From a virus: a DNA stretch of 64,000 nt. The notes under the pieces were generated by a model, which saw nothing but the letters and a program-made list of their open reading frames with translations, made no database searches and was not told the origin of the DNA. This document shows, in pieces, positions 1 through 64,000 of the stretch. The translations under genes were made by a program, and so were the position numbers. The stretch lies in the IMG/VR virus record IMGVR_UViG_3300034033_000050. One strand, given 5' to 3'. How positions within the stretch are numbered: position 1 is the first letter of the stretch; each line of letters opens with the position of its first letter.

Positions 1-158
1 TGCTGACCCACAACAACGTGATTCATACTAGTACACACTAATTTTCTACTATCTACATTCATTAATGACATTTTCGCCACCTCTTTAAAGTTTACATGTA
101 AGCATTGTAACCAGACTACAATGCCTGTGCTTAACCAGGCACAGGCATTGACCAATAA

Positions 159-485
159 CTAATTTCTAAAATGAAACGCTATTTCGGTATTGGTTAAACT
201 AATATGTCTTAGATTACTCAACCCGCTTAAAAACTCGACATCATCCATATCAAGCGCCTTGGGGCTTTTATCATATCCCAAAATTTTAGAAGAGGGCATT
301 ATGAAATTAGCAATGTGTCCATGAATAGTTTCAAAGATAAAAACCTTTGGCAAGCAATTGAAATGCTCTCCTATATCTTTAATCAAACTTCTTGAAAGAC
401 TAGATAAACAAGCCACATCCTCATCATTGTAATAAATTTCTTGTGCCACCACTTCATTATTTTGAACACTTGCTGAATTACCCAT
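159..485 (-). CDS. hypothetical protein (108 aa)
   Basis: Intact ORF; upstream GC-N5-TATAAT promoter (ATTATA at 514-519 on +) and AG-rich RBS. Confidence 0.75.
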   Translation of the reverse strand: MGNSASVQNNEVVAQEIYYNDEDVACLSSLSRSLIKDIGEHFNCLPKVFIFETIHGHIANFIMPSSKILGYDKSPKALDMDDVEFLSGLSNLRHISLTNTEIAFHFRN

Positions 486-558
486 TTTCTCATTCTCTTT
501 GTTTAGATACTAGATTATACAAACGCTAATTAACCAACATCGCTCAAGCAACCGCCGC

Positions 559-1965
559 TCAAGCAGGTTGCTTTGCATCAAAATAGCCTTCAATGTGTCT
601 TTTAACACAACGAGTCACCATTTTATGCAGCCCTGAAGAGACGCTCTGGCCAATGATTTCCGAGCCGATATCTTTACTCACACAATCTAGCTTAAAATCA
701 GAACACCCCATAATATCCTTAAGCAATCCCTCGCTAGGCATATAGTAACGTCCGTCTACTTTTACGGCTAAAGTATCTTTGGCACCACGATTTTGGCTCT
801 TTAATATTGTAGGTGAAAATTCAGTATCTTTAGTAATTGTTCTTAAGCGACCGCACTTGGCACCATCCTGAATAGATTTACATTCTGTTATGTCGCGGCA
901 ATCTGGCAAGTGTGTTTGAACCACATCCCACAAACGAATATTAGACGTTCTAGGCTGTTCAAACACAAAACCCTCATTTAGCACTGTAAACACAGCATAG
1001 CCGCGCTCACGCCTTGTTATGCTGCCATAATCAGACCCTTTTGCAATCAATAAGTGTTCAGCATAGCCCCATTTAGCCATTCGCAATTTAAACATTTTGT
1101 AAATGTCAGACCTGAAAAAGCCAACCACCTGTTCTAGCATCACGATAGCAGGGGCAACCGCTGAGATAATACGCATAAGGTCAAACGTCATATCTAGCGT
1201 AGAATTTAGATTAATTAACGATTCCTCTTTTAACTTATTGGACTTTACATTGGTAAATTCATCACATTGAATTGAAGCAAGCATAAGACCTGCATTGACT
1301 CCAGCTGATAAAATAGTGTTAACATCAATAGTGGTGATATCTTCATTGAAAACATTTCTAATACTTTTAGTGTTTCGCAATGCTGTTAATGCTCCAGTTT
1401 CGGTCAAATCGCTTTTTCGTTTTGCATCTCTAGCCTCAGAACTGCGATAGTCCAAAAGTGAATTTAATACTAGACCACAATCTTCCATCATGCTGGTGTC
1501 CACTCCACTTGAGCAAATAGCAAACATATTAAGCATATTGGATCTGTTTATGTTTTTTCTTGCCCGTGCAAGATGTGTAATCATTGGCACAACCGTTATT
1601 AGACCGTTTTTAAAGGTTATGTGCAGGTAAACGCAATCATCAGGCAATGATTTATTCAAAAGTTTCTTGCTTCCAGTTTCAAGCAACGTTTCGATTGGGT
1701 TGTTTTTACGTGACTTGTAATTTCTTGAATACACCTTTTTGGTTTTATTTATTGGTGTGTCAAAAATATCAAAGACTTTGCGTATAACGAAACCCTGGTT
1801 TTCTCCCAAAGACTCCTCAACAACCCGATCACCACCTGCAAAATCGAACAAAACGAGCCAATTAGATGAAATAACAACTTTTCTATTCCCTCCTGTTTGC
1901 TTAATCTTCAGCTGCTTGGTTGCTATATTGCTAGGAATTGCAAAGCTTTGAACTAAATTACTCAT
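559..1965 (-). CDS. C5-cytosine DNA methyltransferase with ~140-aa N-terminal extension, no cognate nuclease
   Basis: Degenerate motif I (AICSSGVD), motif IV (SIQC), motif VI (LEQV), motif VIII (RRER), motif X (GQSV) in the expected order. Confidence 0.75.
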   Translation of the reverse strand: MSNLVQSFAIPSNIATKQLKIKQTGGNRKVVISSNWLVLFDFAGGDRVVEESLGENQGFVIRKVFDIFDTPINKTKKVYSRNYKSRKNNPIETLLETGSKKLLNKSLPDDCVYLHITFKNGLITVVPMITHLARARKNINRSNMLNMFAICSSGVDTSMMEDCGLVLNSLLDYRSSEARDAKRKSDLTETGALTALRNTKSIRNVFNEDITTIDVNTILSAGVNAGLMLASIQCDEFTNVKSNKLKEESLINLNSTLDMTFDLMRIISAVAPAIVMLEQVVGFFRSDIYKMFKLRMAKWGYAEHLLIAKGSDYGSITRRERGYAVFTVLNEGFVFEQPRTSNIRLWDVVQTHLPDCRDITECKSIQDGAKCGRLRTITKDTEFSPTILKSQNRGAKDTLAVKVDGRYYMPSEGLLKDIMGCSDFKLDCVSKDIGSEIIGQSVSSGLHKMVTRCVKRHIEGYFDAKQPA

Positions 1966-2176
1966 TGAAACACTCCAAATTATTGATGATAAATTATAGA
2001 AACGCTAGAAACAACTCTTAAAAATAAAGAACGAAAATCTAGAAATAAAATAAATATAATGATACTATTCAATAACGCTAGCGGGAATAATACTGTTAGT
2101 TTTGACCAGAGCCAGTTACCATTGACGAACTGGCTTTGATCTAAAACCAAGAGCAGGCGCTTAATTAATTATCAAA

Positions 2177-2386
2177 TCAGTCCAAAAACCAAATCCCAGA
2201 CTTTTTTACATTTCTGGTTTCTTCCCAACCTTTAGTAGTGACGCGTACAGTCATTTTATCCCCTAAATCTTTAACGAGCTTCACCATAAAAATACCGCCC
2301 ATGCCGCTATTGATAATACATTTTTTAGTGAAATCAATATTTTCCACCTTATTAAGAAATACTTTCTTTTTTGGATTGCTTAACAT
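2177..2386 (-). CDS. hypothetical protein (69 aa)
   Basis: Intact ORF, GGAG-type RBS, downstream hairpin at about 2110-2137. Confidence 0.6.
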   Translation of the reverse strand: MLSNPKKKVFLNKVENIDFTKKCIINSGMGGIFMVKLVKDLGDKMTVRVTTKGWEETRNVKKSGIWFLD

Positions 2387-2443
2387 TTTTCTTCTCCAAT
2401 ATCAGTTATCATCCATTATAGGATTGCTAAATAACGTTAAAAA

Positions 2444-2764
2444 TCAAATAAGCCAGAACCAAGCACCAAAATCAGCCACCCCCTCATTATTATATAAATG
2501 GTATCCAACACTAACCACCAGACCACCACCATAGACATTAATTTCGATGCAGCCTTTACCATACCAATTAACAAGAAAATCTATATACCTATCAATCTCA
2601 CATATCATTGATTGTGTCTTTTCTTTATTTAACGCCATTTGTTTACTCAACAGCTGCTTATAGTCAAACTTAAGGTTAATAACACTCAATGACGCACAAC
2701 CGTAACTTGATGGTGATGGTACTTGAGATACTTGACTAATTTTTTCTAACATATATTTCTCCAA
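2444..2764 (-). CDS. hypothetical protein (106 aa)
   Basis: Intact ORF co-oriented with the array. Confidence 0.55.
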   Translation of the reverse strand: MEKYMLEKISQVSQVPSPSSYGCASLSVINLKFDYKQLLSKQMALNKEKTQSMICEIDRYIDFLVNWYGKGCIEINVYGGGLVVSVGYHLYNNEGVADFGAWFWLI

Positions 2765-2888
2765 TATTATTTAATTATATTTAGCACCAATGTAGAATAT
2801 TTATACAAAACAGTAGTAATTAATAACACTGATACCTTAGTATCTATGGCAAAACGAAATAACCGATAATAAAAAACCAGCCCAAGAT

Positions 2889-3398
2889 TTGATAACAATA
2901 CGATTCGATGATAATATTGAACATATTATAGATTTGGTAACAACCATGGCCATTAATAAAATAAACATAAAACCATACAGGCAGATATTAGAAGCAACCA
3001 TTGCTCATATGACACCTGCAAAGTTCAGTTCAATTCTAGGCAATGCAGCAGCCAACCTTAATGATGTTCACTTAAGAACGGCCATTATAGAAATAATAGA
3101 CGATCTACAAGACAAAGGGTTATTCAAACGAAGTCGCAAACCATTCATGCTATCAAGCAAATATACAGACATTTCTGATTATGATGGGGCAGAAAACATA
3201 TTTCAAAGGGTGAGAGACTACGTTACAGCTGTTGTTGATGCCGACCAAGAGGATAGGGCGGAAATCATTCAGAACATGAATCAAAGCAAAACATTAATAC
3301 CAGACATTGCAAAAATCATGAGTGATTACTGGGACACACATAAAAAGGAGCTTGAAAACGATATTGAAAACGAACTATATAAAGCTGAATACTTTTAA
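2889..3398 (+). CDS. hypothetical protein (start uncertain; alternative ATG at 2947)
   Basis: 169-aa ORF, one of only three plus-strand genes; hairpin at about 3438-3458 between convergent genes. Confidence 0.7.
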   Translation: MITIRFDDNIEHIIDLVTTMAINKINIKPYRQILEATIAHMTPAKFSSILGNAAANLNDVHLRTAIIEIIDDLQDKGLFKRSRKPFMLSSKYTDISDYDGAENIFQRVRDYVTAVVDADQEDRAEIIQNMNQSKTLIPDIAKIMSDYWDTHKKELENDIENELYKAEYF

Positions 3399-3480
3399 CC
3401 TGAACCATATGGATATCAATGTGAAATTTAACAATAAGGCCAAAGAATATCCATGGCCCTATTGGTGCATTATTTAATAA

Positions 3481-3684
3481 TTAAGACAGTCTTTTTTGAC
3501 GCCTAAGCATTTTTTTCTGATTCAACTTGCGTTGTTTTCTATCAAAATAATCATTATGCTTACTTTGCATGACGCTAAATTCCATTTGATTTCTCCAATA
3601 TGGGCTATCGACTCCCATATCCACATTAAACAACCATGACAATAAAACATTAAATTCTTTCTTGAATAATTTAAGTAAACGCAT
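3481..3684 (-). CDS. hypothetical basic protein (67 aa)
   Basis: ORF with motif promoter at 3715 and GGAG RBS. Confidence 0.65.
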   Translation of the reverse strand: MRLLKLFKKEFNVLLSWLFNVDMGVDSPYWRNQMEFSVMQSKHNDYFDRKQRKLNQKKMLRRQKRLS

Positions 3685-3893
3685 TTTGATCTCCTTTGAT
3701 ATTAATAGTAATTAATTATAGATGCGCTAGAAATTAGATAAACTACATCAGTCCCATTGAGATAACGAATGCAGCTCACTATGCACACCCCGCCCAAATA
3801 AATAGCTACGCATTAACTCCAACTAGCACCCCATGAAACACATTGACAAGAGACTACCCTTGTGGCTAACCTTGCGTTAACAAAACATTCCAT

Positions 3894-4310
3894 TTAATTA
3901 GACTTCTTGGTAAGCCGCATGACTCCCTTGATACAGCCCATAAACACCCCTTTTTTGAAAAATAGTGTGCCTCCATCATGATTCCAAACCTGTTTAACGC
4001 CCATTTCCTTCAATAATAAGATATTGCTTTTAGCCATTTTAACGCCGTTAACAACATCAACATCCTGCCAATACTTAATATCCGTATATTTAGAAGACTT
4101 GATCTGACCTATTATCGAAGCAACTCCCTGTTTTAATATGTCTGGACAATCAGATAGTTTATTATCAGCCCAAAGACACTCACCCTCAAAGAAAATAAAC
4201 TTAGACATATCACTAAAACATGACATGCCATCGAGCCTAAAAGGCTTTCTCAACGCTTCGTTTCTTGCCTTGTCATCAATGAAACTTAATACAATTGCTT
4301 CGTTTTTCAC
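3894..4310 (-). CDS. hypothetical protein (138 aa)
   Basis: Intact ORF in array. Confidence 0.65.
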   Translation of the reverse strand: MKNEAIVLSFIDDKARNEALRKPFRLDGMSCFSDMSKFIFFEGECLWADNKLSDCPDILKQGVASIIGQIKSSKYTDIKYWQDVDVVNGVKMAKSNILLLKEMGVKQVWNHDGGTLFFKKGVFMGCIKGVMRLTKKSN

Positions 4311-4361
4311 ACCCTGTCTCCGTAGATTAAAAAATAATTATAATAAGCCCAAATTACTGCA

Positions 4362-4727
4362 CTAAACCCGAACCTCAACAAAACCACCAACATTAACGCC
4401 ACAATCATAGCAAGAATTAAAATTTTCCATATTTTGCTCAACAATCCATTTTTGAGCACTCGCATTCCATACTGTTTTGGCAGCCGAAACAATGTTTGTC
4501 CCATTACAGCTTCTACAATGATACTGAACACGCCTCACACCACCATCGCACCGCCTTAGAGGACCAAACACCTTTATGCCCTTAAAGCCCTTCATTCGCT
4601 TTTGTAGAGAATCCTTAGACATAGAAGCATACAGAGGCATATAGCTAGAATCAAACCCAACCCAAAAACCCATCTCCCGCAAATTGTGAGCATTATCGAC
4701 ACTCAACTCTTTTATACATGTAGACAT
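4362..4727 (-). CDS. hypothetical protein with CxxC pairs (possible Zn ribbon)
   Basis: CRSC and CYDC motifs. Confidence 0.65.
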   Translation of the reverse strand: MSTCIKELSVDNAHNLREMGFWVGFDSSYMPLYASMSKDSLQKRMKGFKGIKVFGPLRRCDGGVRRVQYHCRSCNGTNIVSAAKTVWNASAQKWIVEQNMENFNSCYDCGVNVGGFVEVRV

Positions 4728-4796
4728 TTAATTATCCTTTAATGATATTAATACTCATATTTTAAACTGACGATAAACTGCAGATCTCATTCAAAT

Positions 4797-5339
4797 TTAA
4801 CGAACCCTATCATCATTAAAATCTAAATTCACTTGAATATATTTGTTGTCATGTGATTGTTCGGTGATAAAATAACCAATTCTGAAACCTTGATGGAAGC
4901 CACTTACAAAATCAATATCCCCATTTGGCGCATCGGTAAAAGTCCAAACATATTTACTGTCCATACTGCGCACATGGGCGACCTCTGGACCATAGGTTTC
5001 AAACATACAATCATTCAAGCTCGACTCATCTTTTGATATGGTGTTTTTTACCATGGTGTATTTTTCATCAAAATCATCTTCACTAATTACCATATCAGTT
5101 CTAACAAACACACCTTCATCGCCCAATGCGTATTGCACCGAATGCTCATCGCACAAATGTTCATTTGTAACAGCACAAAAATAGGCCTCATCATCATGCA
5201 GTAAATGAGTTTTACACACATCACAAACAACACACTCATCCAGCCATTCTTTGGACAATTTAAAATCAGTAATTTGTTTATCGGTAAACTCTACGCCTCT
5301 TTTTTTATATTCTTGGATTACTTCATCAAAATTACTCAT
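4797..5339 (-). CDS. hypothetical acidic protein, Cys/His-rich N-terminal half
   Basis: ORF with motif promoter at 5373; CxxCxxC and CxxH motifs. Confidence 0.75.
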   Translation of the reverse strand: MSNFDEVIQEYKKRGVEFTDKQITDFKLSKEWLDECVVCDVCKTHLLHDDEAYFCAVTNEHLCDEHSVQYALGDEGVFVRTDMVISEDDFDEKYTMVKNTISKDESSLNDCMFETYGPEVAHVRSMDSKYVWTFTDAPNGDIDFVSGFHQGFRIGYFITEQSHDNKYIQVNLDFNDDRVR

Positions 5340-5433
5340 AAGACACCATTTTTTTTATTGTTTAATTATTAGATTATAGACATGCGACATACACAAAAAC
5401 ATAAAAGCAACGGGAAGAAAATGGATATAACAC

Positions 5434-5670
5434 CTATGGCAGTATGAGCCCATTAGCAAAAACAGACTTAATGAAGTTATCCAAATCATCCAAACTCCCA
5501 CGTTTTATATAAGCACCAGTTAATGAAGCCACCAAATCAGAAATGCCATCAATTTGTTTATCTATATTGAAATATCTAGCCACAACCTCTTGTTCGTTCA
5601 CAATAAACCATTGCCCAACCCTATCAAAAGTAGCTTTCCACTCAGCTAATGAAAATTCGAGTTCAGTCAT
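5434..5670 (-). CDS. hypothetical protein (78 aa)
   Basis: ORF; its upstream region is a near copy of the one before 4797-5339. Confidence 0.7.
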   Translation of the reverse strand: MTELEFSLAEWKATFDRVGQWFIVNEQEVVARYFNIDKQIDGISDLVASLTGAYIKRGSLDDLDNFIKSVFANGLILP

Positions 5671-5765
5671 AAGACACCTTTATATTATTGTTTAACTACT
5701 AAATTATAGACATACGACATACACAAAACGTAAAATCACATCGAATGGGGTAATGAATTAAGAAG

Positions 5766-5938
5766 CTAGGCGGTCAGAATAACCTCCACAAGCGTTTTGT
5801 TCACAATACCTAGCTCATATTGTCTAGAATGGCTAAAATAATCTTTAAGCACACTCAACGCCCAATCACAGCCGGTTATATCATCATAACAATCCCATCT
5901 TTTTGAACATGTTTTACAATATTATTGTACAAATTCAT
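5766..5938 (-). pseudogene. possible frameshifted small gene
   Basis: One extra base in the T4 run at 5912-5915 would give a 57-aa ORF (MNLYNNIVKTCSKRWDCYDD...); no homolog available to confirm. Confidence 0.3.
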
Positions 5939-5971
5939 TTTTGTTCTAGACTTCGCATTTAGAGTCATCAT

Positions 5972-6208
5972 TTAAGCCACCTTTGATTGTAATAATTTAA
6001 TTTTTGCCACAATTGCACTGCATATCGTTCCACCTGCAGACTCGCCCATTTTTTCAGTTTGAAAATGAAATTCCTTCCACAATTGGTTTACATCCTTACC
6101 CTCTGTTATTTCATCAATTTCTGTACACTCATCACCAAAAAAACAAGAAAGATTATTTTCATAAGATGCATTATCGGGATTAAACAAAGTATTAATATTA
6201 TTTGACAT
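5972..6208 (-). CDS. hypothetical acidic protein (78 aa)
   Basis: ORF with GT-N5-TATAAT at 6237. Confidence 0.7.
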   Translation of the reverse strand: MSNNINTLFNPDNASYENNLSCFFGDECTEIDEITEGKDVNQLWKEFHFQTEKMGESAGGTICSAIVAKIKLLQSKVA

Positions 6209-6252
6209 GATTTATTTCCATTAATTTATATATTTAATTATAGACAAACACA

Positions 6253-6285
6253 AAACCCCTGTGGCTAACTTAATGCCACAGGGGA
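6253..6285 (-). terminator. intrinsic terminator
   Basis: CCCCTGTGGC/GCCACAGGGG stem followed by a T-run on the minus strand. Confidence 0.8.
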
Positions 6286-6298
6286 CTATGAAAACCAG

Positions 6299-6826
6299 CT
6301 AGAGCAAAGCCATTACTTTTAAAATAACACCTGATATCACTCCCAAAGCCTCGCAAAGATCAGACTTTGTACAACGAAAATAAAATACCCCCTCACACAT
6401 CGCAGTAATTTGCCATTCTTCGGCATTGCCAAGATTCTCAATTACAAGCTCAACCCCGTCCAAGGCATGGCTATTTCCACTTATTTTATCTTCGACATTG
6501 ATATTAATAGTAAACTCATTACTAGAGTCTTGAAACCCATCCTGCCAATATTCGCCACCCTTTGCAATATCAGAACTAAATAACAAAGCCTCAAGATGCC
6601 AACCAAGGGCCGTTCTATCAACATAGGGAAAAGCATAATCCAACAACGCACCGCATCCTAATTGCTCGCCTGCATCACCAGATTTGGAAAATGAAGAGAT
6701 ATAACCTCTGTTTTTATTAGCATCATTTGTAATATCTACCTGTCTTACAGCCTTACCATAAGTAAAAGTGATTTCTGTATCAATTGAACGGTTTTTGGAT
6801 ATGGGAACTATTTTTGAATTTGCCAT
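6299..6826 (-). CDS. hypothetical protein (175 aa)
   Basis: ORF with GC-N5-TATTAT promoter at 6857 and terminator. Confidence 0.75.
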   Translation of the reverse strand: MANSKIVPISKNRSIDTEITFTYGKAVRQVDITNDANKNRGYISSFSKSGDAGEQLGCGALLDYAFPYVDRTALGWHLEALLFSSDIAKGGEYWQDGFQDSSNEFTININVEDKISGNSHALDGVELVIENLGNAEEWQITAMCEGVFYFRCTKSDLCEALGVISGVILKVMALL

Positions 6827-6938
6827 GCTGTATGCCTTTATGATTGGATATAGCTAATAATAACCACGCTAAATAACCGATTAGAATTTACTTACACCCC
6901 ATACATTAGAAATGATTTCTAGTATATTTTAGAGCCAA

Positions 6939-7283
6939 TTAAGCGGCAATATCTTCTACCATAGCCATAAGTTCCGATGTCCGAACCGAAGAATATAATT
7001 TTCTCGCATCTGCTCTATTAATATGTTTTTGTCTTGATATTTTTATAATCAAACGATGTCTTATGACCCTATTTGCATTTGATTTAGCCTCCAAAGGTAT
7101 TAAGGCTTGCTTACATGCGTATAGCACAGCCTTTTCGATTGGGGACGACCAATCAGAATGAATTAAAGAATTAGCACAAACAGGATTGCTATCAAGCAAA
7201 GCTTGAACACGTTTATCTATTCGATTACAAATTCTATCCATGACCCTTAAGATTCTCGCTTCATCTGTTTTCCAATTACGCAT
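6939..7283 (-). CDS. hypothetical protein (114 aa)
   Basis: ORF with GT-N5-TATAAT at 7315 and GAGAG RBS. Confidence 0.7.
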   Translation of the reverse strand: MRNWKTDEARILRVMDRICNRIDKRVQALLDSNPVCANSLIHSDWSSPIEKAVLYACKQALIPLEAKSNANRVIRHRLIIKISRQKHINRADARKLYSSVRTSELMAMVEDIAA

Positions 7284-7335
7284 AATATTCTCTCGCTTTA
7301 ATTAATACTGATTAATTATAGATTGACCATATATA

Positions 7336-7626
7336 GAAAAAAAAGAATAATTAGAGTTTTGCATAGTGAGGAAGTGCTGCGATCCCTGGTAGGAGCGAAG
7401 CAAAGACCAGGGATCGCAGCAAGACGAACCACTCTGCTAGACATATTCGGTATAAAACCAAGTGGACGATACATCACACCTCAAACATGCCTATAAGCCA
7501 AAACTCTAATTATCTTTTCTGTAACCAACAACCAATCATAATAAAATGAAGAAACATTCTGGTTGCCAATCACCCTTAAAAACCCCAGCAACCATGCCCT
7601 TGCAAGTTAACACATTGGTTACTGAT
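7336..7626 (-). ncRNA. candidate ~290-nt structured ncRNA or ssDNA element
   Basis: Motif promoter at 7633-7645; no ORF of 60 aa or more; perfect 15-bp IR 7347-7361/7499-7513; perfect 15-bp inner stem 7376-7390/7406-7420; 8-bp IR 7521-7528/7615-7622; U8 run right after the outer stem. Confidence 0.6.
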
Positions 7627-7644
7627 GTTAATATTATAGTCACG

Positions 7645-7797
7645 CTATAAATCACCAGATTTAATTCTGGTTCTTAAATCGGTTTTGCGTGACTGTCGCA
7701 AAGCCTTACCACTTTTTACGTGGACAGACCCTTTGCCCATTAATGGATGATTCCAAAACAGATTTCTCACAACTTTCTTATTTTTATTGTTTTTCAT
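7645..7797 (-). CDS. small basic protein (50 aa; start re-set to MKNNK)
   Basis: Motif promoter at 7825; Lys/Arg-rich. Confidence 0.6.
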   Translation of the reverse strand: MKNNKNKKVVRNLFWNHPLMGKGSVHVKSGKALRQSRKTDLRTRIKSGDL

Positions 7798-7889
7798 TCC
7801 AATCACCACTAATATAATTACTAGATTATAGGCATGCCACAACCCCATAAAAAAACACTTTCATTTATAAGTAAAGTCACATATAATTA

Positions 7890-7964
7890 GCACTCTGCTG
7901 AATAAGCAGCTTAGAAAATAATATTTATAAAAATCCATTTACTGCTGAATAAGCAGCTTAGAAA
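7890..7964 (+). CRISPR. cas-less type I-F-like mini-array: two 28-nt repeats, one 19-nt spacer
   Basis: Repeats 7890-7917 and 7937-7964 share the identical 23-mer CTGCTGAATAAGCAGCTTAGAAA; the second matches the I-F consensus GTTCACTGCCGTATAGGCAGCTTAGAAA at 23/28 with a compensatory C-G to T-A stem change; TATAAT at 7882-7887; terminator at 8000-8025. Confidence 0.8.
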
Positions 7965-7999
7965 GTTATAATTATATTATTAACCACCCAATAGGTGGC

Positions 8000-8025
8000 A
8001 AAACCCGTTTTATAAACGGGTTTTT
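8000..8025. terminator. bidirectional intrinsic terminator
   Basis: AAAACCCGTTT-TAT-AAACGGGTTTT, T-runs on both strands. Confidence 0.8.
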
Positions 8026-8365
8026 ATTTGCCCACATGATTTAAAAATGAAGGTATATCAGGCTCACCACACTCAACCCAAGCTCCACTCTTCTCAGATA
8101 CCTCCAACCATATATCAACAGACGAGAACCACACCGTTCCATTGACAAACATATAGTCATCATCACTAGGGAACTCTTCATAATCAAAATCCAATTTATC
8201 TAGGAACTCATTAAAATCGCCGTGAGAATAACCCTGTTTCAGCATAATACAGTCTTTTTGTGGCAATAAAGGCTCATCCGAAACATGAACAATAGCACAT
8301 TTAATAGAATAATTACCGGCATCGGACAGAGCCTCCAACAGCTCTTGTTTTGCATTTCTAGACAT
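8024..8365 (-). CDS. hypothetical acidic protein (start re-set to MSRNAK)
   Basis: GGAG RBS before 8365. Confidence 0.7.
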   Translation of the reverse strand: MSRNAKQELLEALSDAGNYSIKCAIVHVSDEPLLPQKDCIMLKQGYSHGDFNEFLDKLDFDYEEFPSDDDYMFVNGTVWFSSVDIWLEVSEKSGAWVECGEPDIPSFLNHVGK

Positions 8366-8553
8366 TCTAAAACTCCAAATATTTATGTTAAAATCATTAT
8401 AGTGAAACCATATAATCAACCATTAATACAAATAAACCAATTCCACTAGCAACATCACATCCAACATTGATGATATATATTCGTTATTTATACAATCAAA
8501 TTTAAAACTATTGCCATTTATAAAATGTATTTTCATAAACATAATTTGATCGT

Positions 8554-8967
8554 TTAACTTCGCTCCATCCATGGACACATAGCTAAAGGCAAATGTATAT
8601 CCATTTCATTTTCCAAATAAGCCTTGCTTTCAAACTTCTCAAGCTTACATTCATCGTAATTTGCTGGAGATGGCTTTCTATCTGTAGAGTCAAAGTTTGT
8701 ATACCGCCCATTCTTAAAATAAGTTGTGCAATAGAAAGTTTCTCCTGTTTTAAGACTGTATTGCGTGAAGTCAAAAACAAAAAACAACAATGGATACTGT
8801 AAGCTATGATAAAACCACGCTGTTTGAATCCTATCCAAGTCACCAAAACACTCTGTATCAAATGGCACTCCCATAGCCACGCTCAGGCTTCGCTTGTGTT
8901 CCTCAACATCGACTCCACCACAACTCATGTCAAAATTTAATATTACTTTGTCCTTGCTCACACACAT
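8554..8967 (-). CDS. hypothetical protein (137 aa)
   Basis: ORF with motif promoter at 8995. Confidence 0.7.
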   Translation of the reverse strand: MCVSKDKVILNFDMSCGGVDVEEHKRSLSVAMGVPFDTECFGDLDRIQTAWFYHSLQYPLLFFVFDFTQYSLKTGETFYCTTYFKNGRYTNFDSTDRKPSPANYDECKLEKFESKAYLENEMDIHLPLAMCPWMERS

Positions 8968-9068
8968 TACCTTGTTTAAATTATATTAGATTCAATTATA
9001 TCTTGGCAAAAAAACCCCGAGCTGTATCGAGGCCAATTATCAAATATCATTAAGTTGCTTTTGGTTGG

Positions 9069-9602
9069 TTATTTTCCAAACCCTACTTGATTCGCTTTGC
9101 CTTCAATCCAATTATTCAAATAAGCAACCCACTGAATATAAGGATTACTCTGATTTGATTTCCGATTAAAAAACTCTTCTGCCAATGCGAAAGCAAATAG
9201 CATAACACCTGCAGCTCCTTTATTTTTAAATAGCTCGCTCACAGTTTCCTTGTTATTATCTACAAGGTAAATAATTACACGAGAATGAATATCAACTATC
9301 CCTCGCTTATAACTACACATAGCAGAGTCAATGGCATCTATAGAATTGCCAATTAAAAGCGCATCATCCATACTCCTATCATCCCAATAATCAAAACCCA
9401 GACAATCAGCACAAAATGTTCTGAATCTAGTTGTACTATAGTTATATAGCTGATTCATAACCAGAAGCCTGCCGACCTTTGGCCCTTCTTCAGAAAACCG
9501 CACCAACTCCTTAAACACCATGTTTTCATAATCCTTATCCTTTAAATAGCATTTTATAGCTGAAAAAACAGGACCAAGTTCATCAAATTTAAATTCATTC
9601 AT
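9069..9602 (-). CDS. hypothetical protein (177 aa)
   Basis: ORF with motif promoter at 9636 and GAGG RBS. Confidence 0.75.
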   Translation of the reverse strand: MNEFKFDELGPVFSAIKCYLKDKDYENMVFKELVRFSEEGPKVGRLLVMNQLYNYSTTRFRTFCADCLGFDYWDDRSMDDALLIGNSIDAIDSAMCSYKRGIVDIHSRVIIYLVDNNKETVSELFKNKGAAGVMLFAFALAEEFFNRKSNQSNPYIQWVAYLNNWIEGKANQVGFGK

Positions 9603-9883
9603 ACATTTAACACCTCTAATTAATCAATATAATGCATTATAGATTCGCTAAAAACCTCTGATACATGAGTTCAAGGACAGAATTCATCCAGATTAGCAGT
9701 TAAACAAGCTCAAACAATTCAACAACCAATTCTTTCATTTCCTCTAAAGACGTTGCCTGTCTTGTTTTAGCTTTCAAATCTTTAATTTTGTAAAATCATA
9801 GCTCGCATTTCAATTTAGATATCTTAGCTTGACGAAATTTTTCAAGCTTTAATGCCGAGCCATGGACTCCAAGACTATGTTTT

Positions 9884-10066
9884 TCATTCAATAGCTTTTG
9901 GAAACAACTCTTTTACCTTATCCATTCCACCTTCCTTTAGGGCATTTGATCTGGTAATAGCCCCAATACCATCAAGTGCATATAGTACAATGATATCTGA
10001 GATGCCATAGGTTTTAGAAATATGATTAATTGTTTTACTCGAAAGATTTTTCATTTTATTCCTCAA
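9884..10066 (-). CDS. hypothetical protein
   Basis: Intact ORF in array. Confidence 0.55.
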   Translation of the reverse strand: MRNKMKNLSSKTINHISKTYGISDIIVLYALDGIGAITRSNALKEGGMDKVKELFPKAIE

Positions 10067-10101
10067 AAGATATGCACCTACTTAATAGGTGATAAAAAAG
10101 A

Positions 10102-10311
10102 TTAGTGCTTAGTATTGCAAATTTCATCAGCACAAATAGTTAACTCTGCAAATCTATCTATCTTTGCTTCAAGTTGTTGAAGTCCCAGATCATCAATAAT
10201 GAAATCTTTTTTATACGCACCCAAGACATCATAAAGCTCCTCGTCCATGTTAGAATTTAAAATTTCAACTGCCTTGGCCATCGTGTTTAACTCTTCTTTA
10301 CTAAAATTCAT
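10102..10311 (-). CDS. hypothetical acidic protein (69 aa)
   Basis: Intact ORF with GAGA RBS. Confidence 0.65.
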   Translation of the reverse strand: MNFSKEELNTMAKAVEILNSNMDEELYDVLGAYKKDFIIDDLGLQQLEAKIDRFAELTICADEICNTKH

Positions 10312-10347
10312 ATTATTCTCTTATTTATTAATTGATTAACTATAACG

Positions 10348-10530
10348 CTACTCAAATTCTAATAACTCATCACATGAGCTAATAAAAAGCTCAAGTTCAT
10401 TATCGGGACTTTCGCCATCTTGGATCTCTTCACACATCAGCGTAAATAATTCATTCACTTCATTTGCCAAATCAGGATTTGTTTTGATAAAATCCTGTGC
10501 GTATGCTTTTGCTTGTTCTACTTGGTCCAT
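10348..10530 (-). CDS. very acidic small protein (60 aa)
   Basis: 17 D/E versus 2 K/R; TATAAT upstream at about 10556. Confidence 0.7.
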   Translation of the reverse strand: MDQVEQAKAYAQDFIKTNPDLANEVNELFTLMCEEIQDGESPDNELELFISSCDELLEFE

Positions 10531-10594
10531 TTGAAATCTCTGTAAATTAAAACTAATTATAGGTAATCTAAATTACCACCCAGTTACATGCCAG

Positions 10595-10846
10595 TTATGC
10601 ACTGGCAAGAACATCAATTAAATCCTCAAGACTAACATCATTATAAATAGAGTAATGATACCCGTCATGGTCAAGCAAAGTCAGTCTATCGTTTACTACA
10701 GTTAACTCAGCATAGTTATTAAGGTTTACTGCTATTGCTTTTGCATCAACGTGTTTTGATGTGGTTTTGCTTGCATCTACTTTTTCTCGCAAATCATGAA
10801 TTACTCTTTGTTCTAGGTTTCTGTATTGGTGCTTAAAATTTTCCAT
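10595..10846 (-). CDS. hypothetical protein (83 aa)
   Basis: Intact ORF in array. Confidence 0.65.
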   Translation of the reverse strand: MENFKHQYRNLEQRVIHDLREKVDASKTTSKHVDAKAIAVNLNNYAELTVVNDRLTLLDHDGYHYSIYNDVSLEDLIDVLASA

Positions 10847-10871
10847 AGGTTTACCCTGTTGTTATATTCAA

Positions 10872-11039
10872 TTAAGTTAAATCGTTAATATCTATGTATG
10901 CTTTGAAATTTCTTTTTGCTTCCGATAACGAAACGTAAGAATATTTTTTTGTTAAAACGCTCCCATCTTTAGCAACGTATTTGCACTTTATAAATGATTG
11001 CTTATCTACTGCATCTATTTCTGATAATTTAATTCCCAT
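10872..11039 (-). CDS. small hypothetical protein (55 aa, below track cutoff)
   Basis: Hand-translated MGIKLSEIDAVDKQSF...INDLT. Confidence 0.5.
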   Translation of the reverse strand: MGIKLSEIDAVDKQSFIKCKYVAKDGSVLTKKYSYVSLSEAKRNFKAYIDINDLT

Positions 11040-11162
11040 TTTAACGCCCTTTAATCTGCCAATAAAAAGTATATAACATTAAACAAGCCATACCTGATCT
11101 TCGTTCAGTACATTACCAAACCGTTATATTTTGAATTATAGATAGGCTCAAAAAGAATCAGG

Positions 11163-11899
11163 TTAGGCAGCATCAAGCTCACATAACTGCCCGCCTTTCA
11201 ATATGTATTGCATATCGTCAAAGTCTTCCCATTCTGTATAACAGTGGCACCCACTTTCATAGGAATGTTCTAAGCTCTTATATCCTGCTAATTTAGCCTG
11301 TTCTAGCGCATCGGACTCGCTGATTCATATTATAATTTGGTGGTTATTACCCTTTTAAGGTACATCTCTCCATCATCAATAACAAAGCCTGCATTGATGC
11401 CTGTGCCCGTTATATCGCACTTTCTAGCAAACAATAGGTTTGTTTCTGTAAGGATTCTATTTTTTATGTTTGAAATCTCAAGTCTTAATGCCTCACTCAC
11501 ATCTTCAAGTCCACCACCGAGTTCTATATTCAAGCGAGTATTGGTCTTCATAGACTCTTCTTTAAGTTTTAAATCAGTCATTAGCTCGTTGTACAAACTC
11601 ATATCATTTCCTATCATTTTACTGACCAACTCAAACATTTCATTAACAAGATTTTCAACTCCATCTATGCTCTCAAGGCTTCTTAAACTAAAGTCTTGTC
11701 TTTGCTCATCATCAACATAAATAAATCCAATATAGTATTCATCAGAAGTTGGAGACCTATCTATCACAAGACGTTTACCACCAAACAAACCAGATGCATA
11801 AAAACCCTTTGATGCACCTACATGCATTTGCTTAAGCGAGCTGTTTATTAAATCCTTTAATTGCTTATCAGCCTTTTCTCTAATTGGAAGCATGAACAT
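11163..11899 (-). pseudogene. gene interrupted by a 32-nt insertion; paralog of 35262-35879
   Basis: Shared LFARKCxxTGxGxNxGFVI; the downstream frame (ESDAL...YTEWEDFDDMQYILKGG) matches the paralog (EKDAL...FTEWNDFDDMEYILFGG); removing 11320-11351 restores 235 codons. Confidence 0.75.
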
Positions 11900-11996
11900 A
11901 TATCACCTGTGTTGTTTGATTTATTAAGAATAATTATATATAGACGAAAAAAAAGGGGCAGGGCGCAATTGCCATACCCATAATGAAATATTATTT

Positions 11997-12167
11997 TCAG
12001 CCGCCCGCCCCATCTAAAAATATGTCGCAACAATCAGGCGAGTGCCTATCAGTGGTTACGACAGTAATAGAACAATCAATTGCACAGTTATCTGCTGATG
12101 TCACATAGACTTTTGCATCTTGATTAGGTTGTTTCTTAAGTTCTTCAATTAGTTCTCTAATAGTCAT
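11997..12167 (-). CDS. small hypothetical protein (56 aa)
   Basis: Hand-translated MTIRELIEELKK...; motif promoter at 12198. Confidence 0.6.
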   Translation of the reverse strand: MTIRELIEELKKQPNQDAKVYVTSADNCAIDCSITVVTTDRHSPDCCDIFLDGAGG

Positions 12168-12381
12168 TACATTTACTCTCTGATAGTTATATATTCAATT
12201 ATAAAGATGCTCAAACACCACCCAAAAAAAACCCCGCCTTACAAAGTAGGGCAGGGCATTAATTAAGTTATGATTTAGGTTATGAAACTATTCACAATCG
12301 CAGCACCATCCATATCACACGCATTGCTGCAATAACTCCTGTGCATTTGCTAGTTTTATTTTTGTCTCATCTGACAAACCA

Positions 12382-12765
12382 TCAATCAACTAACAGAGTA
12401 TCTCCCTGAATTTTACATTCAAGCAAACTAAAAACAAAATGCGCCATACCATCAAAGGATATAATCGCATCGTGATCGCAGTATTTAACGGCAATTGTTT
12501 CTTGTTCGTGTACGTAGCAATTAATTGCCAAAATTAAGCCGATCTTATCAAAAGATTTTAAATCATCGCGTTTCAAATTAGGAATAACTTCAAGTTCATT
12601 ATCATCAAACCATTGATTTATAGCACTTTCATCCATGGCAAGAAAACCATCAGGTAAACCGCCTTTGAAATAAGGACACAAAACAGATCGTAAAAAAACC
12701 AGTTGCGTTGAATCAGCAAAAGTAATTTCACCAATATTAAATTCTTTAGAAAATGGATTAGACAT
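12382..12765 (-). CDS. hypothetical protein, paralog of 25205-25594
   Basis: Shared YFxGGLP, IPNL, AINxYVH, DGMAxFVFxLLE; motif promoter at 12795. Confidence 0.8.
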   Translation of the reverse strand: MSNPFSKEFNIGEITFADSTQLVFLRSVLCPYFKGGLPDGFLAMDESAINQWFDDNELEVIPNLKRDDLKSFDKIGLILAINCYVHEQETIAVKYCDHDAIISFDGMAHFVFSLLECKIQGDTLLVD

Positions 12766-12909
12766 AATAGACCTCTATATTATTTGTATAAAACATTATA
12801 ACTATGCTCTAAAATAGCACTACCAAGGAGAAATCACATAGCCTAAGTTACGCACTGGCAACAACCCCAGTAAAATACAGATTGAACGCCACTCAATCCC
12901 AGACCCCGC

Positions 12910-13284
12910 CTAGAACTTCTCACCATCAAACATAATAGACCGATTACCACAATCACTAGCTGTAATTTCATCAGGCATCTGCAAACCAGCTTTTTCTATT
13001 TCTTTCTTTAACGAAAAGTACTCCAGATAGATTCCAGAGCGATATAAGACCCTTGCAGCTAACAAACAAGACAATGATGGCACCTTGGCCATGAAGTAGA
13101 ACAACGCTGCTTTCTTAGCTGCTAACAGCCCACTCAGGTTGTTGCTGTAATTACCATGATGGGCATATGGATAGGTTTTATCTAATGGATTATTATCCTT
13201 TAATACAATACCATCACTATTGGTGCAAACTTTGATTTCAAAACCAAGATAGGTTTGAGATTTGATTTCATCATTCTTATTCAA
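12910..13284 (-). CDS. hypothetical protein (possibly truncated by a nonsense TAG)
   Basis: Frame stays open for 29 more codons after the TAG (to 12820). Confidence 0.65.
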   Translation of the reverse strand: MNKNDEIKSQTYLGFEIKVCTNSDGIVLKDNNPLDKTYPYAHHGNYSNNLSGLLAAKKAALFYFMAKVPSLSCLLAARVLYRSGIYLEYFSLKKEIEKAGLQMPDEITASDCGNRSIMFDGEKF

Positions 13285-13338
13285 TTTAATTCTCCAATAC
13301 TGTTAATTATCATATAATAGCTCTGCGAGAAAACCTGC

Positions 13339-13695
13339 TTACTTATGCCAATATAATCCCATACCGAAAAATATACTTGCTTCATTGGCATCATAAAAAT
13401 CCGCAACACACACATCAAGACCATCATTAACTCGCTTATACATGCCAATATAGTCCACAACATCTGTTTCTAACGCTTGGCCACAATCAAGACCATCATC
13501 TTTAATCGCTCGAAGAGAATAGGGCGAACCTTTTTTAGCCGCACAATCATTGAGTATTTCAATACATTTAAAAAATTTCTTATTCACTAAAACAGGGGTA
13601 TAAATGTCTTTAATTTCTGCTATTGCATCCCGCAATTCAACTTTACTTAAGTTGTGCTTAACAATTCCTTCAGATGCTGGCGCAAAACCACTCAA
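13339..13695 (-). CDS. hypothetical protein (118 aa)
   Basis: Intact ORF in array. Confidence 0.6.
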   Translation of the reverse strand: MSGFAPASEGIVKHNLSKVELRDAIAEIKDIYTPVLVNKKFFKCIEILNDCAAKKGSPYSLRAIKDDGLDCGQALETDVVDYIGMYKRVNDGLDVCVADFYDANEASIFFGMGLYWHK

Positions 13696-13848
13696 GCTTT
13701 ACATCCATCGATTGCACGGATTAATGCAAGCACTGGCACAATAGGTCAATTCAGTCTTAATACAGCCAGCACCTATGCTGATTACATTTTTATAATTTTT
13801 CATAATATATGCTCTTGTTTTAATATATTCGCATTTTAGCTAGACGAG

Positions 13849-13882
13849 AAAAAACCACTGATCTGTAAAAATCAGTGGTTTA
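13849..13882 (-). terminator. intrinsic terminator of nrdJ
   Basis: AAACCACTGAT/ATCAGTGGTTT stem with T-run on the minus strand. Confidence 0.75.
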
Positions 13883-13896
13883 ATTTTAGTAGCTAA

Positions 13897-15846
13897 TCAA
13901 ATCTCGCAAGAGTCATTTGAACAGAATCGGCTCTCATAACCATCAGAACCAGTAAAAGAACTCCAATCAATATGACCCAATGCTTTTTTGCGCTTGTCAT
14001 ACTCTGCTTTATCGATTCGTGAATATGGCATTTGAGGATATTCGCCCTCATCGCTATGGGGCAACATGCTTACTGACTTAATTAAAGGTGCGAACTGAGC
14101 CAACATTCTTTCAACTTGCGGTCCTTCTTTTACCTTATCGAAGTAAACAGTACATGACACCATATTATCTGACCATTCTCTTTGAAGCTGTGCAAGTAAT
14201 GCAAACTGCTCCCAAGCACTGACATCCGAAGCCTGTCGAGTATCACCTTGATCAATAGGAAACTCAAATACTTGAGTATTAGTACTAACAACATCAGGCT
14301 CATTTGGAACCCCTGCATCCATAAGGACTTTACAAATCGGACTGTTTTGTGCAACTCGCATGCGTCTAATGGCATATTTAAAAGTCGGATAATGAAGCCC
14401 CGAAGAATTTCCTGAAAGCAAACTAATCGTGCCTGAAGGTTTAACTGTAGTTACTCTAATCGAGGCAGGCACACCAGCCTCAGCAGCTAATTGTGCATTT
14501 ATACGTCTAACCAACTTATAACCCTTTCTTAATCTTTTGGTTAACTCAGCTGCGCTTATAGTGACAAGATAATCAGCAATGCCCGACAAGCTTACGCCAA
14601 TCCGTCTGTTTCTAGCAATAACAGCATTAGTTTCTGCCCTATGACATGGTAACAAAGCAACAGTTGATGAATAATAGGTTGCAAACTCGATTGCCTTATA
14701 AAATATTTCCTCAGATTCACATCTTGTAGGAAAAACCTCAGCCAAATTACACAACTCCTTGTTCTCCAGACCAATCTCACCACACGGATTACATAAAGTA
14801 GCCTTATCAGGCATTTCCTGACCATAACGGCCATATTTTTGCATATTGATTAAATTGCAAATTCCAGGCTCACCATTATCAACAATCCTTTTAGCTATTT
14901 TATCCAATCCTTCAAAATGTTCTGGTTTAGATAAAATGGCGGTATTATTACTAGTCCAGCCATAATTCATCCTCTCAGGATTGATTTCATAGTTTTTTAA
15001 ATTTAGGAAAGTTTCATCATCTGGACTGCCCAAACATATTTCTGCGCTTCTTCGTACCCCGCCAGAAATGATCATTACACCAACTTTATTACAGATATCT
15101 GCAGTAGTTCTAGATGCATCATATTTGCCCGTGCTGTAATCATCTAATGATTTTTCAATAGAAATATGGCAGTCAATCAATGGCTGAGGCCCACTCGCAA
15201 TTCCACCAAATCCCTTAATAGGAGCACCATAGGGCCTTATTGCAGAATAATCAAATTTATACCAGTCACCATGCTTTGTATAGCTCTCAATTAGCAACCT
15301 TACACTCTCAACCCAACCCTCTCTAGAATCAGGAATAACAAAGTCAATAGGCTTAGTTTTATCAACAGGATTAACCTCGCCTCGCCACGCTAAATTGAAT
15401 CCTACACCGACCCCACACATAAGTCCATCGCACAACCAATCTACTGCATCACTCAAGTCAGTAGTATCTACAGCCCCACAATTATTAAGAGCCATACTGC
15501 CTTTTTTATAAACCATCTCGGTACCCATGGAATATAATCCGCGACCTGGTGGCAAGAACTCCATCCTAAACATTGAGGTTGCAAGTGCGCGAGCAAATGA
15601 TTGCTTTTCACTATCAACAAATCCCAAGCCATTATTAAGATAATGATTTTTACGAATGGACATAACACCTTCGACAACTCTAATTATGGTATCTGCCCAA
15701 CATTCCTGACCACCATCACTCCTTAAGCGGCTGTAGGTTCTATAATAAGTTGCCTCTCCAAAACCATCAAACCCAAATTTTACTTTTAGGCTATGCAAAT
15801 ATTCTTTTGTCTCATCTGACAATTTAAATCTGTGTTTAACTAACAT
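13897..15846 (-). CDS. nrdJ: class II (AdoCbl-dependent) ribonucleotide reductase, monomeric RTPR-like
   Basis: GGVRRSA, NPCGEI, CNLAE, TTVKPSGT motifs and C-terminal FCSNDSC cysteine pair. Confidence 0.9.
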   Translation of the reverse strand: MLVKHRFKLSDETKEYLHSLKVKFGFDGFGEATYYRTYSRLRSDGGQECWADTIIRVVEGVMSIRKNHYLNNGLGFVDSEKQSFARALATSMFRMEFLPPGRGLYSMGTEMVYKKGSMALNNCGAVDTTDLSDAVDWLCDGLMCGVGVGFNLAWRGEVNPVDKTKPIDFVIPDSREGWVESVRLLIESYTKHGDWYKFDYSAIRPYGAPIKGFGGIASGPQPLIDCHISIEKSLDDYSTGKYDASRTTADICNKVGVMIISGGVRRSAEICLGSPDDETFLNLKNYEINPERMNYGWTSNNTAILSKPEHFEGLDKIAKRIVDNGEPGICNLINMQKYGRYGQEMPDKATLCNPCGEIGLENKELCNLAEVFPTRCESEEIFYKAIEFATYYSSTVALLPCHRAETNAVIARNRRIGVSLSGIADYLVTISAAELTKRLRKGYKLVRRINAQLAAEAGVPASIRVTTVKPSGTISLLSGNSSGLHYPTFKYAIRRMRVAQNSPICKVLMDAGVPNEPDVVSTNTQVFEFPIDQGDTRQASDVSAWEQFALLAQLQREWSDNMVSCTVYFDKVKEGPQVERMLAQFAPLIKSVSMLPHSDEGEYPQMPYSRIDKAEYDKRKKALGHIDWSSFTGSDGYESRFCSNDSCEI

Positions 15847-15910
15847 AATTATTTCCTCTAAATTAACAATCCATCATAAACCAACTACAAATTCACAGTA
15901 ATGAGCCCGA

Positions 15911-16348
15911 CTACAAACGCTCAATACAGCTCAAGCCATCGCTTTCACTCTTTAACCACGAATAAATCCCACCCCATTCATTAGCCCTCACTTTAAATAA
16001 TTCTAAGTAACCATCTGAACTACACCTCTCAATATGCACCGCCCACCTACTTTTGCTTACCACACCATAAAACATCACCTCATCATCCTTGTGGGCCCGA
16101 TATACAAACCCACAAAGCTTCATGGCAACTGACACCATAGCTTTACCTTGTTTAAAATCATTCTTAAGTAAGTAATCAGACACGAATTTCAATCTATCGA
16201 CAAAATCCAACTCCATAAACACAGCATTAAACGATTCATCGCCGCCATGTTCAAAGGTATGAACCAAATCAGAATAAAAATCTATTGGGAACTCAAAGCC
16301 ACCCGATTCAACTCTGTTTTTGACATCCAAGGTACTCACGCCGCGCAC
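15911..16348 (-). CDS. hypothetical protein
   Basis: Intact ORF in array. Confidence 0.65.
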   Translation of the reverse strand: MRGVSTLDVKNRVESGGFEFPIDFYSDLVHTFEHGGDESFNAVFMELDFVDRLKFVSDYLLKNDFKQGKAMVSVAMKLCGFVYRAHKDDEVMFYGVVSKSRWAVHIERCSSDGYLELFKVRANEWGGIYSWLKSESDGLSCIERL

Positions 16349-16635
16349 CTGTCAACATAAGTACTAGAATGAACACTTGGAGTGAATGATTTGGTCAAAT
16401 AATTCGCTTGTTCTAGCTCGCTCAATTCGTCTTCAGGAATGATCTGATAATCATAAACATCATCACTACTGAAAGTGAATCTTTTGGTGCCGTCACCGTT
16501 TTCGATATATTCATATTCATTTATATCGGCTATTAAATCATTTCTGACATAGTGCGGTCCGTTATACATAGGCAAACGCATGATTTCGTTTGAAGGGGAG
16601 AGAACATAAAAAGCACTAGCCATAACAATCACCAA
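16336..16635 (-). CDS. hypothetical acidic protein
   Basis: ORF with motif promoter at 16653. Confidence 0.7.
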   Translation of the reverse strand: MVIVMASAFYVLSPSNEIMRLPMYNGPHYVRNDLIADINEYEYIENGDGTKRFTFSSDDVYDYQIIPEDELSELEQANYLTKSFTPSVHSSTYVDRCAA

Positions 16636-16677
16636 ATTTAATAAGATGAAATATTATAGCTTTGCTCAGATTTGAGT

Positions 16678-17595
16678 TTATGCACCAACCAAAACAGGCG
16701 GAAGCCATTTATATATGAATTTACGTGGAATTTGCGTTTCGGTTTTTGAACCAGTCCAATATCCATGCCAATGAGCTTTGCGCACATGTGCTCTTTTTGT
16801 ATGGGGTAAGGAATGTTTAGTCCCTGTACCGAGATTATTTTTAATTATTTGACCGATACCATCCCCAACATTATAGACAATAGGTTTTGGTGCTGGGAAA
16901 AATCTAAGACCTTTTTTGGTCTTTTTAGCAGCTGGCACCGATGGCTGTAAAGGCCCATAATCAGGCTCTTCACTGCACAAATACAGCACAAGATTCACCA
17001 ACTGATTAATATCATGCGAGGATTGTTCTATGAAAGAAGAGGGCGCCTTGAAGGTTCCTTGGCTATTTTTAGATGCAATTCTAGAATATTTTTCAATGGC
17101 TTCAGTTATTGTCCAATCACCCAAATGAATAACAGCAGTTGTTAGGGCGTCATAACTACCATCATCAATTAGAAAACGCAGCTCTATGCTGCCATTGTTC
17201 ATATCTTGTTCGATGAAGACAAAAAAACCAACAGCCTCTCGATTTAGGTAATTGAACTCGTGGGGGATATAGCAGCACCAATGCGGCAATCTGGTTAAAA
17301 CATCACAGGGTAAGGCACCAGAAAAAGGGGTTTTAATCAATTCATTTTTAAGAATATCATCAAATTTGAATATGCCTTGAGTCATGCGCCAAGAGCCCAG
17401 GCCTGCAAGTTTACCTGCTTCACCAATATCATCAAGTGTTGGATTATTTCCGCCACTAGCAATAGCAATCCAACCAGCAATTGGCAAAAAACAAAAGGGT
17501 TCCCAGTGCGGCATATCTGGATCACAGCGAAAACCTTCTGCTTGTTTCCAAGCATCAGGAAACCTCTTTTTTGCCTGTACTATGTATTCAATCAT
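16678..17595 (-). CDS. acrVA2: AcrVA2/FinQ-family protein
   Basis: WRMTQGIFKFD, LPHWCCYI, LVLYLCSEEPD and PHTKRAHVRKAHWHGYWTG match AcrVA2 as recalled (WRNTLGIYQLD, LPDWCVYV, YLLWLCVAEPD, PHTKRPHIRRGHWHGYWQG). Confidence 0.75.
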   Translation of the reverse strand: MIEYIVQAKKRFPDAWKQAEGFRCDPDMPHWEPFCFLPIAGWIAIASGGNNPTLDDIGEAGKLAGLGSWRMTQGIFKFDDILKNELIKTPFSGALPCDVLTRLPHWCCYIPHEFNYLNREAVGFFVFIEQDMNNGSIELRFLIDDGSYDALTTAVIHLGDWTITEAIEKYSRIASKNSQGTFKAPSSFIEQSSHDINQLVNLVLYLCSEEPDYGPLQPSVPAAKKTKKGLRFFPAPKPIVYNVGDGIGQIIKNNLGTGTKHSLPHTKRAHVRKAHWHGYWTGSKTETQIPRKFIYKWLPPVLVGA

Positions 17596-17599
17596 CTGA

Positions 17600-18067
17600 T
17601 TAATTTAAAAATAAACTATTATTAACCAGAGCTCTTTTATTATCAAGCCTTTGCGCTGCAGTAATAAGCCCACTTGATGAAATTGATTTCAGTTTCATTT
17701 CATTTCTATTACGTACAACAATCCTATCAATATGCTTATTGATGTAGCCAGTCATGTCAATTGATTGTATATCACTAACATAGCAAGCAGATTTGTCTTC
17801 CAACGGATAACCAGCCTTTTCAAAATTAACATGCATTGGTACAAATCCCGGTGGTAAAACCTGCATGCAGTCATGCCCAGAATCATCCCAATGAATATTA
17901 GTTATGGGCTTTAAGGCATTTTCTACTTCCGTTTCGGAATTAAAAAAACCAATACGTTCATCCAAACACAACACCCATTTACTTGTATCATTGGCAGTTC
18001 TAAATGCCTGACAATGTTTATTTGTTAAACTCTTACTGTCACAGCCATTGTTTATTATTTTCATCAC
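17600..18067 (-). CDS. hypothetical protein (155 aa)
   Basis: Intact ORF directly upstream of the AcrVA2-like gene in the same operon. Confidence 0.65.
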   Translation of the reverse strand: MMKIINNGCDSKSLTNKHCQAFRTANDTSKWVLCLDERIGFFNSETEVENALKPITNIHWDDSGHDCMQVLPPGFVPMHVNFEKAGYPLEDKSACYVSDIQSIDMTGYINKHIDRIVVRNRNEMKLKSISSSGLITAAQRLDNKRALVNNSLFLN

Positions 18068-18073
18068 CGCCTC

Positions 18074-18286
18074 CTAATGCATAGTTACACTTGAGCGTTC
18101 AATGATCTGAACACCTGACAAATGAGGATTAACCAAATTCTTTTTCTGCAATCGACACTGGCCTTTATTCTCTCCCTTGTACTCACTGTAACCAACAAAA
18201 TCAGTCACAGTTTCGCCAGTAACCACCATCACCATTTTATTTGATAGCAGTCGCGTGCCAATCGTTATTTCATTTTCAATGTTCAT
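18074..18286 (-). CDS. hypothetical protein (70 aa)
   Basis: Start overlaps the upstream stop codon. Confidence 0.65.
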   Translation of the reverse strand: MNIENEITIGTRLLSNKMVMVVTGETVTDFVGYSEYKGENKGQCRLQKKNLVNPHLSGVQIIERSSVTMH

Positions 18287-18492
18287 TATTTACCTCTAAT
18301 CCCATTACGTCTCTGATTATACGATGACGAAAATCCCCTGGGCACAGGCACTGACCTTGATAACGATTTTACGCCCTTGCTAACACCAAATAACTTAACA
18401 GGTTTACACAACTTAACCAATTCACTAAAATCATACCTGTAATTATAAATATAAGCAGTAGACATCAAACCAATACAAATAGAATTCCTCAT
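18286..18492 (-). CDS. hypothetical protein (68 aa)
   Basis: Motif promoter at 18523, GAGG RBS. Confidence 0.65.
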   Translation of the reverse strand: MRNSICIGLMSTAYIYNYRYDFSELVKLCKPVKLFGVSKGVKSLSRSVPVPRGFSSSYNQRRNGIRGK

Positions 18493-18695
18493 TGCAAAAC
18501 CTCAATTTCATCATAAAAACCCATTATAGGTGTGCTAAATATTTAGTTAATTGAAACATTAATTTCAGACAAATGCTTATCAAGATTGGCAGACTCTTTT
18601 TTAAGTTCTTTATTTGTTGTAGAGCTACAATCAGTGAGTATTTTTGTAAACTCTCTAACATTACAAATAAATCCAACAATTTAATGTGGCTAAAA

Positions 18696-21023
18696 TTATT
18701 GTGAAATCACTCCAAGTATTGTTTTTCGCTCCAAGACTTCATGTTGAGTACAGGCTCTTTTAAACGCAGCTTCTTCCCCCACAATATATGCCATTTGCCG
18801 TCCTCTAGTAAGCGATGTGTACATTAAACAGCTAGACAACATCTTAAAAAAACTCATACTTAAAGGAAGCAAAATTGATAAAAATCCAGAGCCTTGCGAT
18901 TTATGGCAAGTGATTACGTGGCCCAATGTTAGCATACTTTCAATGTCAGATTTGTCATATCTGACAACCACTTCTTCGGCCGGATAATACGCCCATAATT
19001 TGAACTCATCTATATCAACTTTAATAACAGCACCAAGATATCCGTTGAATATTCTCTTTTTAGAATCATCAGGTACTTCTCTATTTGGTTCCTTGTTAAA
19101 CTCATCAATTGACATAACAGGCATATTAAAATTCTTTGTGTGTAAAACCTTATCCATCTTTTTAAAAAGAACCGTATTACCCATTGAATTAACAGAAAGT
19201 GCTACGCCTCCTGGGTTCAATGTATTCTGAATGGTTTGATTTAAATTATCCACTCCCAAAATACCTTTTTTCATTGGAACTATGACTTGAGTAGAATATA
19301 GAAACTTCTGAAAATCTCCTTTTTCAAATGCATCATTGAGCATCCCTTTTTTATTTTCAAATGCTTTTGCTACATGTAAGCAAATACGCATATTGTTATC
19401 ATTTCTCTGATTAGCTCTAACGTCCTTATCTCTGGATGGATTATTAATATTAAATGGCGCAAATGCAAAATCAGCATGTCTTGTATGATATTCAGGCACT
19501 TGGCCATTTCTTATCTTTTCTGCGTGTAGGGCGATCACTGAGTTCTCAGACTGTCTGTGGATCGTTTTAAGTTCAAGCACTGGCACTAACTTATTTTTTA
19601 TAACGTCAATAAACACAGCGCCTGCAGCAAGGGCGGGTAATTGAGATGGGTCCCCGACCAACACCAATCGCGCATCGGGATGAAGCTTACGCAATAACCG
19701 AGCAAATAAAACACTGTCCAACATACTGCACTCGTCAATTACTAAAACTTTAAAAGGAATGGTAGCTTCCTGCTTATATTTAACAAGTATAGACATAATT
19801 GTACCACCATCAAAACCACTTGCATTTTTAATCTTATCAGCAGCAATACCAGATAACGCAGTAACATATACCGAATCACGCGTGTAATAAGTTGAAAGAA
19901 GCTCCAATATACCCCTGGTAGTAAAAGTCTTACCGGTTCCTGCATAACCCACAAGCGCCATTATTTTGCGCTCATTTATAGCACGTATAGCACGCACCTG
20001 ATGAGAGTCATATTTATGCCCAGCTTTCTTTTCAAGACCAGCAATAAAATTATTCATTTTCTTTTCATTAAGCACAGGGAATATCATTTCATTACTGCGA
20101 CTATTGAAAAACTCATATAAAAACATTTCAGCATCATACAAACTTTTAAGACAATACATGTCGGCATTAAGACAGACAATCTTTTTTGTGTTTATCAATT
20201 TCTTAAGCGCAGCTTGGTAATCAAAACAATCCCTTGATGTCGTGCCTTTTGCAAATCGAATTAATAAATCATCAAGAATCTTATAGAGATCTATTTTAGA
20301 TACGATACTGTGCCCGTGCTCTTGACCAATCTGCTTAAGGCCATATATGACAGCACTGGAAATTCTAAAGATGGAATTAGGTTCAACCATTCCAGACTCC
20401 AAGGCTACTTCATCCAAGCCAATAAAGCCAATTCCACGAACATCGGTCAATAGATAAATGTTTTCATTAATCCTTCTAGCAATCCCTTCAATATCCTCTA
20501 GATAGTGCATATAGACGTTATTAACCTGGATTGGGGAAAAGCCCAGGGGTAAAAGTAGTTCGGAAATCTCTCTCATAGCAATATGCCTGTGCCATGAAGC
20601 GCATATAGTGGCCACCAAGGCTTTGTTAAATCCTTTCACATGCAAAAGCTCGTGAGGGCGATTTGCTATCATATCAGCAATTTTATCAGCACCAAAATGA
20701 TCTAATAAGTACAAAGTCTTTTTGGGCCCCAAACCTGTCACAACCTTGGTTAGAAAATAAAATATTGTGTCAGAACCAACAATCTCAATGGTTTGAATTT
20801 GTATTTGTAAATCTTTTGTTTTTTTATTTTCAACCCAGTGGCCAGTGACAGAAACATTCTCACCTTTTACCTTGTCAATGTTGCCAAGAGTGTGTTGGCC
20901 AAGAATAACCGTACCATTTTTAAGTTTCAAAATAGCAAAGTTATCTTTTTTATAAATAATGGTTTCAACAACCCCTTTTTGTTTAACTGTTTTACCCATG
21001 CTTGATTTTATATTTTCAGACAT
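18696..21023 (-). CDS. recD2: RecD2-like SF1B DNA helicase
   Basis: GYAGTGKT, VIDECSM, GDPSQLP, HRQ, TCHKSQG; N-terminal OB and HhH (GLG, GIG) regions. Confidence 0.88.
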   Translation of the reverse strand: MSENIKSSMGKTVKQKGVVETIIYKKDNFAILKLKNGTVILGQHTLGNIDKVKGENVSVTGHWVENKKTKDLQIQIQTIEIVGSDTIFYFLTKVVTGLGPKKTLYLLDHFGADKIADMIANRPHELLHVKGFNKALVATICASWHRHIAMREISELLLPLGFSPIQVNNVYMHYLEDIEGIARRINENIYLLTDVRGIGFIGLDEVALESGMVEPNSIFRISSAVIYGLKQIGQEHGHSIVSKIDLYKILDDLLIRFAKGTTSRDCFDYQAALKKLINTKKIVCLNADMYCLKSLYDAEMFLYEFFNSRSNEMIFPVLNEKKMNNFIAGLEKKAGHKYDSHQVRAIRAINERKIMALVGYAGTGKTFTTRGILELLSTYYTRDSVYVTALSGIAADKIKNASGFDGGTIMSILVKYKQEATIPFKVLVIDECSMLDSVLFARLLRKLHPDARLVLVGDPSQLPALAAGAVFIDVIKNKLVPVLELKTIHRQSENSVIALHAEKIRNGQVPEYHTRHADFAFAPFNINNPSRDKDVRANQRNDNNMRICLHVAKAFENKKGMLNDAFEKGDFQKFLYSTQVIVPMKKGILGVDNLNQTIQNTLNPGGVALSVNSMGNTVLFKKMDKVLHTKNFNMPVMSIDEFNKEPNREVPDDSKKRIFNGYLGAVIKVDIDEFKLWAYYPAEEVVVRYDKSDIESMLTLGHVITCHKSQGSGFLSILLPLSMSFFKMLSSCLMYTSLTRGRQMAYIVGEEAAFKRACTQHEVLERKTILGVISQ

Positions 21024-21270
21024 ATCTCATTAACCCATTAAAGATGAAACAACCATTACCAATACACTTACAATAATGCAAACAGCAAACAGATCACTTT
21101 CAATCGCATCCACTATACCAAACATCAATTTACCAACCAAATTTAAAGTTTTCATTCTAACCACCTTCAAAATTAACATTGAATAATTATAGACAGGCTC
21201 ACATACCAAGGAACATCAATTGAAATCACTCCACAAATAAACCTTATCAAAACCATAACCCCTTCAACAG

Positions 21271-21627
21271 TTAAAAAACAACGCTTAGAGAAACCCCGTT
21301 ACTATCCTCAGGCGTTGTATAACGTGTAAACAGACCATTTCTTTTCGCCACATTCTCTTTAACCACGTTTGGCGTATAGAACATCACATGTTGAGAACTT
21401 ACTAGATTTGTATATTGAAAAGAACTATCAATACATTCATTATCTTCATTTCTAAATAAAAAATAACAAGCTTTCAATACACCACCATACTTATCAATAT
21501 GGCACTCAATTCTCAATGGCAAGGATTCCTTTGCCCAACGCGCATTAACACGCTCAACACCTTTTAAACTTCTCTTATATAGCTCATCGCTCTTGATTGA
21601 TTCCAAAGTATTCATAACAATTCTCAT
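21271..21627 (-). CDS. hypothetical protein
   Basis: Intact ORF in array. Confidence 0.65.
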   Translation of the reverse strand: MRIVMNTLESIKSDELYKRSLKGVERVNARWAKESLPLRIECHIDKYGGVLKACYFLFRNEDNECIDSSFQYTNLVSSQHVMFYTPNVVKENVAKRNGLFTRYTTPEDSNGVSLSVVF

Positions 21628-21674
21628 TTTGTATTGTTAATTTTAAGCATGCTAAAGTTCCAACAAAGCATCAA

Positions 21675-22049
21675 TTAGATGCCGCCATTCTGGTAAAACT
21701 CAAAGTTTTTAAAACCCTCAGTCCACCAATCAAATTCCTTTGAGCCTTTCTCAAAAGGACAACTTTTATCCATATAGTTGCCATCTGCAACCATCGCTCC
21801 TTTACCTCTATAATAGACAGCCTGCACATCGATGTTTTCATTTAGAAAATCAACAAGCAACTCAGGCTTACCAAATTCAATTCCGTGATTCATTTTTATC
21901 GCCTTAAAAACCGCGACAGCCAAAGAGCAGGGGATAGCGCCATCATTATCACAAATCCATCTTCCTTTACCGTTACAAGCAATTAGATAATTATGGGGCA
22001 TTAATCTTAATGTTTCACTTGACTCATCATATTTTATAAATACTGCCAT
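21675..22049 (-). CDS. hypothetical protein with C-terminal Rmf/CrpP-like motif
   Basis: YYRGxxA...CPF...WWxxG resembles the RMF pattern RGYxAG...CPY...WLGGW; motif promoter at 22079. Confidence 0.5.
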   Translation of the reverse strand: MAVFIKYDESSETLRLMPHNYLIACNGKGRWICDNDGAIPCSLAVAVFKAIKMNHGIEFGKPELLVDFLNENIDVQAVYYRGKGAMVADGNYMDKSCPFEKGSKEFDWWTEGFKNFEFYQNGGI

Positions 22050-22151
22050 TTTGTAACCTCTTCAATTTATTATAATGAATTATAATTTAGCTAGAAATCC
22101 CAAAAAAAAAGGGTGCTAAAAACACCCTTTTAAGCTTTAGTATTTCAGGAA

Positions 22152-22490
22152 TTAGGCATCAGCGGGTAAATAGAAAGCAGCAAATTCGTATGTTTCACCA
22201 CAATACTTGCCATCAACACTAGGATAAATAGCATCATTCCAGACTTTAAAGCTATGGAACACAGTCCTATAATCCGACTCTTTTCCCCCATCCATTACCT
22301 TGAAATCATCCTTAAAATCAAGTCCAGTAGAAGCATCAATATCGATATAATTAATAGAATTTTCTGAAATTAGCTTTTGCGCAGCTTTAATGCGCTTGAT
22401 TTGGTCTTTACTTAGGTCAAATTCAATATGCGTGATATCAAGATTTTCACCAGTTTCAAGATTTAAATTGTATTTCATGTGTTTCACCAT
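22152..22490 (-). CDS. hypothetical acidic protein
   Basis: Intact ORF, terminator at about 22102-22130. Confidence 0.65.
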   Translation of the reverse strand: MVKHMKYNLNLETGENLDITHIEFDLSKDQIKRIKAAQKLISENSINYIDIDASTGLDFKDDFKVMDGGKESDYRTVFHSFKVWNDAIYPSVDGKYCGETYEFAAFYLPADA

Positions 22491-22531
22491 AGTTATTAGA
22501 TTGATATATTTTAGTCCAACTCGATTTACGA

Positions 22532-22846
22532 CTATTGAGAATTGCGCATACCCTCAAACCAAACATCCAACCATTTTTCCCCATTTTTAGGGTTCGCATA
22601 ATTAGCCACGGTTTCACAATCATCGACCATCAAAGTGATGTAAGCAGCACCAACAACATGACCTTCAGAATTACTAAACCTAAGCTCACACTCATCAACT
22701 GATTCTATGGCCTCATGTATCTCTGATTTCTTTTTAGAGCGAATAACCGCCCAATCTTCAGTATCGAACACAGAAACAAAAAAGCCCATTTTATCAATGG
22801 CATATTTTACTAGCGATTTGTATGCTTTCATTACATTTGACTCCAA
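22532..22846 (-). CDS. hypothetical protein
   Basis: Intact ORF with GGAG RBS. Confidence 0.7.
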   Translation of the reverse strand: MESNVMKAYKSLVKYAIDKMGFFVSVFDTEDWAVIRSKKKSEIHEAIESVDECELRFSNSEGHVVGAAYITLMVDDCETVANYANPKNGEKWLDVWFEGMRNSQ

Positions 22847-22886
22847 TTTGATTAATACTACATTCTAGGGTAACTACAAATACAGT

Positions 22887-23081
22887 TTATTTATGAACCC
22901 GATTTAACAAATCACACGCCTTTTGTTTTATCAACAACTCATCCCCATACATTTTATTGAACTCAGCATTGGAAACCCTTACCTTGATTGGGAAAGATGA
23001 ATTATTTAAAACAGGGGTTAAAATCACATCGCTAACACTATTTAACCACCCAACAGATCGAATATCAGAAACCTTAATCAT
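22887..23081 (-). CDS. hypothetical protein (64 aa)
   Basis: Motif promoter at 23114, AGGTG RBS. Confidence 0.65.
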   Translation of the reverse strand: MIKVSDIRSVGWLNSVSDVILTPVLNNSSFPIKVRVSNAEFNKMYGDELLIKQKACDLLNRVHK

Positions 23082-23157
23082 GCATCACCTACAATAATTA
23101 TTAATTAAAATATATTATACGAGTGCGAGAAAACACACATTAGAAAACCAACAACAA

Positions 23158-23352
23158 AAAATGTTCCTGATGTCCGAATGGAAATGTTCCTGATATCCGA
23201 GTGGAAATATCCCTGTTATCCGTTGAAATACTCTATGTTTAGTTGAAATGTTCCTGTTATCCAAGTGGAAATATCCCTGTTATCCGTTGAAATGTTCCTG
23301 TTATCCGAGTGGAAGTGTTCCTGATATCCGAGTGGAATTACAGTTATCCACA
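23158..23352 (+). repeat. eight tandem 20-23 bp iteron-like repeats plus a perfect DnaA box
   Basis: Consensus GAAATGTTCCTGTTATCCGAGTG; units start at 23158, 23181, 23204, 23225 (degenerate), 23245, 23268, 23289, 23312; TTATCCACA at 23344-23352. Confidence 0.85.
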
Positions 23353-23400
23353 GACCAATACCAAACCATCTGGTACGAACATCCATAGGAATATAAAAAT

Positions 23401-23431
23401 AAAAAAACGGCATACATTTAAATGTATGCCG
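23401..23431 (-). terminator. terminator of the methyltransferase operon
   Basis: Perfect 24-bp palindrome CGGCATACATTTAAATGTATGCCG (23408-23431) plus T7 on the minus strand. Confidence 0.75.
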
Positions 23432-23493
23432 CTAAATTTCTATTGGCAACCAATTCACCAATAGACCCCTAAAAAACAAATTTCAAACAAGCC

Positions 23494-24255
23494 TTATTTT
23501 GAACACCTAGCTTTAATCACACTCTGCTCAGAAAAACAATCAACTTGTCTAATTTCATTATTAATCCTTTTCACACTCCCATCATAATAATCCCTATCAT
23601 TTTCACAGGCATCAATCTTATAGCCTAACTTATTTGATGAGATGGACAAAGAACCCGAACCATGATGAGAATCAAAGATAGTCATGCCAGGGCTTATGTA
23701 TTTATTTAAAATCCAGTCATACAAAGCAACGGGCTTCTGACATGGATGGATTCGCATCTCATTTAATTTTTTATTGCCATTTTGAACATGGCCATTAATA
23801 ACACCAGAACCTTGCATCATCCCACGCCACATGAATCTAAACAAATCCACTCTTGATGTCATGGAGTTATAAGCAATTTCACAATTACTTTGATCACTCC
23901 CCTCGTTGCATTTATCCCAAATGATTCTGCCAGAACCAAAATATTCATTAAAGTAATTGCATCCAAATATTATTTGATGTTTTGTGACTCTGCGCAACTC
24001 TTTAAAATACAAGCTGCCCACAGGTTCATCATCCCACTGTTTTCTTTTATATCCACCATCTACAACAAAAACCTTACCACCGTTAGCTTGTTCAACCCAT
24101 GTTGAACGAGATGTACCTCCATGCTGTTTCCTACCCCACTGCGGGTCAACAATGCCGACATCATAATGATTGTCTTTAAGACCAGCCATAAACTCCATAC
24201 AATCTACAAAATACAAAGAGGAGGTGCCAAGTGTTGTTTTTTCAAAATCTTTCAT
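23494..24255 (-). CDS. N6-adenine/N4-cytosine DNA methyltransferase (beta class), no cognate nuclease
   Basis: DPQW (motif IV variant), HPCQKP, DSHHGSGS (motif I). Confidence 0.82.
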   Translation of the reverse strand: MKDFEKTTLGTSSLYFVDCMEFMAGLKDNHYDVGIVDPQWGRKQHGGTSRSTWVEQANGGKVFVVDGGYKRKQWDDEPVGSLYFKELRRVTKHQIIFGCNYFNEYFGSGRIIWDKCNEGSDQSNCEIAYNSMTSRVDLFRFMWRGMMQGSGVINGHVQNGNKKLNEMRIHPCQKPVALYDWILNKYISPGMTIFDSHHGSGSLSISSNKLGYKIDACENDRDYYDGSVKRINNEIRQVDCFSEQSVIKARCSK

Positions 24256-24269
24256 AATATCGCCTTAAT

Positions 24270-24587
24270 TTATGCTGCCAATGCCAAACAAACCTTGTTT
24301 TTAAGCACTCGTATTCTGTCAATGATCTCAGAACAAATGGATCCGCACAACAATTCACCATTTCTTAATTGAGATTCTAATTCTTTTTCAAGCTCTGAAA
24401 CGCATTTGCCTTCGAGTATATCTTGAATGTCACCAACTGGCTTTATTTTTAAATCTTCAAGCAATTCGATTAATGCCTGCTCATATGAATCATGATAGTC
24501 TGTTATCTCCTCACCAACATCTGTCATACCTATATAAACCGACTTGCCTGATGCTCCAAATTCTTGAGTTACTGTAAATTTTGACAT
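24270..24587 (-). CDS. hypothetical protein
   Basis: ORF with GT-N5-TATAAT at 24620. Confidence 0.65.
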   Translation of the reverse strand: MSKFTVTQEFGASGKSVYIGMTDVGEEITDYHDSYEQALIELLEDLKIKPVGDIQDILEGKCVSELEKELESQLRNGELLCGSICSEIIDRIRVLKNKVCLALAA

Positions 24588-24643
24588 GTCGCTAAATCTC
24601 CGTAATTGTTAATTAATATATTATACAAATACTAGAATTTAAA

Positions 24644-24790
24644 TCATTCCCAATCACTAATTTCAAAGCTTCCACAATCAGGGCATAATTTACACTCATC
24701 GTCCAATGAAGATGTTTCACTAACCAATTCCCCATGTTCCCCAACCCACCCACAACTATCACATTCCAACAATTCATCTAGTTCATCCAT
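24644..24790 (-). CDS. small Zn-ribbon-like acidic protein (48 aa)
   Basis: Hand-translated MDELDELLECDSCGW...CPDCGS; GGAG RBS. Confidence 0.65.
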   Translation of the reverse strand: MDELDELLECDSCGWVGEHGELVSETSSLDDECKLCPDCGSFEISDWE

Positions 24791-24825
24791 ATCACACTCC
24801 ACTTACAAAAAACATTATCAAGACT

Positions 24826-25140
24826 CTATTCACACTTAAACAATAACTTTGAATCAATTATTTCTGGCTTTACACCATCTGCCAAACCCGCTGAAACATA
24901 CAGCAACTCACCATCCTGCTTTTTTACAAAAACATAGAAACCATCTTCAAATCTTTCATTTGCCCCTTTCAGGAGAGCATAATCAGTAATAGGAATAACG
25001 TCATCTTGTAGCATATCAGAACACATGCGTAAAACCGTTTCTTCATCAAATCCAAACTTCTCATAAGATGGGGTAGGGCGCTTATCAATACTGGCACACC
25101 CAACCACAAACAAAACCATTATCAAACCAATAATTCTCAT
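24826..25140 (-). CDS. putative lipoprotein
   Basis: Signal peptide with lipobox VVGC; motif promoter at 25185. Confidence 0.7.
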   Translation of the reverse strand: MRIIGLIMVLFVVGCASIDKRPTPSYEKFGFDEETVLRMCSDMLQDDVIPITDYALLKGANERFEDGFYVFVKKQDGELLYVSAGLADGVKPEIIDSKLLFKCE

Positions 25141-25204
25141 ACAATCTCCAAAGCCTATTATTTAAACATCATTAAATACAATTCATTATAGAAGAGCCAA
25201 AACA

Positions 25205-25594
25205 TCAATCAACAAAAATAATGCACTTGTGTATCATCGCTTCAAGCAGTCTAAAGACAAAACTAGCCATGCCATCACATGATATAATATTATTTCTACC
25301 GTCATCATACTCAATCACAATCTCACAGTGATTATGTACATACAAGTTAATTGCATCAGATACACTTATCTTTTCAACCTCAGCCAAATCAACTGCGACA
25401 AGATTTGGTATATCTTCTTTTTCATGATCCTCATACCAGTCGTTAATTTCTTTCTCGGTCATTTTAAACAGGTCTTCAGGCAAGCCACCGCGAAAATAGT
25501 CAGATAAGTGCCACTCTAGCATTACATATTCTTCAGTTAAGGCAAGTTTATTTTCCTTCAAACCCAATTCATTTGAATAGATATCTAGCTTCAT
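25205..25594 (-). CDS. hypothetical protein, paralog of 12382-12765
   Basis: See paralog motifs. Confidence 0.8.
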   Translation of the reverse strand: MKLDIYSNELGLKENKLALTEEYVMLEWHLSDYFRGGLPEDLFKMTEKEINDWYEDHEKEDIPNLVAVDLAEVEKISVSDAINLYVHNHCEIVIEYDDGRNNIISCDGMASFVFRLLEAMIHKCIIFVD

Positions 25595-26109
25595 AGAGAT
25601 GCCACTCCGTCCTTATCAGCATCTAAAATATCCTCAACCCAATCGCTAACAAGCCTCGGAAGCTCATCGAAAGATGGCTTGAAAGGATATTCCTCCATAG
25701 GATAAAGATTTAGGTCATTATCACCATCAAACCAAACCTCATTTAATTTATAAAACGCCTTTACGAATTTCTTTAACGCCTTTTTCTGTCTTTTCGTTAA
25801 TCGCACATCCGAATCATCTGAATCCTTTTGTTTTAAAGCCTTCAAAGCATCCTCAGCAAACTTATCAACCTGAACATCCCAATTTGAGTCAACAAAGAAT
25901 CCATTTCCATTTGTCACCGCAAGAAAATCATTGGTAATACCCGTACAAAGCTCCATAACACCCATACATCCACCATTAACACTAACGTCCTTCAACGCCG
26001 CATTTGATTCAATAGCAGAATTAACAATTCTTGTAACATGATAATTTATATCAAGAATATCTTTAGCACCAAAACCATTTATTATTTTATCACTCTTCGA
26101 GTTCTCCAA
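25591..26109 (-). CDS. hypothetical acidic protein (172 aa)
   Basis: GC-N5-TATATT at 26132, GGAG RBS. Confidence 0.7.
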   Translation of the reverse strand: MENSKSDKIINGFGAKDILDINYHVTRIVNSAIESNAALKDVSVNGGCMGVMELCTGITNDFLAVTNGNGFFVDSNWDVQVDKFAEDALKALKQKDSDDSDVRLTKRQKKALKKFVKAFYKLNEVWFDGDNDLNLYPMEEYPFKPSFDELPRLVSDWVEDILDADKDGVASL

Positions 26110-26208
26110 TTTATAATTTATTTAATACTAAAATATAACTTGGCTACAAATATGAATTTACAAAACAAAAGCACACAACAAAAATCATATTGATTAATAC
26201 ACACCCCA

Positions 26209-26656
26209 TTAATCAATCAACTTTAAGGCAGGGGATTGAGGTATTGAACTACAGCCAGATTCATAAGGAAACAAACCATCTGGATCAGGCCAAAACAACA
26301 CTCTTGCAAAAAATATACCACCCTTGTAATAACGCTTACAAGCCAACATATATTCTCCCACCTTTTCATTGGCATCTTTCAAAACAATATTATAGCCGCC
26401 ATCCAAAACACCAGATATAGGTAGACCAACTTCAAGAGATTTACCTTCAGCTAGCATATCTACAACATTACTTATGATGTGATGTCTTCCCATCCAAACC
26501 AAATATAATCAGATCAGGAACCCCATATGTTTTATTTAAACCAATAGTATAGGCATAATCCACATCATTGCCATCGGGGTCAAAAATAGTCACAACCGAC
26601 CACCCAAATTTCTCTATGTTTTCCTCAACCGTTTTACTTAAATCAAATTTACTCAT
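26209..26656 (-). pseudogene. DUF4262-family gene split by a frameshift
   Basis: N-terminal half GWSVV...YAYTIGL...PDLIIFGL and C-terminal half WPDPDGLFPY are in different frames; the break is at (GATGT)2, 26476-26485. Confidence 0.7.
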
Positions 26657-26689
26657 ATTTTCACACTGTCTCCAGTTTTTATTTATATT

Positions 26690-27586
26690 CTACAACCGCC
26701 CATTAACCTCAAGCAAGTACAAATATGTCCACTCAAATACATTTAAAGTTTTTAAATACAAACGCTTAAAAGAATCAAAACTACCAACATAGCATATATC
26801 GCGATTCTCATCACGCTCTACAACCATTGTAAAATCCTTGAACATGCCACCCCTAAAATTATTTTCCTTAGCTATGTATTCAACCAAAAACCTTCCATAT
26901 TTAAAATCACCAAACACATAACCACCAGAGCGTGATTTACTATAAGTCCACTGTATTCTTTCAATACTTCTTAATTCTTCAAACCCACCAATATGATCTT
27001 TAAAAAACATATCATTAGGCTCGTCAACATTAGAATATCCACCAACCCTGAATTCATTGCTTCCACATGTATCATTCAGCTTATAAAAAAACATTCGAAC
27101 AACTGAATTAATTCTTCTTTTATCAGTTGTTGTTAAAGCACGGGTAACATGTTCGCTATAAGCATGTAAAGCATCAACTCTCGTTGTTTCAATCAGCTGA
27201 ATTTCGCTTATCTTTTTGTCCATGTCTGCATTTGTTAGTCCTTGGGATTGAATACAATCAAATAACTTTCTATCATGTTCATAAATGGCCATATACAGCT
27301 CATCATGCTCAGATAAGCCCTTCATGGTATAGATGCGAACCTCGTTATACTTACCACCCTTATAAACATTAGAATAAAATTTACCAAAATTATTTTCATC
27401 AAACTGAGCACAAACAATAAACAGGTTGTCATAATTGGATTCTTGAGAGGCATCATCATAAAACTTACCAAATGCAAGTTCAACATACTCACCACTTTCA
27501 TCACAACCATTATAATCTCTACTAGCATCAATTGGCGTGATATCTAAAAACAAACTTACAGCTGACTTCAACATCCAAATCTCCAA
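26690..27586 (-). CDS. hypothetical protein (298 aa)
   Basis: Long intact ORF. Confidence 0.75.
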   Translation of the reverse strand: MEIWMLKSAVSLFLDITPIDASRDYNGCDESGEYVELAFGKFYDDASQESNYDNLFIVCAQFDENNFGKFYSNVYKGGKYNEVRIYTMKGLSEHDELYMAIYEHDRKLFDCIQSQGLTNADMDKKISEIQLIETTRVDALHAYSEHVTRALTTTDKRRINSVVRMFFYKLNDTCGSNEFRVGGYSNVDEPNDMFFKDHIGGFEELRSIERIQWTYSKSRSGGYVFGDFKYGRFLVEYIAKENNFRGGMFKDFTMVVERDENRDICYVGSFDSFKRLYLKTLNVFEWTYLYLLEVNGRL

Positions 27587-27625
27587 TTATTAATACTATA
27601 TTGTACGCACGCTAATAAATGGCGA

Positions 27626-28006
27626 TTAAGAATCATGATGTTGCAAAAACTCATAACCTACAGACTCAATGGCATCATAACAGGCAATAAGCCATTCAAT
27701 AAATATATCCAAAGTTGTATTGGCAACAAACTCACCATCGTTATAAGACAGGTCAAACCAAATTTTTTCACCTGCATCAGTCTCTATCCAATCACAAGTG
27801 TATTTACTCCAACAAATTCTTTCAGGTTTTTCCAATTTAGCCAAAAAAGAACCCGCACAATCCAATATTTTAATGCCCTTTTTATTCTCAACAACATCAT
27901 ATGGAGCCAGATCGATATTTATTACAGCCATTTTATTTGTCAGTAAATTTAGTTGATTAATAATAAGACAACGAGAAACCCAGAACTTACATAGTGACAA
28001 CATCAC
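27626..28006 (-). CDS. hypothetical protein (true start probably MAVINI, 27929)
   Basis: Intact ORF. Confidence 0.6.
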   Translation of the reverse strand: MMLSLCKFWVSRCLIINQLNLLTNKMAVINIDLAPYDVVENKKGIKILDCAGSFLAKLEKPERICWSKYTCDWIETDAGEKIWFDLSYNDGEFVANTTLDIFIEWLIACYDAIESVGYEFLQHHDS

Positions 28007-28115
28007 TTGGATTAAACTAACTTCATTACCCCATACAAAACTTTAAAAAGGCCTTACCCCGCACATGAATGACAGGGTTTTACGCCTAAACGTGATAATG
28101 ACCCTAATTTTCAAT

Positions 28116-28337
28116 TTAAGCCCAACCTTCAATATAACCTTGAGCCTCAAGTTTTTTAATATAAGCCTTGAGCTTTAATTTATTTTTGAAAGTAGCAATC
28201 CCAAAAAAATCACTGCCGTCCTTATGCTTTTCCACTCCATCATGCTCATTTACTAGATACTTCACACTACCAACACCATACATGACGTTATAACGCTTAA
28301 TGCCACGACTTTGTTTGCCACCATCCAATTTACCCAT
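28116..28337 (-). CDS. hypothetical protein (73 aa)
   Basis: Motif promoter at 28368. Confidence 0.7.
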   Translation of the reverse strand: MGKLDGGKQSRGIKRYNVMYGVGSVKYLVNEHDGVEKHKDGSDFFGIATFKNKLKLKAYIKKLEAQGYIEGWA

Positions 28338-28462
28338 GCCTTCACTCCAATTATTTATTTATGAAAAATTATAAACCAGCCAAAATTCCAGCCAATAAAA
28401 AAGCCAGAGAATAATTACATTCCCTGTATCCTTTTAAGACCAGCTCACTAGATAATCAGCTT

Positions 28463-28780
28463 TTAATACTCCTTTTTAATCACAACAAAGTCACTACCAA
28501 TTTGTTTTAAACATTCCAAGACCAGTGCGTGACTCTCTTGTATATTTGCCATACTTAAACCACTCATTAACCCATCAATCAAAGGAGCTACACCATCACT
28601 CGATATTTCTATTTCCCATACAAGCTTTTTTATTACTGGCATCAGCCAATCCCAAGAAGATTTAAATTGAATTGGCGAGACAGTACCATCTAAATATTTT
28701 GGATTGGTACATTTATCACCATTAGGTGTTATTTCCAAACCCATAAAATTTACTATTAAAATATCTTCTTTATCACTCAC
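28463..28780 (-). CDS. hypothetical protein
   Basis: SSWDWLMPVI segment typical of phage hypotheticals; GGAG RBS. Confidence 0.7.
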   Translation of the reverse strand: MSDKEDILIVNFMGLEITPNGDKCTNPKYLDGTVSPIQFKSSWDWLMPVIKKLVWEIEISSDGVAPLIDGLMSGLSMANIQESHALVLECLKQIGSDFVVIKKEY

Positions 28781-28842
28781 ACTATTTCTCCTTTGATTTA
28801 TAACTTTAATACTTGATTATCACTTGCCTAAAATTTCAACGA

Positions 28843-29907
28843 TTAAAATGGGAGCTCGCATCGTTTCGACCAATCATCACCACCACTTGCTTTGCAGTAT
28901 TTTTTAAAAACCTCAAACATCTTCTTAAATCCCCAATTTGCATCAAACTCAAAATTATTCTCTATTGCCATCCTTTTGGTATCTCGAAACGTCCTAGTTT
29001 TTTCATACCAATCATCATCATTAGAAACCTTTGCATGAGTATCTGCCCACAATTTAGCATCATCTTCTGCGTATTCATCCCATACAACTCTTCGCACAAT
29101 TGTAGTAGCTTTAAGTTGCATTATAAATTTCAATCTGTCTAGTTGTAGTTCAAGCATATCTCCAGGAAAATTCTCAGGCTCGCCTTCCCGCAAAACTCTG
29201 CCACCTATACCAGAAAAACCATTACAATTATTAATTACCATAACATCATCTAGCTCATCACCTATAAAAAAGTTTTGGTAAGGACCCGCCAGCACTAATC
29301 TTGGAAAAAGCGAGCAATCCAACATCACTTTGGCAATCTTGATAGTCAAATACTGTTTTTTAGAGCTGATGTTTTCCCACTCATCCTGACTTAGTTTTGA
29401 TTTAAGTTCGCTAGGCGATAGACCTGTTACCGCCACGATTGGAAGTAAGTTAAGATATTCACCCTTTAGATAGGCTTTTGTAACGATATCAAGATTAACC
29501 CACATACTCTCCAACAGAGCAGGGCAAATCTTGCCACCGACACGTATTCCCTGAGCAACCAACCTAGCCATAGGCTCAACAGGCTTCACCCAGTAGTCAT
29601 AAGAGGCTTTAATTAACCGAGCGTAAAACTTTTTACCAAAATACTCATAGAAATATTTATGTGCTTCATCCAATATATGAACAAAATTTCTCACGTTGCC
29701 ACGGAACTTTTCTGGAACATCAATATTGTTACTTTTAAGAATATCAACTTTATATAGCGTATGATGCTCCTTAAGATGGACAACTGGCATAAAAAACCCC
29801 TGATGCTCCCAATTACCTATTTTTGTAACTATATTTTTTTCATCAAAACTTATATCAAAACTACAACTCTCGTTTATTTTACTCAAATCAAACATATATT
29901 TTCTCAA
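28843..29907 (-). CDS. hypothetical protein, possibly related to the N-terminal part of phage PcfJ-like proteins
   Basis: LLPIVAVTGLSPSELK...W and RDTKRMA...FDANW segments; weak recall only. Confidence 0.5.
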   Translation of the reverse strand: MRKYMFDLSKINESCSFDISFDEKNIVTKIGNWEHQGFFMPVVHLKEHHTLYKVDILKSNNIDVPEKFRGNVRNFVHILDEAHKYFYEYFGKKFYARLIKASYDYWVKPVEPMARLVAQGIRVGGKICPALLESMWVNLDIVTKAYLKGEYLNLLPIVAVTGLSPSELKSKLSQDEWENISSKKQYLTIKIAKVMLDCSLFPRLVLAGPYQNFFIGDELDDVMVINNCNGFSGIGGRVLREGEPENFPGDMLELQLDRLKFIMQLKATTIVRRVVWDEYAEDDAKLWADTHAKVSNDDDWYEKTRTFRDTKRMAIENNFEFDANWGFKKMFEVFKKYCKASGGDDWSKRCELPF

Positions 29908-29976
29908 AGTTATTTACATTGAAAAATTATAACTAAACGGGAATCACAACCATTAACAGAACAATGACATAGCAGA

Positions 29977-30519
29977 CTAACCCGCCCTTTTCATTCCCTG
30001 TAAGAGCTCACCCTGAGTAGGGTTCCATTCCTTTTTATCCATAGAATTAACATGTTCTATTAATTTACTGATAAAAACCCTGGCATCTTTGTAGTTCCAA
30101 TATCTTTTGAGCGATTGTGCAAAATAGAAAGTACGATACCTCCTTCTTGTAAAGAACTTCATATCACGCCCAGTACCCATAGGACATTTCAAATAAACTT
30201 TTGATTTAGTGACATAAATATTAAATACATATAAACCCGTATCACTATCACGTTCAAAGCAATGCTTTATATCTGCAGGAATATCGACAAACCACTCTAC
30301 AGAAAAAGTAAACCTAACATCTTGCTCATAGTTGATACTTATCCGATTATCAGTCATAGCCTGTGCTAGATTGAAATTCTCACAACCTGAGTTATTACCA
30401 TCTAAATTATGACCATTGATCTCAACGACTCCTACATCATCAATAAACTTAACTACTCTTTCATACAGTTTATCGAAAAACCCATAATCACTAACATCTA
30501 CATTATCTAATTCACGCAT
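29977..30519 (-). CDS. hypothetical protein (180 aa)
   Basis: Intact ORF. Confidence 0.7.
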   Translation of the reverse strand: MRELDNVDVSDYGFFDKLYERVVKFIDDVGVVEINGHNLDGNNSGCENFNLAQAMTDNRISINYEQDVRFTFSVEWFVDIPADIKHCFERDSDTGLYVFNIYVTKSKVYLKCPMGTGRDMKFFTRRRYRTFYFAQSLKRYWNYKDARVFISKLIEHVNSMDKKEWNPTQGELLQGMKRAG

Positions 30520-30560
30520 TGCATACTATCCAATTAATTCAATACACTATTATCAATAAA

Positions 30561-30869
30561 CTAAAAATTACACACCAAAGGCCCATCTAACATTTCTAAT
30601 AAACCTAACATTTCATATTCATCACTATCTACAATCATACAAGGCTGTTCCCAATACTTTGATTTAAGAAACCACTCCTTGCCCGTGCTGACAGATTTCA
30701 AACTTAACATTTCATCATCAACACCTACCAAGTAGTAACAATCTGATTGACCAAGATGCTTAAGATGATTTAAAAACCCCGTGCCACCAAAAGCAATAAT
30801 CTTACCAATCAAATCAGCAAGAGTATCCTCGTCAACAAAAGGGAAGGGCATGTAATAAAGTATCATCAT
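30561..30869 (-). CDS. hypothetical protein
   Basis: Intact ORF. Confidence 0.6.
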   Translation of the reverse strand: MMILYYMPFPFVDEDTLADLIGKIIAFGGTGFLNHLKHLGQSDCYYLVGVDDEMLSLKSVSTGKEWFLKSKYWEQPCMIVDSDEYEMLGLLEMLDGPLVCNF

Positions 30870-31265
30870 GCATCAGCGTGGTTAAACACAACCCAATGAT
30901 ACCAACGCCTAACAAAATCAAGCGGAGCTACCCCCAACAAAACTCACCTTTTCATGATGATACTATGATGCTCAATATTGACTATATAAGTCAAAATAAT
31001 ACCAACCCATGATGAAACTCTATTCCTTGCTTACAATCCATGTAGACTGGAAATAAAGTATCATCGCCTTTAATAAAGTGTCATCCTCTAAATTAACAAA
31101 TAACCATATACAGTTATTTGGTCAAATTAATTCCAAATAATTAACTAATATCTGGAATTTTACGATGATACTTTAAATTTAAAATTTACTAAATTAAGCA
31201 AAAAACTAACCTATAATACCGTTTTAACGATTAAACTTTATTTTCAATCTACAATCCATTAAACC

Positions 31266-31541
31266 TTAAACATATGGCATACAGGTTTCGTCTTTAGCAA
31301 CATTGGCACAAAATCCTACAGCACCTTCATTTCTCAAATCAAAGCCCCTGGCATCGGTTATTTGAGTGTATTTAATAGCGGTATCTCGAATACTCCGCCA
31401 AAAATTCTGTTGCAGAGTTCTGTGCTCTTTGGCAACCACCTCAGCAATCGTCTGACCTACTGCATCAGCACCACCCATGATATTTAACTGTGACATCAAC
31501 ACACCAATAGCACTGGCAACCTTTTCTTTATCTATACTCAT
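31266..31541 (-). CDS. hypothetical protein
   Basis: Intact ORF, GAGG RBS, GT-N5-TATCAT upstream. Confidence 0.7.
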   Translation of the reverse strand: MSIDKEKVASAIGVLMSQLNIMGGADAVGQTIAEVVAKEHRTLQQNFWRSIRDTAIKYTQITDARGFDLRNEGAVGFCANVAKDETCMPYV

Positions 31542-31597
31542 GACCTAAACCTCAAAATTAATAACAGTTAATGATAATTAGACTCAAAATCGATAAA

Positions 31598-31804
31598 TTA
31601 AACCATCTCAACAATTTTAAAAAACTTTACATCTTGAGATTTCAATTCATCTAACGAAGAACAACGGTCATCGCCAACACAGTTCTCATCCCCATAAAAA
31701 ATAAGATCCTCATCAGGGTTACAACCACTCATGCGAAACATTTGACCATCAATTGAAATAAACGCACTCTCCAACAACTTAAACCTCAACTCATCTTTAT
31801 CCAT
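31598..31804 (-). CDS. hypothetical acidic protein
   Basis: GGAG RBS. Confidence 0.65.
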   Translation of the reverse strand: MDKDELRFKLLESAFISIDGQMFRMSGCNPDEDLIFYGDENCVGDDRCSSLDELKSQDVKFFKIVEMV

Positions 31805-31862
31805 AATTACTCTCCAAAACTAAATAAAATAAAATAACCAACAAAGCACCAACGAATAATGC

Positions 31863-32087
31863 CTAGCAAGGTAAACCATATGAAAAACTCCATGCTCCAG
31901 AATAAGATGGAGACGAATCACTTTCAAAACACAATTCTCCAGAGGTAAAGCCACCCTTTCTCATCTCCATAATTCTTTCCTCTGCGTGCTCTTCTAACTG
32001 CTCAAGAACGTCATTCGGTATAGTTTCTTTACTCCCATCTGAACGCCACCAATTAAATTTTATATTTATTACACTTTCTATAGACAC
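31863..32087 (-). CDS. hypothetical acidic protein
   Basis: GGAG RBS, GT-N5-TATTAT upstream. Confidence 0.65.
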   Translation of the reverse strand: MSIESVINIKFNWWRSDGSKETIPNDVLEQLEEHAEERIMEMRKGGFTSGELCFESDSSPSYSGAWSFSYGLPC

Positions 32088-32136
32088 TTTAATCTCCTAC
32101 ATTAATATCAATTTATAATAACTACACTCAAAACCG

Positions 32137-32640
32137 TTACAAATAAATAACCAGATTTCCAGAAATTCTAGGATTAAAATCCCTTAGCTCCTTACTAACC
32201 TGATACAGTCCTTGTTTAATATCGTTGATTATAGAAATCACCTCACCGCCATGGTGAAAGGTGCGAAGCTCATGAGATGATTTAATCAAAGAGTTCAAAA
32301 CATCATCATCACGGTACCCAGAAAAAATACCTTCACTAATTTTCTTTTTCCATCTAATCACCAGGCTTGAGTATAACTCCCTGTATTGAGCTACTTTAGA
32401 CAAATAATCTTGCTTATAATCAAGCAACTGTTTTTTCATACCTGAGTTAAATTTCACTTCAATGCCATCCCTTGACTTAATCTCGTTGACCAAATTCCGT
32501 CTTAACGCCAACAAGCCATTAATATTCAATGGCTCAACATTAAAAGCACTGACAAAAATAGTATGCTCACTTGCCACATATATTCGTTCATCATTCACAC
32601 ACACATCGCTTAACTTAATTCTTTTATTCATGCAACTCAC
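32137..32640 (-). CDS. hypothetical protein
   Basis: GT-N5-TATTAT upstream. Confidence 0.65.
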   Translation of the reverse strand: MSCMNKRIKLSDVCVNDERIYVASEHTIFVSAFNVEPLNINGLLALRRNLVNEIKSRDGIEVKFNSGMKKQLLDYKQDYLSKVAQYRELYSSLVIRWKKKISEGIFSGYRDDDVLNSLIKSSHELRTFHHGGEVISIINDIKQGLYQVSKELRDFNPRISGNLVIYL

Positions 32641-32728
32641 CGTTTAATCATAAACATATAATAACAACACTAAACATACAAAAAGGCGCACAATGACGCC
32701 TTTTTAGTTCATTACATCAAGCCCTTAA

Positions 32729-34282
32729 CTAAGCTGCTTTTAATAAGTGTTTCTTACCATCAAACATCTCAACTTCGACCCCTTTTTCTGAGAGATTGAT
32801 ATTGGTAATATCAGTAGCCTTGCACCACCCCAACATTTCGCGCACAGACTCCCAAACAAGAGAAACATCAATTGATTTATTGTATCGGTTCATAATGCTA
32901 TCAAAATCAGCGTTATATGTATCTAGTTCACAATCAGGACAGTGGTTTTCCCATAGATACTGAACAAAATCCCCATCTACACAATCCGTATAAAATGCCG
33001 TGCCTCCCTCATCAATAAACCACTCAATATCATCATCACCAATCTTTAATGATTCACACAAAGTCACACAGCTAAAACCAATATAATTATCAATAAAACC
33101 TTTAACAGATTTAAACTCAATATTTATTTCAGAACGATATAAATCCAACACTCTCTTAGGAGCTTTCGTGCCCCCAATGACCAAAGACACCTTTTCAAAG
33201 CCACTGCCCAACCTACAAAGCTCTAGTTCGTCCTCGTGACCATTACATGATAGCTTTGTACTGTCATCATAAACCCCTCTTACACCAGCCAAAGACACAT
33301 CCCTTATATAAGAAGAAGTCCCAATATACCCAACCTTGACCTCGCCCCAAAAATCAAAGTGCTCAACCTGATAACTGCCTTTTAAGCAACGCAAATAATT
33401 CAAAATCCCACAACTGCCTTTGGATTCTAAAAAGACAGTATTTAATCGCTCTTCAAATATAGCCTCAAGTTTTCCATGAACGATAGCCAACTCATCTGCT
33501 GAATTACTAATAGACCGTCTATCTGGTAGAGTAGGGGAGATACAATCAGTACAGCCATTAACAACAATGGTAAAAGGTGCAATCTCTTTACAGGCTATAT
33601 GCTTTCCATGCCAATACAATTCGCCCGAGCCCTGATTAGAAACTCCAATGACACAACCTTCAAAATCACCCGCACCCTTTTCACTAATTAGCCAATCATG
33701 CTCATCACGCCTTACTTTTACACCATTAATTACAATATCGAGATTATAAAATCTATAGCCAGACAACCTGATATTATCCATTTCCTTAACACTATAAAAA
33801 ACATGGTCTTTCAAAGATTCAATAAAACCCTCTTTACAAACAAATTCACTGGTGAAGCCATCAACATAATCATCACACTCAAGCAAATCTTGATTGTCCA
33901 GTAACTCAACAACCTCTTGGCGATAAGTAGGCTCTGACCAAAATCTATCACAATCAATACTCAGTTGCTTATTGCCACTTCTAAAAGTAGCTTTTGTCGA
34001 GGCAGCAATCATCATGAAAACGCCCATACCAGCTGGTTTCTGGTCAGAAACCATTTGCGCATCATAGCCAGTATCAGCCACTCTTAACAAGTGAGTGAAG
34101 TCAACAAGCACATCACCATCATTGTGACACGTTATGATGCCGCTATCACCAAGCTCGATTTTGCAATTTTGGGCATGTGCGCGAACAGCATTTTCAATAA
34201 GCTCCTCGATAATCATGTTTTTATTACCGATAAATTTCAAAACATCTGAAAAGAACCGTGACTCATTTATTAATTTACTCAT
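32729..34282 (-). CDS. GHKL (HATPase_c) ATPase domain protein
   Basis: EELIENA (N box), NDG (G1), GMGVF (G2) in the N-terminal ~120 aa; unassigned C-terminus. Confidence 0.7.
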   Translation of the reverse strand: MSKLINESRFFSDVLKFIGNKNMIIEELIENAVRAHAQNCKIELGDSGIITCHNDGDVLVDFTHLLRVADTGYDAQMVSDQKPAGMGVFMMIAASTKATFRSGNKQLSIDCDRFWSEPTYRQEVVELLDNQDLLECDDYVDGFTSEFVCKEGFIESLKDHVFYSVKEMDNIRLSGYRFYNLDIVINGVKVRRDEHDWLISEKGAGDFEGCVIGVSNQGSGELYWHGKHIACKEIAPFTIVVNGCTDCISPTLPDRRSISNSADELAIVHGKLEAIFEERLNTVFLESKGSCGILNYLRCLKGSYQVEHFDFWGEVKVGYIGTSSYIRDVSLAGVRGVYDDSTKLSCNGHEDELELCRLGSGFEKVSLVIGGTKAPKRVLDLYRSEINIEFKSVKGFIDNYIGFSCVTLCESLKIGDDDIEWFIDEGGTAFYTDCVDGDFVQYLWENHCPDCELDTYNADFDSIMNRYNKSIDVSLVWESVREMLGWCKATDITNINLSEKGVEVEMFDGKKHLLKAA

Positions 34283-34347
34283 AAAACATTCCTATATTAA
34301 CGAATTAAAAAACAATTATAAAACGACTATAAATTCAAGCCATAAAA

Positions 34348-35166
34348 CTAAACAAGCCTTCCGTTTATATATCCCTTCAGTTCTACAATATCATTTGAAA
34401 ATTCTCTATTGACTCTATCAATACACTTAAGAGCATCACCTTTCTTTATAAACTTATGTCCAAAACTCCCATTCTCAGTGTATTTATAACCATTTTTCAA
34501 AAAACGAATAAAGAAACCCACATCCTTAATATAAACTTTAAAATAATCCAATACATCCACTCGCTCTTTAGGCTTTTTTACTACAGGAAAGAACCTGGAC
34601 TTAATTTTTTTCATCACATCCTCATTTAGACCCGTTAGAGTAAGAAACACACAATCATTAATTGTGTAGCTCTTAACAAAGTCCAATAACTGCACGGTGG
34701 TTGAATAATATGTTGTGAATGGCTTTATACCTCGCTGCTGTGCTTTATACCCCGTACTCACCTTGACACGAACTCCAGCGGTTGCTAACTGCTCAACAGT
34801 TAATGCTTTTTTACACCCAACCTTAAACATATTGAGATAAGAACGAAATGTCATATTCCTTTGACCTTTGTGATAATAACCTTTTGAGCAGCCCCAACTG
34901 TCATCATCCCAACCCTCGCCATTTTTTTCATACCGTGCTTTTTCCTCGTCACGATATGCCTGTGCAACTAATTGCATTTCTTGCAAAGTTCCAGCAAAGC
35001 TCCCGCCAGTAAGATGCGGTCTTGCCTCCCAACTTCTGTCCATCTGCCATTTGCCAGTACGGTCATTAAAAGAAGTTCCACTACTACAGCCCTCCAACAA
35101 AACAGGAACACAACGACCATCACCAAGTTCGATGAATTGTTTATCAAATAAAATGTTATAGCTCAT
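34348..35166 (-). CDS. hypothetical protein (272 aa)
   Basis: Motif promoter at 35197. Confidence 0.75.
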   Translation of the reverse strand: MSYNILFDKQFIELGDGRCVPVLLEGCSSGTSFNDRTGKWQMDRSWEARPHLTGGSFAGTLQEMQLVAQAYRDEEKARYEKNGEGWDDDSWGCSKGYYHKGQRNMTFRSYLNMFKVGCKKALTVEQLATAGVRVKVSTGYKAQQRGIKPFTTYYSTTVQLLDFVKSYTINDCVFLTLTGLNEDVMKKIKSRFFPVVKKPKERVDVLDYFKVYIKDVGFFIRFLKNGYKYTENGSFGHKFIKKGDALKCIDRVNREFSNDIVELKGYINGRLV

Positions 35167-35261
35167 ATCAAAATCCTAAATAATCTAATTAAAACCATTA
35201 TAGAAAGGCAAAAAAAAGAGCCGATTAAGACTCTTTTAAGAATTATACACCTTATTTAAAT

Positions 35262-35879
35262 TTACAAACCCCCATTTAAATACATTAATTTAACTGGGGA
35301 CTTCCATACTCTTAAATCTGAAAGATAGGTAATCACATCATTTATAGTGAGATAATCCCGCTTGGATTCCGCATCATTCCATACGTACATGGTTCCCTCA
35401 TATCCATCAACGCCATACAAATGCGCAAAGACAACACCATCACAATCAAACAACTTGTATGACAACTCATTATAATTAAGAAACTCTATAGTGGAATACT
35501 CATCCAGAAACACGAAACCATCCCGTTTAATTGTATCTAACTCAAACAATACACCTCCAAATAAAATGTATTCCATATCATCAAAGTCATTCCATTCAGT
35601 AAAATAGCAATATTCTTGCTCATAGGCATCTTTTAAATTCTTGAAACCCTCACTCACAACTACTTTTAACGCATCTTTTTCTTGCGCAATATAACGACTG
35701 CCTTGAATTACAAAACCACTATTCATGCCCTTGCCAGTAACAGAGCATTTACGTGCAAAAAGAATATCAACATCACGCACAATCTCTTTCTTTTTTTCAG
35801 AAATCGCAACAAAACAATCTGCGTCTTTACGCTCCTGAAGGGTGGCTAGTTCACCCATAAGCTCATTATATAAATTCAT
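35262..35879 (-). CDS. hypothetical acidic protein, intact paralog of 11163-11899
   Basis: LFARKCSVTGKGMNSGFVI; GT-N5-TATAAT at 35906. Confidence 0.8.
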   Translation of the reverse strand: MNLYNELMGELATLQERKDADCFVAISEKKKEIVRDVDILFARKCSVTGKGMNSGFVIQGSRYIAQEKDALKVVVSEGFKNLKDAYEQEYCYFTEWNDFDDMEYILFGGVLFELDTIKRDGFVFLDEYSTIEFLNYNELSYKLFDCDGVVFAHLYGVDGYEGTMYVWNDAESKRDYLTINDVITYLSDLRVWKSPVKLMYLNGGL

Positions 35880-35999
35880 ATCTCACCATTATTCTAATTA
35901 TTAAGATTATAGAGTGACTATAAAGACCAAGCCTTATTCACATAAAGCCATTTTCATAACCAACACCCCAAATAAAAATAAATAAAACATATTAGACAT

Positions 36000-36758
36000 T
36001 CACTTATTGCAATCAAAAAATGCTTTCGCAAAACCATTAGGTGTTACGCTCCTTAACATTTTCGTTCTTTCACTAGATCCGCCTAAAGATGTGTGCATCT
36101 TGCTACCAAGATGAGGAAATACACTCCTATCCTCACCAATATTGGCAACAGTCGGAGGAACAAACTTACCCCAAAGCCCCGTTTTCTTTGTGTAAGCCTC
36201 GCCTTCAAAGCCTTCGGCATAATCACAAGGGTTGAAATAAAAGGGTTTAGAATTTAATTCAGGTATTAATTTAGCCATTCTACCAACTGGATTTTCTATC
36301 ACCCAAAACTCTGGGTCATAAAGCTCAACTGTTCTTAAAGCTTGTCGTACTAAGTGTATTGCTTTTTGTGTACGCCCGCTTAAATCTTTTTGGGCGAACC
36401 AACGAGCACCAGAACAAGCGAACTCAGTACATGGGCAGGCAGCTAAAACCCCCCACACACCCTCAATACCAAGCTCCTCAAACAAATACTCACAACAAAA
36501 ATCATTAATATCAATTCCGTGCTTCAAATCTAAATTAATAACATTGTATCCCGCATCCCAATATGGCTTTGCCCATTGCCCAGTAAAATCAAATAAACTC
36601 AGAATAGTTTTTGTACAATTACTATCATTCCTTCGCTCACCGGCTTCTGCCAACCATTGCTCTTCAGACGATTCACTAACACTGCGTATAAACTCAGGAT
36701 CGGCAAAATATTCTTGCCTAAGAAAATCCAAACCCATTTGTAAATCATGCTTACTCAT
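36000..36758 (-). CDS. short C5-cytosine DNA methyltransferase-like protein
   Basis: LSLFDFTG (motif I), AACPCTEF (motif IV), VIENPVG (motif VI). Confidence 0.75.
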   Translation of the reverse strand: MSKHDLQMGLDFLRQEYFADPEFIRSVSESSEEQWLAEAGERRNDSNCTKTILSLFDFTGQWAKPYWDAGYNVINLDLKHGIDINDFCCEYLFEELGIEGVWGVLAACPCTEFACSGARWFAQKDLSGRTQKAIHLVRQALRTVELYDPEFWVIENPVGRMAKLIPELNSKPFYFNPCDYAEGFEGEAYTKKTGLWGKFVPPTVANIGEDRSVFPHLGSKMHTSLGGSSERTKMLRSVTPNGFAKAFFDCNK

Positions 36759-36867
36759 AAAATAGAACCAATTTTATTATTAATACATTACAATTATAGA
36801 AAGACACAACATACATATAATGAAAAAAGCATCCTTGCTCATATTTACACATCGCACAAAACAAAAT

Positions 36868-37221
36868 CTATTTGCCCTTGTTTTCCCATAATGAATTAAT
36901 GCGGCGATGATGCATAACATTATGTTTAATATCATCATGACGTAAACCACGTATATGAGCTTCTGGCACCTCCCATGCATCCCATATTGCCAGATGAATT
37001 AAAGTGCTTGCATCAAAAACAATATAGTCAGCAGTTCCATCAGCAATGGGAAATTTAATAATATCTCCTGCAAACTCATAGCCGCTATTTGCCTTGCAAT
37101 ATTCTTGAACCTGCTTTGTGAAAACATCAACCTCACGGACATAATCATCAACACATGAATCAGATGTAAAACCCAAATCTGGCACCTTAATTGATTTAGG
37201 TGGATTTATTGCTTTTGCCAT
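36868..37221 (-). CDS. hypothetical protein
   Basis: GT-N5-TAAAAT upstream; FPIADG...LIHL motif. Confidence 0.7.
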   Translation of the reverse strand: MAKAINPPKSIKVPDLGFTSDSCVDDYVREVDVFTKQVQEYCKANSGYEFAGDIIKFPIADGTADYIVFDASTLIHLAIWDAWEVPEAHIRGLRHDDIKHNVMHHRRINSLWENKGK

Positions 37222-37372
37222 AATTAATTACCAACAGTTAAAAACATATTTTAATCACACTACAAATCAAATGAAGCATTACCAAACCCCAAAAAAATAA
37301 AAATAACATTAGTTACCAATGAAGCATCTGATATAATAAAGACTCATTAAAACTAGAAAAAGGAGAAACAAA

Positions 37373-38311
37373 ATGAAATATTTGATCATATTGACCACAC
37401 TATTCATTTCAATATCAGCACAAGCAATAAAACCAGTAGATGGCTTTTATTGGGACCCTACAAGTAGCGGGCGTGGCTTAACCATAGAGGTCCAAAAAAA
37501 TACGCTCGTTGTTGCATTTTATGCCTATGATGATTCAAATATAGGTAGATGGTATCTGGGAAGCGGGCCTTACGACTCAAACGCAAGCGTATTCAACGGC
37601 CACTGGGATGCATATGACGGAGGGCAATGTGCAGGTTGCGCATATACATCACCTACAATAAATACAGGAGAATCAAAAGGAGCGTTCACAATAAATTTCT
37701 TAAGTTGGCAAAAAGCACGTATGACGTGGGCTGGCGGAACAACTAATCTTGAGAGATTTAATTTTTCATACCCTTCACCTAATTCTTACATTCAAGGAAC
37801 ATGGGTAACTACAGAATTCATAGACACTTTAGCCATTGGAGAAAAAACTATTTTTATGGGGGAAACATTTATTAATGATGGAACCGAATTTGTCCAAGGA
37901 AGTCTTTTTGGCTCTTTAAGCCGTCCCGCAGTTGGTAGTTTAATCGAAGTTGATCCAGCAGATGGTGAAAATATATATGGTATTTTGTTAGATTCGTCAT
38001 CAAGCTTTTATCGGTACTATGTTTATAAAGCAAATAAAAATAAGTTTGCAGGCCTTTCTTACCTTTACCTTAAAACAGAACAACCAGGCTCTGGTTTACC
38101 AGTGATTGGGAGTAAAATTGGAGAATATCAACCAACAACAAAAAATTCTAAATCAGTGCCAGAAAATGAACGCCCACTTCAAGATGAAATTGATGCGCAC
38201 GAGTATGCTTTACAGAAAGAGCATAGTACATCAAAGGGCGGGGTTGAGATAACCCAAATACAACTGGATACACTTATGAAATTACAGAATCAAATAGAAA
38301 CTCAAAAATAA
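37373..38311 (+). CDS. secreted beta-rich protein with Sec signal peptide
   Basis: AQA cleavage site; GFYWDP-SSGRG-IEVQ...YAYD...WY...GGQCAGC repeat-like module; AGGAG RBS. Confidence 0.8.
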   Translation: MKYLIILTTLFISISAQAIKPVDGFYWDPTSSGRGLTIEVQKNTLVVAFYAYDDSNIGRWYLGSGPYDSNASVFNGHWDAYDGGQCAGCAYTSPTINTGESKGAFTINFLSWQKARMTWAGGTTNLERFNFSYPSPNSYIQGTWVTTEFIDTLAIGEKTIFMGETFINDGTEFVQGSLFGSLSRPAVGSLIEVDPADGENIYGILLDSSSSFYRYYVYKANKNKFAGLSYLYLKTEQPGSGLPVIGSKIGEYQPTTKNSKSVPENERPLQDEIDAHEYALQKEHSTSKGGVEITQIQLDTLMKLQNQIETQK

Positions 38312-38325
38312 ATTACTATGACTTT

Positions 38326-38362
38326 AACCCAGATACTCTCTTTCTATGAAAGTATCTGGATT
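38326..38362. terminator. hairpin between convergent genes
   Basis: CCAGATACT/AGTATCTGG stem. Confidence 0.6.
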
Positions 38363-38373
38363 CATAACTTAAC

Positions 38374-39084
38374 TTATTTGTTAATATGCCTCTTTTCCTC
38401 ATTAATTAGATAATTAACTAAATGAGGAACACCAGTTGTTGCCACAGATTTGTTTAAAGACATATTTGTAATTCCATTATTTTCAGCATTTGGATCAATA
38501 TAATAACAAGGAGATATTCCTTTTTTGTAGTGCAAAAGACTAGCTGCAGGAAACACCTGCAAAGAAGTACCTACAACAATGAGAATATCAGCATTTTCCA
38601 CAAGCTGTGCCGCATACCCAAACAAAGGCACTTCTTCACCAAACCATACAATATTAGGCCTTAATTGAAACCCGTCAACGCCACAATCACCTAAATTTAA
38701 GTCACTATAGCCAATATCATAAACATCTTGCGAGTTAATATTAACACTTCTGGCTTGAGTTATCATTCCATGTAAGTGGACAACATTAGAAGAGCCTGAA
38801 CGCTCATGTAAATCATCAATGTTTTGCGTAACAATTGCAACATCAAACAATTGCTCCAACCTCGCTAAAGCAACATGCGCCTTATTTGGGGCCGTGTTAG
38901 AAATCTCATTTCTTCTTTTATTATAAAACCCTAAAACCAAACCCGAATTTTCATTCCACCCATCTACACTTGCCACTGTGCGAACATCATGCTTAGCCCA
39001 AAGGCCATTTCCATCACGGAAAGTTTCAATCCCACTTTCGGCGCTAACACCCGCTCCAGTCAACACTACAATATTTTTTATCAT
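38374..39084 (-). CDS. cobB: NAD-dependent protein deacylase (Sir2/CobB, no Zn cysteines)
   Basis: GAGVSAESG, TQNIDDLHE, HLHG, RPNIVWFGE, GTSLQV. Confidence 0.9.
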   Translation of the reverse strand: MIKNIVVLTGAGVSAESGIETFRDGNGLWAKHDVRTVASVDGWNENSGLVLGFYNKRRNEISNTAPNKAHVALARLEQLFDVAIVTQNIDDLHERSGSSNVVHLHGMITQARSVNINSQDVYDIGYSDLNLGDCGVDGFQLRPNIVWFGEEVPLFGYAAQLVENADILIVVGTSLQVFPAASLLHYKKGISPCYYIDPNAENNGITNMSLNKSVATTGVPHLVNYLINEEKRHINK

Positions 39085-39157
39085 AAGCCATTATACAAAT
39101 ACAAAAAAAGGGCTGCAACCTATCAACCCTTTTAATTTGACACCATGTTTGTGGTAA

Positions 39158-39646
39158 TTAAAAAGGCTGATCCATATCTGAATCAAAATCATCAAAGCTA
39201 GGCGTTGAAGCTGGAGCTTGTGGAGCTTGTGGAGCTTGTGGCTGTGGAGCTTGTGGCTGTGGAGCTTGCTGATTACTACCACCTCTTGGCTGCCCACCTT
39301 GGGCTGAGCCATTGCCTGAATTACCAAGCATTTGCATCTCATTTGCCACAATTTCGGTAGTGTATCGATCAACACCATTTGCATCAGTCCATTTGCGGGT
39401 TTGATTTTTACCCTCAATTAGCACCTGACTTCCTTTTTTTAAATACTCTCCAGCAATCTCAGCCAACCTACCAAAAAACACAATTTTATGCCATTCGGTT
39501 TTAACCTTATCTTCACCGGTACTCTTATCTTTCCACGACTCTGATGTTGCTACTGATATATTTGTGACCGCAGCGCCTGCCGCAGTATATCTCACCTTAG
39601 GATCTTCCCCTAAATTACCAACCACAACTGTTTTAGAATAACTCAT
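39158..39646 (-). CDS. ssb: single-stranded DNA-binding protein
   Basis: OB-fold motifs [22 protein letters not shown]; PQAPQ linker; acidic tail ending DQPF. Confidence 0.95.
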
Positions 39647-39983
39647 ACAAACCTCTTTTTAAAATAATTAATAATTAAACAACTCTGAATTATAATGGCA
39701 CTACATTCTGCACGAATATAATAAACCTTTCAATTCAACTTTATAACCGCCATTATCCACATCCAAAACATAGGTGCACACATTACCTTTTATTTTTACA
39801 ATAAAAGACTCAAGACCACTATGCAATTGCACCATCTTTTTTACTACACAACCCAAACTCATCTGAATTGTAACTTTCACTACAAACCAAACCCGAAAAC
39901 AACACCATCAAAACAATTAATATCTTCATGCCAGCCTCCAAATTATTTAAGTCATTTTAGTACAGCTAAAAAACTGCCTAGTA

Positions 39984-40472
39984 TTAAAAAGCAACTTGCT
40001 TTAAAACCACTTGATTTAAAAATCCTTTAATAGCCCGTTCATAAATTTCATAATGAGCTAATTCATAATCAATTTTTATTTGAGGATTATTAATATCCCC
40101 ACCATATTCACCATCAAGCAACTGATGAGCCCCATCGCCATCATCAAACTGCTCTTCCACCAGCTTGCTTAAATCATTCGCATGAGCTATATCATCACAA
40201 TGATCATAATCAGGATAAAATTTCTCTACAAAATCCCATTCACTTAAATAGGTTGCCTGGCTTTTTATTCGGAACTTAACAATGAAATCAACAACCAATG
40301 GGTCATGCCTATATGGACTATCAAAAAATACTACCTTAAGCGTATCCAGACAAAGCATAGCAACTGTTAAAACAGTATTTTCTGCATCATCAAAAAAAAC
40401 ATTAACCCTTTGATAATTATCATCATTAACAATACCCAGCTTCACACATCCAATCTTCTTTTTCATACTCAA
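39984..40472 (-). CDS. hypothetical acidic protein
   Basis: GT-N5-TATTAT upstream. Confidence 0.7.
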   Translation of the reverse strand: MSMKKKIGCVKLGIVNDDNYQRVNVFFDDAENTVLTVAMLCLDTLKVVFFDSPYRHDPLVVDFIVKFRIKSQATYLSEWDFVEKFYPDYDHCDDIAHANDLSKLVEEQFDDGDGAHQLLDGEYGGDINNPQIKIDYELAHYEIYERAIKGFLNQVVLKQVAF

Positions 40473-40510
40473 TATTCTGTTTAATTATGACATAATAACA
40501 AGACTAAAAA

Positions 40511-40792
40511 TTAGTAAATCCAAGTTTCATAAATCCGAATATTAACTTCAACGTCCTCGTTAGGAACATCAGACTCAAGACCAACACAAACATCTCTAAA
40601 AGCCACATCATCAAACAACACAATATCAGGCATCTTTACTACGAATTGATCAAAATGCTCGGCCAACATCCTTTTAAGACGTAAATAAAATGATTTCTTG
40701 CCCGCCTTGTCATCATAGACATTTTTAACAACGCCAATGACAGGCGTTTCACCACGATCTTTGTCCATTACCACAAAACTCTTTATAGCCAT
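40511..40792 (-). CDS. hypothetical protein
   Basis: GGAG RBS. Confidence 0.65.
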   Translation of the reverse strand: MAIKSFVVMDKDRGETPVIGVVKNVYDDKAGKKSFYLRLKRMLAEHFDQFVVKMPDIVLFDDVAFRDVCVGLESDVPNEDVEVNIRIYETWIY

Positions 40793-40831
40793 TCTAACTC
40801 TCCAAATTTACGATAAATAATTATATTGCAC

Positions 40832-41728
40832 CTACAAATCCACCGAAACATGACCGCCTAAAATACCAACATCAGAAACAGATTGTACGTTTTTCAATTG
40901 GTCGTCAAAAAAAATATCTGCCCCAAAAGCTTTTACAAACTCACCTTTATCTAAGCCACCCAAAAACACAGATTCATCCATCCTTAAACCCCAATGCCTT
41001 ATAGTTTTTAGAACCCTTTTGTGGGTTGGGCTACAGCGAGCCGTTATCATACAAGTACGAATTGGCACATCATCAATCCCAAAACAAGATTGAATATCAT
41101 GCAAACCAGACAAAAAACCTTTAAACAAACCATCTTCTAATGGCACGTTTTCATTTGCGACTTCGTGTTCTGTAAAGGCTTTTAATCCACCTGACTTAAA
41201 AAGACTTTCAGAAGCACTAGAGAACAATACAGCATCACCATCAAAACCAATTCTCAAGGGCTCATCATCACACTCATTAGAAACAAAAGACCCATCAACA
41301 CGTAAATGCGCTGCCGCTATACCATTATCAAGACAGCTTTTAACTTCCTTGGCATGGGCTGACAAAAACAAATCAACACCATAAGCTTTAATGTATTCAC
41401 TTCTTGAACCACCTTTAGTAAAAGCACCTTTTTGAATATTAAGTCCATAATGTTCAATTGAATTAAAAATCCGTAAACCAACATCACCATGATTCCTAGA
41501 AACCATCACCACTTCAACTAAGGCATCCCCAGTAACAGGGCTTTTAATATTTAGAAGTTTTTCCACAATCCCAAATGCAACTCCCTTTTTGAGAATTTTA
41601 GTTTCGTTTTGAATTTGATAATCCCGATATTCATCCACTCCTTTGGATAAAAATAATTGATGTTCACTATCAAGATTAAATAAAACCCTTGAACTTACCG
41701 CTATTACCAATTTTGACATAATATTCAC
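40832..41728 (-). CDS. 5'-nucleotidase (cN-I-like family)
   Basis: LVIAVSSRVLF, LRIGFDGDAVLF, ITARCSPTHKR, IFFDDQ. Confidence 0.85.
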   Translation of the reverse strand: MNIMSKLVIAVSSRVLFNLDSEHQLFLSKGVDEYRDYQIQNETKILKKGVAFGIVEKLLNIKSPVTGDALVEVVMVSRNHGDVGLRIFNSIEHYGLNIQKGAFTKGGSRSEYIKAYGVDLFLSAHAKEVKSCLDNGIAAAHLRVDGSFVSNECDDEPLRIGFDGDAVLFSSASESLFKSGGLKAFTEHEVANENVPLEDGLFKGFLSGLHDIQSCFGIDDVPIRTCMITARCSPTHKRVLKTIRHWGLRMDESVFLGGLDKGEFVKAFGADIFFDDQLKNVQSVSDVGILGGHVSVDL

Positions 41729-41739
41729 CTATACTTGAT

Positions 41740-42252
41740 TTAAGATATTATATGAATGCCAAGAATCCGCATCAAATGCAAGGCTTGAGATTTAGCATCA
41801 TTCAAAGCATTATGCTTTTCCCCATACATTTCAAATTCTTCATCAAGCATCAACTTACAAGCAGTTCGATAACAACAATTATTATGATAGTCCCAAGGAA
41901 CAACTAACCCCAATTGTTCATAGGAGTTTCTTAGTATTACGTTGTCAAAATCAGCGCCATTACCCCACAACTCATCAATATCTCCAGCCCAAACAGAAAA
42001 CTCAACCAAGGCATCCTTAAGGCTCTTAGGTTTATCAAATAAAGCATTGCGAACACAATCATTTTGCTCCATCCAAAATTGGATACACTTACCATCAATT
42101 TGCGAACCTGATTCTAAAGAGCTGCTCAAATCCACATTAATATAAAATTCATCAAGAACGTTCGTTGAATCAAATTTCACAGCTCCGATTGAAACAATAG
42201 CGGCATTACTCTTTGTGCTAAAAGTCTCCAAGTCCAACATTATTTTATTCAT
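41740..42252 (-). CDS. DEDDh 3'-5' exonuclease (Rv2179c/phage type)
   Basis: MLDLET, WGNGADFDNVIL, HNALNDA. Confidence 0.85.
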   Translation of the reverse strand: MNKIMLDLETFSTKSNAAIVSIGAVKFDSTNVLDEFYINVDLSSSLESGSQIDGKCIQFWMEQNDCVRNALFDKPKSLKDALVEFSVWAGDIDELWGNGADFDNVILRNSYEQLGLVVPWDYHNNCCYRTACKLMLDEEFEMYGEKHNALNDAKSQALHLMRILGIHIIS

Positions 42253-42302
42253 TCACATTACCAAATTAAGATAATAGAATTATATACAAACGATGATTTG
42301 AA

Positions 42303-43151
42303 TTATGAAGCCCTGGCTATTGGTTCCCAATTTTCCAGATCCTCTTTAACTGCATCAAACTGAAAACCCCTGACTCTCCTTAACCCTGAAACATTATAAG
42401 TGGTTTTAAGATATTCCAGAAAATAAATCCTATCAGGCAATTTAAGAAATATAGCATTTAACTCTTTTACCTTTTTAGGTGTTAACACATCCCATTCTTC
42501 ATCTGTATATTCATGCAACTCACCAGAATAGCACTCAGGCATATCTACAAACACATTAAGAACACTGCCAGCCAATACATCTTTTTTAGCTTTAGTGGTG
42601 GCAGCAAACACACACTTATCAATGGTTAGCTGAGTATCTTTAATACTACAAGAAACAACCAATGATGGTTTCGATGCAACAGTAATATTTCCACCCAATT
42701 TATGCGAAATATTCATATTTACTTGTATTTGCTTCAAACCAGTTTTTTCATCAACTTTTGATTCAATGCTCGTAAAGCTAAAGTATAAATCATGTTCAAC
42801 TAATTTTTTTACAACTGCTTTTTTTACATCTTGATATCTTGTGTGATAAACCAATTCAGGCCTTCCTTTTGCCACGTACTCCAATCTAGCACTACATGGC
42901 ACAATCAATGGATTTGCATTAAAATCAAGGATCGCTTGATTAAGTGCCATTTTTTGAACCTGGCTGACCTGGTGAACGCTATACTCTTTTTTCTTCATTA
43001 ACTGATTAATGATAGATTCATAGTTCATCGGGCCACAATCATCAGTTGTAGCAACATCGTCCAATACAGGCACAGCTGCAAATTTTGGTTTACTAGGACC
43101 ACGATAATATTTCTTACCACGATACTTTCTATTATTTTTTGATTTTGGCAT
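42303..43151 (-). CDS. putative ERF-like ssDNA annealing protein
   Basis: YQDVKKAVVKKLVEHDL...ISHKLGG...AATTKAKK pattern with C-terminal helical tail; next to the exonuclease. Confidence 0.45.
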   Translation of the reverse strand: MPKSKNNRKYRGKKYYRGPSKPKFAAVPVLDDVATTDDCGPMNYESIINQLMKKKEYSVHQVSQVQKMALNQAILDFNANPLIVPCSARLEYVAKGRPELVYHTRYQDVKKAVVKKLVEHDLYFSFTSIESKVDEKTGLKQIQVNMNISHKLGGNITVASKPSLVVSCSIKDTQLTIDKCVFAATTKAKKDVLAGSVLNVFVDMPECYSGELHEYTDEEWDVLTPKKVKELNAIFLKLPDRIYFLEYLKTTYNVSGLRRVRGFQFDAVKEDLENWEPIARAS

Positions 43152-43178
43152 AACTTACTCCTATTTATTCAACATCAA

Positions 43179-43460
43179 CTAACTACAAACAAGCGTTTGT
43201 TCTAACTCATCTTCACTAAGAACCTCAAAAGGGTGCTTCATTTTTTCATTGTCCCATGAAACACAACACGTTCTCTTAACTCCGAAAGCCTTAAGCTCTA
43301 ACTCTTTTTTTCTAACATCAATGATTTTATAAAAATCATTAGATTTTATAGATCCCTTTAATTCCTCAACATCAGTTGCAAATCGGACCCATTTTCCAAT
43401 ACTGGACTTAATAACACTTATTGACTCACAAACCTTGTTACCGACCACAACGACCTCCAA
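43179..43460 (-). CDS. hypothetical protein
   Basis: Motif promoter at 43477. Confidence 0.6.
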   Translation of the reverse strand: MEVVVVGNKVCESISVIKSSIGKWVRFATDVEELKGSIKSNDFYKIIDVRKKELELKAFGVKRTCCVSWDNEKMKHPFEVLSEDELEQTLVCS

Positions 43461-43496
43461 AACTATTTATTAACGAATTATAATGAGGCGTTAATA

Positions 43497-43691
43497 TCAC
43501 AAATCAGAAACACCAGTAAGTGCATATTCATCAATCCAATTCTCGCCACATGACTCACACTCGCACTCACTAGTTGCACCCATAGATTCTGCCTGAATAC
43601 GCCCAGCACTTATGTCTTCAGATTTACAAAAAGGGCAACAACTTGGAGCTACCAGATAACTTGCTTTTTGCTTACTTGTTAATATACCCAT
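43497..43691 (-). CDS. small Zn-ribbon protein
   Basis: CPFC and CESC; GC-N5-TAAAAT upstream. Confidence 0.7.
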   Translation of the reverse strand: MGILTSKQKASYLVAPSCCPFCKSEDISAGRIQAESMGATSECECESCGENWIDEYALTGVSDL

Positions 43692-43822
43692 TTATTTCTC
43701 TACTACAGTTCAGTTTATACATTTTATAGATGCTAAAAAAAAAGCAGACCATTACAGCCCGCTTTAAAGGATCACTTTTTATTATTATTATCGACCCACA
43801 CCCACTAAAATTATTATTATTA

Positions 43823-44038
43823 TTATTTATCTTCCTTTATACAAAACCTATAAATCACCAAAAACAAATTCAGCACATTTATAATAACGTCCACAGTACT
43901 TGCCACCAAGCCCTGTGATCCAACCAACCCAGAAACATCCTTTAATCGCTGTATATCATCAGCACTTAATTCAATCTCTATTTGCTCCAATCCATCAGGC
44001 ACATTACTTTCAATTACATCCAATGCAAACATTTGCAT
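43823..44038 (-). CDS. hypothetical protein
   Basis: GT-N5-TATAAT at 44069. Confidence 0.6.
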   Translation of the reverse strand: MQMFALDVIESNVPDGLEQIEIELSADDIQRLKDVSGLVGSQGLVASTVDVIINVLNLFLVIYRFCIKEDK

Positions 44039-44109
44039 AAAATATCACCTGTTTAACCTAAAAAACATATTATAGACCGACTATTAATTCAGAATAAAGC
44101 CATTAAAAA

Positions 44110-44925
44110 TCAATCCTTAAGGGTTTTAACCAGAGGTATGCCATTAGCTCCTGATGGTATGTATACGGTTGTATGATTAGGGGAATCCGCCATAGCTCTC
44201 TGAGCCAAAATCGCTTCATGCTGGAGGTACTTTAAAGAGAGGGTAGAGTTAATAATCTTCTGTGCTTCAGCAATACCACGAGCTTCTTCAATTCTGATTT
44301 CAGCATCCTTTTTAGCAATTTGTCTTTGAGTTTCTTTTTCATCGAGCAATTGTTTGGCTGCTAACTTTTTTTCAACCGCTTGGGTCACTACTTTCGGATA
44401 ATCAATGTTTCCTACAACTCCAGATATTGCAACAAAAGGCGTTCCTTTTAAATACCCTCTAAGTTCCACCATAACAGCTTCTGCTATTTCACTGCGCATT
44501 TCCTTAACTTGTCTTGAATCTAGTTTTTGGACATGTTTTCTGACCATCGCACGCAAAGGCTCTCTGATAAATCTGGGATAAAAATTCAATCCAGCATATT
44601 CCTCAACAACATCCTTAATCGCACCTTTCTTGACTTTTATAATGGATTGAAACCTAAAATAAATATTCAGCTCATCTTTTGCTAAAATATTAAATTCCTC
44701 AGGATAGGTCTGGGGACGAATATCAATGTTCAAAACTTCATTACGGTATAAACTTACACCATAGTTTGAAGGCCCGGTCATAACCCCTCGAAAACCACCT
44801 GTGCCAAACATTCTTGGATTCTCAATCACATATCCTTCAGATCCTGGAGGCGTCATTGGATTACTACACGCTCCCAAACTAAATAAACCCACAAGAACCA
44901 AAATTCTTAAAATTACTTTTTTCAT
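44110..44925 (-). CDS. SPFH/Band 7 domain lipoprotein
   Basis: Lipobox LGAC, AKDELNI, coiled coil with AEIRIEEARGIAEAQ. Confidence 0.85.
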   Translation of the reverse strand: MKKVILRILVLVGLFSLGACSNPMTPPGSEGYVIENPRMFGTGGFRGVMTGPSNYGVSLYRNEVLNIDIRPQTYPEEFNILAKDELNIYFRFQSIIKVKKGAIKDVVEEYAGLNFYPRFIREPLRAMVRKHVQKLDSRQVKEMRSEIAEAVMVELRGYLKGTPFVAISGVVGNIDYPKVVTQAVEKKLAAKQLLDEKETQRQIAKKDAEIRIEEARGIAEAQKIINSTLSLKYLQHEAILAQRAMADSPNHTTVYIPSGANGIPLVKTLKD

Positions 44926-44970
44926 ATTTACACCCCTACTTTACATTAATAAAAATCAAATTAATTTATT

Positions 44971-45213
44971 TTAACTTGAAAAACCTACCATAGCACCGGC
45001 AATCAAAGCCGCTGCCTGACCAGAACTCAACGAACACGTTCTTGGTTCATTAGCTCGCTTAATAGCCCTCTGCAACCTCTGTTGCGCCTCATCTAAACGA
45101 ACTTGGGCACGCCTTATATCTTCCTTGGCAGACAAAACCCTTTTTTCAAGCATCCCAATCATCCTAATTTGATTAGAACTACCAACCTTTTCAACATTCA
45201 CTTTCATGGCCAC
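44971..45213 (-). CDS. hypothetical coiled-coil protein
   Basis: Intact ORF. Confidence 0.6.
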   Translation of the reverse strand: MAMKVNVEKVGSSNQIRMIGMLEKRVLSAKEDIRRAQVRLDEAQQRLQRAIKRANEPRTCSLSSGQAAALIAGAMVGFSS

Positions 45214-45267
45214 AACCTTCTCCTAAAATCATAAAGAACAATAATCCATTGTAATAACACTAAATAC

Positions 45268-45955
45268 TTAACAAATATATTTCCTTTGGGTCTTATCTGC
45301 AACCTGTACATCTAAACCAATTTTAGAAGCATCAGCTTTACCGTTTTTATATGCATCAAATTGCTCTTTACTTACAAGTTTACGCGACTGCACTTTAGAC
45401 TCCTGCATCCCAAAATGCACCTCAACAAGCTCCTTTTTAATTACAACCAAATCTGTTCCCGTTAACGATTCCAAATCCGCCTTGCGCTTTTCCATTTCCT
45501 CCTCAATACGGCGATTTAACTCAACAGCAGCTCCACACTTATAACTATTAGCCATCACACCCTTGTAACCACCTTCCTTACGTAATCTCTCAACCGTTTC
45601 AACCAAATACTCATGGGTATACAAAGCAATAATTGCATCGGCCTCAAACCCCTTAAACTCAACAACCCTAGACCTTCCAGGCCCACAAACACCCTACTAA
45701 TCCACAAACACAATCATTCCACTTAGCAACTATAAGTGCTATTGACTGAATCCAAACTGGCCAACGCGCTTTAGCAGTTGAATTAGAAGACGTGCCAAAG
45801 GATGTCTTTTCTCCGATGTCAGATTCTTCTATCTGGTGCTTATCCATTAAAGACCTAGCCATTTTTGCAGCAACAACGGCTTCTTTAGGAGAGCCAGCAC
45901 AATTAGCCATTGCCAATAGCTTGCGAATCTTATCAATTACTTTCTTATTACCCAT
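45268..45955 (-). pseudogene. DUF2786-family gene split by a 19-bp insertion or duplication
   Basis: KIRKLLAMA...EAVVAAKMA N-terminal domain; the C-terminal half is in another frame; 10-bp direct repeat CCACAAACAC at 45683-45692 and 45702-45711; removing 19 bp gives 223 codons. Confidence 0.75.
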
Positions 45956-46244
45956 TTATCAACGCCTCTATAAAATTAACATTATCTTTTAAATATTCCT
46001 TTAAATAAGCCAAAGTTCGACCTTTTAAAAACTCCAGTCCAAATGGTGCATCAATCACCTTTTGAGCTTTAGAGATACCGTTATACACTAAATCAGTAAT
46101 AACAAAGTGAAGAGGATAGAAGAACCATCTTGAACCCATATCACCACTTAAATCCCAAACATCATCTTTGGTATGGTTTTTATTTCCACCTTCAATCTGA
46201 TAATCATCTCCATCTGGTGTAACTAGTAACAACTTATACGACAT
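45948..46244 (-). CDS. hypothetical protein
   Basis: Motif promoter at 46273. Confidence 0.7.
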   Translation of the reverse strand: MSYKLLLVTPDGDDYQIEGGNKNHTKDDVWDLSGDMGSRWFFYPLHFVITDLVYNGISKAQKVIDAPFGLEFLKGRTLAYLKEYLKDNVNFIEALING

Positions 46245-46299
46245 CTCATCACCTTAATATTTTAATTAAGACATTATAATTTTGCTAAAAATACACAAA

Positions 46300-47064
46300 T
46301 CAGGCCACCTTTAATTTAATTGATTCTATTTCACACATTAACCCACATGAAATATTTGGTTCTTTCAATATATTCCCTGCATTCGGTTCTAATTCATCTA
46401 AATATATAGATACTCTGCCATGTTTTGTTTCTTTTCTAATAATTGAAATACCAATATCGCGTTCCACACTGGCCATTCTATTGAAAACACTTGGAAAATG
46501 TTCCCTGATCAAGTTCCAATAACCCATCCCGCCTTTTGGACACCCAATACAATTATTATTTAAAAATCCCAACGTATACATTACTGGAATTTCAATACCT
46601 GCCTTTTTCAACATTCCCAAACAGTCATCTTTAGTTAACCACTTCTCAATCAATATGGTTCTAATCATTCTTTCGGGATTGTGTTCTTTGAATCTAGCAA
46701 CTCTGTGCTTTTCTTCAATCGTGTATCCAAAATACTCAACATCCCCAAACTCAATATATCTTCGTGCAACCAGCTTTTTTAGCTCAGTAGTGCATCTAGC
46801 CCCACTAGGCCCAACAAGATATTTAGTTTTACTGAATACATCCCATATATCAGTATACTTATCAGATTTTAAAATTAATATTTTCTTACCGAACCATTTC
46901 TCACAATCCTTTAAAAATCTAATATTATCAGGATGCTCTGAACCTGTATCTTGATATATAATCTCAATATTAGGGTTTTCTTGTAGTAGTAGCTTGGTAG
47001 CAACAGCACTCGCCGCCCCACATGAGAACCAAGCTATAGTTTTATTATCATCCACAATACCCAC
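46300..47064 (-). CDS. PAPS-reductase-like (PP-loop) protein of the phage type
   Basis: FSCGAAS PP-loop variant, EHPDN, CTTELKK, NNCIGCPKGG. Confidence 0.75.
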   Translation of the reverse strand: MGIVDDNKTIAWFSCGAASAVATKLLLQENPNIEIIYQDTGSEHPDNIRFLKDCEKWFGKKILILKSDKYTDIWDVFSKTKYLVGPSGARCTTELKKLVARRYIEFGDVEYFGYTIEEKHRVARFKEHNPERMIRTILIEKWLTKDDCLGMLKKAGIEIPVMYTLGFLNNNCIGCPKGGMGYWNLIREHFPSVFNRMASVERDIGISIIRKETKHGRVSIYLDELEPNAGNILKEPNISCGLMCEIESIKLKVA

Positions 47065-47421
47065 CTATAGAAATCTAAAAGACTTAATTAATGATCCACA
47101 AACACTGCCACCACCTGTAGAATTGCTTTGCTTAATCTCAAGATGACAAGGTATCCAGCCTGTAGAGCGCCCAATGTAAAATCTAGCACTACTTCCATCA
47201 TGATAAAAAACCTCAACACGCCTACCTTCATGCCCAATAAACGGCTGATACAATCCTGTTTTACTCTTAAAACCACTATTTAAATGCCGCTCCTTAACGA
47301 CATTAACAACATTATTGTATTCACTTAACATCTTCATAGTGCCCCTATACTTAGAAACAACACTCAAACCAAGCTCAGTGGCCAATTTATTAAGTCGCTC
47401 ATAAACAACATCAAAACCCAA
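47065..47421 (-). CDS. hypothetical protein
   Basis: Intact ORF abutting the PP-loop gene. Confidence 0.6.
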   Translation of the reverse strand: MGFDVVYERLNKLATELGLSVVSKYRGTMKMLSEYNNVVNVVKERHLNSGFKSKTGLYQPFIGHEGRRVEVFYHDGSSARFYIGRSTGWIPCHLEIKQSNSTGGGSVCGSLIKSFRFL

Positions 47422-47552
47422 ACAACAAACAATCCTCTTCCTTTATATACATAACATCTTTTATATTTAATATATTCATATATAACTCACTTTTATTAAT
47501 ACAACCATTGCCTTACACCTCAAGTATAACTCAACGAAAAACCACACAACCC

Positions 47553-47852
47553 TCAATTATTTCTGATAGCCGACTCTGCTTTTTCTATGACACCAGACTC
47601 TAGACCGCTGAACCACAAAGACCAATAGAGTTTTGTTTCATCATTAGCATGTTCCAAGCCAATTGCCACAAGCTTCTCTATGTCTTGCTTATATGCATCA
47701 GTATCAGACATAAGCATTTCAGCTATTGCATTATTTAAGTGATTGTGACCAGCCTGTTTTATTTGCTTTGAACCCATCATTATCTCCACGATATTTAATT
47801 TATGATTAATCATAATCACACTCAAATTAAAAAGGTAATAACATTCACTCAC
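47553..47852 (-). CDS. hypothetical protein (true start probably later)
   Basis: Intact ORF. Confidence 0.5.
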   Translation of the reverse strand: MSECYYLFNLSVIMINHKLNIVEIMMGSKQIKQAGHNHLNNAIAEMLMSDTDAYKQDIEKLVAIGLEHANDETKLYWSLWFSGLESGVIEKAESAIRNN

Positions 47853-47969
47853 TAGCTCGAATATTTATGTATACATTAACTTTATTCCTTGCTTACAGAA
47901 CAAATCAACGAGCGAGTGAGTCACAACGCTATTTCCATACTTTCAACTGAATTTGATTTTAAGGTCAGG

Positions 47970-48254
47970 TTAGTCAGAAACACTACAACGCGGTAAAAAG
48001 CAATCCCTCAATTTAAGTTCATCACGGTCAAAACACCACTTTATCCCCAATACATCATGACGAAAATCATCAGAATTGGACGTATAGAGTTTTCTGAAAT
48101 CCAATCCAATATCATGGTTATTAACCAAGGAAAGGTCCATTACAACATCCATAAACAGGTCCTCAGATACTAAACGCATTGAAACAGAGCGATTAGCACA
48201 CTTAGACACAAGCTTTGCATCACCCAAACATAAATCAAAATTCTTTTCTTTCAT
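47970..48254 (-). CDS. DUF6874-like protein (start re-set to MKEKNF)
   Basis: MDL...LDF..L...DDFRHDVLGI...DCFLPR pattern; GGAG RBS. Confidence 0.6.
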   Translation of the reverse strand: MKEKNFDLCLGDAKLVSKCANRSVSMRLVSEDLFMDVVMDLSLVNNHDIGLDFRKLYTSNSDDFRHDVLGIKWCFDRDELKLRDCFLPRCSVSD

Positions 48255-48267
48255 AAAAACTCCAAAA

Positions 48268-48594
48268 TTAAAAATAATCACTAGATATACTAGATAACCA
48301 ACGATCCTTAATAGAGTCCCTTAACTTAAGTCGCCCAACATAAGCAGTAAGTCTTTTCTTGGCAGCATCCAACTCATCACGCTTGCCAATTTCAACTGCA
48401 GAATTAGGACATTTGCCAAACCCGGCAATTGATTCACGCATCATGTTAGGAGAAAACTCAACCACACAACCGCACTCAAATTCTCTTTTCTCATTCCAGT
48501 GCCCATTGATATGTTTATTTCTCCTGCTTTCAGAACAACACGGGCTCCCACAATCTGGGCACAATTTACTTGTTATATCTTTTAATAAACTCAT
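48268..48594 (-). CDS. hypothetical Cys-rich protein
   Basis: CPDC, FECGC, CPN. Confidence 0.7.
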   Translation of the reverse strand: MSLLKDITSKLCPDCGSPCCSESRRNKHINGHWNEKREFECGCVVEFSPNMMRESIAGFGKCPNSAVEIGKRDELDAAKKRLTAYVGRLKLRDSIKDRWLSSISSDYF

Positions 48595-48641
48595 TTTAAT
48601 TCCTTCAAATAGTTAATAATTACAATTACACTATAAACACA

Positions 48642-49355
48642 CTAAACAACAGTCTCATAATCAGCCAACATAAATGCCTTGCTATCATAAGACACGCCAT
48701 TAATACGATTGACTAGAGACAAGCAAAACCTATCCTTGTAGACCTTTAACAAAGACTTGCCCTCTGGGAATGCATCACTTGCAGAATGTTTGTATATAAT
48801 TTGATGTGAACACGCAGGTACAAGTACAGAAACAAGCTTATTGCTATCTATAATTTCTACTATTGTTCTTATTTGGTTTAATACGTATGCATTTAATATC
48901 AGCTCAATAGATTCAATATGACACAAATATTCTGAAACCGCATCCATTTCTCTTCTACCAAGAAGATAGCCAGAGATAGAGTAGGGATATTTGTCTACAT
49001 CAAACAACACAAGTTGCTTTTCAAATCCGTTAAACATAACAGTACCGCCATCTTCTTGGATATCCGAATACTCAACATAAAAGCCACTACCGTCTAAGCT
49101 ACAAGTAAGCCTAAAAAACCGAGTATGTTCATATTTAAAAAACTGGTTACGAACCACTTCATCAAAATCATTATCAGTACCACCAACGTCCGTAAGAAAC
49201 TTATCCAAAATATCATAATCTTCAATACAAATGTCTTTAGCATCTACAACATAGATAGCACCATCATCACTAATGACGCCCTTCTGAACTAAAACCAAAT
49301 TCCATTCTTCAGAATCAAAATTATCCTTATCAAAAGCATATACCTTATTACTCAC
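48642..49355 (-). CDS. hypothetical acidic protein
   Basis: GAGG RBS; TATAAT at about 49388. Confidence 0.7.
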   Translation of the reverse strand: MSNKVYAFDKDNFDSEEWNLVLVQKGVISDDGAIYVVDAKDICIEDYDILDKFLTDVGGTDNDFDEVVRNQFFKYEHTRFFRLTCSLDGSGFYVEYSDIQEDGGTVMFNGFEKQLVLFDVDKYPYSISGYLLGRREMDAVSEYLCHIESIELILNAYVLNQIRTIVEIIDSNKLVSVLVPACSHQIIYKHSASDAFPEGKSLLKVYKDRFCLSLVNRINGVSYDSKAFMLADYETVV

Positions 49356-49454
49356 AACAACACCTCGAATTAAATTATTAATAAAATATTATAGCTAAAA
49401 GAGAAATCCAACAATACAGACAAGCATAGTTGGATTTTCATTTACAATTTAGGA

Positions 49455-49733
49455 TTAAGCTCTATAAACCTCATAAGAGGTAATGGTAAAATCCTCACCG
49501 CTAGAATCACCTAATTGGATCAATGACTTTATTGCCCTCTCATCCAATCCAAAAAAGAAAATATCCTCATCCACAAAGGTATCACCATCATCTAAGTCCA
49601 ATTCTTCATAAATAAGCGATCCCTTAAAATAATCACAATCAGAATTTGCTGGTTTAAAATAACCATCAACTTGAAAAATCTTTGGCAGGGTAATATCTGT
49701 TAATTTAGGCAGCTCACTTTTCACATCATTCAT
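49455..49733 (-). CDS. hypothetical acidic protein
   Basis: GGAG RBS; GT-N5-TATAAT at about 49758. Confidence 0.7.
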   Translation of the reverse strand: MNDVKSELPKLTDITLPKIFQVDGYFKPANSDCDYFKGSLIYEELDLDDGDTFVDEDIFFFGLDERAIKSLIQLGDSSGEDFTITSYEVYRA

Positions 49734-49813
49734 AAAACACTCCGATTAATTTATTAATTATAAAAACACTACAAAACACAATATTTATCAATGCCCGTGC
49801 ATGGCATAGAAGA

Positions 49814-50332
49814 TTAATCCTTAAAAAACATCAGCTCAGATGATAAAAAATCACTAAAACAAATTCCCACAGCATCAATTAAAGATTCTGTTTCACGCTG
49901 AAAACCATCCATTGATACTTGCCACACGCCATCCTTGAATAGAAAACCAATTTGAACTCCATCCATTCCAGTTATGGCATTTTTAGAACTAGAAATCATC
50001 TCTATAAAAGATATAGAAAGTGTAACTATATTAATTTCAGAACAAATGTTCTGCATATGCCGTATAAACATTTTTTTTAGTGAAGTAATTTCCTTTGAGA
50101 AAAGCGACATAAGAACAATTTTACCAATTGAATAATGATCTATGTAAGGACTTTCAGATAGAACGATAGGGACATGGCTACTTTTTGCATTTGAACCCGT
50201 ACCACCCTTAACATCCAATAAAGCACAACAATCCGCCTCGCCAGATAAATTCGTTACTGAAATATCAGAATGACAATCATTTGTAGAAATACTTAATTTA
50301 TAATTATTCATATGTTTCCTCAAATAAAACAT
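49814..50332 (-). CDS. hypothetical protein
   Basis: Intact ORF. Confidence 0.6.
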   Translation of the reverse strand: MFYLRKHMNNYKLSISTNDCHSDISVTNLSGEADCCALLDVKGGTGSNAKSSHVPIVLSESPYIDHYSIGKIVLMSLFSKEITSLKKMFIRHMQNICSEINIVTLSISFIEMISSSKNAITGMDGVQIGFLFKDGVWQVSMDGFQRETESLIDAVGICFSDFLSSELMFFKD

Positions 50333-50538
50333 TTTAAAGAGGCTAAATAACCATGAATTAGGGCAAAATACACCAATGAATAAAAAATGGGTGAAACCAA
50401 TGAAAATAAGGGGGTAAAAGAGAAATTAGACGTTGATTTAAACAAGTCCAACCCCCACAATTAAGAGGAGAAGGGGACAATAATTTCAGTAGATTCCGAA
50501 GTCAAGCAAATGAGTCTTCTTCTTAACTTTAAAACCTA

Positions 50539-50790
50539 TCAATTATTAGCGTTAATAACATCTTTTACCTCATGCAAGCAAAGCCAGTCCTTTAATTTAG
50601 AATAATTGCGTGGAATACTCTGCGTGATAATAGCAAAAGCATGGCGCTCAAAGACTGGGTTAGAAAGGCTGCAGCCACTAGCAGGGGTCAAAAACGCTCC
50701 ACTTGTTAGAACATATCGCTTGTTACACAACATGGGTTTATGTAAAGGCTCATTCTTCGCGATAATATCTTTGTCCATGAATCTCTGCAA
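50539..50790 (-). CDS. hypothetical protein
   Basis: Intact ORF at the operon end. Confidence 0.45.
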   Translation of the reverse strand: MQRFMDKDIIAKNEPLHKPMLCNKRYVLTSGAFLTPASGCSLSNPVFERHAFAIITQSIPRNYSKLKDWLCLHEVKDVINANN

Positions 50791-51262
50791 GAAAAATCAC
50801 TTTATCACTCTTAACCCACCAAGGAACAATATCCGGGTCAGTGTAGGGCGCAACTTTAGTGCTATAGTACAATGTAGCCCCAACCAATTGAGAAATGAAC
50901 GGGGGATTATTAGAGAGCATAAGCTTAGCTACATTAACGTCCTCAAACCAAGAATCGCGCTGGAATTTTGATTTAAGTTCTATTTCGTTAGATTTATCAT
51001 CACACTGCCAAGTAAAAGCACAGCCTTTGACGTTCTTGCCTTTTTGTACTACTTGACAGATATCATTTGAATATCTGCGGTCAGCAACACGCTCTAAGAC
51101 AATCTGTGATACTGCAATTTTAGATATCAAGGCTTCACCGCCAACCTCGAAATGCACATTTACAGCAAGGCAAATTACATCTCTTGAATAAACATCATAA
51201 TCACCAGACCTACAAACAGGTGAAAACCCCACCAACAAAAAAGCAATAAAAACAAACTTCAT
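50750..51262 (-). CDS. SleB-family cell wall hydrolase (lytic transglycosylase), secreted
   Basis: Signal peptide; CLAVNVHFEVGGE...AVSQIVLERV...ICQVV...AFTW...GATLYY. Confidence 0.8.
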   Translation of the reverse strand: MKFVFIAFLLVGFSPVCRSGDYDVYSRDVICLAVNVHFEVGGEALISKIAVSQIVLERVADRRYSNDICQVVQKGKNVKGCAFTWQCDDKSNEIELKSKFQRDSWFEDVNVAKLMLSNNPPFISQLVGATLYYSTKVAPYTDPDIVPWWVKSDKVIFLAEIHGQRYYREE

Positions 51263-51541
51263 TTACATGCCCGGTGATGGTCCACTGCTTTGCGCCACAG
51301 GAGCAGGTGTGTTATTGTTATCCATTTCAAACGCACTATTTAAATCAGCTGCCGCCTGATTTGGATCAAATGCAACCGGCTCATTACCGGGGCTATTATG
51401 AGACAAAGTAAGCTGATGAACCATATTGTCAACAGGTATCGTTCCTTGTCCACTAGCTCTATTGTAAAAAGCAGCTTCAATATTATCAGGTGCTTCATAA
51501 GCATCAGCAAAAGCATTTACATCTACGTAGTTATCGGTCAT
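51263..51541 (-). CDS. acidic hypothetical protein ending SGPSPGM
   Basis: Intact ORF within the operon. Confidence 0.7.
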   Translation of the reverse strand: MTDNYVDVNAFADAYEAPDNIEAAFYNRASGQGTIPVDNMVHQLTLSHNSPGNEPVAFDPNQAAADLNSAFEMDNNNTPAPVAQSSGPSPGM

Positions 51542-51564
51542 TTTAGTTCCTCTGTGTATATATT

Positions 51565-53796
51565 TTAAAAATTCAAATCTAATGTGGTTTGCACATTATT
51601 TGTATTACTGTGATTGTTTTCGGTTGTTACACCATTTTCTAAACTCAAATCATTTATTTCTTGATGCACGAAACTAGAATTCAGTTCAGAAGCAACATCA
51701 ATTCTAGCTTTTAAAACATCTAAAGATGCAATCGTGTGACTTGTTCTATTTCGCAATGCTATATTTTCATTTTCATAACTCATCAAATTAATATCTGAAA
51801 CATCAATACTACCCTGGGTCTCATATCCTAAATCACCAATGTTGGACGCATTACTAGATTTAAATTCCATAAAATCAACATCAGTAACACCATCAAGACA
51901 ATCCTTTACGTCACAAACATCTATTTTGACTCCAGATTTAACAACAACTCCAATAAAATCTTTAAGAGATGATAAATCAGCCAACAATACATCTGATACA
52001 TCCTTAGCACTAACCACATCTCCATCGATTTTATTAGGTGCATTTTTACAAACAACAATAGCATCTTTAACATAAGCTATTGAATCTATTGTATCTGAAC
52101 TCAAAAAAGACAATTCTTTAAGTTTTAATTTTGCATTCCCTGAAATTAGTTCAATTCGTTTCTCAGAGAGACCACCTGATAATTTGCCTTCATCTATGTT
52201 AAATTCATTCATGTAAGAATCAATAACAGCAGAGTTAACACCAATATTAGAAAGCCGAGAAACGACATCAAGGAAACCAGGTTTTTCTCCCATTAATGGA
52301 TCAGTAAAACTAATGGATATTTGCTCAATTGGCTCAAGTAAAGAAATTCTAGATGTTAAAAATGCTTTTTGTAAAACCTCCATCTCATCTTGCTCCCAAT
52401 CAGTAGTAATCCCGCCCTCCACAAAATCCATTTTCGTAGCCTCCCCATCATCCCCCATGGTATCGTTAAGTGAAGATGTATTTAGATTTGAATAAGCTGC
52501 GTCAAGTTTAATAACTTTATCAAAAGACAGGTCGAGCGCATCAGCAATATCAGTATCACTTGGCTTTTTTTGAAACCGCGAATAATATTCTCTTTTATAC
52601 TTCTTAATCTTAAGTATATCAATCCTGTCCTTTTCTGGCACTACAACAGTATTAAACATGTTATTAGATGCATTTCTTATAAATAATTCAGCGTAATGAG
52701 TAGCGTAAGCATTGAGTCTATTCCCATTGGCAACCCTGTATCTTTCTATGCCTTGGGTATATCCAAGAACAGCAGCAGAAGATAATTCATTGCGAATATC
52801 GTTAGAAGGATGGGGAAAGTTTTTAACGCGCTTATTTACAATGGTATAGATCCAATTAATATTTGCTTTTAGTAGTGTCTCAACATTCTTTTTATTAGCC
52901 CTATCAAAAGAGTTCAACTCCATAATATGTGATTGAATTTGAGAATAGGACATATTAAATTTGTTACCTAATGCTTGTTTAAGATTATAGACTTTTAAAG
53001 CCGCTTCACTTGTTGTTTTTGTTAAAACGCTCCCAGAAACACGCTCTAAAGAGCTTTTAAATTCATCAAGTTTTTTATCAATCGGATTATCTTTTTGTTC
53101 AATATATGTTCTAAATTGTGGACCAGATAAATTACAATCATCAACCAATAATGTTCTCAATTCCAGTCCGAAAACAGCCATGTCTCGTGCCACAAGGTCT
53201 GAATTAACTTTAAAAGCACTTAATGCATCCTTAGAAAAAATTAGGCTTCTTGATTTTGCTCCTATTTGCTTAGATATTTTTTTCATACTGTCTAGATCAC
53301 CTGTTAACCGGGATTTCATGTGTTTGTGATATAAACGATCTATTTCCATAAATGCCTTGGATAAAACACTTACATCAACATCATTACTTTCATACTTATC
53401 TACATTCTCTAAAGCCACATCACTTGGCTCGTCCGTTTCCCTTTTATTGCTTATAAATTTTAGCTCAGTATCTGGATAAGTGCCGCTTATTACATCGGCG
53501 TAGTTAATTTCTTTATTGTGAATTTGTACTATGCGCCTATGTAACAAATCAACATTACGTGGCACCGAAAAATATTCAGAAACTGTGTCTCTCTTAATAT
53601 TGCGCATATCAATAAAAACATTGAATTCAGCCTCCGCACTTAAATAGTTGGCATTAGTCTTTTTAACAGCTAATGGCACATATTCTTTATCATTGGTTTT
53701 GAAAAATTCATCGGCAAGTTCATCAGACTCATCTTTAAACAAGTCATCACTCATTATTGCATCAAATTCCAAATCTACTTCAGCTTTATCATTCAT
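51565..53796 (-). CDS. highly diverged RpoD (sigma-70)-derived protein
   Basis: Region 1.2 (YLSAEAE), NCR (LLVDDCNL..PQF), region 2 (LLKANINWI...GYTQGIERY...AYATHY), region 3 (KPSDTDIADALDL...SSLNDTMGDD), split region 4 (LLEPIEQ...GLSEKRIELISGNAKLKL). Confidence 0.8.
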   Translation of the reverse strand: MNDKAEVDLEFDAIMSDDLFKDESDELADEFFKTNDKEYVPLAVKKTNANYLSAEAEFNVFIDMRNIKRDTVSEYFSVPRNVDLLHRRIVQIHNKEINYADVISGTYPDTELKFISNKRETDEPSDVALENVDKYESNDVDVSVLSKAFMEIDRLYHKHMKSRLTGDLDSMKKISKQIGAKSRSLIFSKDALSAFKVNSDLVARDMAVFGLELRTLLVDDCNLSGPQFRTYIEQKDNPIDKKLDEFKSSLERVSGSVLTKTTSEAALKVYNLKQALGNKFNMSYSQIQSHIMELNSFDRANKKNVETLLKANINWIYTIVNKRVKNFPHPSNDIRNELSSAAVLGYTQGIERYRVANGNRLNAYATHYAELFIRNASNNMFNTVVVPEKDRIDILKIKKYKREYYSRFQKKPSDTDIADALDLSFDKVIKLDAAYSNLNTSSLNDTMGDDGEATKMDFVEGGITTDWEQDEMEVLQKAFLTSRISLLEPIEQISISFTDPLMGEKPGFLDVVSRLSNIGVNSAVIDSYMNEFNIDEGKLSGGLSEKRIELISGNAKLKLKELSFLSSDTIDSIAYVKDAIVVCKNAPNKIDGDVVSAKDVSDVLLADLSSLKDFIGVVVKSGVKIDVCDVKDCLDGVTDVDFMEFKSSNASNIGDLGYETQGSIDVSDINLMSYENENIALRNRTSHTIASLDVLKARIDVASELNSSFVHQEINDLSLENGVTTENNHSNTNNVQTTLDLNF

Positions 53797-53798
53797 AA

Positions 53799-55232
53799 CT
53801 ACATTCCTGGACCCGTAGGTTTATCATCGGGTGATTCATCATCAGACTCGTCATCTGATGGCCCTTTAACAGAATTATCATTTGTGTCCTTTTCATAGGC
53901 TTCAATTAATTCTTCTGACAATACATTTATATCTTGTTCTTTCTCAACTACACCAGCAGAAATATTAAACACTTGTGATAAATTGATCCCCGTTAAATCT
54001 ACAACATCTCCATCAACGGGTTCAACATCATCTGCATTAGGTGTTATTTCGTCATGGGTTTCAGCATTCAAACTATGCCCACCCCCATCCATTATTAAGG
54101 CGTTATCTAACTCTGCAACATTATATAAATCAGCATTAATATTATTTGAAGTATCTTTATACTGCTCATTTATAGATTTAACCTCATCTGCTAAATTAGG
54201 ACTATCTAAATCCAATACAGGGCCATTCCTTTTGTCCGTTTCATATGCATTAATTAATTCAGCGGCATTTATAACCCCTGTATTATCAACTCTCGCCTCA
54301 TCTTCATGTTCAGATTCTATGTAAGCGGGTGCAGAAATGAGGATTTTATGTAAATTGTTTTCACTCAAATCAAGTTTATTATATAGAGCATCCCACTCTA
54401 TGCGTTTTTTATCCATTTCAAAACGCATCATGGGTTCATCACTGGCCTGAACATCTGTATTTAATTTATCGAAATCATCTCTAGACAAATCATTAACATT
54501 AAAAGCGAAAAACACCAAATCATGGGGATGGGCCTTATCATTGTTTATTAATGCATCGGTTAATATACTTATATTTGCATGAGGCATATTAGCCAGATCT
54601 GTGTATTTCATAATTGAATAATTATTAAATGGTATTTTTACCACATCACTTATCAACTCATTAACATCAACACCTGTTACACTAGCAAATCCTACAAGCT
54701 GATTTGATAAAACTGGGTTTTTATGATTAGAAACATCATAACCGCTAATTAATGATTTCTGTATAGAACCTAAATCTACACCATTTTTTGTTTTAGCAAA
54801 TTCCAAAACCTTATCTGGAGCGTTTTCTAACAAAATCTTGTGCTGCTCACAAATTAGAGATAAAACGCTTGTTGCACCTTTTGCGTGTTCCAAAAATTTG
54901 ACATATTTAGGTAGGCCAGCATCATCACCATACTTAACATTAAGTTCGTTTGCTTGATGCAATCTTAAGTCTTCATCAGTTGTGTGAGCTATATCCATAA
55001 GGTTTTTTTGAGAATCGGCCATTTTAAACAAAACAGCTTTGTTCACCATGAAGTCATTATTAGGATTGTTGACTATGAAGTAAAAATTATCTTCAAATGT
55101 TCCAATTTCGGCAATTCTATCTCTTATGCCAGGATAATCAAAACCTTCGACATTAGCACTAAAAACAAGCAAATCATGACCAGAGCCAGTTTTAAGTAAA
55201 TTTAATTCTTCTTGATATTCTTGTTCGTTCAT
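53799..55232 (-). CDS. acidic hypothetical protein, paralog of 55237-56466, ending KPTGPGM
   Basis: N-terminal LLKTGSGHDLLVF motif shared with the neighbour. Confidence 0.8.
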   Translation of the reverse strand: MNEQEYQEELNLLKTGSGHDLLVFSANVEGFDYPGIRDRIAEIGTFEDNFYFIVNNPNNDFMVNKAVLFKMADSQKNLMDIAHTTDEDLRLHQANELNVKYGDDAGLPKYVKFLEHAKGATSVLSLICEQHKILLENAPDKVLEFAKTKNGVDLGSIQKSLISGYDVSNHKNPVLSNQLVGFASVTGVDVNELISDVVKIPFNNYSIMKYTDLANMPHANISILTDALINNDKAHPHDLVFFAFNVNDLSRDDFDKLNTDVQASDEPMMRFEMDKKRIEWDALYNKLDLSENNLHKILISAPAYIESEHEDEARVDNTGVINAAELINAYETDKRNGPVLDLDSPNLADEVKSINEQYKDTSNNINADLYNVAELDNALIMDGGGHSLNAETHDEITPNADDVEPVDGDVVDLTGINLSQVFNISAGVVEKEQDINVLSEELIEAYEKDTNDNSVKGPSDDESDDESPDDKPTGPGM

Positions 55233-55236
55233 AATA

Positions 55237-56466
55237 TTAACTTACACCAGGTCCAGTATTAGTCGGTTTATCGCCTTGTTTAAGTTCTGCCTGTTTAGCT
55301 TCTTCATTCTCAACATCTTTATTTAGGGATTCTTGCAATTCTTCATGAACATAAGGGGAATCCATTTTCATTTGGCGCTCAATAGAACTTATAACTTCCA
55401 ATTTGGGTTGGGAATTACTCATTGCTTGCATATCCTTATCCAAAGCCCCCATTAATTCATCGGCGTCATAAGGAGTGTCTGGATTTTGTAGAGCATCTTC
55501 CAAATAAACGAGATTGCTGGTAAATGGAAATTTACCATCAGTTGCCTCAGCAACATAATTTAATGTCTCAACCAAAGTTTTATCACCACCGTCATAATGT
55601 TGCATTAAGCTACTATAAAGCTTAATATTATTCATCTCACCAAAAATATCTTGCTCTATGGCATAAGCAATAGTAAATGACATAGAATGTGCATCATAAC
55701 TAGCTTTTCCACCTGACAAAACATACTGATTATTAAAAGAATCTATCAAATGATTTAAACCAAGATTTTGAATGCTTAAATCGGGTTTTAATTCTTCAAT
55801 TAAAGATAGTAAATTATTATTAAAAAAAGGAAGGTATACGTGACTATTAACGTTATCTACCTTTTCATCTGAATTCTTAACTGCGTTTAAAATATCAACA
55901 GCAGAAGCTAGAACAGGTTCAAACCCTAAAGTTGGATCTATATTCTGTAAATCCTCAATTGCAACATGAGCATTATCAAAATCATAATTAATGCCTGATA
56001 TGTTAATATTTAAATCATCTAGAGGTTGAAAAAAACGTGATGCATAATTAACCAAGGTTTTATGGGCTTTATGTAAATCCACACCAGGAACAAAACGTAT
56101 AAATTCACGCATCAACAATGCAGCACCTGGTCTATTTTCAAGATGCTTCTCAAAATGCCCAGAAACCAAATCAAGCACATTATTTGGATTAACATTTAGG
56201 TTAGATACCAAGTTATTAAAAAAAGAGGCGCTAGAATAAAAAGCTGCTCTATCTTCACGGTCTTGTCCATCATGATAAAATTCCAACAATTCAACACATT
56301 GCTTATTTATTTGGGGAAGTACATCATCACCAGATTTGTTTATTCTTTCAATTAATTTACCGACCATGGCTTGACCACCATGCTCACGTATAAAAACCAT
56401 GCAATCAGGTCCTGATCCACTTGCTATAAGCTTGTTTTGCCTTTTAAAAAATTCAGGATTTGCCAT
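55237..56466 (-). CDS. acidic hypothetical protein ending KPTNTGPGVS
   Basis: N-terminal LIASGSGPDCMVF motif. Confidence 0.8.
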   Translation of the reverse strand: MANPEFFKRQNKLIASGSGPDCMVFIREHGGQAMVGKLIERINKSGDDVLPQINKQCVELLEFYHDGQDREDRAAFYSSASFFNNLVSNLNVNPNNVLDLVSGHFEKHLENRPGAALLMREFIRFVPGVDLHKAHKTLVNYASRFFQPLDDLNINISGINYDFDNAHVAIEDLQNIDPTLGFEPVLASAVDILNAVKNSDEKVDNVNSHVYLPFFNNNLLSLIEELKPDLSIQNLGLNHLIDSFNNQYVLSGGKASYDAHSMSFTIAYAIEQDIFGEMNNIKLYSSLMQHYDGGDKTLVETLNYVAEATDGKFPFTSNLVYLEDALQNPDTPYDADELMGALDKDMQAMSNSQPKLEVISSIERQMKMDSPYVHEELQESLNKDVENEEAKQAELKQGDKPTNTGPGVS

Positions 56467-56468
56467 AA

Positions 56469-57959
56469 TTAACTCATGCTCGGTGCTGATGTTGGAACCG
56501 CTGGAATAACTTGAGGAACCTCAGAGAACTCAGCTTTCATTTCAGCTTGAATTTCTGGAACCTCTTCTTTGATAAATTTTACAGCCTCTACAAGCCCAAT
56601 CTGGATTTTTTTATGGAACGATTCCGTTTCCTCACCGGGCAAACTTTGTATTGCTGCAAGTGGTGTATTCTCATCATGTTGCGCTAATTTCTTTGCAAAC
56701 ATGGATAGGGTAGGGATGCCTTTATTCTTACCTTTTAAACCACCCATCAATGCAAGTTTGTCAATAGCACCTTCTGAATTTTTGGTGGTTGCTCTTGCAT
56801 ACCAAACCATCGCCTTTGAAACAACAGTTCCTTTATTAATTAAATTAGAAAGATGCTCATTATTGTTTTCCAAACAACCCAAAACCTTAGAACATTTCCC
56901 AGCTATCGACCACAAAGCAGCAGCACTTGATTCTGCATCCCCAATATAAGACATTATGTTTTGAGCACTGGTATCCAATTCCACATTTTCAAAACCAAGT
57001 GCTGATGTAAGCATAACAGCTCCACTTTCAGCAATTATATCTTCAAAATTATTATCATCATTATCCATGGCACTATGCAACCTGTTATCTCGCTTGAAAC
57101 CACCTGTTGCTTTTATGAATTCTCTTGCTTGTATTGAAGTGTATTCCAAGATTGCCTGCTTATCTTTATCTTCAATATTAGATGAATCTATTCCAAATTC
57201 AATAGGATCACGAATAAGCAATTTATCATTTACAGCATCATATTTACCAAGATGAGCTGATTGTTTAAGTAAGTCAACATCAACACCATTGTCAGCAATT
57301 AATTCCACTAATGCTTTATGGCTTTCATTTAAAGGCACTTCGTTAATAGAAGGAATAATCATCATGTCAGCGGGCAATCCTGCAAATTCAGCGGCATTGA
57401 AAACCGTATACTCTCTAAATTTACCAGGGACTATTTGACTTACAGTATCTCTATCTGGGTTATAAGACATGCCATTAATGCTTTCAGGCTCTCCCTTAAC
57501 CCTTGCATTTCTTAAATCTTCTTCAGTAACATCTTCAAAACCTTTAACCTTTAATCTGAATTTCTGAATTATAGAAAGTTTTTCCATTTCAACATTGAAA
57601 GATAAAGGGAAAAAAGAAGGGCAGCCCATGTTATCACCTGGCTCAATCGGTACACCATTTTTATTGGAGTAGTAACCACCAGCAGCTTTTGCTTGAGAAA
57701 GAGTTAAGAATACATTTGAAACTTTATTACCATGACCTTTGACCGTAGACAGCCATTTAGAATATATCTTCATAAACATGCTATTTCTAGATGAAAAGTG
57801 CGCCTTGTTATCACGAAGATAACCACCAATTATATTGCCAGCAAAAGAATGTGTAAGAGGATGAGAGCCAGTTGCGGTGATCTCATTCATTTTTAATACG
57901 ATACCATCAAGCGCCTCATCAATTCCTGCGCCTAAATTAGCGTTTTTGTGTGTTGTCAT
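56469..57959 (-). CDS. ardC: ArdC-family antirestriction ssDNA-binding protein (start re-set to MTTHK)
   Basis: FSSRN, LTLSQAKAAGG, YTVFNAAEFAGLP, YDAVNDKLLI, EDIIAESGAVML; HExxH degenerate (REFIK). Confidence 0.7.
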   Translation of the reverse strand: MTTHKNANLGAGIDEALDGIVLKMNEITATGSHPLTHSFAGNIIGGYLRDNKAHFSSRNSMFMKIYSKWLSTVKGHGNKVSNVFLTLSQAKAAGGYYSNKNGVPIEPGDNMGCPSFFPLSFNVEMEKLSIIQKFRLKVKGFEDVTEEDLRNARVKGEPESINGMSYNPDRDTVSQIVPGKFREYTVFNAAEFAGLPADMMIIPSINEVPLNESHKALVELIADNGVDVDLLKQSAHLGKYDAVNDKLLIRDPIEFGIDSSNIEDKDKQAILEYTSIQAREFIKATGGFKRDNRLHSAMDNDDNNFEDIIAESGAVMLTSALGFENVELDTSAQNIMSYIGDAESSAAALWSIAGKCSKVLGCLENNNEHLSNLINKGTVVSKAMVWYARATTKNSEGAIDKLALMGGLKGKNKGIPTLSMFAKKLAQHDENTPLAAIQSLPGEETESFHKKIQIGLVEAVKFIKEEVPEIQAEMKAEFSEVPQVIPAVPTSAPSMS

Positions 57960-58100
57960 TATTTTTTCTCTTCTACAGTAAGCCTTATGCTTTGAGTCGA
58001 GTTTAATACAAAAGTATAAAAAACAAAAGAAAAAAAAGGGTTGAAAATTAAAAGTTATTAAAAATAACCAAATTTCAACCCCTGATGCCAAATAAAAATA

Positions 58101-58289
58101 CTAATGTAAAGTTTTTGGTATGTCTAAATCAACATTAACTTCACCAAATTTGTTTTTGAAAAACATATGAGTACCATCACTTAGCATAATCAGTTTTATT
58201 AATGCAGCAGAGACTGCTGTTACCGCCTCCTCTTTTGACATACCAATTACAGCACTATTAATTGCCTCATAAATATTAGATCCACCCAT
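58101..58289 (-). CDS. small hypothetical protein (start re-set to MGGSN)
   Basis: GGAGG RBS. Confidence 0.65.
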   Translation of the reverse strand: MGGSNIYEAINSAVIGMSKEEAVTAVSAALIKLIMLSDGTHMFFKNKFGEVNVDLDIPKTLH

Positions 58290-58329
58290 CGAACCTCCTT
58301 TTATATTATTATCAACAATCATAGTTCGG

Positions 58330-59298
58330 CTATTTTTCCGAAGCCTTAATGTCGGCGCGTGAAATATTATTTTTATCATTAACAAACGCACAAGGCATGT
58401 ACTCAGCATTAATATGTGATGGACCACAAACCTGCATAGACCAAAAAGACTCATTACTTTTATTGGTCACATACTCTAACAAATAAACAGACTCGCGATA
58501 AAACTCAACACCGTTATGAGTGTACAAATCACTTGTTTTAGCGGTCTTTGCTATTCTTTTATGTGGAATAAAAGTATCAAGAGTAGGGGCAACAACTACT
58601 TTAATAGAATCATTTGCCCACATATCTTTTTCTTGCATATGATTAATAATGCCAACAAATACCTCACTATTTACAATGTTTTTAATGGCTTCGCCAATAT
58701 TGTCATTCAAAGTGGATGAATAAAAACCGATATTATATCCAACACAATTTTTGTCATTCTGAATTACCTGGACCAAAACACCGTATGAACCAAGCAAACC
58801 TTTTTTCTTGGCATCATCAGCAATTCCAGCAATGTTGTCTAACAAAGAATCTTTTGTGACACATACCATTTGGTTTTCTGATTTAACCAAAGTGATTCTT
58901 TGTGATTTCTTACCCTTGTTATCAACTGGTGCATGAACTATGGCTGGAGACTTTCCCACTACACATTTTTTAATATCTCTACAAGCAATATTGCCCCATC
59001 TGTATTCGTATAAACCACTAACCATCGATGCCCCTTGAATATAATAGACATTGCCTATATCCAATCTTGCCATATGACTAGAATCACGTATATCAGCAAA
59101 AGTTGCTCTAGATGCTGACATACCAAATGTACTCAGCTTAAATCCAAGTTGCTCACCAACCGGAGCCCTACCTTCAATGCGCCTGCCCAAAATTAATTGA
59201 TTAGCATCATCAAACCCATCAACCAATATAAAAATATTTTCACCAAAAACGCCAGAAGAACTTTTAAGCCCTCTTAACCCACTTAATAAATCACTCAT
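58330..59298 (-). CDS. hypothetical protein (322 aa)
   Basis: Long intact ORF, GGAG RBS. Confidence 0.75.
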   Translation of the reverse strand: MSDLLSGLRGLKSSSGVFGENIFILVDGFDDANQLILGRRIEGRAPVGEQLGFKLSTFGMSASRATFADIRDSSHMARLDIGNVYYIQGASMVSGLYEYRWGNIACRDIKKCVVGKSPAIVHAPVDNKGKKSQRITLVKSENQMVCVTKDSLLDNIAGIADDAKKKGLLGSYGVLVQVIQNDKNCVGYNIGFYSSTLNDNIGEAIKNIVNSEVFVGIINHMQEKDMWANDSIKVVVAPTLDTFIPHKRIAKTAKTSDLYTHNGVEFYRESVYLLEYVTNKSNESFWSMQVCGPSHINAEYMPCAFVNDKNNISRADIKASEK

Positions 59299-59359
59299 TT
59301 CTTACTCCAAATATAAAATTACAAATCATTATATTCCTGCGAGATAACAAAAAAAATGA

Positions 59360-59433
59360 CGTGAATTGACACTTGAAATGGCGATAAATCTCACTCTTGT
59401 TGACAGAAATCTCAATCTTGTTGGCAATTCACG
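59360..59433. promoter_or_regulatory. tandem 20-bp direct repeat (period 21) flanked by a 9-bp inverted repeat
   Basis: AAATCTCACTCTTGTTGACA (59386-59405) and AAATCTCAATCTTGTTGGCA (59407-59426); CGTGAATTG (59360) and CAATTCACG (59425). Confidence 0.7.
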
Positions 59434-59447
59434 GGATGAAAAATGTG

Positions 59448-60632
59448 TTAATCCCATTTTAGTGCCGTTTTGGAATAGTCGATTACGGTCGTCTCAAAAA
59501 AATTTTTCTCCTTACGAAGATTGGCCTGTTCATCAAGCCACGGTAAAGCACACTGCGCCCCAGGGAAAGGTTCAGAAAATCCCAAGCTTCTTGCTCTTCT
59601 ATTGGCTATATATCTAGATTGTTCAATATGCTCTAAAGCTGAATAGCCTAAAATCGGTTTTTTTAAAATAAAATGGGCATAAGCAGACTCAGCAGCATCT
59701 GATTCTTCCCACATGTTTTTAAGTGCTTTAGGCTCAAGTTTGATGTCATTTTCAATGAATATTTGTTTAATAACACGTATACCAAAAGATGCATGCATGA
59801 CTTCATCACGCATAATATATTGAAATTGCTGGCCTGTGGCTGCCATCATTCCCCTTCTTTGAAGAGAAAATATAGGAGAGAATCCGTTATAGAACCAGGT
59901 TCCTTCGAAGATAGCAGCAAAAAATATATAGGCCATAATAAATTCATGAAGATCATCTTTATTAGTTAGATCCATATTAGATTTCAATACAGAATCAAGT
60001 CTACGATTAGCAATTTGAATTTTTCCATTTATAGCTGGCACAACTCGATAACGGTTGTAAATCTCTCCCTGGTCTAGTCCGATGGTTTCGATACAATGTT
60101 GATAGGTCCATGTATGTAACGCTTCTTCATAGACTTGACGTGCTTGATAAATTTGAAGTTCTGGAGCAGTCATTTTTTCCATAACAGCCAAACCAATATT
60201 GCGCATAGCTAAAATATCAGACGTGGTAAGATATGACAGAACATTTTCATAAACATGTCGCTCATCATCATTAAGCTTATGGTAAAAATCAGAAACATCT
60301 CCAGACATTTGAATATCTAAAGGGGTCCAGTGATTTGAATTACTATTGAGAAAATACTTCCATGCCCAAGGATATTTAAATGGGGCTAATTGGTTAATAT
60401 CAGATGTTCCCCCAACAACTCTTTTGTCATCAGGATTAATGGGTACTACTCCTCCTTCAACAGAACTCCTTTTATTTGCATCCTTAAATTTATCAGGAAT
60501 TTCTGTAATAACATCAACATTCTTTTCAGGTGCGTCTTTTATATTTTGTTTTGGAGGTTCAATATTGTTTTCAGTCTGAGGCTTATTTAATCCTTTTCCT
60601 AAAGGATCTGCCCATGTTTTAGTTAGGTTCAT
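59448..60632 (-). CDS. nrdB: class Ia ribonucleotide reductase beta subunit
   Basis: D..EEALH...Y radical site, EG..FY, DEVMH, C-terminal NFFETTVIDY; Pseudomonas-type QLAPFKYPWAW. Confidence 0.92.
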   Translation of the reverse strand: MNLTKTWADPLGKGLNKPQTENNIEPPKQNIKDAPEKNVDVITEIPDKFKDANKRSSVEGGVVPINPDDKRVVGGTSDINQLAPFKYPWAWKYFLNSNSNHWTPLDIQMSGDVSDFYHKLNDDERHVYENVLSYLTTSDILAMRNIGLAVMEKMTAPELQIYQARQVYEEALHTWTYQHCIETIGLDQGEIYNRYRVVPAINGKIQIANRRLDSVLKSNMDLTNKDDLHEFIMAYIFFAAIFEGTWFYNGFSPIFSLQRRGMMAATGQQFQYIMRDEVMHASFGIRVIKQIFIENDIKLEPKALKNMWEESDAAESAYAHFILKKPILGYSALEHIEQSRYIANRRARSLGFSEPFPGAQCALPWLDEQANLRKEKNFFETTVIDYSKTALKWD

Positions 60633-60832
60633 TTTATCTCTCTCTAATTGAGATAATAATAAACTCTCAATTATTAATTGCTATATATTAATACAGTGAA
60701 GCAATGACGTGCATTCTTCTTGAAATGAAAGATAACACAATAAAGCCAATAATGCATTAAAAACATAAAATGAAAAAATAGTTTAATTTAAAAATAGAAT
60801 AATAAAATTAATGAAGATGGAAAAGTAGGGGT

Positions 60833-61135
60833 CTAACTAATATAAAAACCATTATTAGAATTTTCTTTAAACACAAGTATAATAATTACATTATTTCTTA
60901 GCCTTAACTCCAACTCATGAATTTTAAGAAATTTATTTACATTGTATGAAATAATTTCAGCATCAATTAAATTATGAGATTTGCTGTCATGCAAAAAAGG
61001 AGTCCCATCTTTATATGAAATTGTAGCATCAAGAATAATTGAGTAATTATCCTCTAAAAGCAATTGTGTTACATTCCCACCAATTGTTTCAATAGAAACA
61101 ATGGAATCACCTATCAAAGAAAAACCATCAGACAT
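60833..61135 (-). CDS. hypothetical protein
   Basis: Intact ORF in a very AT-rich stretch. Confidence 0.45.
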   Translation of the reverse strand: MSDGFSLIGDSIVSIETIGGNVTQLLLEDNYSIILDATISYKDGTPFLHDSKSHNLIDAEIISYNVNKFLKIHELELRLRNNVIIILVFKENSNNGFYIS

Positions 61136-61241
61136 AAAATAAATATTTAATATAAAAATGTATTATAAATCAAATAATGAAACAACTATATAAAATACCA
61201 ATATAGGTTAATAATAACATAAGAAACTACCAAGATGGCCT

Positions 61242-61367
61242 CCTCACCAGAATACTAAAACTGTGTCAGAACCTCACCAAATAGTAAAATTGTGTCAGAA
61301 CCTCACCAGAATAGCAAAACTGTGTCAGAACCTCACCAAATAGCAAAACTGTGCCAGAACCTCACCA
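61242..61367 (+). repeat. iteron set 1: four full copies plus one partial TGTGTCAGAACCTCACCA, period 29-30 bp
   Basis: Cores at 61262, 61291, 61321, 61350; partial at 61242. Confidence 0.9.
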
Positions 61368-61505
61368 AAATAATGAAATATACAAAAAAAACAAAGAAAA
61401 CAGTGCGGTATTAACACGTTCTAGCATAAGATTAGAGTTATATAGCATTAAAGCTCCCGAATATATGTAACTTCAACACACTAAATTGGGACTATTACGA
61501 GGTTC

Positions 61506-61974
61506 TGGTGAGGTTCTGACACAGTGTTTTGGGGTTATTGCGTGAATCTGGTGAGGTTCTGACACAGTATTTTGGGGTTATTGCGTGAATCTGGTGAGGT
61601 TTTAACACACTAAACTGGGACTATTACGAGGTTCTGGTGAGGTTCTGACACAGTATTTTGGGGTTATTGCGTGAATATGGTGAGGTTTTAACACACTAAA
61701 TTGGGACTATTACGAGGTTCTGGTGAGGTTTTAACACAGTGTTTTGGCGCTATTGCGTGAATCAAGTGAGGTTCTGACACGCTAATTAGGTGCTATTACG
61801 TGAATCTAATGAGGTTTCAACACACTAAATTGGGACTATAAACCGGTTCTGGTGAGGTTTTAACACAGTGTTCTGGGACTATTACGAGGTTCTGGTGAGG
61901 TTTTAACACAATTTTGGTGAGGTTTTAAAACAGCATGGTGAGGTTGTGAAACAACGTGGTGAGGTTGTGAAACA
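61506..61974 (+). repeat. iteron set 2 (inverted): 13 copies of TGGTGAGGTTYTRACACA; probable oriV
   Basis: Ten copies at exact 43-bp period (61506-61893), three more at 21-22 bp (61915, 61936, 61957), then an AT-rich tract (about 61975-62080) and the rep gene. Confidence 0.9.
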
Positions 61975-62082
61975 GTAAAAATATTTAAAACGTATATACC
62001 ACGCCGTCTATAGAGCTAAATATTTAGTTATATAATAATGTATTAATAATAATGTATTCTAACTAATGTTTAAAAACATTAA

Positions 62083-63741
62083 ATGATGAAAAAAAAAGAT
62101 AAAAGGAAAAAAATGTTAAGCAAAGAAGAAGAAGAAAAAGAACGCATTAAAGAAAAGCTTAAAAAGCAATATTTAGAATCAGCGGAAACTGAGTATGATG
62201 ATAATGAAAAAGTATCTAACAGTCTTCTTGATACTCCTTCCATGATAAATGCTCAAGCAAATAATATAAATGAACAAACCAAATTTGATGACGTAGACAT
62301 TGATGATTTATGTGAGATAGGTGAATCCAAAAACTTAAATTTAGATGATTACGAAATAATCACAGATACTACAGCATACGAAGATTATGGAATAAAACCA
62401 TTTGAACATTTCGGGAATAAAAAAGTTGCTATAACAGAAGAAATTATAAACAAAAACAGATTGATCCAAACCGAAAGGAGTATAGAAAGGTATGTAGGGC
62501 AAATCTTTCCATCAAATAAATCAGAAAGATTAAACAAGGAATACAGCAAGCAATGGCCAGTAAAGGCAAGACATAAAATTTCTGGAAAAGTCATAACTGT
62601 GGGAACCCAAGGAATAAAGATAAAACCATCGCTTGATAAACTTCGGTATACCACAGAGACATTGAAAATATATTGGGCACTAATATTTTTGTGGAACGCA
62701 AATGGCTGTCCAGAAGCTAATGTTGAGATTGAAAGCAATTTAAGTGATCTTTGTAAAATACTAACCATCGAAAAAAATGGGGAAGTATATAAAAGGCTAA
62801 TCAAAGAATTATATTGCCTTAAGGAGACAAGTTTAGAATTCTTGCGCTCGTTTGAAGTAAAGGGCGGGGAAAAATACAAATCCAGAAACATAAATATATT
62901 AACTGAATTCAATCACAATTATCGTGAGAAAACACAAAATAAATACGAAAAAGCATTAGAATTAGACAAAGAACACCAAAGCAAACAAAAATTTTCTTTT
63001 AAATTCAATTCTGACATTATTGAAAACCTCAAAAACAAAGTAACAATCCCGGTTAACCTAAAAGTATTGAATTCAATTCGGTCATCTATTGCTCAAAGCA
63101 TGTACACAAAAACCAACAAAATATTAATGTGGCGGTATAAAGAAGCACTGAGAGGGGGGATAGTAGACTATGAAAATACAGCGCGAAGAATTGTTGGAGA
63201 AATAGGATTAAAACAAAAAAACTATAAATACCCATCAAGAAGAAAAGCATTAATAAATTTAATAGTCAAGGCTCTTGATGGAAAAGAATTAACACAACCA
63301 GGCTACACAATAAAAGCAGAATTATTTGATGCTGCAAACATGGATTACAAAGTAAGATTTACTTTGGTTGTGGATAAAACTAAAATAAAAAAATCAAATA
63401 GGCCAAAAGTTATTAATACTGATCCTGATGTAATAAGGACAATTATAGATAGAATCAAGGAATACATTCAACCAAAAACTAACAAAGATGATGACGCATA
63501 TAAGATTTATGCACAAGTTTATTCTTATGATCTTATTAATGTAGCTGTTGGCCAAGCTAGAGAAAAAGAAGAATATTTAAAAACAATAGGCAATGAAGTA
63601 ACTAATAGAGGCGGCTGGTTTTCTAATACACTTCACCAAGAAGTTCATAAAAAAAGGCTTAAATGGATTGATGGATGTGATGATAACAATGAAAGTTGTC
63701 CAATTTTAAAAAGATTAAAAAATGAAGGTTACATAGTCTAA
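62083..63741 (+). CDS. putative plasmid replication initiator (winged-helix Rep) with acidic N-terminal extension
   Basis: Adjacent to iterons and the AT-rich tract; LKIYWAL...LSDLCKIL...YKRLIKEL..L...F pattern typical of Rep winged-helix proteins. Confidence 0.7.
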   Translation: MMKKKDKRKKMLSKEEEEKERIKEKLKKQYLESAETEYDDNEKVSNSLLDTPSMINAQANNINEQTKFDDVDIDDLCEIGESKNLNLDDYEIITDTTAYEDYGIKPFEHFGNKKVAITEEIINKNRLIQTERSIERYVGQIFPSNKSERLNKEYSKQWPVKARHKISGKVITVGTQGIKIKPSLDKLRYTTETLKIYWALIFLWNANGCPEANVEIESNLSDLCKILTIEKNGEVYKRLIKELYCLKETSLEFLRSFEVKGGEKYKSRNINILTEFNHNYREKTQNKYEKALELDKEHQSKQKFSFKFNSDIIENLKNKVTIPVNLKVLNSIRSSIAQSMYTKTNKILMWRYKEALRGGIVDYENTARRIVGEIGLKQKNYKYPSRRKALINLIVKALDGKELTQPGYTIKAELFDAANMDYKVRFTLVVDKTKIKKSNRPKVINTDPDVIRTIIDRIKEYIQPKTNKDDDAYKIYAQVYSYDLINVAVGQAREKEEYLKTIGNEVTNRGGWFSNTLHQEVHKKRLKWIDGCDDNNESCPILKRLKNEGYIV

Positions 63742-64000
63742 ACAATAAGTAATTATGTTGTTGTCTTAATGGGGTCAAATTTAAGACAATATTTAACAGT
63801 ATCAGGAATAGGGGTGTTGTTTCGCAGCTTGCAAAAAGTTAGTGATCCACCACTACCAGAAAAGGCAACAATATCTGCATGCTTACAAACGGCGCATTTA
63901 TTTGTTTGGCTCAAGATTTTGAATAGATCAGCAAAGTGTCTGGATTTATAGTCAGGATCAAGTGAGGAGTCTTTTTTATTTTTAGTATAAATAGAAATCA

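Follow-up and report, generated by a model that had tools for sequence, protein, structure and literature searches.

In an uncultured plasmid-like element, a compact promoter without a normal −35 element stands in front of each of about 65 genes, which raises the question of what these promoters are and what reads them. Few −35-less promoters with a second element beside the −10 are known (the extended −10 class, the late promoters of phage P1 and the poorly defined Z-element); in the 64-kb stretch analysed here (the window), one such design occurs naturally some 65 times, and its G at −19 hardly ever varies. An earlier note on this DNA had described more than 35 occurrences of GY-N5-TATAAT, and the count bears this out: GYNNNNNTATAAT has 43 matches in the window, where dinucleotide shuffles give 9.94 ± 3.38 and never more than 23. 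The four sites which that note gave as examples all read as stated.

Forty of the 43 GY-N5-TATAAT matches lie on the minus strand, where G-C or G-T stands exactly 7/6 nt upstream of 40 of the 76 TATAAT hexamers (4–12 at other offsets); the same arrangement is found at 3 of the 47 plus-strand hexamers, and TATAAT alone is not enriched in the window (123 vs. 108 ± 10). The consensus reads T−25 T−24 T−23 n T−21 A−20 G−19 Y−18 n4 Y−13 TATAAT, with a weaker T−29 G−28, and the motif comprises 19 bases: TTTnTAG(C/T), exactly five bases, and TATAAT or a one-off variant of it. TTTNTAGY-N5-TATAAT occurs 9 times (0.05 expected) and TAGY-N5-TATAAT 15 times (0.73 expected). The gap is strict, since T.TAGY followed by TAnnnT is found 32 times at gap 5 and 0–10 times at each other gap within 1–10. 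An iterated weight matrix, which at a threshold of ≥10 bits defines the wider site set, finds 71 sites on the minus strand; the plus strand has 2 and the shuffles 4.6. The 71 include the sigma operon's promoter at 59328. The hexamer is a perfect TATAAT in 44 of these 71 and imperfect in about 27 (TAAAAT, TATTAT, TATGAT and others); A−11 is present in 69 and T−7 in all 71, T−12 and A−8 are also almost invariant, G−19 is kept in 69, and the spacer positions −17 to −14 carry zero information. The core of the motif as it was claimed earlier stands, but the real motif is longer, from T−25 onward, and includes imperfect −10 hexamers.

The sites lie along a unidirectional gene array (Table 1), whose content includes SSB, ArdC-like, AcrVA2-like and methylase genes. 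A site is found ≤110 nt upstream of 59 of the 113 minus-strand ORFs; the distance from the end of the hexamer to the start codon is mostly 24–33 nt, with an SD in front of the start codon. Many of the promoters come after the preceding gene's terminator, which makes the array a succession of short units, each with its own start. At the level of sequence, these patterns show the sites to be genuine promoters that form a single compact class and are specific to this family of elements.

Table 1. Promoters, array and sigma-like gene of the element (window coordinates).
Feature	Coordinates	Strand	Remarks
Unidirectional gene array, nearly every transcription unit headed by the bipartite promoter	514..59346	−	~65–70 sites
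Full promoter TTTCTAGC-GTTTC-TATAAT	1993..2011	−	
Full promoter TTTCTAGC-GCATC-TATAAT	3715..3733	−	
Full promoter TTTATAGC-GTGAC-TATAAT	7633..7651	−	Heads ~300-nt ORF-less unit, 7336–7645
Full 19-bp promoter TTTTTAGC-GAATC-TATAAT	9636..9654	−	~30 nt upstream of SD and ATG
Full promoter, G-T variant, TTTATAGT-CGTTT-TATAAT	34315..34333	−	
Full promoter TTTTTAGC-AAAAT-TATAAT	46273..46291	−	
Full promoter TTTGTAGT-GTTTT-TATAAT	49757..49775	−	
Imperfect −10 (TAAAAT), consensus box TTATTTAGC, same register	50331..50349	−	16.6 bits; typifies ~27 sites
Conserved operon	50750..59298	−	Syntenic in L001 and L214
RpoD-derived sigma-like protein P0001, candidate reader	51565..53796	−	Regions 2–3 and E. coli-type non-conserved region detectable
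GC-AGGAA-TATAAT promoter	59328..59346	−	Heads operon with ArdC-like and sigma-like genes

The upstream box, TTTnTAG(C/T) from −25 to −18, is not enriched in the absence of a −10 (minus strand, 14; plus strand, 20), and so belongs to the promoter rather than being a free operator. This bears on the proposal that the box is an operator half-site for a global repressor, such as those by which plasmid backbones are silenced, which would turn off the whole array when establishment is complete. In some plasmid regulons every promoter is overlapped by one recurrent site, as is the case with the box here, and a protein bound from −25 to −18 would block polymerase; however, the box is asymmetric, is just 8 bp long with the second half-site absent (−17 to −14 being uninformative), stands at one exact distance from the −10 and is not found away from it, and a repressor, which is improbable, would leave the replacement of the missing −35 unexplained. 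The contiguous 19-bp layout also bears a loose likeness to the SP6 and T7 promoters, so that the sites might belong to a single-subunit phage-type RNA polymerase encoded elsewhere on the element; promoters of such enzymes, though, are conserved over the whole of −17 to +1, whereas four spacer positions are free here, and no such polymerase was seen in the window or the relatives (the remaining 79 kb of the element lie outside the window). Alternatively, the sites might be Frpo-type single-strand promoters, as both the leading-region-like genes and their single orientation bring T-strand expression to mind (PMC11541004), but Frpo promoters consist of long hairpins in which a −35 as well as a −10 is restored, whereas the promoters here have no −35 and occupy short gaps, with the start codon about 30 nt downstream. 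Explanations of these two kinds are highly improbable.

The poor −35 that had been reported for a few sites holds for the 71 taken as a set: the best TTGACA match at 16–18 nt averages 2.34/6, no better than the 2.56 found at random positions, the information from −40 to −30 is at most 0.22 bit per position, and a canonical σ70 promoter scan of the window gave no enrichment (90 vs. 79 ± 10). Judged by its position, the box is in the place of the −35 element. Extended −10 promoters are likewise −35-independent and carry an extra upstream element in constant register with the hexamer, but, as the earlier note held, they do not explain the motif, since TG is present at −15/−14 in just 2 of the 71 sites, and the conserved G of the element lies 5 bp upstream of that TG, on another helix face. 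The T4 middle promoters offer a closer parallel in organization, in that a box specific to the mobile element replaces the −35, a σ70-type −10 is kept and the class is spread through an early-type region. They depend on sigma appropriation by AsiA and MotA, and the MotA box, which reads TGCTT, is centred near −30, 11–13 bp from the −10. The box of the element lies from −25 to −18 with a fixed 5-nt gap, which again agrees with the earlier view that a MotA box does not explain it, and no match to the MotA or AsiA family was found among the ORFs scanned. A σ54 promoter (GG at −24, GC at −12) is also rejected, the matrix having T at both −24 and −12.

Two known analogues at the position of the box, the P1 −22 box and the Z-element, were missing from the earlier note. 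P1 late promoters (AF234172) are likewise 19-bp, bipartite and without a −35, with a box centred near −22 and a fixed short gap to the −10 (9-bp box, 4 nt and hexamer in P1; 8-bp box, 5 nt and hexamer here), and the box is read by the phage-encoded activator Lpa (gp10) working with the host holoenzyme (SspA, σ70). The P1 box is palindromic, however (AAGTnACTT in three of the four late promoters read, AAATGACTA at LPsit), whereas that of the element is asymmetric and T-rich; the P1 hexamers are weak (TACAAT, TATCCT), whereas those of the element are near consensus; and in P1 the design serves a few late operons, as against about 65 units here, in an array of early-like or anti-defence character. 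Given a strong −10, the Z-element (−22 to −18, contacted by the β′ zipper) can stand in for the −35 (Yuzenkova et al., 2011; PMC3173786). Like the box, it lies about 5 bp upstream of the −10, and its known examples, T7 A1/A2, are early promoters of a mobile element; on the other hand, the Z sequences AACCT and AACAT show no relation to nTAGY, the box reaches to −25 with an almost invariant G−19, and in natural promoters the Z-element works beside a −35, which is lacking here.

A putative reader is encoded within the array itself, in an operon for 322-aa, ArdC-like (540 aa), 409-aa, 477-aa, sigma-like (743 aa), 92-aa and Hydrolase_2 proteins. The sigma-like protein, P0001, matches Pfam Sigma70_r3 at 28.6 bits (cut-off 25.3) and phrog_351 at E = 4.9e-13, its alignments to SigA and RpoD in the PDB span regions 2.2–3.1, and a three-sequence family profile matches residues 193–524 of E. 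coli-type RpoD (non-conserved region and regions 2–3; E = 1e-10). By these matches it clearly descends from a proteobacterial RpoD. Beyond region 3 the family profile has no match, and residues 455–600 of P0001 have none in the PDB; a conserved ELIS..AK..L..LS segment appears by eye to be region 4.2-like, with different base-contacting residues, and the structure models (pLDDT 34 and 49) are too poor to judge a region 4-like domain. Retention of regions 2–3 with nothing matching beyond them fits a reader that keeps the −10 but has no −35. The region 2.3/2.4 motif YATWWIRQAITR is changed to YATHYAELFIRN in P0001, however, and the equivalents of W433, Q437 and T440, which σ70 uses near position −12, at the upstream end of the −10, are lost; residues that read the −10 are thus changed, yet the promoters keep a textbook TATAAT.

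The reader of the box, be it the sigma-like protein or an activator, is somewhat more likely to be a product of the element than not. The domain 2 of an RpoD-like sigma would melt and read the −10, while an element-encoded determinant would read the box one helical turn upstream, in place of the contact between sigma region 4 and the −35, and would tie the whole array, sigma operon included, into one regulon. The most likely single candidate for this determinant, put forward tentatively, is the element's own RpoD-derived sigma, which retains regions 2–3 and has diverged in its C-terminal half. That this plasmid-borne derivative is a working sigma whose remodelled C-terminal half reads the −25 to −18 box instead of a −35 is conceivable, if doubtful; in that case the element would take from cell to cell a transcription system of its own, complete in itself and insulated from the host, with which to run its anti-defence arsenal, and a sigma that reads the box would provide a ready-made orthogonal sigma/promoter pair with a new recognition geometry within the σ70 family. 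Besides the altered residues, the suggestion that the RpoD-like protein is the reader has to accommodate the use of the same promoter by its own operon, which calls for autoregulation or for a kick-start by the host enzyme. A second and less likely candidate, by analogy with Lpa at P1 late promoters, is a small activator that would read the box together with host σ70. Against an activator, no DNA-binding family was recognisable among about 50 window ORFs scanned against Pfam, and a phmmer search with P1 Lpa against window ORFs of ≥40 aa yielded no homologue (best E-value 1.2).

A further possibility, plausible but the less likely side of the question, is that the host primary-sigma holoenzyme alone reads these promoters, the box being an optimised spacer element contacted by core or sigma through the β′ zipper, sigma region 3 or the non-conserved region, with the consensus −10 giving most of the binding energy. 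The sites would then be "−10/Z" promoters of the kind proposed for T7 A1/A2, tuned for immediate strong expression on entry, and the sigma-like protein would serve another promoter class outside the window. The hexamer is indeed a textbook RpoD −10 with A−11 and T−7 nearly invariant, and the box core TAGY (−21 to −18) falls within the mapped Z-element span of −22 to −18 (PMC3173786). Expression of the SSB, ArdC-like, AcrVA2-like and methylase genes is expected as soon as the element enters a cell (PMC11541004), and this expectation for anti-defence genes favours host polymerase; a sigma gene behind such a promoter would parallel the phage sigma genes that stand behind host-type early promoters. 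The rep and plus-strand genes likewise have no −35, so weak use of the −35 could be general in the host. However, the Z consensus is loose and bears no resemblance to TTTnTAGY, and single substitutions in it reduce activity less than 2-fold (PMC3173786); G−19 in 69 of 71 sites and the invariant spacing look like a base-specific contact; and it would be odd for 65 σ70 promoters selected for strength all to avoid both −35 and TG. Should the host enzyme alone prove to read the box, a sequence-specific spacer element would be defined by the array better than by any natural example to date.

The host-side prediction was examined in 406 Gammaproteobacteria genomes taken as proxies, which may not include the true host. 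None has an N5-specific enrichment of the motif; TAGY-N5-TATAAT, found 15 times in the 64 kb here, has 0–63 copies in these 1–6 Mb genomes, and the N5 peak is absent in all five apparent outliers (N4/N5/N6 = 41/63/71 in G323). It is also absent (18/18/22) in G097, the sole sampled genome with an I-F CRISPR repeat near-identical to a repeat mimic in the window. A lineage-specific host σ70 preference, the other explanation offered earlier, is therefore unsupported in this sample of proxies, but may yet apply to the true host.

The sigma-like family is rare: a search of 5.8 billion sequences returned one homologue, and among 1.84 billion representative proteins there are two full-length homologues, making three family members in all. 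Only two relatives were found, L001 and L214/L215, and both have the sigma-like gene and the same promoter design. In L001, whose sigma is 63% identical, the motif is present in both promoter-bearing gaps (13.1 and 13.4 bits, 30–31 nt before ATG), and the 13.1-bit site, at position 92, is orthologous in place to the promoter of the sigma operon. In L214/L215, syntenic with a sigma 31% identical, at least 8 sites with G−19, a T-rich box and N5 stand ahead of array genes; L214 belongs to a MAG. Confinement of the design to two relatives with the same sigma gene probably marks a private transcription programme, and the co-occurrence is weak evidence because the known family has just three members. 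The dedicated regulon with an element-encoded factor that the earlier note envisaged gains from this shared architecture and from the lack of N5 enrichment in the 406 genomes, and is favoured rather than established. The design is thus conserved across relatives whose proteins are just 31% identical and travels with an RpoD-derived sigma factor, and, whichever protein reads it, the motif is an annotation tool that marks the starts of transcription units, non-coding ones included, in this element family.

The window has a G+C content of 35% and carries almost all of its genes on the minus strand. GYNNNNNTATAAT occurs 43 times, compared with 9.9 ± 3.4 in dinucleotide shuffles, and 40 of the 43 copies lie on the minus strand; TATAAT alone is not enriched in the window. 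The earlier note had described G-C or G-T at a fixed −19/−18 position before TATAAT, and this is confirmed: the dinucleotide stands exactly there at 40 of the 76 minus-strand TATAAT hexamers, where other offsets give 4–12, and at 3 of the 47 on the plus strand (the four example sites quoted in the note all read as stated). The motif proves longer and commoner than was noted, with a box that extends to −25 and approximately 65 sites. The position table of the 40 sites consists of T-25, T-24, T-23, T-21, A-20, G-19, Y-18, and C/T at −13, with T-29 and G-28 as weaker positions and no information at −17 to −14. TTTNTAGY-N5-TATAAT is observed 9 times (0.05 expected) and TAGY-N5-TATAAT 15 times in the window (0.73 expected); T.TAGY followed by TAnnnT occurs 32 times at a gap of 5 nt and 0–10 times at each of the other gaps from 1 to 10 nt. 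The register between box and −10 is absolute.

An iterated weight matrix, applied at a threshold of at least 10 bits, detects 71 sites on the minus strand versus 2 on the plus strand and 4.6 in shuffles. The −10 hexamers among these sites are TATAAT (44), TAAAAT (9), TATTAT (5), TATGAT (3), and single variants, and the imperfect versions all keep the box in the same register. Matches at 62146, 63016, and 63703, antisense to a putative rep gene, are probably false, as is, probably, the match at 52244 inside the sigma gene; about 65 of the 71 matches are genuine. Because the register is fixed, the T-rich part of the box is not simply a series of terminator tails. Where no −10 follows it, the box shows no enrichment (minus strand 14, plus strand 20), which makes it part of the promoter and not an independent binding site; this lack of enrichment away from −10 hexamers also speaks against the box as the operator of a repressor, which we regard as improbable. 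The box bears some likeness to the KorA operator half-site (TTTAGC) and the SP6 promoter, but neither is compatible with a spacer that is free and a second half-site that is absent, and it is most improbable that the sites are single-strand promoters or promoters for a single-subunit polymerase.

The poor −35 remarked on at individual sites in the earlier note holds across the class, in which the best TTGACA match at 16–18 nt averages 2.34 of 6 positions versus 2.56 at random positions. TG at −15/−14 is present at 2 of the 71 sites, and a scan for canonical promoters is not enriched (90 vs. 79 ± 10). Most of the hexamers end 24–33 nt 5′ of a start codon with a Shine-Dalgarno sequence, and a site is found in the 110 nt upstream of 59 of the 113 minus-strand ORFs. 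The first 20 kb contain terminator-like hairpins at twice the expected frequency (21 vs. 10.5), several of them directly 5′ of a promoter. Promoters that do not belong to the class are few and likewise have no −35: those of the reductase small-subunit gene, the putative rep gene, and the plus-strand gene at 37373. These promoters (60633–60832, −; 62000–62082, +) contain TTTAG- or GC-like pieces shifted by 1–3 nt relative to TATAAT. No sequencing runs covering 51565–56000 and no RNA run for 8900–10400 were found; for the latter interval, only small DNA runs labeled soil metagenome or metagenome match, with up to 0.22 of its words.

Extended −10, MotA box, and σ54 promoters were rejected on position or sequence, the first two in agreement with the earlier note, and the PigR response element of Francisella sits 6–7 bp upstream of the −35 and not in the spacer. 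The late promoters of phage P1, in an annotated record, span 19 bp, in which a 9-bp “−22 region” is separated by 4 nt from a −10, and they have no −35; their sequences are AAGTGATTT/AAGTTACTT/AAATGACTA, N4, and then TATCCT/TACCAT/TACAAT/TAGAAT, and they require Lpa, a phage activator that works together with host SspA. The element promoters share this geometry but differ in the sequence and symmetry of the box and in the strength of the −10, and no Lpa homologue was found within the window. The Z-element, contacted by the β′ zipper, was mapped to −22 to −18 of T7 A1 (AACCT) and can replace the −35 if the −10 is strong, with a loose consensus and modest effects (PMC3173786); it matches the element box in position but not in sequence or strength of conservation. 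The class belongs, in a new form, with the known promoters that dispense with a −35 and carry a second element adjoining the −10.

The motif is shared by the only two relatives found. The 9.5-kb contig L001 encodes a sigma-like protein 63% identical, in the same operon, and carries the motif in both of its promoter-bearing gaps (ATTTAGT-N5-TATTAT and TTAATTAGT-N5-TATAAT; 13.1 and 13.4 bits, 30–31 nt before ATG). The more distant relative is a 51-kb contig (L214/L215) of MAG GCA_045267885.1, whose sigma-like protein is 31% identical and which is syntenic through a divergent gene, a 2-kb non-coding stretch, the reductase small subunit, an ArdC-like gene, sigma, a hydrolase, and a downstream array. 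Genes of this array are preceded by, among others, TTTTTTTGT-N5-TATAAT, TTTTTAGC-N5-TAAAAT, ATTTTTAGA-N5-TATAAT, and AATTTGAGT-N5-TATAAT, and sites of at least 8 bits number 11 on the plus strand versus 2 on the minus strand. These sites retain G-19, the T-rich box, and the 5-nt gap, with −18 looser; the architecture is therefore stable across deep divergence of the element. The 2-kb non-coding stretch of the distant relative adjoins a divergent 413-aa gene, at the place that matches the repeat field of the window (61242–62080).

As proxies for the host, the motif was counted in two sets: five low-G+C Gammaproteobacteria and 401 genomes drawn evenly from the class, with the reversed pattern as control. 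(The 401 include the unpublished genome G044, with 1 match versus 4 in the control; no conclusion rests on it.) TAGY-N5-TATAAT is at or below the control in nearly all proxies, and none of five apparent outliers has an N5 peak; counts at gaps of 4, 5, and 6 nt are 41/63/71 in genome G323 and 65/63/65 in G159. An Rfam scan of the window, which detected a CRISPR-DR4 repeat mimic, led to a better proxy, G097, a low-G+C gammaproteobacterial genome of 2.0 Mb that is the sole member of its order in the set and alone among the 401 has a CRISPR array whose type I-F repeat is one base off from the mimic over the 24 nt searched. Its counts at the three gaps are 18/18/22 in 2.0 Mb, compared with 15 at N5 in the 64 kb of the window; TTGAC-N17–19-TATAAT occurs 2 times versus 6 in the control, and the spacers of its array do not match the element. 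G097 offers a clue to the lineage that hosts the element family. The 5′-nucleotidase gene is 47–57% identical to those of diverse Gammaproteobacteria, and a protein atlas narrows the host no further than Pseudomonadota. Thus none of the sampled genomes uses the motif as a general promoter feature, and the lineage-specific host σ70 preference offered in the earlier note is not borne out in these stand-ins for the true host, no N5 peak appearing in any that was checked.

The 743-aa sigma-like protein (51565–53796, −) matches Pfam Sigma70_r3 above the cut-off and also phrog_351, and its alignment to SigA and RpoD chains spans regions 2.2–3.1. A three-sequence profile matches E. coli-type RpoD at 193–524 (E = 1e-10), which comprises the non-conserved region and regions 2–3; the protein is therefore derived from a proteobacterial RpoD. 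Within region 2.3/2.4, YATWWIRQAITR is replaced by YATHYAELFIRN, and among the residues of the −10-reading region Y430 is kept, W433 is changed to H or S, W434 to Y, Q437 to L, and T440 to R; the pattern YA..YAEL..RN does not vary among the three family members. No recognizable sequence was found beyond region 3, where a conserved ELIS..AK..L..LS segment is like region 4.2 by eye only and roughly 190 extra C-terminal residues have no detectable relatives. Predicted structures are poor (pLDDT 33.6 at full length and 49.4 for residues 260–620). Matches to phages are weak and to region 2–3 only, and scans of viral, genome, and metagenome contigs for related loci, with the sigma protein or the alignment, returned nothing. 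The family is extremely rare: 1 homologue in a 5.8-billion-sequence search and 2 full-length homologues among 1.84 billion representatives; the libraries searched contain 3 members in total.

We lean slightly toward a reader of the box encoded by the element, tentatively the sigma-like protein, with another activator an unlikely candidate. The dedicated regulon proposed in the earlier note gains from a design that is family-specific and not seen in sampled hosts, and from the avoidance of −35 and TG alike at all 65 promoters, which one would not expect with region 4 of σ70 available; an RpoD derivative with regions 2–3 and without a recognizable region 4 predicts exactly such promoters. Nor is the motif in front of the sigma operon a contradiction, as it is common for alternative sigma factors to drive the operons that encode them. 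What tells against the proposed reader is that the hexamer is a textbook RpoD −10 and that the sigma-like protein no longer has residues that contribute to reading it, which favors the host enzyme alone. Anti-defense genes should, moreover, be expressed immediately on entry, and a spacer contact of the Z type is a known route to −35 independence. Phage sigma genes usually have host-type promoters themselves and act on a later class, and this sigma may likewise serve later promoters in the 79 kb of the element outside the window. Given the class-wide avoidance of −35 and TG and a motif not seen in sampled hosts, reading by host enzyme alone seems less likely to us, though it is a serious rival.

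Window pieces have no megablast match to phages or plasmids, plasmids searched by tblastn with the sigma-like, putative Rep, and ArdC-like proteins gave none, and no close relative was found in phage or plasmid collections; among the matches listed, an IMG/VR pattern scan for TTTNTAGCNNNNCTATAAT gave only single, background-like ones. Leading regions of conjugative plasmids carry anti-defense genes (PMC11541004), and the gene content of the window (see table) resembles, by analogy, such regions or a phage early region.

Features of the window beside the promoter class
Feature	Position	Strand	Remark
CRISPR-like repeat 1	7890–7917	+	GCACTCTGCTGAATAAGCAGCTTAGAAA
CRISPR-like repeat 2	7937–7964	+	ATTTACTGCTGAATAAGCAGCTTAGAAA; Rfam CRISPR-DR4, 37.3 bits
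Direct and inverted repeat/iteron field	61242–62080		GGTGAGGTTCTGACAC-type units; between small minus-strand ORF and divergent 552-aa gene
Divergent 552-aa gene (putative rep)	within 61.2–63.7 kb		no family match
SSB, Sir2, 5′-nucleotidase, exoribonuclease, SPFH protein	in window		
Two orphan DNA methylases, RecD2, ribonucleotide reductases	in window		
ArdC-like protein	in window		
AcrVA2-like protein	in window		
ORFs without family match	in window		dozens

Inside the anti-defense array lie two 28-nt type I-F-like CRISPR repeats, 19 nt apart (7890–7964, +), which resemble solitary repeat units or a mini-array and, judged by sequence, are a candidate RNA anti-CRISPR (cf. PMC10651486); the pair hints at a host with a type I-F system. 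The promoter at 7633 heads an ORF-less unit of about 300 nt (7336–7645, −) that is 75% identical to 20479–20800 (+) of the more distant relative (L214), far above protein conservation (sigma 31%). No reverse transcriptase adjoins the unit in the window; in the relative it lies directly 3′ of a reverse transcriptase gene (RVT_1, 19518–20270), behind a motif promoter. The unit is taken to be a conserved structured RNA, possibly retron-like.

Follow-up and report, generated by a model that had tools for sequence, protein, structure and literature searches.

A candidate structured RNA unit of retron-like shape in a putative counter-defence region of a large plasmid- or phage-like element

The RNAs of retrons have complementary ends, short stem-loops in their msr part and one long hairpin in their msd part (PMC8632793). 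Their defence relies on a complex of reverse transcriptase, RNA and msDNA which keeps a toxin in check. In types I-A and I-C1, the msDNA scaffolds and also restrains the effector, and the defence is triggered by phage nucleases (PMC12475279, PMC12916289). RNA mimics are an established means of counter-defence. Solitary CRISPR repeat units are known RNA anti-CRISPRs (Racr; PMC10651486), and the pseudo-ToxI of phage phiTE acts against ToxIN (reviewed in PMC13670838). In each of these cases, the RNA component of a host defence system is found on a mobile element without the rest of the system. As factors acting against retrons, Rad and tRNAs have been described (10.1101/2023.03.15.532788), and the counter-measures in the literature searched are proteins or tRNAs; RNA mimics aimed at retrons were not found there, subscription papers being thinly covered. 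The unit described here resembles Racr and pseudo-ToxI in being an RNA part carried alone; unlike theirs, its target would be a retron.

The unit lies in a stretch of 64 kb (the window), which represents 64 of the 143 kb of its contig. Nearly all genes of the window are located on the minus strand, which is G/T-rich throughout. The encoded proteins include a sigma-70-like protein, a class II RNR, an RNR small chain, RecD2, a DNA methylase and a protein matching the ArdC-like anti-restriction family, and none of the window proteins tested matched a virion or conjugation family. The carrier is a large element which could be either plasmid-like or phage-like. It has almost no relatives, with the genes beside the RNA unit being singletons and the sigma-like protein having a single homolog (62% identity). 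No tRNA or tmRNA was found.

The sequence CTATAAT is present in the window in 30 copies on the minus strand versus five on the plus strand, and a Shine-Dalgarno (SD) sequence with an ORF lies 25-44 nt downstream of 19 of these minus-strand copies. Because of this strand bias and this position, CTATAAT appears to act as the promoter of the element. Across the window (1999-63448) the motif often reads TAGC or GC, N4-5, CTATAAT and is near-palindromic. One copy (7639-7633, minus strand) belongs to a TAGC-N4-CTATAAT promoter at 7633-7647 (minus) with a predicted +1 near 7626; a preliminary description of this DNA had placed the promoter at 7633-7645, with the same +1. A predicted non-coding transcript of about 290 nt (7337-7626, minus) would end at a run of eight U residues (U8, 7337-7344, minus), the probable 3′ end. 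This U8 had been described as following a GC-rich hairpin; it is indeed present, but lies 30 nt past that hairpin and directly after the a2-like arm described below. The next promoter motif (7315-7329, minus; box at 7321) bounds the unit and serves an ORF of 114 aa (7283-6939, minus). In line with the earlier claim, the unit contains no ORF of at least 60 aa, the largest one having 53 aa (7477-7316, minus).

Folding of the whole unit as minus-strand RNA yielded -111.8 kcal/mol (z -8.14), and none of 100 shuffled sequences folded as well. Judged from these predictions, the unit is a real and unusually strong candidate for a structured-RNA gene. The terminal inverted repeat noted previously (7499-7513/7347-7361) is confirmed as perfect over 15 bp, with a pair probability of 1.0, and extends to 20 nt at 90% identity. 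The closing stem consists of an a1-like arm (7499-7518, minus) and an a2-like arm (7342-7361, minus); beyond the perfect 15 bp it reaches about 20 bp if a single bulge is allowed. At the msd position this stem encloses hairpin B (7375-7421, minus), whose perfect Watson-Crick stem comprises 16 bp (7375-7390/7406-7421), rather than the 15 bp at 7376-7420 reported before, and closes a loop of 15 nt. It is the longest perfect hairpin in the 64 kb. The motif GCGAAGC, which is known to form a DNA mini-hairpin (PMC13037366), is present in its loop on the plus strand (7395-7401), as described. A spacer of 13 nt (7362-7374, minus), which contains TTCCTC, separates hairpin B from a2. Two retron hallmarks are therewith present, namely complementary ends (a1/a2) and a single long msd hairpin next to a2.

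The msr position is occupied by hairpin A (7438-7493, minus), a helix of 56 nt with 22 pairs, seven of them G-U, which folds only as minus-strand RNA. A short CCACT/AGTGG hairpin had been proposed for this region. The complementarity exists, but it spans 27 nt and has a pair probability of at most 0.001, and the region folds instead into the G-U-rich hairpin (7493-7438). An inner 9-bp stem-loop with a G-UAU-C loop (7460-7481, minus) is nearly isoenergetic with the minimum free energy (MFE) structure; the corresponding fold with two small loops reaches -109.8 versus -110.0 kcal/mol, with pair probabilities of 0.33-0.44. The 5′ domain (7521-7626, minus) forms two G-U-containing hairpins in the MFE structure. 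The 8-bp stem with an inner GGTTGC/GCAACC hairpin that had been assigned to it is complementary in sequence, but has a pair probability of at most 0.001 in the minus-strand RNA, and the earlier 5′ fold is the MFE structure of the plus strand. Forcing the earlier helices onto the minus-strand RNA costs 8.3 kcal/mol (5′ fold) and 6.5 kcal/mol. The 5′ domain consists of four mutually complementary blocks with two alternative folds 8.3 kcal/mol apart, which might possibly represent a switch or a folding intermediate.

The strands differ clearly in their folding. Hairpin A reaches -20.7 kcal/mol (z -2.8) as minus-strand RNA versus -5.4 kcal/mol (z +0.7) as plus-strand RNA, and the 5′ domain -34.8 kcal/mol (z -3.8) versus -19.7 kcal/mol (z -1.9). 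As plus-strand DNA, hairpin A yields only -1.4 kcal/mol (z +1.1) and the 5′ domain a z-score of -1.3. G-U pairs number seven in hairpin A and four and six in the 5′ helices, versus none among the 18 pairs of hairpin B. The G/T richness of the minus strand in itself favours G-U folds, and the z-scores control for composition. Because of the strand energies, the z-scores and the G-U pairs, most of the unit looks as if it was selected as minus-strand RNA. The folding energy of hairpin B shows no strand preference; as DNA it reaches equal stability on either strand, and its loop is purine-rich on the plus strand, which would be the cDNA strand, around GCGAAGC. This split between G-U-rich arms and a G-U-free hairpin B resembles retron RNA, in which the msr remains RNA and the msd is turned into DNA. 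The analogy is only suggestive, as perfect hairpins also occur in ordinary RNAs.

The preliminary description had proposed a retron-like topology without a reverse transcriptase (RT) and a comparison with covariance models of retron RNAs, which was carried out for two types. A model built from 19 type I-A retron RNAs (R1) also detects another 15 clade-1 RNAs, with scores of 40-152 bits. On the unit it gave 9.3 bits (E 3.9, with such E-values being rough) and matched a generic hairpin only, which is not significant against the 40-152 bits of true members. A model from 29 type I-C1 RNAs (R2) gave a likewise not significant 6.8 bits (rough E-value 4.6), and a reciprocal model of the unit itself (R3) was searched against about 110 RT loci and against 150 genomes, in both cases with no match. 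The 64-kb window contains no match to an RT motif or profile, and a PADLOC search of five flanking ORFs yielded no effector. As R1, R2 and R3 were all negative and the window contains no RT match, the unit is neither a retron nor a member of the modelled I-A and I-C1 RNA families. The earlier idea of a structured RNA of retron-like topology, standing alone in a window that lacks an RT, is thus supported, but these tests do not support membership among the retron RNAs, the branch motif being only half present. No Rfam 15 family reached its gathering threshold on the unit, and in the eight of twelve parts of the retron census compared by eye (types III-A, IV, V, VI and IX-XIII) no clear match was seen.

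Several short features nevertheless recall individual retron types. With type I-C1 RNAs (Eco2/Ec67; PMC12916289, census 10.1101/2024.01.25.577267) the unit shares, at the same spacing, an a1-like 12-mer, a U-rich linker and the 9-bp stem-loop with the G-UAU-C loop, which resembles the msr stem-loop bound by the RT. A TG-WWT-CR loop closing at least eight pairs is found at two sites in 128 kb, one of them at the msr position of the unit, and such a loop is present in nine of the 29 I-C1 RNAs. A position-specific scoring matrix of the I-C1 msr ranks position 7499 second of about 128,000, at only 4.9 bits, and nhmmer with the I-C1 msr profile missed the unit. Unlike in I-C1, the invariant branch-site A-G-A reads A-U-G, the a1-like 12-mer lacks an I-C1-type a2 partner, there is no RT-TOPRIM gene, and the msd-like hairpin is perfect instead of imperfect. 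With the clade-1 types I-A and II-A1 (Eco4, Eco7, Sen2; PMC12475279) it shares a similar length, a perfect msd hairpin and a pyrimidine-rich RNA loop (87% pyrimidine versus a mean of 65% in 32 clade-1 retrons). The hairpin B loop also matches the I-A loop motif at seven of eight positions (random rate 0.0016, composition-kept shuffles 0.068), and TTCCTC precedes a2 as in many type I-A retrons (random rate 0.0006, composition-kept shuffles 0.023); these P-values are optimistic, as the motifs were picked after inspection and the matches point to different retron types. In contrast to these types, the unit lacks the conserved msr core of type I-A, the UUAG branch motif, an RT and PtuA/PtuB. At the end of the a1/a2 stem G7498 faces G7362, and the base preceding the putative branching G is a G, whereas it is an A in all 48 real I-A and I-C1 RNAs, a count limited to these two types. 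The short features would agree with a retron type that is diverged or was not modelled, but equally with chance similarity on a generic fold. The a2 arm also resembles the I-A termination segment, and the arms of hairpin A resemble the promoter motif; both matches are short and AT-rich and were set aside.

Homologs of the unit could not be detected. BLAST searches against phages, plasmids and E. coli genomes yielded nothing, as did exact-pattern scans of metagenomes, and all matches from such scans of viral contigs were unstructured and attributable to chance. A DNA search of 401 genomes produced four short matches (E 0.003-0.009), which equals chance expectation, with no RT nearby. The neighbouring proteins 6299-6826 and 6939-7283 have no relatives among the sequences searched, the relatives of protein 8024-8419 share only about 30-50% identity, and neither RNR-anchored loci (33-56%) nor the related contig in SRR29593758 (L246) matched the unit. 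Three near-identical DNA sequencing rows, probably from one data set, contain a 182-nt contig identical to 7353-7534 without variants, and among the sequencing runs no RNA data set was listed as containing the unit. Any claim of a decoy made here would rest on one sequence.

A retron-type RNA without an RT was found on another mobile genome. Acinetobacter phage Presley (KF669658), a lytic N4-like member of the Schitoviridae with a complete genome of 77.8 kb, carries at about 50159-50329 (L020:3505-3675, plus strand) a type I-A msr-like RNA which R1 scores at 41.1 bits (E 2e-7). Its position is intergenic, with gp78 on one side and the virion RNA polymerase on the other, and a search of the complete genome yielded no RT. 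Its msd arm is imperfect, and its a1 also pairs locally. At least at the level of sequence, Presley shows that RT-less retron RNAs occur on lytic phages, whatever their function. Like the unit, the Presley RNA is an intergenic retron-type RNA on a mobile genome without RT; unlike the unit, it clearly belongs to type I-A by sequence and appears to be the cleaner candidate for an RNA anti-retron. Both share a 9-nt word in the msd loop, and their overall likeness is not significant, with 57 of 500 shuffles being as good. As a contrast to Presley, the filamentous Vibrio phage PQ189325 (11.5 kb), which gave a similar match, carries a complete type I-A retron consisting of RNA, RT, ATPase and PtuB.

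The surroundings of the unit also deserve attention. About 250 nt away, a pair of solitary CRISPR repeats of type I-F (7895-7964, plus strand), separated by an AT-rich spacer of 19 nt, forms a Racr-like candidate RNA anti-CRISPR, and hairpins follow at about 7982-8024. Together with the ArdC-like match and the DNA methylase, these repeats place the unit in a candidate counter-defence region. The type I-F repeats further suggest a proteobacterial host. A CreTA-like link, in which the spacer of the mini-array would target the promoter of the unit, is not supported, as no CC-PAM target is present there, and no good CC-PAM target of this spacer was found in the window.

Against this background, our leading interpretation, to which we assign a probability of roughly 0.38, is that the unit is a separately transcribed RNA, either derived from a retron msr-msd or merely shaped like one, which is used against a host retron. 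The promoter of the element would produce an RNA of about 290 nt ending at U8. Its 3′ 180 nt are predicted (z -8) to fold into the a1/a2 closing stem around a G-U-rich msr-like arm and an msd-like hairpin, and the RT of a host retron might bind the msr-like arm. It could then copy hairpin B into about 70 nt of extra msDNA, which would keep the effector neutralised or soak up the trigger. Alternatively, the RNA could be a dead-end ligand which ties up the RT without priming. The latter is slightly favoured, as the branch site is imperfect. Since msDNA restrains the effector and phage nucleases trigger the defence, either route could dampen the latter. The role left for the 5′ domain would be to stabilise the RNA, unless it is removed by processing. 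In comparison with its earlier formulation, the decoy idea is strengthened by the anti-defence character of the surroundings and by the RT-less msr on Presley, whereas R1, R2 and R3, which did not bear out retron membership, speak against it. A wider generalisation is more doubtful, namely that RT-less retron RNAs serve phages and plasmids as anti-retron factors, recognisable in Presley and diverged or chimeric in the present unit, which RTs would bind or copy while the defence stays silent. If true, RNA mimicry would extend from CRISPR and ToxIN to retrons, and small intergenic RNAs could switch retrons off, which would be relevant to retron editing and to the choice of therapy phages. Should it prove unrelated to retrons, the unit would still represent an RNA gene of unclassified type, folded very strongly and situated in a counter-defence region.

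The strongest competitor, which is possible but which we consider less likely than a retron decoy, is a structured sRNA unrelated to retrons, for example a protein-binding decoy for another defence that uses RNA (a DRT or a type III toxin-antitoxin system), or a regulator, e.g., of the sigma factor of the element. Its own promoter, the U8 and the RNA-strand-specific folding would all be expected of such an sRNA, with closing stem and U8 simply protecting and terminating the RNA, and it would agree with the failure of both retron models, the lack of an Rfam family and the sigma-like protein encoded by the element. It leaves unexplained, however, the G-U-free perfect hairpin with GCGAAGC in the loop of the cDNA strand as well as the retron-like motifs. 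Moreover, antisense targets outside the unit do not exceed 12 nt in the window, and for a sigma-directed regulator of the 6S kind the fold is branched, whereas 6S RNA is expected to be rod-shaped.

That the unit acts as DNA while the element is transferred or replicated, its plus strand being a signal for single-stranded initiation or a single-stranded promoter, is improbable, and this part of the preliminary description has been weakened. GCGAAGC-type mini-hairpins occur in the phage G4 origin, RSF1010 ssiA and N4 promoters (PMC13037366), and, as in the G4 origin and ssiA, the mini-hairpin motif of the unit sits at the tip of a GC-rich stem, which in the unit is equally stable as DNA on either strand. 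In contrast to those signals, the other helices of the unit are mostly specific to RNA of the opposite strand, with hairpin A and the 5′ domain barely folding as plus-strand DNA. The likeness to the G4 origin is not significant (65 of 500 shuffles scored at least as high), a plasmid match is lacking, and a promoter and a U8 would be superfluous for a DNA function. A 32-nt inverted repeat (75%) joining both flanking promoters might speak for a DNA element, but the near-palindromic promoter motif allows each copy to pair with any other once the DNA is single-stranded, e.g., 7300-7331 with 7635-7666, so that this pairing is explained by the near-dyad symmetry of the motif.

Also quite improbable is that the unit supplies the RNA for a complete system, retron-like or of another RT-RNA kind, whose RT is encoded elsewhere on the 143-kb contig and acts in trans. 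The RT search covered 64 of these 143 kb, and retron RNA and RT do work from separate cassettes in editing constructs. In those of the collected retron loci in which the RNA was located, however, this RNA lies within about 1.5 kb upstream of the RT, while both ORFs neighbouring the unit are short and match no RT or effector family. We regard with equal scepticism the notion of a MITE-like non-autonomous mobile repeat or a decaying, functionless relic. The terminal inverted repeats of 15-20 bp and the absence of homologs wherever searched would fit, but the helices are still perfect and the unit is neatly bounded by promoter and U8. Target duplications and further copies, which the preliminary description had named as signs of a MITE, are missing, as the unit is single-copy in the 64-kb window and lacks a target-site duplication.

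The least probable reading is a repressed mRNA for a small membrane peptide, comparable to a type I toxin or to the hybrid RNA of type VI retrons, which hide a toxin ORF in their RNA (bioRxiv 10.1101/2025.10.22.683967): although GAGGTG, as an SD sequence hidden in hairpin A, directly precedes the start of the 52-53-aa ORF (7477-7316), which ends hydrophobic, and although the 5′ domain has two folds, the SD-to-start spacing is too short, Pfam yielded no match, the ORF extends across a2, U8 and the perfect hairpin, and it terminates only within the -10 box of the next promoter.

Some additional observations were made in passing. Among the retron loci, the region at L051:910 contains an RT-TOPRIM gene of type I-C which is interrupted by an in-frame TAA about one third along its length, possibly a broken retron. 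The operon of the sigma-like protein together with the ArdC-like gene (window 51565-59298) has a syntenic relative in one Logan assembly (SRR29593758). Directly upstream of the RNA unit, a very basic ORF of 50 aa (7648-7797, minus) with its own promoter at 7831 had no match in Pfam, and we presume it to be reminiscent of ArfA-like ribosome-rescue peptides.

Follow-up and report, generated by a model that had tools for sequence, protein, structure and literature searches.

The locus described here raises the question of what a type I-F CRISPR mini-array, made of two repeats around one short spacer, would do in viral DNA that carries no cas genes, and whether it belongs to a class of RNA already described. 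It lies in IMG/VR virus record IMGVR_UViG_3300034033_000050, from which a stretch of 64,000 nt (64 kb; hereafter the window) was analyzed. In agreement with the initial annotation of this DNA, PADLOC and Pfam detected no Cas family among the 78 ORFs of at least 90 aa in the 64 kb, leaving a cas-free span of at least 7.8 kb on one side of the mini-array and 56 kb on the other. The same annotation had named a cas operon with a full array elsewhere on the element as the finding that would reduce the locus to a decayed remnant; within 64 kb neither was found.

Anatomy of the mini-array and its predicted product

The mini-array is oriented antisense to the gene stream and comprises, with its surroundings, the following features:

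7849-8023: intergenic stretch between the − strand genes 7645-7848 and 8024-8419; the mini-array is on its + strand
7882-7887, + strand: predicted −10 box TATAAT, read from the sequence, 7 nt 5' of the first hairpin
7890-7917, + strand: PsiR1, first repeat-like unit (hairpin 7895-7909, 8-nt handle 7910-7917)
7918-7936, + strand: PsiS1, spacer-like guide, ATAATATTTATAAAAATCC, 19 nt, 84% A+T
7937-7964, + strand: PsiR2, second repeat-like unit, full 28 nt (hairpin 7942-7956, handle 7957-7964)
7910-7956, + strand: predicted mature crRNA-like RNA, 47 nt, placed from the Cas6f site
7965-7983, + strand: 19 nt that separate the PsiR2 handle from the next hairpin; this stretch could hold a 14-nt guide and the 5-nt 5' part of a repeat
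7984-7998, + strand: G+C-rich hairpin CCACC-CAATA-GGTGG in the fold; its 5-bp stem and 5-nt loop have I-F geometry
8000-8025, both strands: intrinsic terminator with an 11-bp stem, a 3-nt loop, a U-run on the + strand and an A-tract before the stem

Exact copies of a 23-nt type I-F repeat core are present at 7895-7917 and 7942-7964, with their starts 47 nt apart; the occurrence of two exact copies in the 64-kb window was matched in 0 of 100 shuffles. In PsiR1, the hairpin CTGCT-GAATA-AGCAG (7895-7909) is followed by the handle CTTAGAAA (7910-7917), while the five 5' bases of the unit are not conserved. The computed fold contains both repeats as 5-bp/5-nt hairpins (z = −5.35 versus shuffles), so that the two identical cores and their fold stand as first described, as does the 19-nt spacer read between them. 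PsiR2 aligns to positions 1-28 of the Rfam model CRISPR-DR4, the type I-F repeat family, with 37.3 bits, where the gathering score is 35 bits; the PsiR1 core aligns to positions 6-28 with 26 bits. The identity of 23/28 that had been claimed between the second repeat and the I-F consensus holds against the GTATA-loop consensus and becomes 22/28 against the Rfam consensus. A compensatory change at the top of the PsiR2 stem was likewise found, the loop-closing pair having changed from C-G to U-A. Structural scanning of both strands of the 64-kb window revealed no further I-F-like unit of hairpin plus handle, and no type V-A repeat mimic was found in the window.

The TATAAT at 7882-7887 is a perfect −10 box, but the associated −35 is poor, with at most 3/6 bases, and because of this weak −35 the promoter is missing from the consensus-scan list. 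The promoter previously assigned to this site is retained as far as the box and its distance from the hairpin are concerned. Of 37 first-position repeats in the class described below, 13 are preceded by a −10 box that matches at least 5/6 bases and ends 4-14 nt upstream of the hairpin (most often 7-8 nt), the rate at control positions being 6%. The placement of the −10 just 5' of the first hairpin explains the non-conserved 5' bases of PsiR1. At the other end, the terminator reported at 8000-8025 was recovered as an 11-bp stem followed by U's; it probably also stops the convergent − strand gene 8024-8419.

Cas6f cuts at the 3' base of the repeat stem. Cleavage at this position in each of the two stems is predicted to release a 47-nt RNA (7910-7956) consisting of the 8-nt handle, the 19-nt guide and the first 20 nt of PsiR2, as far as the base of its stem.

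The sequence downstream of PsiR2 may extend this layout. PsiR2 retains a full handle, and the hairpin at 7984-7998 is possibly a degenerate third repeat (PsiR3): it occupies the position of the last, handle-less repeat hairpin of the class, just before the terminator, and terminal repeat hairpins directly abut terminators in seven other loci (L005, L016, L024, L026, L030, L032 and L036). Rfam does not detect this hairpin, and a comparable stem could arise by chance. The intervening 7965-7983 stretch pairs with PsiS1 in the predicted fold, and its identity to PsiS1 is at the chance level for A+T-rich sequence. We tentatively consider that PsiR2 and the 7984-7998 hairpin could yield a second RNA, its guide about 14 nt long, or else a longer unprocessed tail, though we regard this as rather doubtful; a longer unprocessed tail has been reported for a type I-E Cracr array with a degenerate last repeat.

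The repeat core in viruses and bacteria

Mini-arrays with shortened spacers are known from both hosts and viruses. Shmakov et al. 2023 (PMC10120712) described a type I-F1 mini-array RNA whose shortened spacer directs repression of the Cascade operon promoter without Cas3, together with truncated copies of the mini-array in phages and prophages of Pseudomonas, Acinetobacter and Moraxella, including Pseudomonas phage vB_PaS_IME307 and prophages of A. baumannii and M. osloensis. Viral versions were named Cracrs by Liu et al. (bioRxiv 10.1101/2024.10.29.618823). Most guides of type I-F Cracrs are 17-21 nt long, with a median of 19, and the mature CracrIF1 and CracrIF2 RNAs measure 46 and 49 nt. 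The resulting Csy complexes contain four Csy3 instead of six. Besides repressing cas or creT promoters, Cracrs compete for Cas proteins. In the first search of that study, acrIF24 was tightly associated with 21/58 of the I-F-targeting cracr genes (bioRxiv 10.1101/2024.10.29.618823).

The 23-nt core was searched for in IMG/VR with the loop left free and in a bacterial collection of one genome each from 185,579 species, returning 30 viral contigs and 14 bacterial genomes, the latter from Gamma- and Betaproteobacteria, Desulfuromusa and Dialister. Nearly all of the 30 contigs have the same order of elements: the variant repeat, a short spacer and a second I-F hairpin (often the canonical CTGCCG...GGCAG), often with a terminator directly after it. 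Mini-arrays with the core almost always have short spacers of about 14-26 nt, and most of those parsed fall at 14-21 nt. In the bacteria, the core occurs as one copy per genome, inside a mini-array, and serves as a full-array repeat in none of the 14 genomes recovered from the collection, which argues against a decayed array remnant.

In eight of the 14 bacterial loci, a CC-flanked match to the spacer is found at a distance of 53-160 nt. Three of these loci (Fangia, Erwinia piriflorinigrans and Endozoicomonas) were checked, and in each of them the mini-array and csy1 are divergent, with cas6f about 3.5 kb from the mini-array. This adjacency to csy1 marks a host Cas-regulating crRNA-like gene, and host I-F1 regulatory mini-arrays have such a position and target arrangement (Shmakov et al., PMC10120712). 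Among the viral contigs, no cis target was found except in L025, and in this respect the window resembles the viral copies. The 23-nt variant CTGCTGAAYAAGCAG plus CTTAGAAA, whose neighbor repeat is usually canonical, could mark regulatory crRNA-like genes across these loci (L001-L044). It is common to host csy-linked and mobile-element mini-arrays in distant taxa and may serve as a search handle for the class.

The window's locus shares with Cracrs its carriage on a mobile element away from cas, I-F repeat-like units flanking a guide in the 17-21-nt range, a predicted product of 47 nt against a mature size of 46-49 nt, and its own predicted promoter and terminator; a further likeness may be a multi-guide layout whose last repeat is degenerate. 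It differs in that searches found for its guide neither a cas or creT promoter match nor a host CreR/CreA counterpart, in having no recognizable acrIF24 or other acr neighbor in the window, and in carrying the CTGCT/AGCAG stem variant in both repeats. With the viral mini-arrays of Shmakov et al. it has in common type I-F1 repeat-like pairs in phages and a spacer below normal crRNA length; those, however, are known by seed identity to host mini-arrays targeting the cas8f promoter, and this guide has no such counterpart in the sequences searched. Host CreR/CreA-type mini-arrays sit between cas3 and cas8f (csy1). The window's 23-nt core is identical to that of the host I-F mini-arrays in Endozoicomonas and Competibacteraceae and one base different from that in Fangia, Erwinia and Serratia, and the handle-guide-hairpin-terminator layout is the same, but the host mini-arrays adjoin csy1 with a CC-flanked target 53-160 nt away, and the window's has neither.

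The initial annotation had compared the locus with Racrs and had taken its two-repeat, short-spacer form as a departure from what is known. That form is in fact the one of the published viral regulatory mini-array/Cracr class, and the comparison with Racrs was misplaced. RacrIF1 and other Racrs are likewise promoter-driven I-F repeat mimics on mobile elements, with predicted Cas6f binding and cutting, but they are guide-less solitary repeats, whereas the locus has two repeats and a defined guide. As Racrs are solitary by definition, with two repeats within 100 bp excluded by the finder (Camara-Wilpert et al., Nature 2023, PMC10651486), the locus is not a Racr. Racrs also give Cas6f-Cas7f subcomplexes without Cas5f and Cas8f (PMC10651486). 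Two further classes were considered and set aside: a host CreR/CreA mini-array inside a CRISPR-cas locus is ruled out within the 64 kb, with no cas genes and no CC-flanked target above chance, and a canonical array or an interference-type viral mini-array is ruled out by a spacer of 19 nt, compared with about 32 nt for I-F.

Variants of the arrangement were seen among the loci collected. One viral contig (L029:680-922) contains six tandem repeat copies, spaced at a 44-nt period and separated by nearly identical 16-nt spacers, and is a multi-copy version of the mini-array device; another (L003) has three repeat copies at a 48-nt period. In four IMG/VR contigs (L017, L018, L020 and L025), the mini-array and its flanks are homologous to a Dialister locus (L034); the Dialister mini-array has a full I-F array within a few kb of it and a cis target located 100 nt downstream. 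It is possible that these four "viral" contigs represent CRISPR-cas loci of hosts, or elements that have acquired such a locus.

Target searches and the function of the RNA

The locus agrees with the viral I-F Cracr class in every defining structural feature, and it shares an identical repeat with host csy-linked regulatory mini-arrays and with many virus-borne ones. We infer its transcription, processing and loading and, above all, the identity of its target. We propose that the locus probably encodes an RNA of the Cracr type that would act against the type I-F system of its host, likely a proteobacterium, and that the mini-array most likely hijacks the host Cas proteins and thereby blunts CRISPR immunity. 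In this model, transcription would begin from the −10 promoter of the mini-array, at the first hairpin or just upstream of it, and host Cas6f would cut after both hairpins to give the 47-nt RNA with its CUUAGAAA handle, 19-nt guide and 3' hairpin. Loaded with this RNA, the Csy (Cascade) complex would be shortened to about four Cas7f, and such complexes would divert Cas proteins from immune crRNAs. By seed pairing beside a CC PAM, the complex could also occupy a host promoter without recruiting Cas2/3; by analogy, this would be the promoter of the csy (cas8f) operon or of the creT toxin. The earlier proposal of a 47-nt mimic about two Cas7f short, which sequesters Csy proteins or silences a promoter, fits the published I-F Cracrs, its function being one that we ascribe by likeness. 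The biology concerned has already been published (2023-2026), and the locus adds an example and no new principle.

Targets were sought for the guide in the window and in sequence collections. In the 64 kb, the best seed run of the 19-nt guide at a CC-flanked site was 8, against a mean of 8.4 for shuffled guides; a match of the spacer to the rest of the element beside a CC PAM, as the initial annotation had suggested looking for, is thus not present in the window above the shuffled level. A CC-PAM scan of the window with the putative 14-nt second guide likewise yielded seed runs that did not exceed those of shuffled guides. A handle-plus-seed pattern had 0 matches in IMG/VR and five in JGI metagenomes, consisting of one ordinary I-F array spacer and four chance matches. 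Scanning for PAM plus seed in 401 gammaproteobacterial genomes (the class of Fangia) gave 11 matches, compared with 9 for the reversed control. The best match, 17/19 in one of the genomes (L060), was rejected as a host promoter target: it lies inside an ORF in a genome without Cas6f and is attributed to chance. Across IMG/VR, JGI and the 401 genomes, no host cas or creT promoter and no CreR/CreA spacer was found to share 9 nt or more with the PAM-proximal part of the guide.

These searches bear on two readings in which the RNA would act otherwise than on the I-F system through its guide. It could be a pure decoy resembling Racrs, bound by Cas6f and Cas7f and sequestering Cas proteins in shortened, unproductive complexes with no DNA target. 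Both repeats form intact Cas6f-type hairpins, published Cracrs act in part by competing for Cas proteins, and no target appeared in the window, IMG/VR, the JGI metagenomes or the 401 genomes. Yet a decoy requires neither a second repeat nor a defined spacer length, Racrs are solitary to the point that their finder excludes paired repeats, and it is guide-bearing Cracrs that the locus resembles in its handle-guide-hairpin layout and its 19-nt spacer; the missing target is sufficiently accounted for by a host that has not been identified. We therefore consider a pure decoy unlikely. The guide might instead be directed against a competing mobile element in superinfection exclusion, against another host defense locus or at a promoter of the element beyond the window. 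Viral mini-arrays aimed at other viruses are known (cited in PMC10120712), the guide is A+T-rich and promoter-like (TATAAA), and its lack of an identified target would suit such a role. However, mini-arrays of the interference type have full-length spacers, a 19-nt I-F guide leads to a four-Csy3 complex described as a repressor and not as a nuclease recruiter, and the 64 kb contain no CC-flanked match above chance, which makes this alternative improbable as well. A bolder version is that the locus has two guides, the second closed by CCACC/GGTGG, and that at least one steers the Csy complex to a promoter that is neither cas nor creT, for which the promoter of another defense system or of a rival element would be a candidate. 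If true, this would extend viral crRNA-like repression beyond CRISPR self-silencing; we hold it as a speculation with little weight.

Two other readings would remove the locus from the viral class altogether. Identity of the repeat with that of host csy-linked mini-arrays, and the fact that the analysis covers the contig up to 64 kb, would accommodate a CreR/CreA-type regulatory mini-array, or the decayed end of an array, belonging to an I-F cas locus of the same element outside the window. This is very improbable, as all eight cis-acting bacterial cases have their target 53-160 nt away and csy1 is adjacent in the three bacterial loci checked, but the window has neither target nor cas gene. 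The repeat pair could also be a non-functional product of chance or a relic, in keeping with its lack of conservation in relatives. Against this stand the two exact 23-nt copies (0/100 shuffles), the Rfam match above threshold, the perfect −10 at the distance typical of the class, the terminator and the recurrence of the same architecture in dozens of unrelated elements, and we give such an origin hardly any credence.

The element carrying the mini-array

The window encodes a class II ribonucleotide reductase, a class I small subunit, an SSB, a RecD2-like helicase, several methyltransferases, Sir2, an anti-restriction-like protein and a sigma-like protein, with nearly all genes on one strand; no structural phage genes were recognized in it. 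The gene convergent on the mini-array (8024-8419) belongs to virus-only protein clusters. Gene content of the mobile-element type together with these clusters suggests that the element is probably a large phage, the alternative being a plasmid. As for its host, protein matches were distant or absent, and the hint obtained from an atlas is at the phylum level, Pseudomonadota.

No DNA match to the element exists in INPHARED, and no close relatives were found in INPHARED, PLSDB or IMG/VR. The RecD2-like protein found no relative in IMG/VR, ORF 8024-8419 has three distant homologs, none with an I-F unit, and the other mini-array loci that were fetched have no proteins in common with the window. 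The locus adds a probable instance of a viral crRNA-like anti-CRISPR RNA on an element without close relatives in phage, plasmid and IMG/VR collections. A sequence search of the PDB with the five nearest ORFs gave no relative for any of them (E ≤ 0.1; E ≤ 1 for 8024-8419) and so revealed no known anti-CRISPR gene adjacent to the mini-array, and no linkage to acrIF24 or another acr was detected, PHROGs returning only a family of unknown function.

Additional features were noted along the window. Adjoining the mini-array, an ORF-free region on the − strand (7300-7660) has a predicted folding energy of −130 kcal/mol (z = −9.3 versus shuffles) and includes a perfect 16-bp hairpin, with no Rfam match. 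The neighboring 7645-7848 is a doubtful ORF of 67 aa; if it is discounted, about 740 nt (7284-8023) may be non-coding. A 305-aa protein encoded on the − strand (16678-17595) matches phrog_6160 (E = 1.6e-53) and has distant homologs (24-29% identity) in phages of Moraxella, Erwinia, Leptospira and Lactobacillus. On the + strand, ORF 62083-63741 encodes a 552-aa protein with no match in PLSDB, Pfam or PHROGs. The GC skew changes sign near 60-61 kb, where gene direction flips too, and the 60000-64000 region may be a replication origin region.

Follow-up and report, generated by a model that had tools for sequence, protein, structure and literature searches.

An AcrVA2/FinQ-family gene at the end of a four-gene unit on an element rich in counter-defence-type genes

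The DNA analysed here (the window) is a stretch of 64,000 nucleotides from IMG/VR virus record IMGVR_UViG_3300034033_000050. On its minus strand, positions 16678..17595 hold a 305-aa open reading frame (start ATG, stop TAA), whose product, P0001, is a member of the AcrVA2/FinQ family (PF26125, AcrVA2-like). The gene is the last of a unit of four (68, 70, 154 and 305 aa) on this strand. The unit presumably starts at a promoter-like site at 18523..18550 (minus strand) which includes a GC-N5-TATAAT motif. An earlier sequence-only reading of this DNA had placed a promoter at 18523, and this was borne out by TTAACT-16-TATAAT at 18550..18523. The first two reading frames of the unit (68 aa, 18286..18492; 70 aa, 18074..18286) overlap by one base, and a GGAGG site lies upstream of the third, a 154-aa frame without a family match (17600..18064). 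The stop codon of this third gene lies 4 nt ahead of the ATG of the AcrVA2-like gene and this ATG has no Shine-Dalgarno site of its own, so translational coupling of the two genes is likely. The end of the unit is marked by the next GC-N5-TATAAT motif, which lies at 16653..16665 on the minus strand, 13 nt past the AcrVA2-like stop codon. In the whole window, the more general motif GY-N5-TATAAT occurs at 43 sites versus 9.9 +/- 3.4 expected, 40 of the 43 being on the gene strand. These sites are mostly intergenic (e.g. 18523, 16653, 21186 and 12795) and support an element-wide promoter type.

The absence of an Aca-type HTH gene from the operon, also part of the sequence-only reading, is upheld: the five small proteins encoded nearby matched no Pfam or NCBIfam models, HTH models included, and three of them had no PHROG match either, with the proviso that a very divergent HTH could escape these scans. 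Among the same five neighbours, the Pfam and NCBIfam scans revealed no acrVA1-like or aca gene adjacent to the AcrVA2-like gene, and no second AcrVA2-like copy was found in the window.

Four genes have counterparts in a related element, L002, at identities of 75% for the RecD2-like helicase, 76% for the 70-aa frame, 45% for the 68-aa frame and 74% for the AcrVA2-like gene. The 154-aa gene is not conserved there. At L002 5717-7569, an unrelated 255-aa gene and about 1 kb without open reading frames take its place, and from these sequences the position looks like a swap hot-spot beside a conserved gene. When the genes upstream of the AcrVA2-like gene were compared between the window, L002, a Methylobacter plasmid and a Pectobacterium plasmid, no homology was found between the 154-aa frame and the upstream genes of the relatives. 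The AAA protein encoded upstream in the Methylobacter plasmid was considered as a counterpart of the RecD2-like helicase of the window and is not the same protein. Furthermore, all open reading frames within 6 kb were clustered for 80 loci of the clade to which P0001 belongs, and no family was present in more than eight loci. The recurrent neighbour families of these 80 loci (ParA, ParB, integrases, MobC/NikA and SNF2) constitute a mobile-element backbone. Since no other neighbour family recurs, the AcrVA2-like protein appears to need no dedicated partner.

The element around the unit is, within the window, a nearly one-strand gene array rich in counter-defence-type genes. It encodes a class II ribonucleotide reductase, the RecD2-like helicase, a remodelled element sigma factor, an ArdC-like protein, two orphan-type methyltransferases (one C5 and one N6/N4), an SPFH protein and a cell-wall hydrolase. 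The array resembles anti-defence islands and phage early regions; anti-defence islands are known from plasmid leading regions (PMC11541004). A run of four genes, in the order Sir2-family protein (38374-39084), SSB (39158-39646), 5'-nucleotidase (40832-41728) and Rv2179c-like 3'-5' exoribonuclease (41740-42252), may represent a nucleotide- or NAD-related counter-defence block. The class II (B12-type) ribonucleotide reductase is located at 13897-15846, and a class I small subunit lies 44 kb away (59448-60632); none of the scanned open reading frames encoded a recognisable class I large subunit. Among the scanned frames of the window, which represents 64 kb out of a contig measuring at least 143 kb, none gave a Pfam or PHROG match to a transfer gene. 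The phage collection contains no near match to the region 14000-20000. A plus-strand 552-aa protein (62083-63741) is a candidate replication protein. It has no Pfam match and no tblastn match in plasmids or phages, and if it is a replication initiator it would be of an undescribed type. Lastly, two copies of a 23-nt unit are found on the minus strand at window positions 7882-8025 (plus-strand reading CTGCTGAATAAGCAGCTTAGAAA). Its sequence is similar to the hairpin and handle of type I-F CRISPR repeats, which suggests a host with type I-F CRISPR-Cas.

The assignment of P0001 to its family is supported at the level of sequence, profile and fold, as the sequence-only reading had proposed. The comparison with AcrVA2 and FinQ which that reading had called for returned the AcrVA2 entries 7CI1/7CI2 at E 5.6e-18 in a phmmer search of all PDB sequences, with no other notable match, and, by tblastn, the annotated finQ gene of hundreds of IncI-type plasmids at 27.9% identity (E 2e-12). 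In PHROGs, P0001 matched phrog_6160 over nearly its full length (E 1.6e-53). Overall, its identity to AcrVA2 and FinQ is 21-28%. Tblastn against plasmids matched 749 records, 613 of them conjugative. The 60 phage records matched include Moraxella catarrhalis phages, Erwinia, Klebsiella and Serratia jumbo phages, and a Shewanella phage in which the gene bears the annotation AcrVA2. Local Pfam and NCBIfam scans gave no match to P0001. The same local Pfam copy was blank for unmistakable members as well, and PF26125 "AcrVA2-like" is present as a precomputed annotation on the exact P0001 protein and on all listed homologues; the model is therefore taken to be absent from the local copy, and the empty scan is not counted against membership.

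Four blocks are common to P0001 and AcrVA2 in the HMMER alignment to 7ci1_A, namely GSWRMTQGIFKFD, LPCDVLTRLPHWCCYI, LVLYLCSEEPD and the C-terminal PHTKRAHVRKAHWHGYW. The open reading frame and the four AcrVA2 motif blocks, noted in the first reading of the letters, are thus confirmed, and the sharing is far beyond chance. The C-terminal signature of P0001, PHTKRAHVRKAHWHGYWTG, spans residues 264-282 (P264-G282; codons at 16750..16806, minus strand) and includes H270-x-R272 and H275. It is invariant or near-invariant also among the 35 homologues on which the structural model was built.

This AlphaFold2 model has a mean pLDDT of 92 and a pTM of 0.89. Foldseek against the PDB returned only the three AcrVA2 chains of 7CI1/7CI2 (E 1e-16, TM 0.66-0.70), the next match being at E 0.09. 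VIA-align against 48,161 representative chains gave AcrVA2 at Z 22.9 (rmsd 3.6 A over 262 residues, model positions 1-304). Other folds were considered for P0001, and the top non-AcrVA2 chain in VIA-align reached a Z of only 3.8. In the model, the three-domain AcrVA2 fold is present over the full length of P0001 by both Foldseek and VIA. The modelled N-terminal domain is structurally homologous to that of AcrVA2 though not alignable by sequence.

The functional residues of AcrVA2 have been delineated by mutagenesis: down-regulation requires H286, R288 and H291, with a contribution from W79 and D89 (Marino et al., bioRxiv 10.1101/2022.11.29.518452). Chain numbering in 7CI1 equals the numbering of that paper plus 1, which held for seven of seven residues checked. 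On this basis W69, D79, H270, R272 and H275 of P0001 correspond to W79, D89, H286, R288 and H291, and all five are kept. W69 and D79 delimit the motif WRMTQGIFKFD, encoded at 17359..17391 on the minus strand. In an alignment of 253 clade members, W69, H270, H275 and H277 are kept in 100% and R272 in 99% of the sequences. P0001 departs from the 80% consensus of this alignment at ten positions, eight of them conservative; P32E and E105H are the exceptions. With its key residues kept and so few departures, P0001 looks intact and functional. In addition, the protein P0002 of L002, the 74% orthologue, is of equal length with all motifs retained, which argues for purifying selection on the gene.

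A profile search of 1.84 billion representative proteins retrieved 5,896 clusters at E <=1e-3 and 2,300 at E <=1e-30; the family size of about 5,900 clusters is counted at 50% identity. By its sequence, P0001 is an ordinary additional member of this large and already catalogued AcrVA2/FinQ family (PF26125). Its sole close relative is P0002, and the next relatives share 38-44% identity. In the maximum-likelihood tree, P0001 and P0002 pair up on a long stem within a large clade of plasmid/ICE type, which includes Methylobacter, Methylotuvimicrobium and Pectobacterium plasmid proteins and is found in at least 269 species genomes of many phyla, often on megabase-size contigs. The AcrVA2 proteins of Moraxella phage Mcat5 and Shewanella Y11 are grouped in a clade of their own with support 99, and P0001 lies outside it. 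Branches are long, so the deep order of the tree is uncertain, and the FinQ branch is too long to be placed. The separate clade and the identity of 21-28% set P0001 apart from AcrVA2 proper.

To our knowledge, no bacterial protein other than AcrVA2 destroys an mRNA upon recognising its nascent product, and targets are known for hardly any of its thousands of relatives. The studied members of the family let phages and plasmids silence one chosen gene through mRNA destruction during translation. AcrVA2 binds the nascent N-terminus of Cas12a and thereby causes a translation-dependent loss of cas12a mRNA; FinQ is its homologue, and the roughly 1,800 orthologues borne by mobile elements mostly occur in the absence of Cas12a (Marino et al., bioRxiv 10.1101/2022.11.29.518452). 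The mechanism and the kinship with FinQ had been stated in the same terms in the sequence-only reading, in agreement with this work. An editorial of 2026 summarising the published version adds that the C-terminal part of AcrVA2 associates with ribosomes and polysomes and that a host enzyme performs the cleavage (PMC13728456).

P0001 and AcrVA2, which stems from a Moraxella bovoculi prophage, share the full-length fold, the four blocks and the five functional residues. Both are encoded by stand-alone genes on mobile elements and measure about 300-320 aa. They differ in that identity is limited to 21-28%, the first 61 residues are not alignable by sequence and the two belong to different clades; moreover, P0001 has no acrVA1 neighbour and its related hosts give no sign of Cas12a. 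At the sites contacting the Cas12a 618-634 peptide, E98 of AcrVA2 aligns with K88 of P0001, and D129 lies in an insertion absent from P0001. The peptide contacts (E98, D129 and D195) are dispensable in vivo, as the triple mutant is active (bioRxiv 10.1101/2022.11.29.518452). Given this, and as E98 is not kept in the Moraxella phage Mcat5 orthologue, the idea of deriving peptide specificity from the 7CI2 contacts was dropped. The part of AcrVA2 which reads the Cas12a N-terminus has not been mapped experimentally, so the specificity of P0001 is not readable from its sequence. FinQ of IncI plasmids such as R62, R621a and pJIE113 is homologous to residues 69-304 of P0001 and has the same C-terminal HxR...HWH module; it is likewise located on mobile elements. 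However, finQ lies inside the IncI transfer region, between hok/dqlB and trbABC, whereas the gene of P0001 stands among replication and counter-defence-type genes. Closer are the plasmid and ICE members of the clade, for example those of Methylobacter sp. YRD-M1, Methylotuvimicrobium alcaliphilum 20Z and Pectobacterium plasmids, which share 37-39% identity with P0001 along the entire protein, N-terminal domain included. They too are single genes in variable neighbourhoods; in contrast, P0001 and P0002 are the separate long-stemmed pair and reside on an AT-rich element.

With its family membership, its full-length fold, all known functional residues and its operon anatomy in place, P0001 is best explained as an intact, stand-alone silencer of AcrVA2/FinQ type which would act on the mRNA of one nascent protein (probability about 0.7). 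By analogy with AcrVA2, the invariant C-terminal module (H270-x-R272...H275-W-H277) would dock on translating ribosomes. A short segment of a specific nascent polypeptide would be read by the N-terminal and middle domains, whereupon P0001 would trigger the destruction of the corresponding mRNA via a host enzyme. This mechanism is a prediction carried over from one distant relative at 21-28% identity. Most likely, the target is either a defence protein of the host or a gene belonging to a competing mobile element.

Cas12a is very probably not the target. No Cas12a (TIGR04330) was found in any of the 77 genomes carrying the 80 nearest loci. As a positive control, the same search detected Cas12a in one of 401 sampled Gammaproteobacteria (E 8.7e-176), so the search works; in view of this base rate, the result for the 77 genomes indicates that the clade is independent of Cas12a and does not amount to depletion. 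The hedged suggestion of a target other than Cas12a, made from the letters of the window, fits both this search and the separate clade. It is therefore very improbable that P0001 is a true anti-CRISPR against Cas12a, as AcrVA2 itself is. Common family, fold and functional residues speak for such a role, and AcrVA2 inhibits Cas12a orthologues which share only 35% identity (bioRxiv 10.1101/2022.11.29.518452). These points are outweighed by the distance between the two proteins in clade and identity, by the missing Cas12a in the nearest-relative genomes and its rarity in Gammaproteobacteria, by the occurrence of most family members without Cas12a (Marino et al., bioRxiv 10.1101/2022.11.29.518452), by the lack of an adjacent acrVA1-like or aca gene and by the pair of type I-F-like repeats, an indication of a host with that CRISPR type. 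At somewhat less than even odds, the target would be some other defence protein of the host. In this tentative reading, the clade would silence such a protein during its translation, for instance a type I-F Cas protein; the element seems to counter this CRISPR type by a crRNA-mimic mini-array as well. The repeat pair at about 7882-8025 makes type I-F Cas proteins a sensible first target candidate, as a lead only. If this proposal is true, P0001 would represent the first case of a new peptide specificity in an AcrVA2-family counter-defence protein, and the family would be a general scaffold for gene silencing by polypeptide recognition.

Two further roles would differ in what is silenced. As a fertility inhibitor like FinQ, P0001 would lower the transfer-gene mRNA of a co-resident rival conjugative plasmid and so protect its own element. 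Direct homology to annotated finQ, the mainly plasmid-borne clade with its 613 conjugative records among 749 matched, and nearest relatives beside ParA, ParB, MobC/NikA or integrase genes, or near tra genes in the Pectobacterium plasmid, are all consistent with this role; FinQ has also been reported to lower F tra mRNA (bioRxiv 10.1101/2022.11.29.518452). It invokes the same mechanism as the preferred explanation and departs from it in the target alone. The counter-defence and replication-like neighbours, the lack of visible transfer genes in the 64-kb window and the unsettled tree position of the long FinQ branch weigh against it, and we consider it rather unlikely, though still a serious contender. 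Silencing of a broadly conserved host gene or of a gene of the element itself, as a means of host takeover or of timing the life cycle, would explain why the whole length of the protein, N-terminal domain included, is conserved across many phyla, since a shared target could account for this. It would also suit a gene which stands between replication-type genes (the RecD2-like helicase and the class II ribonucleotide reductase) and is part of the backbone common to L002. However, such a role is without precedent in the AcrVA2/FinQ family, and toxicity would be the probable outcome of silencing a conserved host gene, at odds with the stable presence of the clade in chromosomes and plasmids; this is accordingly an improbable reading.

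The preferred explanation, a silencer of one nascent protein's mRNA, adds no new principle, as Marino et al. had already described the family and its distribution over mobile elements and put forward the idea of different targets (bioRxiv 10.1101/2022.11.29.518452). Being apparently intact, with all known functional residues and with clade hosts free of Cas12a as far as searched, P0001 is a reasonable candidate for defining a second target of the family.

Some AcrVA2-like proteins from other metagenomes (P0121, P0157 and P0220) carry N-terminal extensions of 180-230 aa; these have no Pfam match and thus give no hint of function. A further variation concerns the DNA next to the gene. In an NCBI metagenome assembly which holds a 99.9% identical copy (L001), about 211 bp corresponding to window positions 16467-16677 are missing at 2244-2251. 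This stretch lies directly downstream of the AcrVA2-like stop codon and includes the promoter motif at 16653 and the start of a 99-aa open reading frame.

Follow-up and report, generated by a model that had tools for sequence, protein, structure and literature searches.

Sigma factors close to cellular RpoD are already known from mobile elements, and the protein described here is a further variant of them. Group 2 jumbo phages encode RpoD-like sigmas presumed to recruit the host core polymerase (PMC7824862), and expression of SigN (ZpdN), encoded by the Bacillus subtilis plasmid pBS32, affects the host through its pool of core RNA polymerase (PMC6751061, PMC10601692). The sigma gene analyzed here lies in a 64-kb stretch of DNA (the window) from an element of about 143 kb, of which about 79 kb lie outside the window. 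The element is large, uncultivated and plasmid-like, with a Rep/iteron replication module. The family comes from uncultivated hosts, probably marine gammaproteobacteria; the relatives of the element are in sequencing run SRR29593758 and assembly GCA_045267885.1, which derive from the Fani Maore sulfur deposits.

The protein follows the order of proteobacterial RpoD (PRK05658/NF004208, TIGR02393): an acidic linker, then regions 1.2, NCR, 2.1–2.4, 3.0–3.2 and 4.1–4.2. Its predicted NCR and sigma2–4 folds also agree with those of RpoD. It is just ~20% identical to RpoD in sigma2–3, has no folded region 1.1 and a degraded core-binding motif in region 2.2, and carries insertions of 5 aa and ~26 aa and an extension of 178 aa. 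W433/W434, Q437, T440, H455/E458 and R584/E585/R588/Q589 of RpoD are all replaced. RpoD is chromosomal, whereas this protein is encoded by a Rep/iteron element.

The jumbo-phage sigmas (PHROG 351; PMC7824862) are likewise near cellular RpoD, lie on a mobile element without an RNA polymerase of its own and presumably recruit the host core. Only residues 269–473 of our protein align with positions 469–669 of the 928 in the phrog_351 profile (E 4.9e-13). The two groups differ in several ways: phage matches are 24–27% identical over sigma2–3, the element has a Rep/iteron module and no virion genes in the regions examined, and our family has an extension and insertions of its own. SigN, compared here by its description, is also a sigma-70 family protein on a large plasmid; it has a Gram-positive host, is short, lacks an NCR and has a known DNA-damage-induced role. 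The early operon of phage T7 encodes Ocr (gene 0.3) and an RNA polymerase (gene 1), and phage SPO1 encodes the sigma factor gp28. By analogy, the element may place anti-restriction and its own specificity factor first, and that factor would then read its many uniform promoters, with the difference that its factor is an RpoD-derived sigma and not a single-subunit RNA polymerase or a short phage sigma.

Descent from RpoD and domain architecture

The sigma gene (Table 1) starts at an ATG 2 nt past the upstream stop codon, with an AGGA ribosome-binding site in front. Its dN/dS against the orthologue in the relative L001 is 0.19 overall, indicating purifying selection. Pfam Sigma70_r3 (PF04539) matches residues 394–463 with 28.6 bits (gathering cut-off 25.3), and neither Sigma70_r2 (PF04542) nor Sigma70_r4 (PF04545) matches at E<=1. 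An NCBIfam search returned many weak, sub-threshold sigma matches; the RpoD families scored below their cut-offs (PRK05658, 25.7 against 555 bits; RpoD_Cterm, 45.8 against 354 bits). A phmmer search of the PDB found SigA (E 7e-7).

The full-length family profile aligned with seven gammaproteobacterial RpoDs over residues 5–565 (E. coli 57–604; Prob 97.3, E 1.6e-11), collinear across 506 columns. The AF2 model has pLDDT >90 at residues ~290–470. In VIA, residues 212..568 of the model matched residues 236..525 of Mtb SigA (Z 11.8, 286 residues aligned), which points to a sigma2-sigma3-sigma4 fold. Profile, structure and synteny together support descent from the proteobacterial housekeeping sigma RpoD, location on a mobile element and altered −10 and −35 reading residues. 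They agree with the first-pass annotation, which had read the gene as an RpoD-derived sigma on a mobile element with rewired promoter-recognition residues.

The NCR of proteobacterial RpoD spans ~240 aa between regions 1.2 and 2.1, and a homologue is retained here. The N-terminal 300 aa aligned with residues 138–302 of the E. coli NCR at an hhalign score of 37.2 (E 2.5e-4), against 14.6 +/- 2.3 for 40 column shuffles and 18.3 for the reversed sequence. The AF2 model of residues 30–320 (pLDDT 81), built from an input alignment that included RpoD rows, matched E. coli sigma70 106–391 over 234 residues (VIA Z 16.8, rmsd 4.2 A). Region 1.2, the NCR and regions 2–3 had been described as kept, and the collinear RpoD alignment, the controlled NCR comparison and the AF2/VIA fold all bear this out. 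Region 1.1 has lost its folded part, since the first residue corresponds to about residue 57 of E. coli RpoD. What is left is an acidic N-terminus (residues 1–48), which is 42% identical even in a homologue with 29% identity overall.

Identity to P0003 in the sigma3.2 finger is 50%, and the dN/dS of the finger is 0.05. From the SISF motif to the recognition helix there are 44 residues, compared with 18 in E. coli, so sigma4 carries a net insertion of ~26 aa; region 4 is interrupted as originally claimed, by less than the ~40 aa then given. The C-terminal extension likewise exists and measures 178 aa (566–743) instead of ~190. It has no recognisable fold or family, no detectable relatives and no usable Atlas match, and profile comparison linked it neither to RpoD, nor to sigma4 of the same protein, nor to any other part of it.

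Table 1. Features of the sigma gene, its operon and leader (window coordinates)
Feature	Position	Strand	Remarks or basis
Leader region: long hairpin + T8 terminator, then leader TTTGTATTAAAC ... AAGC-N5-GCTT	57960..58095	(-)	before sigma operon; leader 57960-58035
Sigma operon	50750..57959	(-)	gaps between genes 0-23 nt
ArdC-like gene	56469-57959	(-)	sigma operon
409-aa ORF	55237-56466	(-)	sigma operon
477-aa ORF	53799-55232	(-)	sigma operon
Sigma gene	51565..53796	(-)	743 aa + stop
Acidic N-terminus, aa 1-48	53653..53796	(-)	net charge -9; corresponds to acidic linker after region 1.1
Region 1.2-like segment, aa 49-75	53572..53652	(-)	YLSAEAEF.. vs LLTREGEI..; profile, MAFFT, structure comparison
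NCR homologue, aa 76-300	52897..53571	(-)	hhalign with shuffles, MAFFT collinear, AF2 + VIA
Sigma2 (regions 2.1-2.4), aa 301-387	52636..52896	(-)	5-aa NFPHP insertion in 2.1-2.2 loop; dN/dS 0.08
Rewired 2.3/2.4 motif AYATHYAELFIRN, aa 363-375	52672..52710	(-)	alignment to sigma70
Sigma3 (3.0-3.1, aa 388-440) + sigma3.2 finger GDDGxATxMDFVEGG (aa 441-470)	52387..52635	(-)	PF04539
Sigma4, aa 471-565	52102..52386	(-)	recognition helix aa 545-564; AF2/VIA model, RpoD profile alignment
Insertion within sigma4, aa 499-541	52174..52302	(-)	one additional predicted helix; AF2, RpoD alignment
C-terminal extension, aa 566-743 (178 aa)	51568..52101	(-)	helical, acidic end; dN/dS 0.17-0.25
92-aa ORF	51263-51541	(-)	sigma operon, after sigma gene
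SleB-type cell-wall hydrolase	50750-51262	(-)	sigma operon

Promoter-reading residues and the promoters of the element

The tryptophan dyad, Q437/T440 and the region 4.2 contacts of sigma70 are the textbook basis of promoter recognition and melting. By sequence and structure comparison, both DNA-reading helices are rewritten in this protein. At the −10 side YATWWIRQAITR is exchanged for YATHYAELFIRN; STYATWWIRQAITR pairs with NAYATHYAELFIRN in the alignment, giving W433H, W434Y, R436E, Q437L, T440R and R441N. The change of the dyad and of the Q437/T440 equivalents had been quoted exactly. Position 433 differs among family members (H/H/S), and H455/E458 are also replaced. The −35 readers of region 4.2 are altered (R584E, E585K, R588E, Q589L), with the R586 equivalent the sole one kept. 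Retained from sigma70 are the equivalents of N383, Y430 and T432, together with the GDD..DF.E finger. The main core-binding motif of region 2.2, DLIQEGNxGL, has decayed to ELSSAAVLGY (Q406S, E407A, N409V), and its conservation among family members is poor.

Conservation within the family is highest in the sigma finger, the top block, and in the −10-reading helix (YAEL..RN). The DNA-facing 2.3/2.4 helix (Y364, Y368, A369, E370, L371, R374, N375) is invariant in the homologue 29% identical overall, where YA.xYAEL..RN is unchanged, and the −35-contact positions of 4.2 vary within the family. Against L001, dN/dS is 0.05–0.10 across sigma2, sigma3 and the finger. Net charges are close to those of E. 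coli sigma70: +6 versus +8 in sigma2, +2 versus +3 in 4.2 and −8 versus −10 in the finger. The best candidate for reading the positions immediately before the −10 is the region 3.0 helix, which differs between the two clades though both carry the promoter motif described next.

The coding strand has 40 copies of G[CT]-N5-TATAAT and the opposite strand 3, which upholds the promoter set as genuine. Examples are the promoters at window positions 46285, 28380 and 25197. Among 41 intergenic TATAAT sites, 30 have GY at −19/−18 and none has TG at −15/−14; the best −35 match at TATAAT sites does not exceed that at randomly chosen positions. Further signal lies at −29/−28, −25..−21 and −13, and the TATAAT shows the usual degeneracy (TATTAT, TAAAAT, TACAAT and others). 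The motif is also present in the relatives L001 and L002. TATAAT is the exact sigma70 −10 consensus, and promoters with neither a −35 nor a TG are normally weak for an E. coli-type sigma70 unless it has a helper.

Operon, leader and relatives

No stretch free of G[CT]-N5-TATAAT is longer than the 7.2-kb sigma operon, which sits in an island with many counter-defence genes. The motif is also absent from the region in front of the operon, a strong terminator and the leader, and is used by the 322-aa gene that immediately precedes the operon. The leader is common to all three elements and present in a single copy in the window. A G-T-N4-TATACT sequence in the leader was considered as the operon promoter and rejected because it is not conserved in L001. 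A search of the 64 kb for a second promoter class using TTTGTATTAAAC found it not enriched and unique to the sigma operon. The single Rfam match was a CRISPR repeat, with no regulatory RNA, 6S-like or otherwise, and a scan of 58 small ORFs revealed no domain resembling AsiA, Gp2 or an anti-sigma factor.

A search of 1.84 billion cluster representatives yielded just two full-length homologues; the family thus comprises three known sequences, a rarity that limits immediate experimental access. Both homologues lie in the same Rep-ori-RNR-ArdC-sigma-hydrolase backbone. In a relative, the sigma is 29% identical and its neighbours 45–48%, indicating that it evolves faster than they do. Queried with the family alignment, IMG/VR, GTDB genomes and JGI metagenomes gave no relative. 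By tblastn, the protein had three weak sigma2–3 matches in the phage collection (24–27% identical) and none in plasmids, and 24 kb of the window had no megablast match to phages or plasmids. No relatives of the Rep or ArdC-like proteins turned up in the plasmid database, and RecD2 gave no taxonomic signal. No virion genes were found in the 64-kb window or in ~37 kb of a relative's contig.

A proposed working sigma factor and rival readings

By sequence and structure comparison, the protein keeps the parts needed for core docking and initiation: region 1.2, the NCR, the sigma2 fold, sigma3, the sigma3.2 finger and sigma4. On balance we lean slightly towards a functional, RpoD-derived sigma that docks on the host core enzyme and redirects it to promoters of the element. 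On entry into a cell, the dedicated operon with its own conserved leader would be switched on, supplying an ArdC-like anti-restriction protein, two unknown proteins, the sigma, the 92-aa protein and the cell-wall hydrolase. The sigma would displace host sigma70 from the host core and guide it to element promoters without a canonical −35. The most economical regulon would be the 40–60 uniform promoters of the form [TG-N2-TTTnTa-G(C/T)]-N5-TATAAT, which lack a −35 and an extended −10 TG. The outcome would be a T7- or SPO1-like early-to-delayed cascade, which an operon without the motif and with its own conserved leader fits. A fuller version is somewhat unlikely: a T7-like cascade built on a sigma, with an immediate-early operon, in which the remodelled sigma4 (insertion and extension) and the rewritten 2.4 helix read a bipartite promoter with [TG-N2-TTTnTa-G(C/T)] at −29..−18 abutting TATAAT. 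If true, both the −35/17-bp geometry and the tryptophan wedge of sigma70 initiation would be bypassed. An RpoD descendant that includes the NCR has had all textbook promoter contacts replaced and yet is under strong purifying selection. Its gene, near dozens of near-identical promoters without a −35, offers a compact system for studying how specificity and melting evolve, and is relevant to the takeover of host transcription by large plasmid-like elements as they become established.

Against the working-sigma account with its promoter link stand the degraded and poorly conserved core-binding motif of region 2.2, the region 3.0 helix that differs between clades sharing the motif, and the failure of Pfam Sigma70_r2 and r4 to score. 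The first-pass annotation had offered either a sigma of new specificity needing no −35 or a decoy. A decoy would bind the host core through sigma3.2, sigma4 and the NCR without productive initiation, and by throttling or rebalancing host transcription would bring about host shut-off or takeover. Replacement of the melting dyad and of the −12 and −35 contact residues, some with reversed charge (R436E, R584E, R588E), would suit it, as would the anti-restriction gene in the operon and the surrounding counter-defence island; SigN of pBS32 is intrinsically toxic, an effect for which such a mechanism has been proposed (PMC6751061, PMC10601692). However, conservation within sigma2 peaks in the DNA-facing helix 2.4 and is lower in region 2.2, the surface that a decoy should conserve. 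Sigma2 and 4.2 keep a net positive charge like sigma70, and a decoy needs neither the conserved 178-aa extension nor the N383 and Y430 equivalents. With the −10 helix and finger conserved and the charges sigma70-like, the working specificity factor fits better than an inert decoy, which we consider unlikely.

The weakest step in the working-sigma reading is the assignment of the protein to these promoters, which we hold to be about evenly balanced with a regulon outside the window. The protein may be a genuine sigma whose regulon lies elsewhere (e.g. late, transfer or virion genes in the other ~79 kb), the motif promoters being read by host sigma70, perhaps with the T-tract or another element factor; as a whole, this account is doubtful but deserves serious weight. 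Since TATAAT is the sigma70 consensus and W433/W434/Q437/T440 are lost, host sigma70, maybe together with a further factor, would read these promoters just as naturally. The usual degeneracy of the hexamer resembles sigma70 −10 usage, the protein is without T-12 readers, counter-defence genes require immediate expression at entry, and the 322-aa gene next to the operon uses the motif. Against this, the motif promoters should be weak for sigma70 unaided, and the 64 kb yielded no second promoter class. It is highly improbable that the sigma-like scaffold serves a non-initiation role, such as a conflict-system sensor or effector of the kind suspected for MzaA. Sigma-like proteins do recur in defence and conflict loci, the large C-terminal extension is unexplained, the protein diverges faster than its neighbours, and NF041931 (MzaA) gave a weak match of 15.3 bits. 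That score is far below the 800-bit cut-off, however, no PADLOC family matches the protein or its six neighbours, and the neighbouring genes are not defence-system (MZA) partners, while the sigma finger and the overall collinearity with RpoD are retained.

Descent, remodelling and rarity of the sigma factor

Database searches place the protein among sigma factors. Sigma70_r3 was the sole Pfam match and scored above its cut-off; about 25 NCBIfam sigma models scored below threshold, with RpoD/SigA-type models (47 and 46 bits) ranking ahead of SigB/F/G and FliA. PHROG 351 (RNA polymerase sigma factor family) matches residues 269-473. A PDB sequence search matched residues 338-462 to mycobacterial SigA (E 7e-7), aligning STYATWWIRQAITR against NAYATHYAELFIRN, and BLASTP against E. 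coli RpoD gave the identical register. In the AlphaFold2 model, for which 148 sigmas were aligned, pLDDT exceeds 90 at about residues 290-470 and is 70-90 over parts of 470-585. All Foldseek and VIA-align matches to this model are sigma factors; the top one (Z 11.8) pairs 212..568 with Mtb SigA 236..525, so sigma4 is present and ends near residue 565.

The first-pass annotation had proposed an RpoD origin with region 1.2, the proteobacterial non-conserved region (NCR) and regions 2-3 retained. This is borne out by profile comparison of three family members with seven gammaproteobacterial RpoDs (E. coli and six more), in which family positions 5-565 are collinear with E. coli RpoD 57-604 over 506 columns (Prob 97.3, E 1.6e-11). 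The N-terminal 300 residues, without sigma2, by themselves match E. coli NCR 138-302 (E 2.5e-4) with a score of 37.2; 40 column-shuffled queries scored 14.6 +/- 2.3 (maximum 20.8) and the reversed query 18.3. MAFFT independently aligned the two groups collinearly, with DV(I/M)SG, a CV..C...F block and ANLR/ANIN as shared landmarks. An AlphaFold2 model from that alignment (pLDDT 81, pTM 0.77) matches E. coli sigma70 106-391 with Z 16.8 and rmsd 4.2 A over 234 residues, and the top rows are NCR-bearing proteobacterial sigma70s throughout; since the input alignment contained RpoD rows, there is some circularity in this structural match, but none in the sequence statistics. We conclude that the sigma factor, with its NCR, descends from RpoD. 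It lacks the folded part of region 1.1, and its first 48 residues form a conserved acidic segment (net charge -9) aligned with the acidic linker past region 1.1.

The PDB and BLASTP register upholds the earlier claim of a changed W-dyad and changed Q437/T440 equivalents (region 2.4 in the table). Two other claims hold in kind and not in size. Region 4 is split, with one additional predicted helix, but 44 residues separate the second sigma4 helix from the recognition helix versus 18 in E. coli, so the net insertion is about 26 aa and not ~40. The C-terminal extension, put at ~190 aa, comprises residues 566-743; it is helical, acidic at its end and without similarity to RpoD, its own sigma4 or any Atlas entry.

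A word-indexed search of 5.8 billion clusters returned one relative (P0002, 62% identity). HMMER against 1.84 billion representatives added one full-length member (P0003, 29% identity, E 2e-89), the remaining matches being generic sigmas with E of at least 1e-9. P0003 comes from a metagenome-assembled genome from sulfur deposits of the Fani Maore submarine volcano (PMC12261689). Both relatives share the gene order RNR small subunit, 322-aa protein, ArdC-like, sigma, 93-aa protein, hydrolase. Against the closer relative, dN/dS is 0.19 overall (sigma2 0.08, sigma3 0.10, finger 0.05, extension 0.17-0.25), so the entire ORF is constrained. In the 29%-identity pair, conservation is highest in the acidic N-terminus (42%), the sigma3.2 finger (50%) and sigma4.1/4.2 (39-42%), and the string YA.xYAEL..RN in regions 2.3/2.4 does not change at all. 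Variation is seen in the core-binding surface of region 2.2 and at the base-contact positions of 4.2. Sigma domain charges resemble those of E. coli sigma70. The sigma has diverged to 29% identity, compared with 45-48% for neighbouring genes.

Operon, leader and motif promoters

The sigma gene is the fourth in a tightly packed six-gene operon (gaps 0-23 nt); its ATG lies 2 nt past the upstream stop and has an AGGA ribosome-binding site. A long hairpin and T8 terminator precede the operon and its leader. The leader, TTTGTATTAAAC ... AAGC-N5-GCTT, occurs once in the window, is nearly identical in the closer relative and is recognisable in the distant one. Its consensus is TTTGTATTA(A/C)AC followed by a small palindrome, AAGC-N5/6-GCTT, and its conservation far exceeds that of the adjoining coding sequence. 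No convincing sigma70 promoter was found in the leader, which may be an operator, promoter or RNA element.

Features of the sigma protein, its operon and the element. Substitutions follow E. coli numbering and come from PDB, BLASTP and profile alignments; L001 and L002 are the loci of the closer and the distant relative.
Feature	Location	Description
Region 2.2		Q406S, E407A, N409V; DLIQEGNxGL motif degraded
2.1-2.2 loop		NFPHP insertion, 5 aa
Region 2.3		F419Y, E420R, Y421V, R423N, Y425N, F427L; Y430 and T432 retained
Region 2.4		W433H, W434Y, R436E, Q437L, T440R, R441N
Region 3.0		H455K, E458I
Region 4.2		R584E, E585K, R588E, Q589L; R586 retained
Operon leader	window 57960-58095 (-); L001 1160-1278; L002 5600-5656	ArdC/sigma operon
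Operon gene 1		ArdC-like anti-restriction protein (phrog_7245; weak MPTase-PolyVal match)
Operon gene 2		409-aa protein
Operon gene 3		477-aa protein
Operon gene 4	window 51565..53796 (-)	sigma, 743 aa
Operon gene 5		92-aa protein
Operon gene 6		SleB-type cell-wall hydrolase (PF07486)
Pro/Gly/Ser tails	window 51263-57959 (-)	..SAPSMS, ..TGPGVS, ..TGPGM, ..GPSPGM
Stretch past hydrolase gene	window 50333-50750 (-)	~400 nt without convincing ORF
Promoter match in that stretch	window 50505-50477	TTGACT-17-TATTGT
Terminator-promoter junctions	window, e.g. 39102, 35209, 11945, 9007 (-)	T-run, then G(C/T)-N5-TATAAT
Rep-like proteins, homologous	window 62083-63741 (+); L092 8452-9693 (-)	both adjoin long non-coding iteron-type regions
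CRISPR repeat pair	window 7892-7964 (+)	type I-F-like, core CTGCTGAATAAGCAGCTTAGAAA
Reverse transcriptase	L002 19518-20270 (+)	250 aa (PF00078)
Retron-like non-coding unit	window 7336-7645	without RT (first-pass annotation)

The short tails end four operon proteins and are missing from the sigma and the hydrolase; they are kept in L001 and mostly lacking in L002. The stretch past the hydrolase gene, which holds the region's sole canonical-looking promoter match, could be a small RNA or regulatory region.

The coding strand has 40 copies of the motif G(C/T)-N5-TATAAT and the opposite strand three. The motif mostly lies ~40 nt ahead of an ORF and is found in both relatives; it is absent from the 7.2-kb sigma operon. 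GY stands at -19/-18 in 30 of 41 intergenic TATAAT sites and TG at -15/-14 in none, and TTGACA at 16-18 bp spacing is at best matched no more closely than at random positions. The logo also shows T-29, G-28, a T-tract at -25..-21, A-20 and C-13; the promoter is therefore bipartite, with a proximal upstream element in place of -35. In several sites the T-tract coincides with the T-run of the preceding terminator. Many transcription units across the window have such compact terminator-promoter junction modules, which may partly explain the T-tract.

Candidate roles of the sigma factor

The protein would dock on proteobacterial core enzyme, because the sigma finger, NCR, sigma4.1 and sigma2 fold are conserved, and would still read DNA, because the DNA-facing 2.3/2.4 residues are invariant and the electrostatics sigma70-like. 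Of the two readings offered on first pass, a sigma of new specificity and a decoy on core RNAP, this evidence of DNA reading supports a working sigma whose specificity has changed more than it does an inert decoy. Initiation independent of -35 would fit the varying 4.2 base-contact positions. The anti-restriction and sigma genes have a conserved control region to themselves, and elsewhere lie dozens of uniform promoters that lack the elements E. coli-type sigma70 normally needs; by analogy, this operon logic suggests a cascade like those of T7 (gene 0.3/gene 1) or SPO1 (gp28).

Our confidence in each reading was judged separately, with no intention that the estimates sum to one. We lean slightly towards a functional sigma, and about half of that confidence attaches to the motif promoters as its regulon. 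Against that link, TATAAT is the sigma70 consensus, the residues for T-12 reading and for nucleation of melting are missing from the protein, and region 3.0 differs between clades that both carry the motif. A functional sigma with its regulon beyond the window, a reading that overlaps the preceding one, is a tentative possibility. That the protein is a decoy or competitor seems unlikely given the invariant 2.3/2.4 residues, and a non-transcriptional scaffold is very improbable.

Mobile elements are already known to carry RpoD-like sigmas: group 2 jumbo phages do so (PMC7824862), and SigN is a plasmid case (PMC6751061, PMC10601692). The present sigma belongs to a very rare family whose changes form a distinctive set, and the promoter architecture of its Rep/iteron element is unusual and uniform.

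The element and its probable host

The window has 35% GC and carries nearly all genes on the minus strand. It encodes SSB, RecD2, several orphan methyltransferases, Sir2, exonucleases, class II and class I-beta ribonucleotide reductase parts, a 5'-nucleotidase and a PAPS-reductase-like protein. The 64 kb window and ~37 kb of a relative's contig showed no genes for capsid, terminase or type IV secretion. With this gene content, the element looks like a Rep/iteron replicon, plasmid or phage-plasmid, whose counter-defence array resembles an early or leading region. The origin-adjoining Rep-like protein is shared with a relative (25% identity, E 5e-12); neither copy has a Pfam family or plasmid-database relative, so the pair may be an undescribed replication-initiator family.

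The host is probably a marine gammaproteobacterium. Hints are the proteobacterial type of the NCR, the closest 5'-nucleotidase homologues (marine Gamma- and Betaproteobacteria, 47-57% identity) and two type I-F-like CRISPR repeat units. The distant relative's gene array includes a reverse transcriptase; a retron-like unit was noted in the window on first pass. The CRISPR repeats lie only 45 nt apart with TATAAT directly upstream on the + strand, and one, at 37.3 bits, exceeds the gathering threshold of Rfam CRISPR-DR4. Lying inside the counter-defence array, the pair is a candidate for a solitary-repeat or mini-array, possibly an RNA anti-CRISPR-like decoy.
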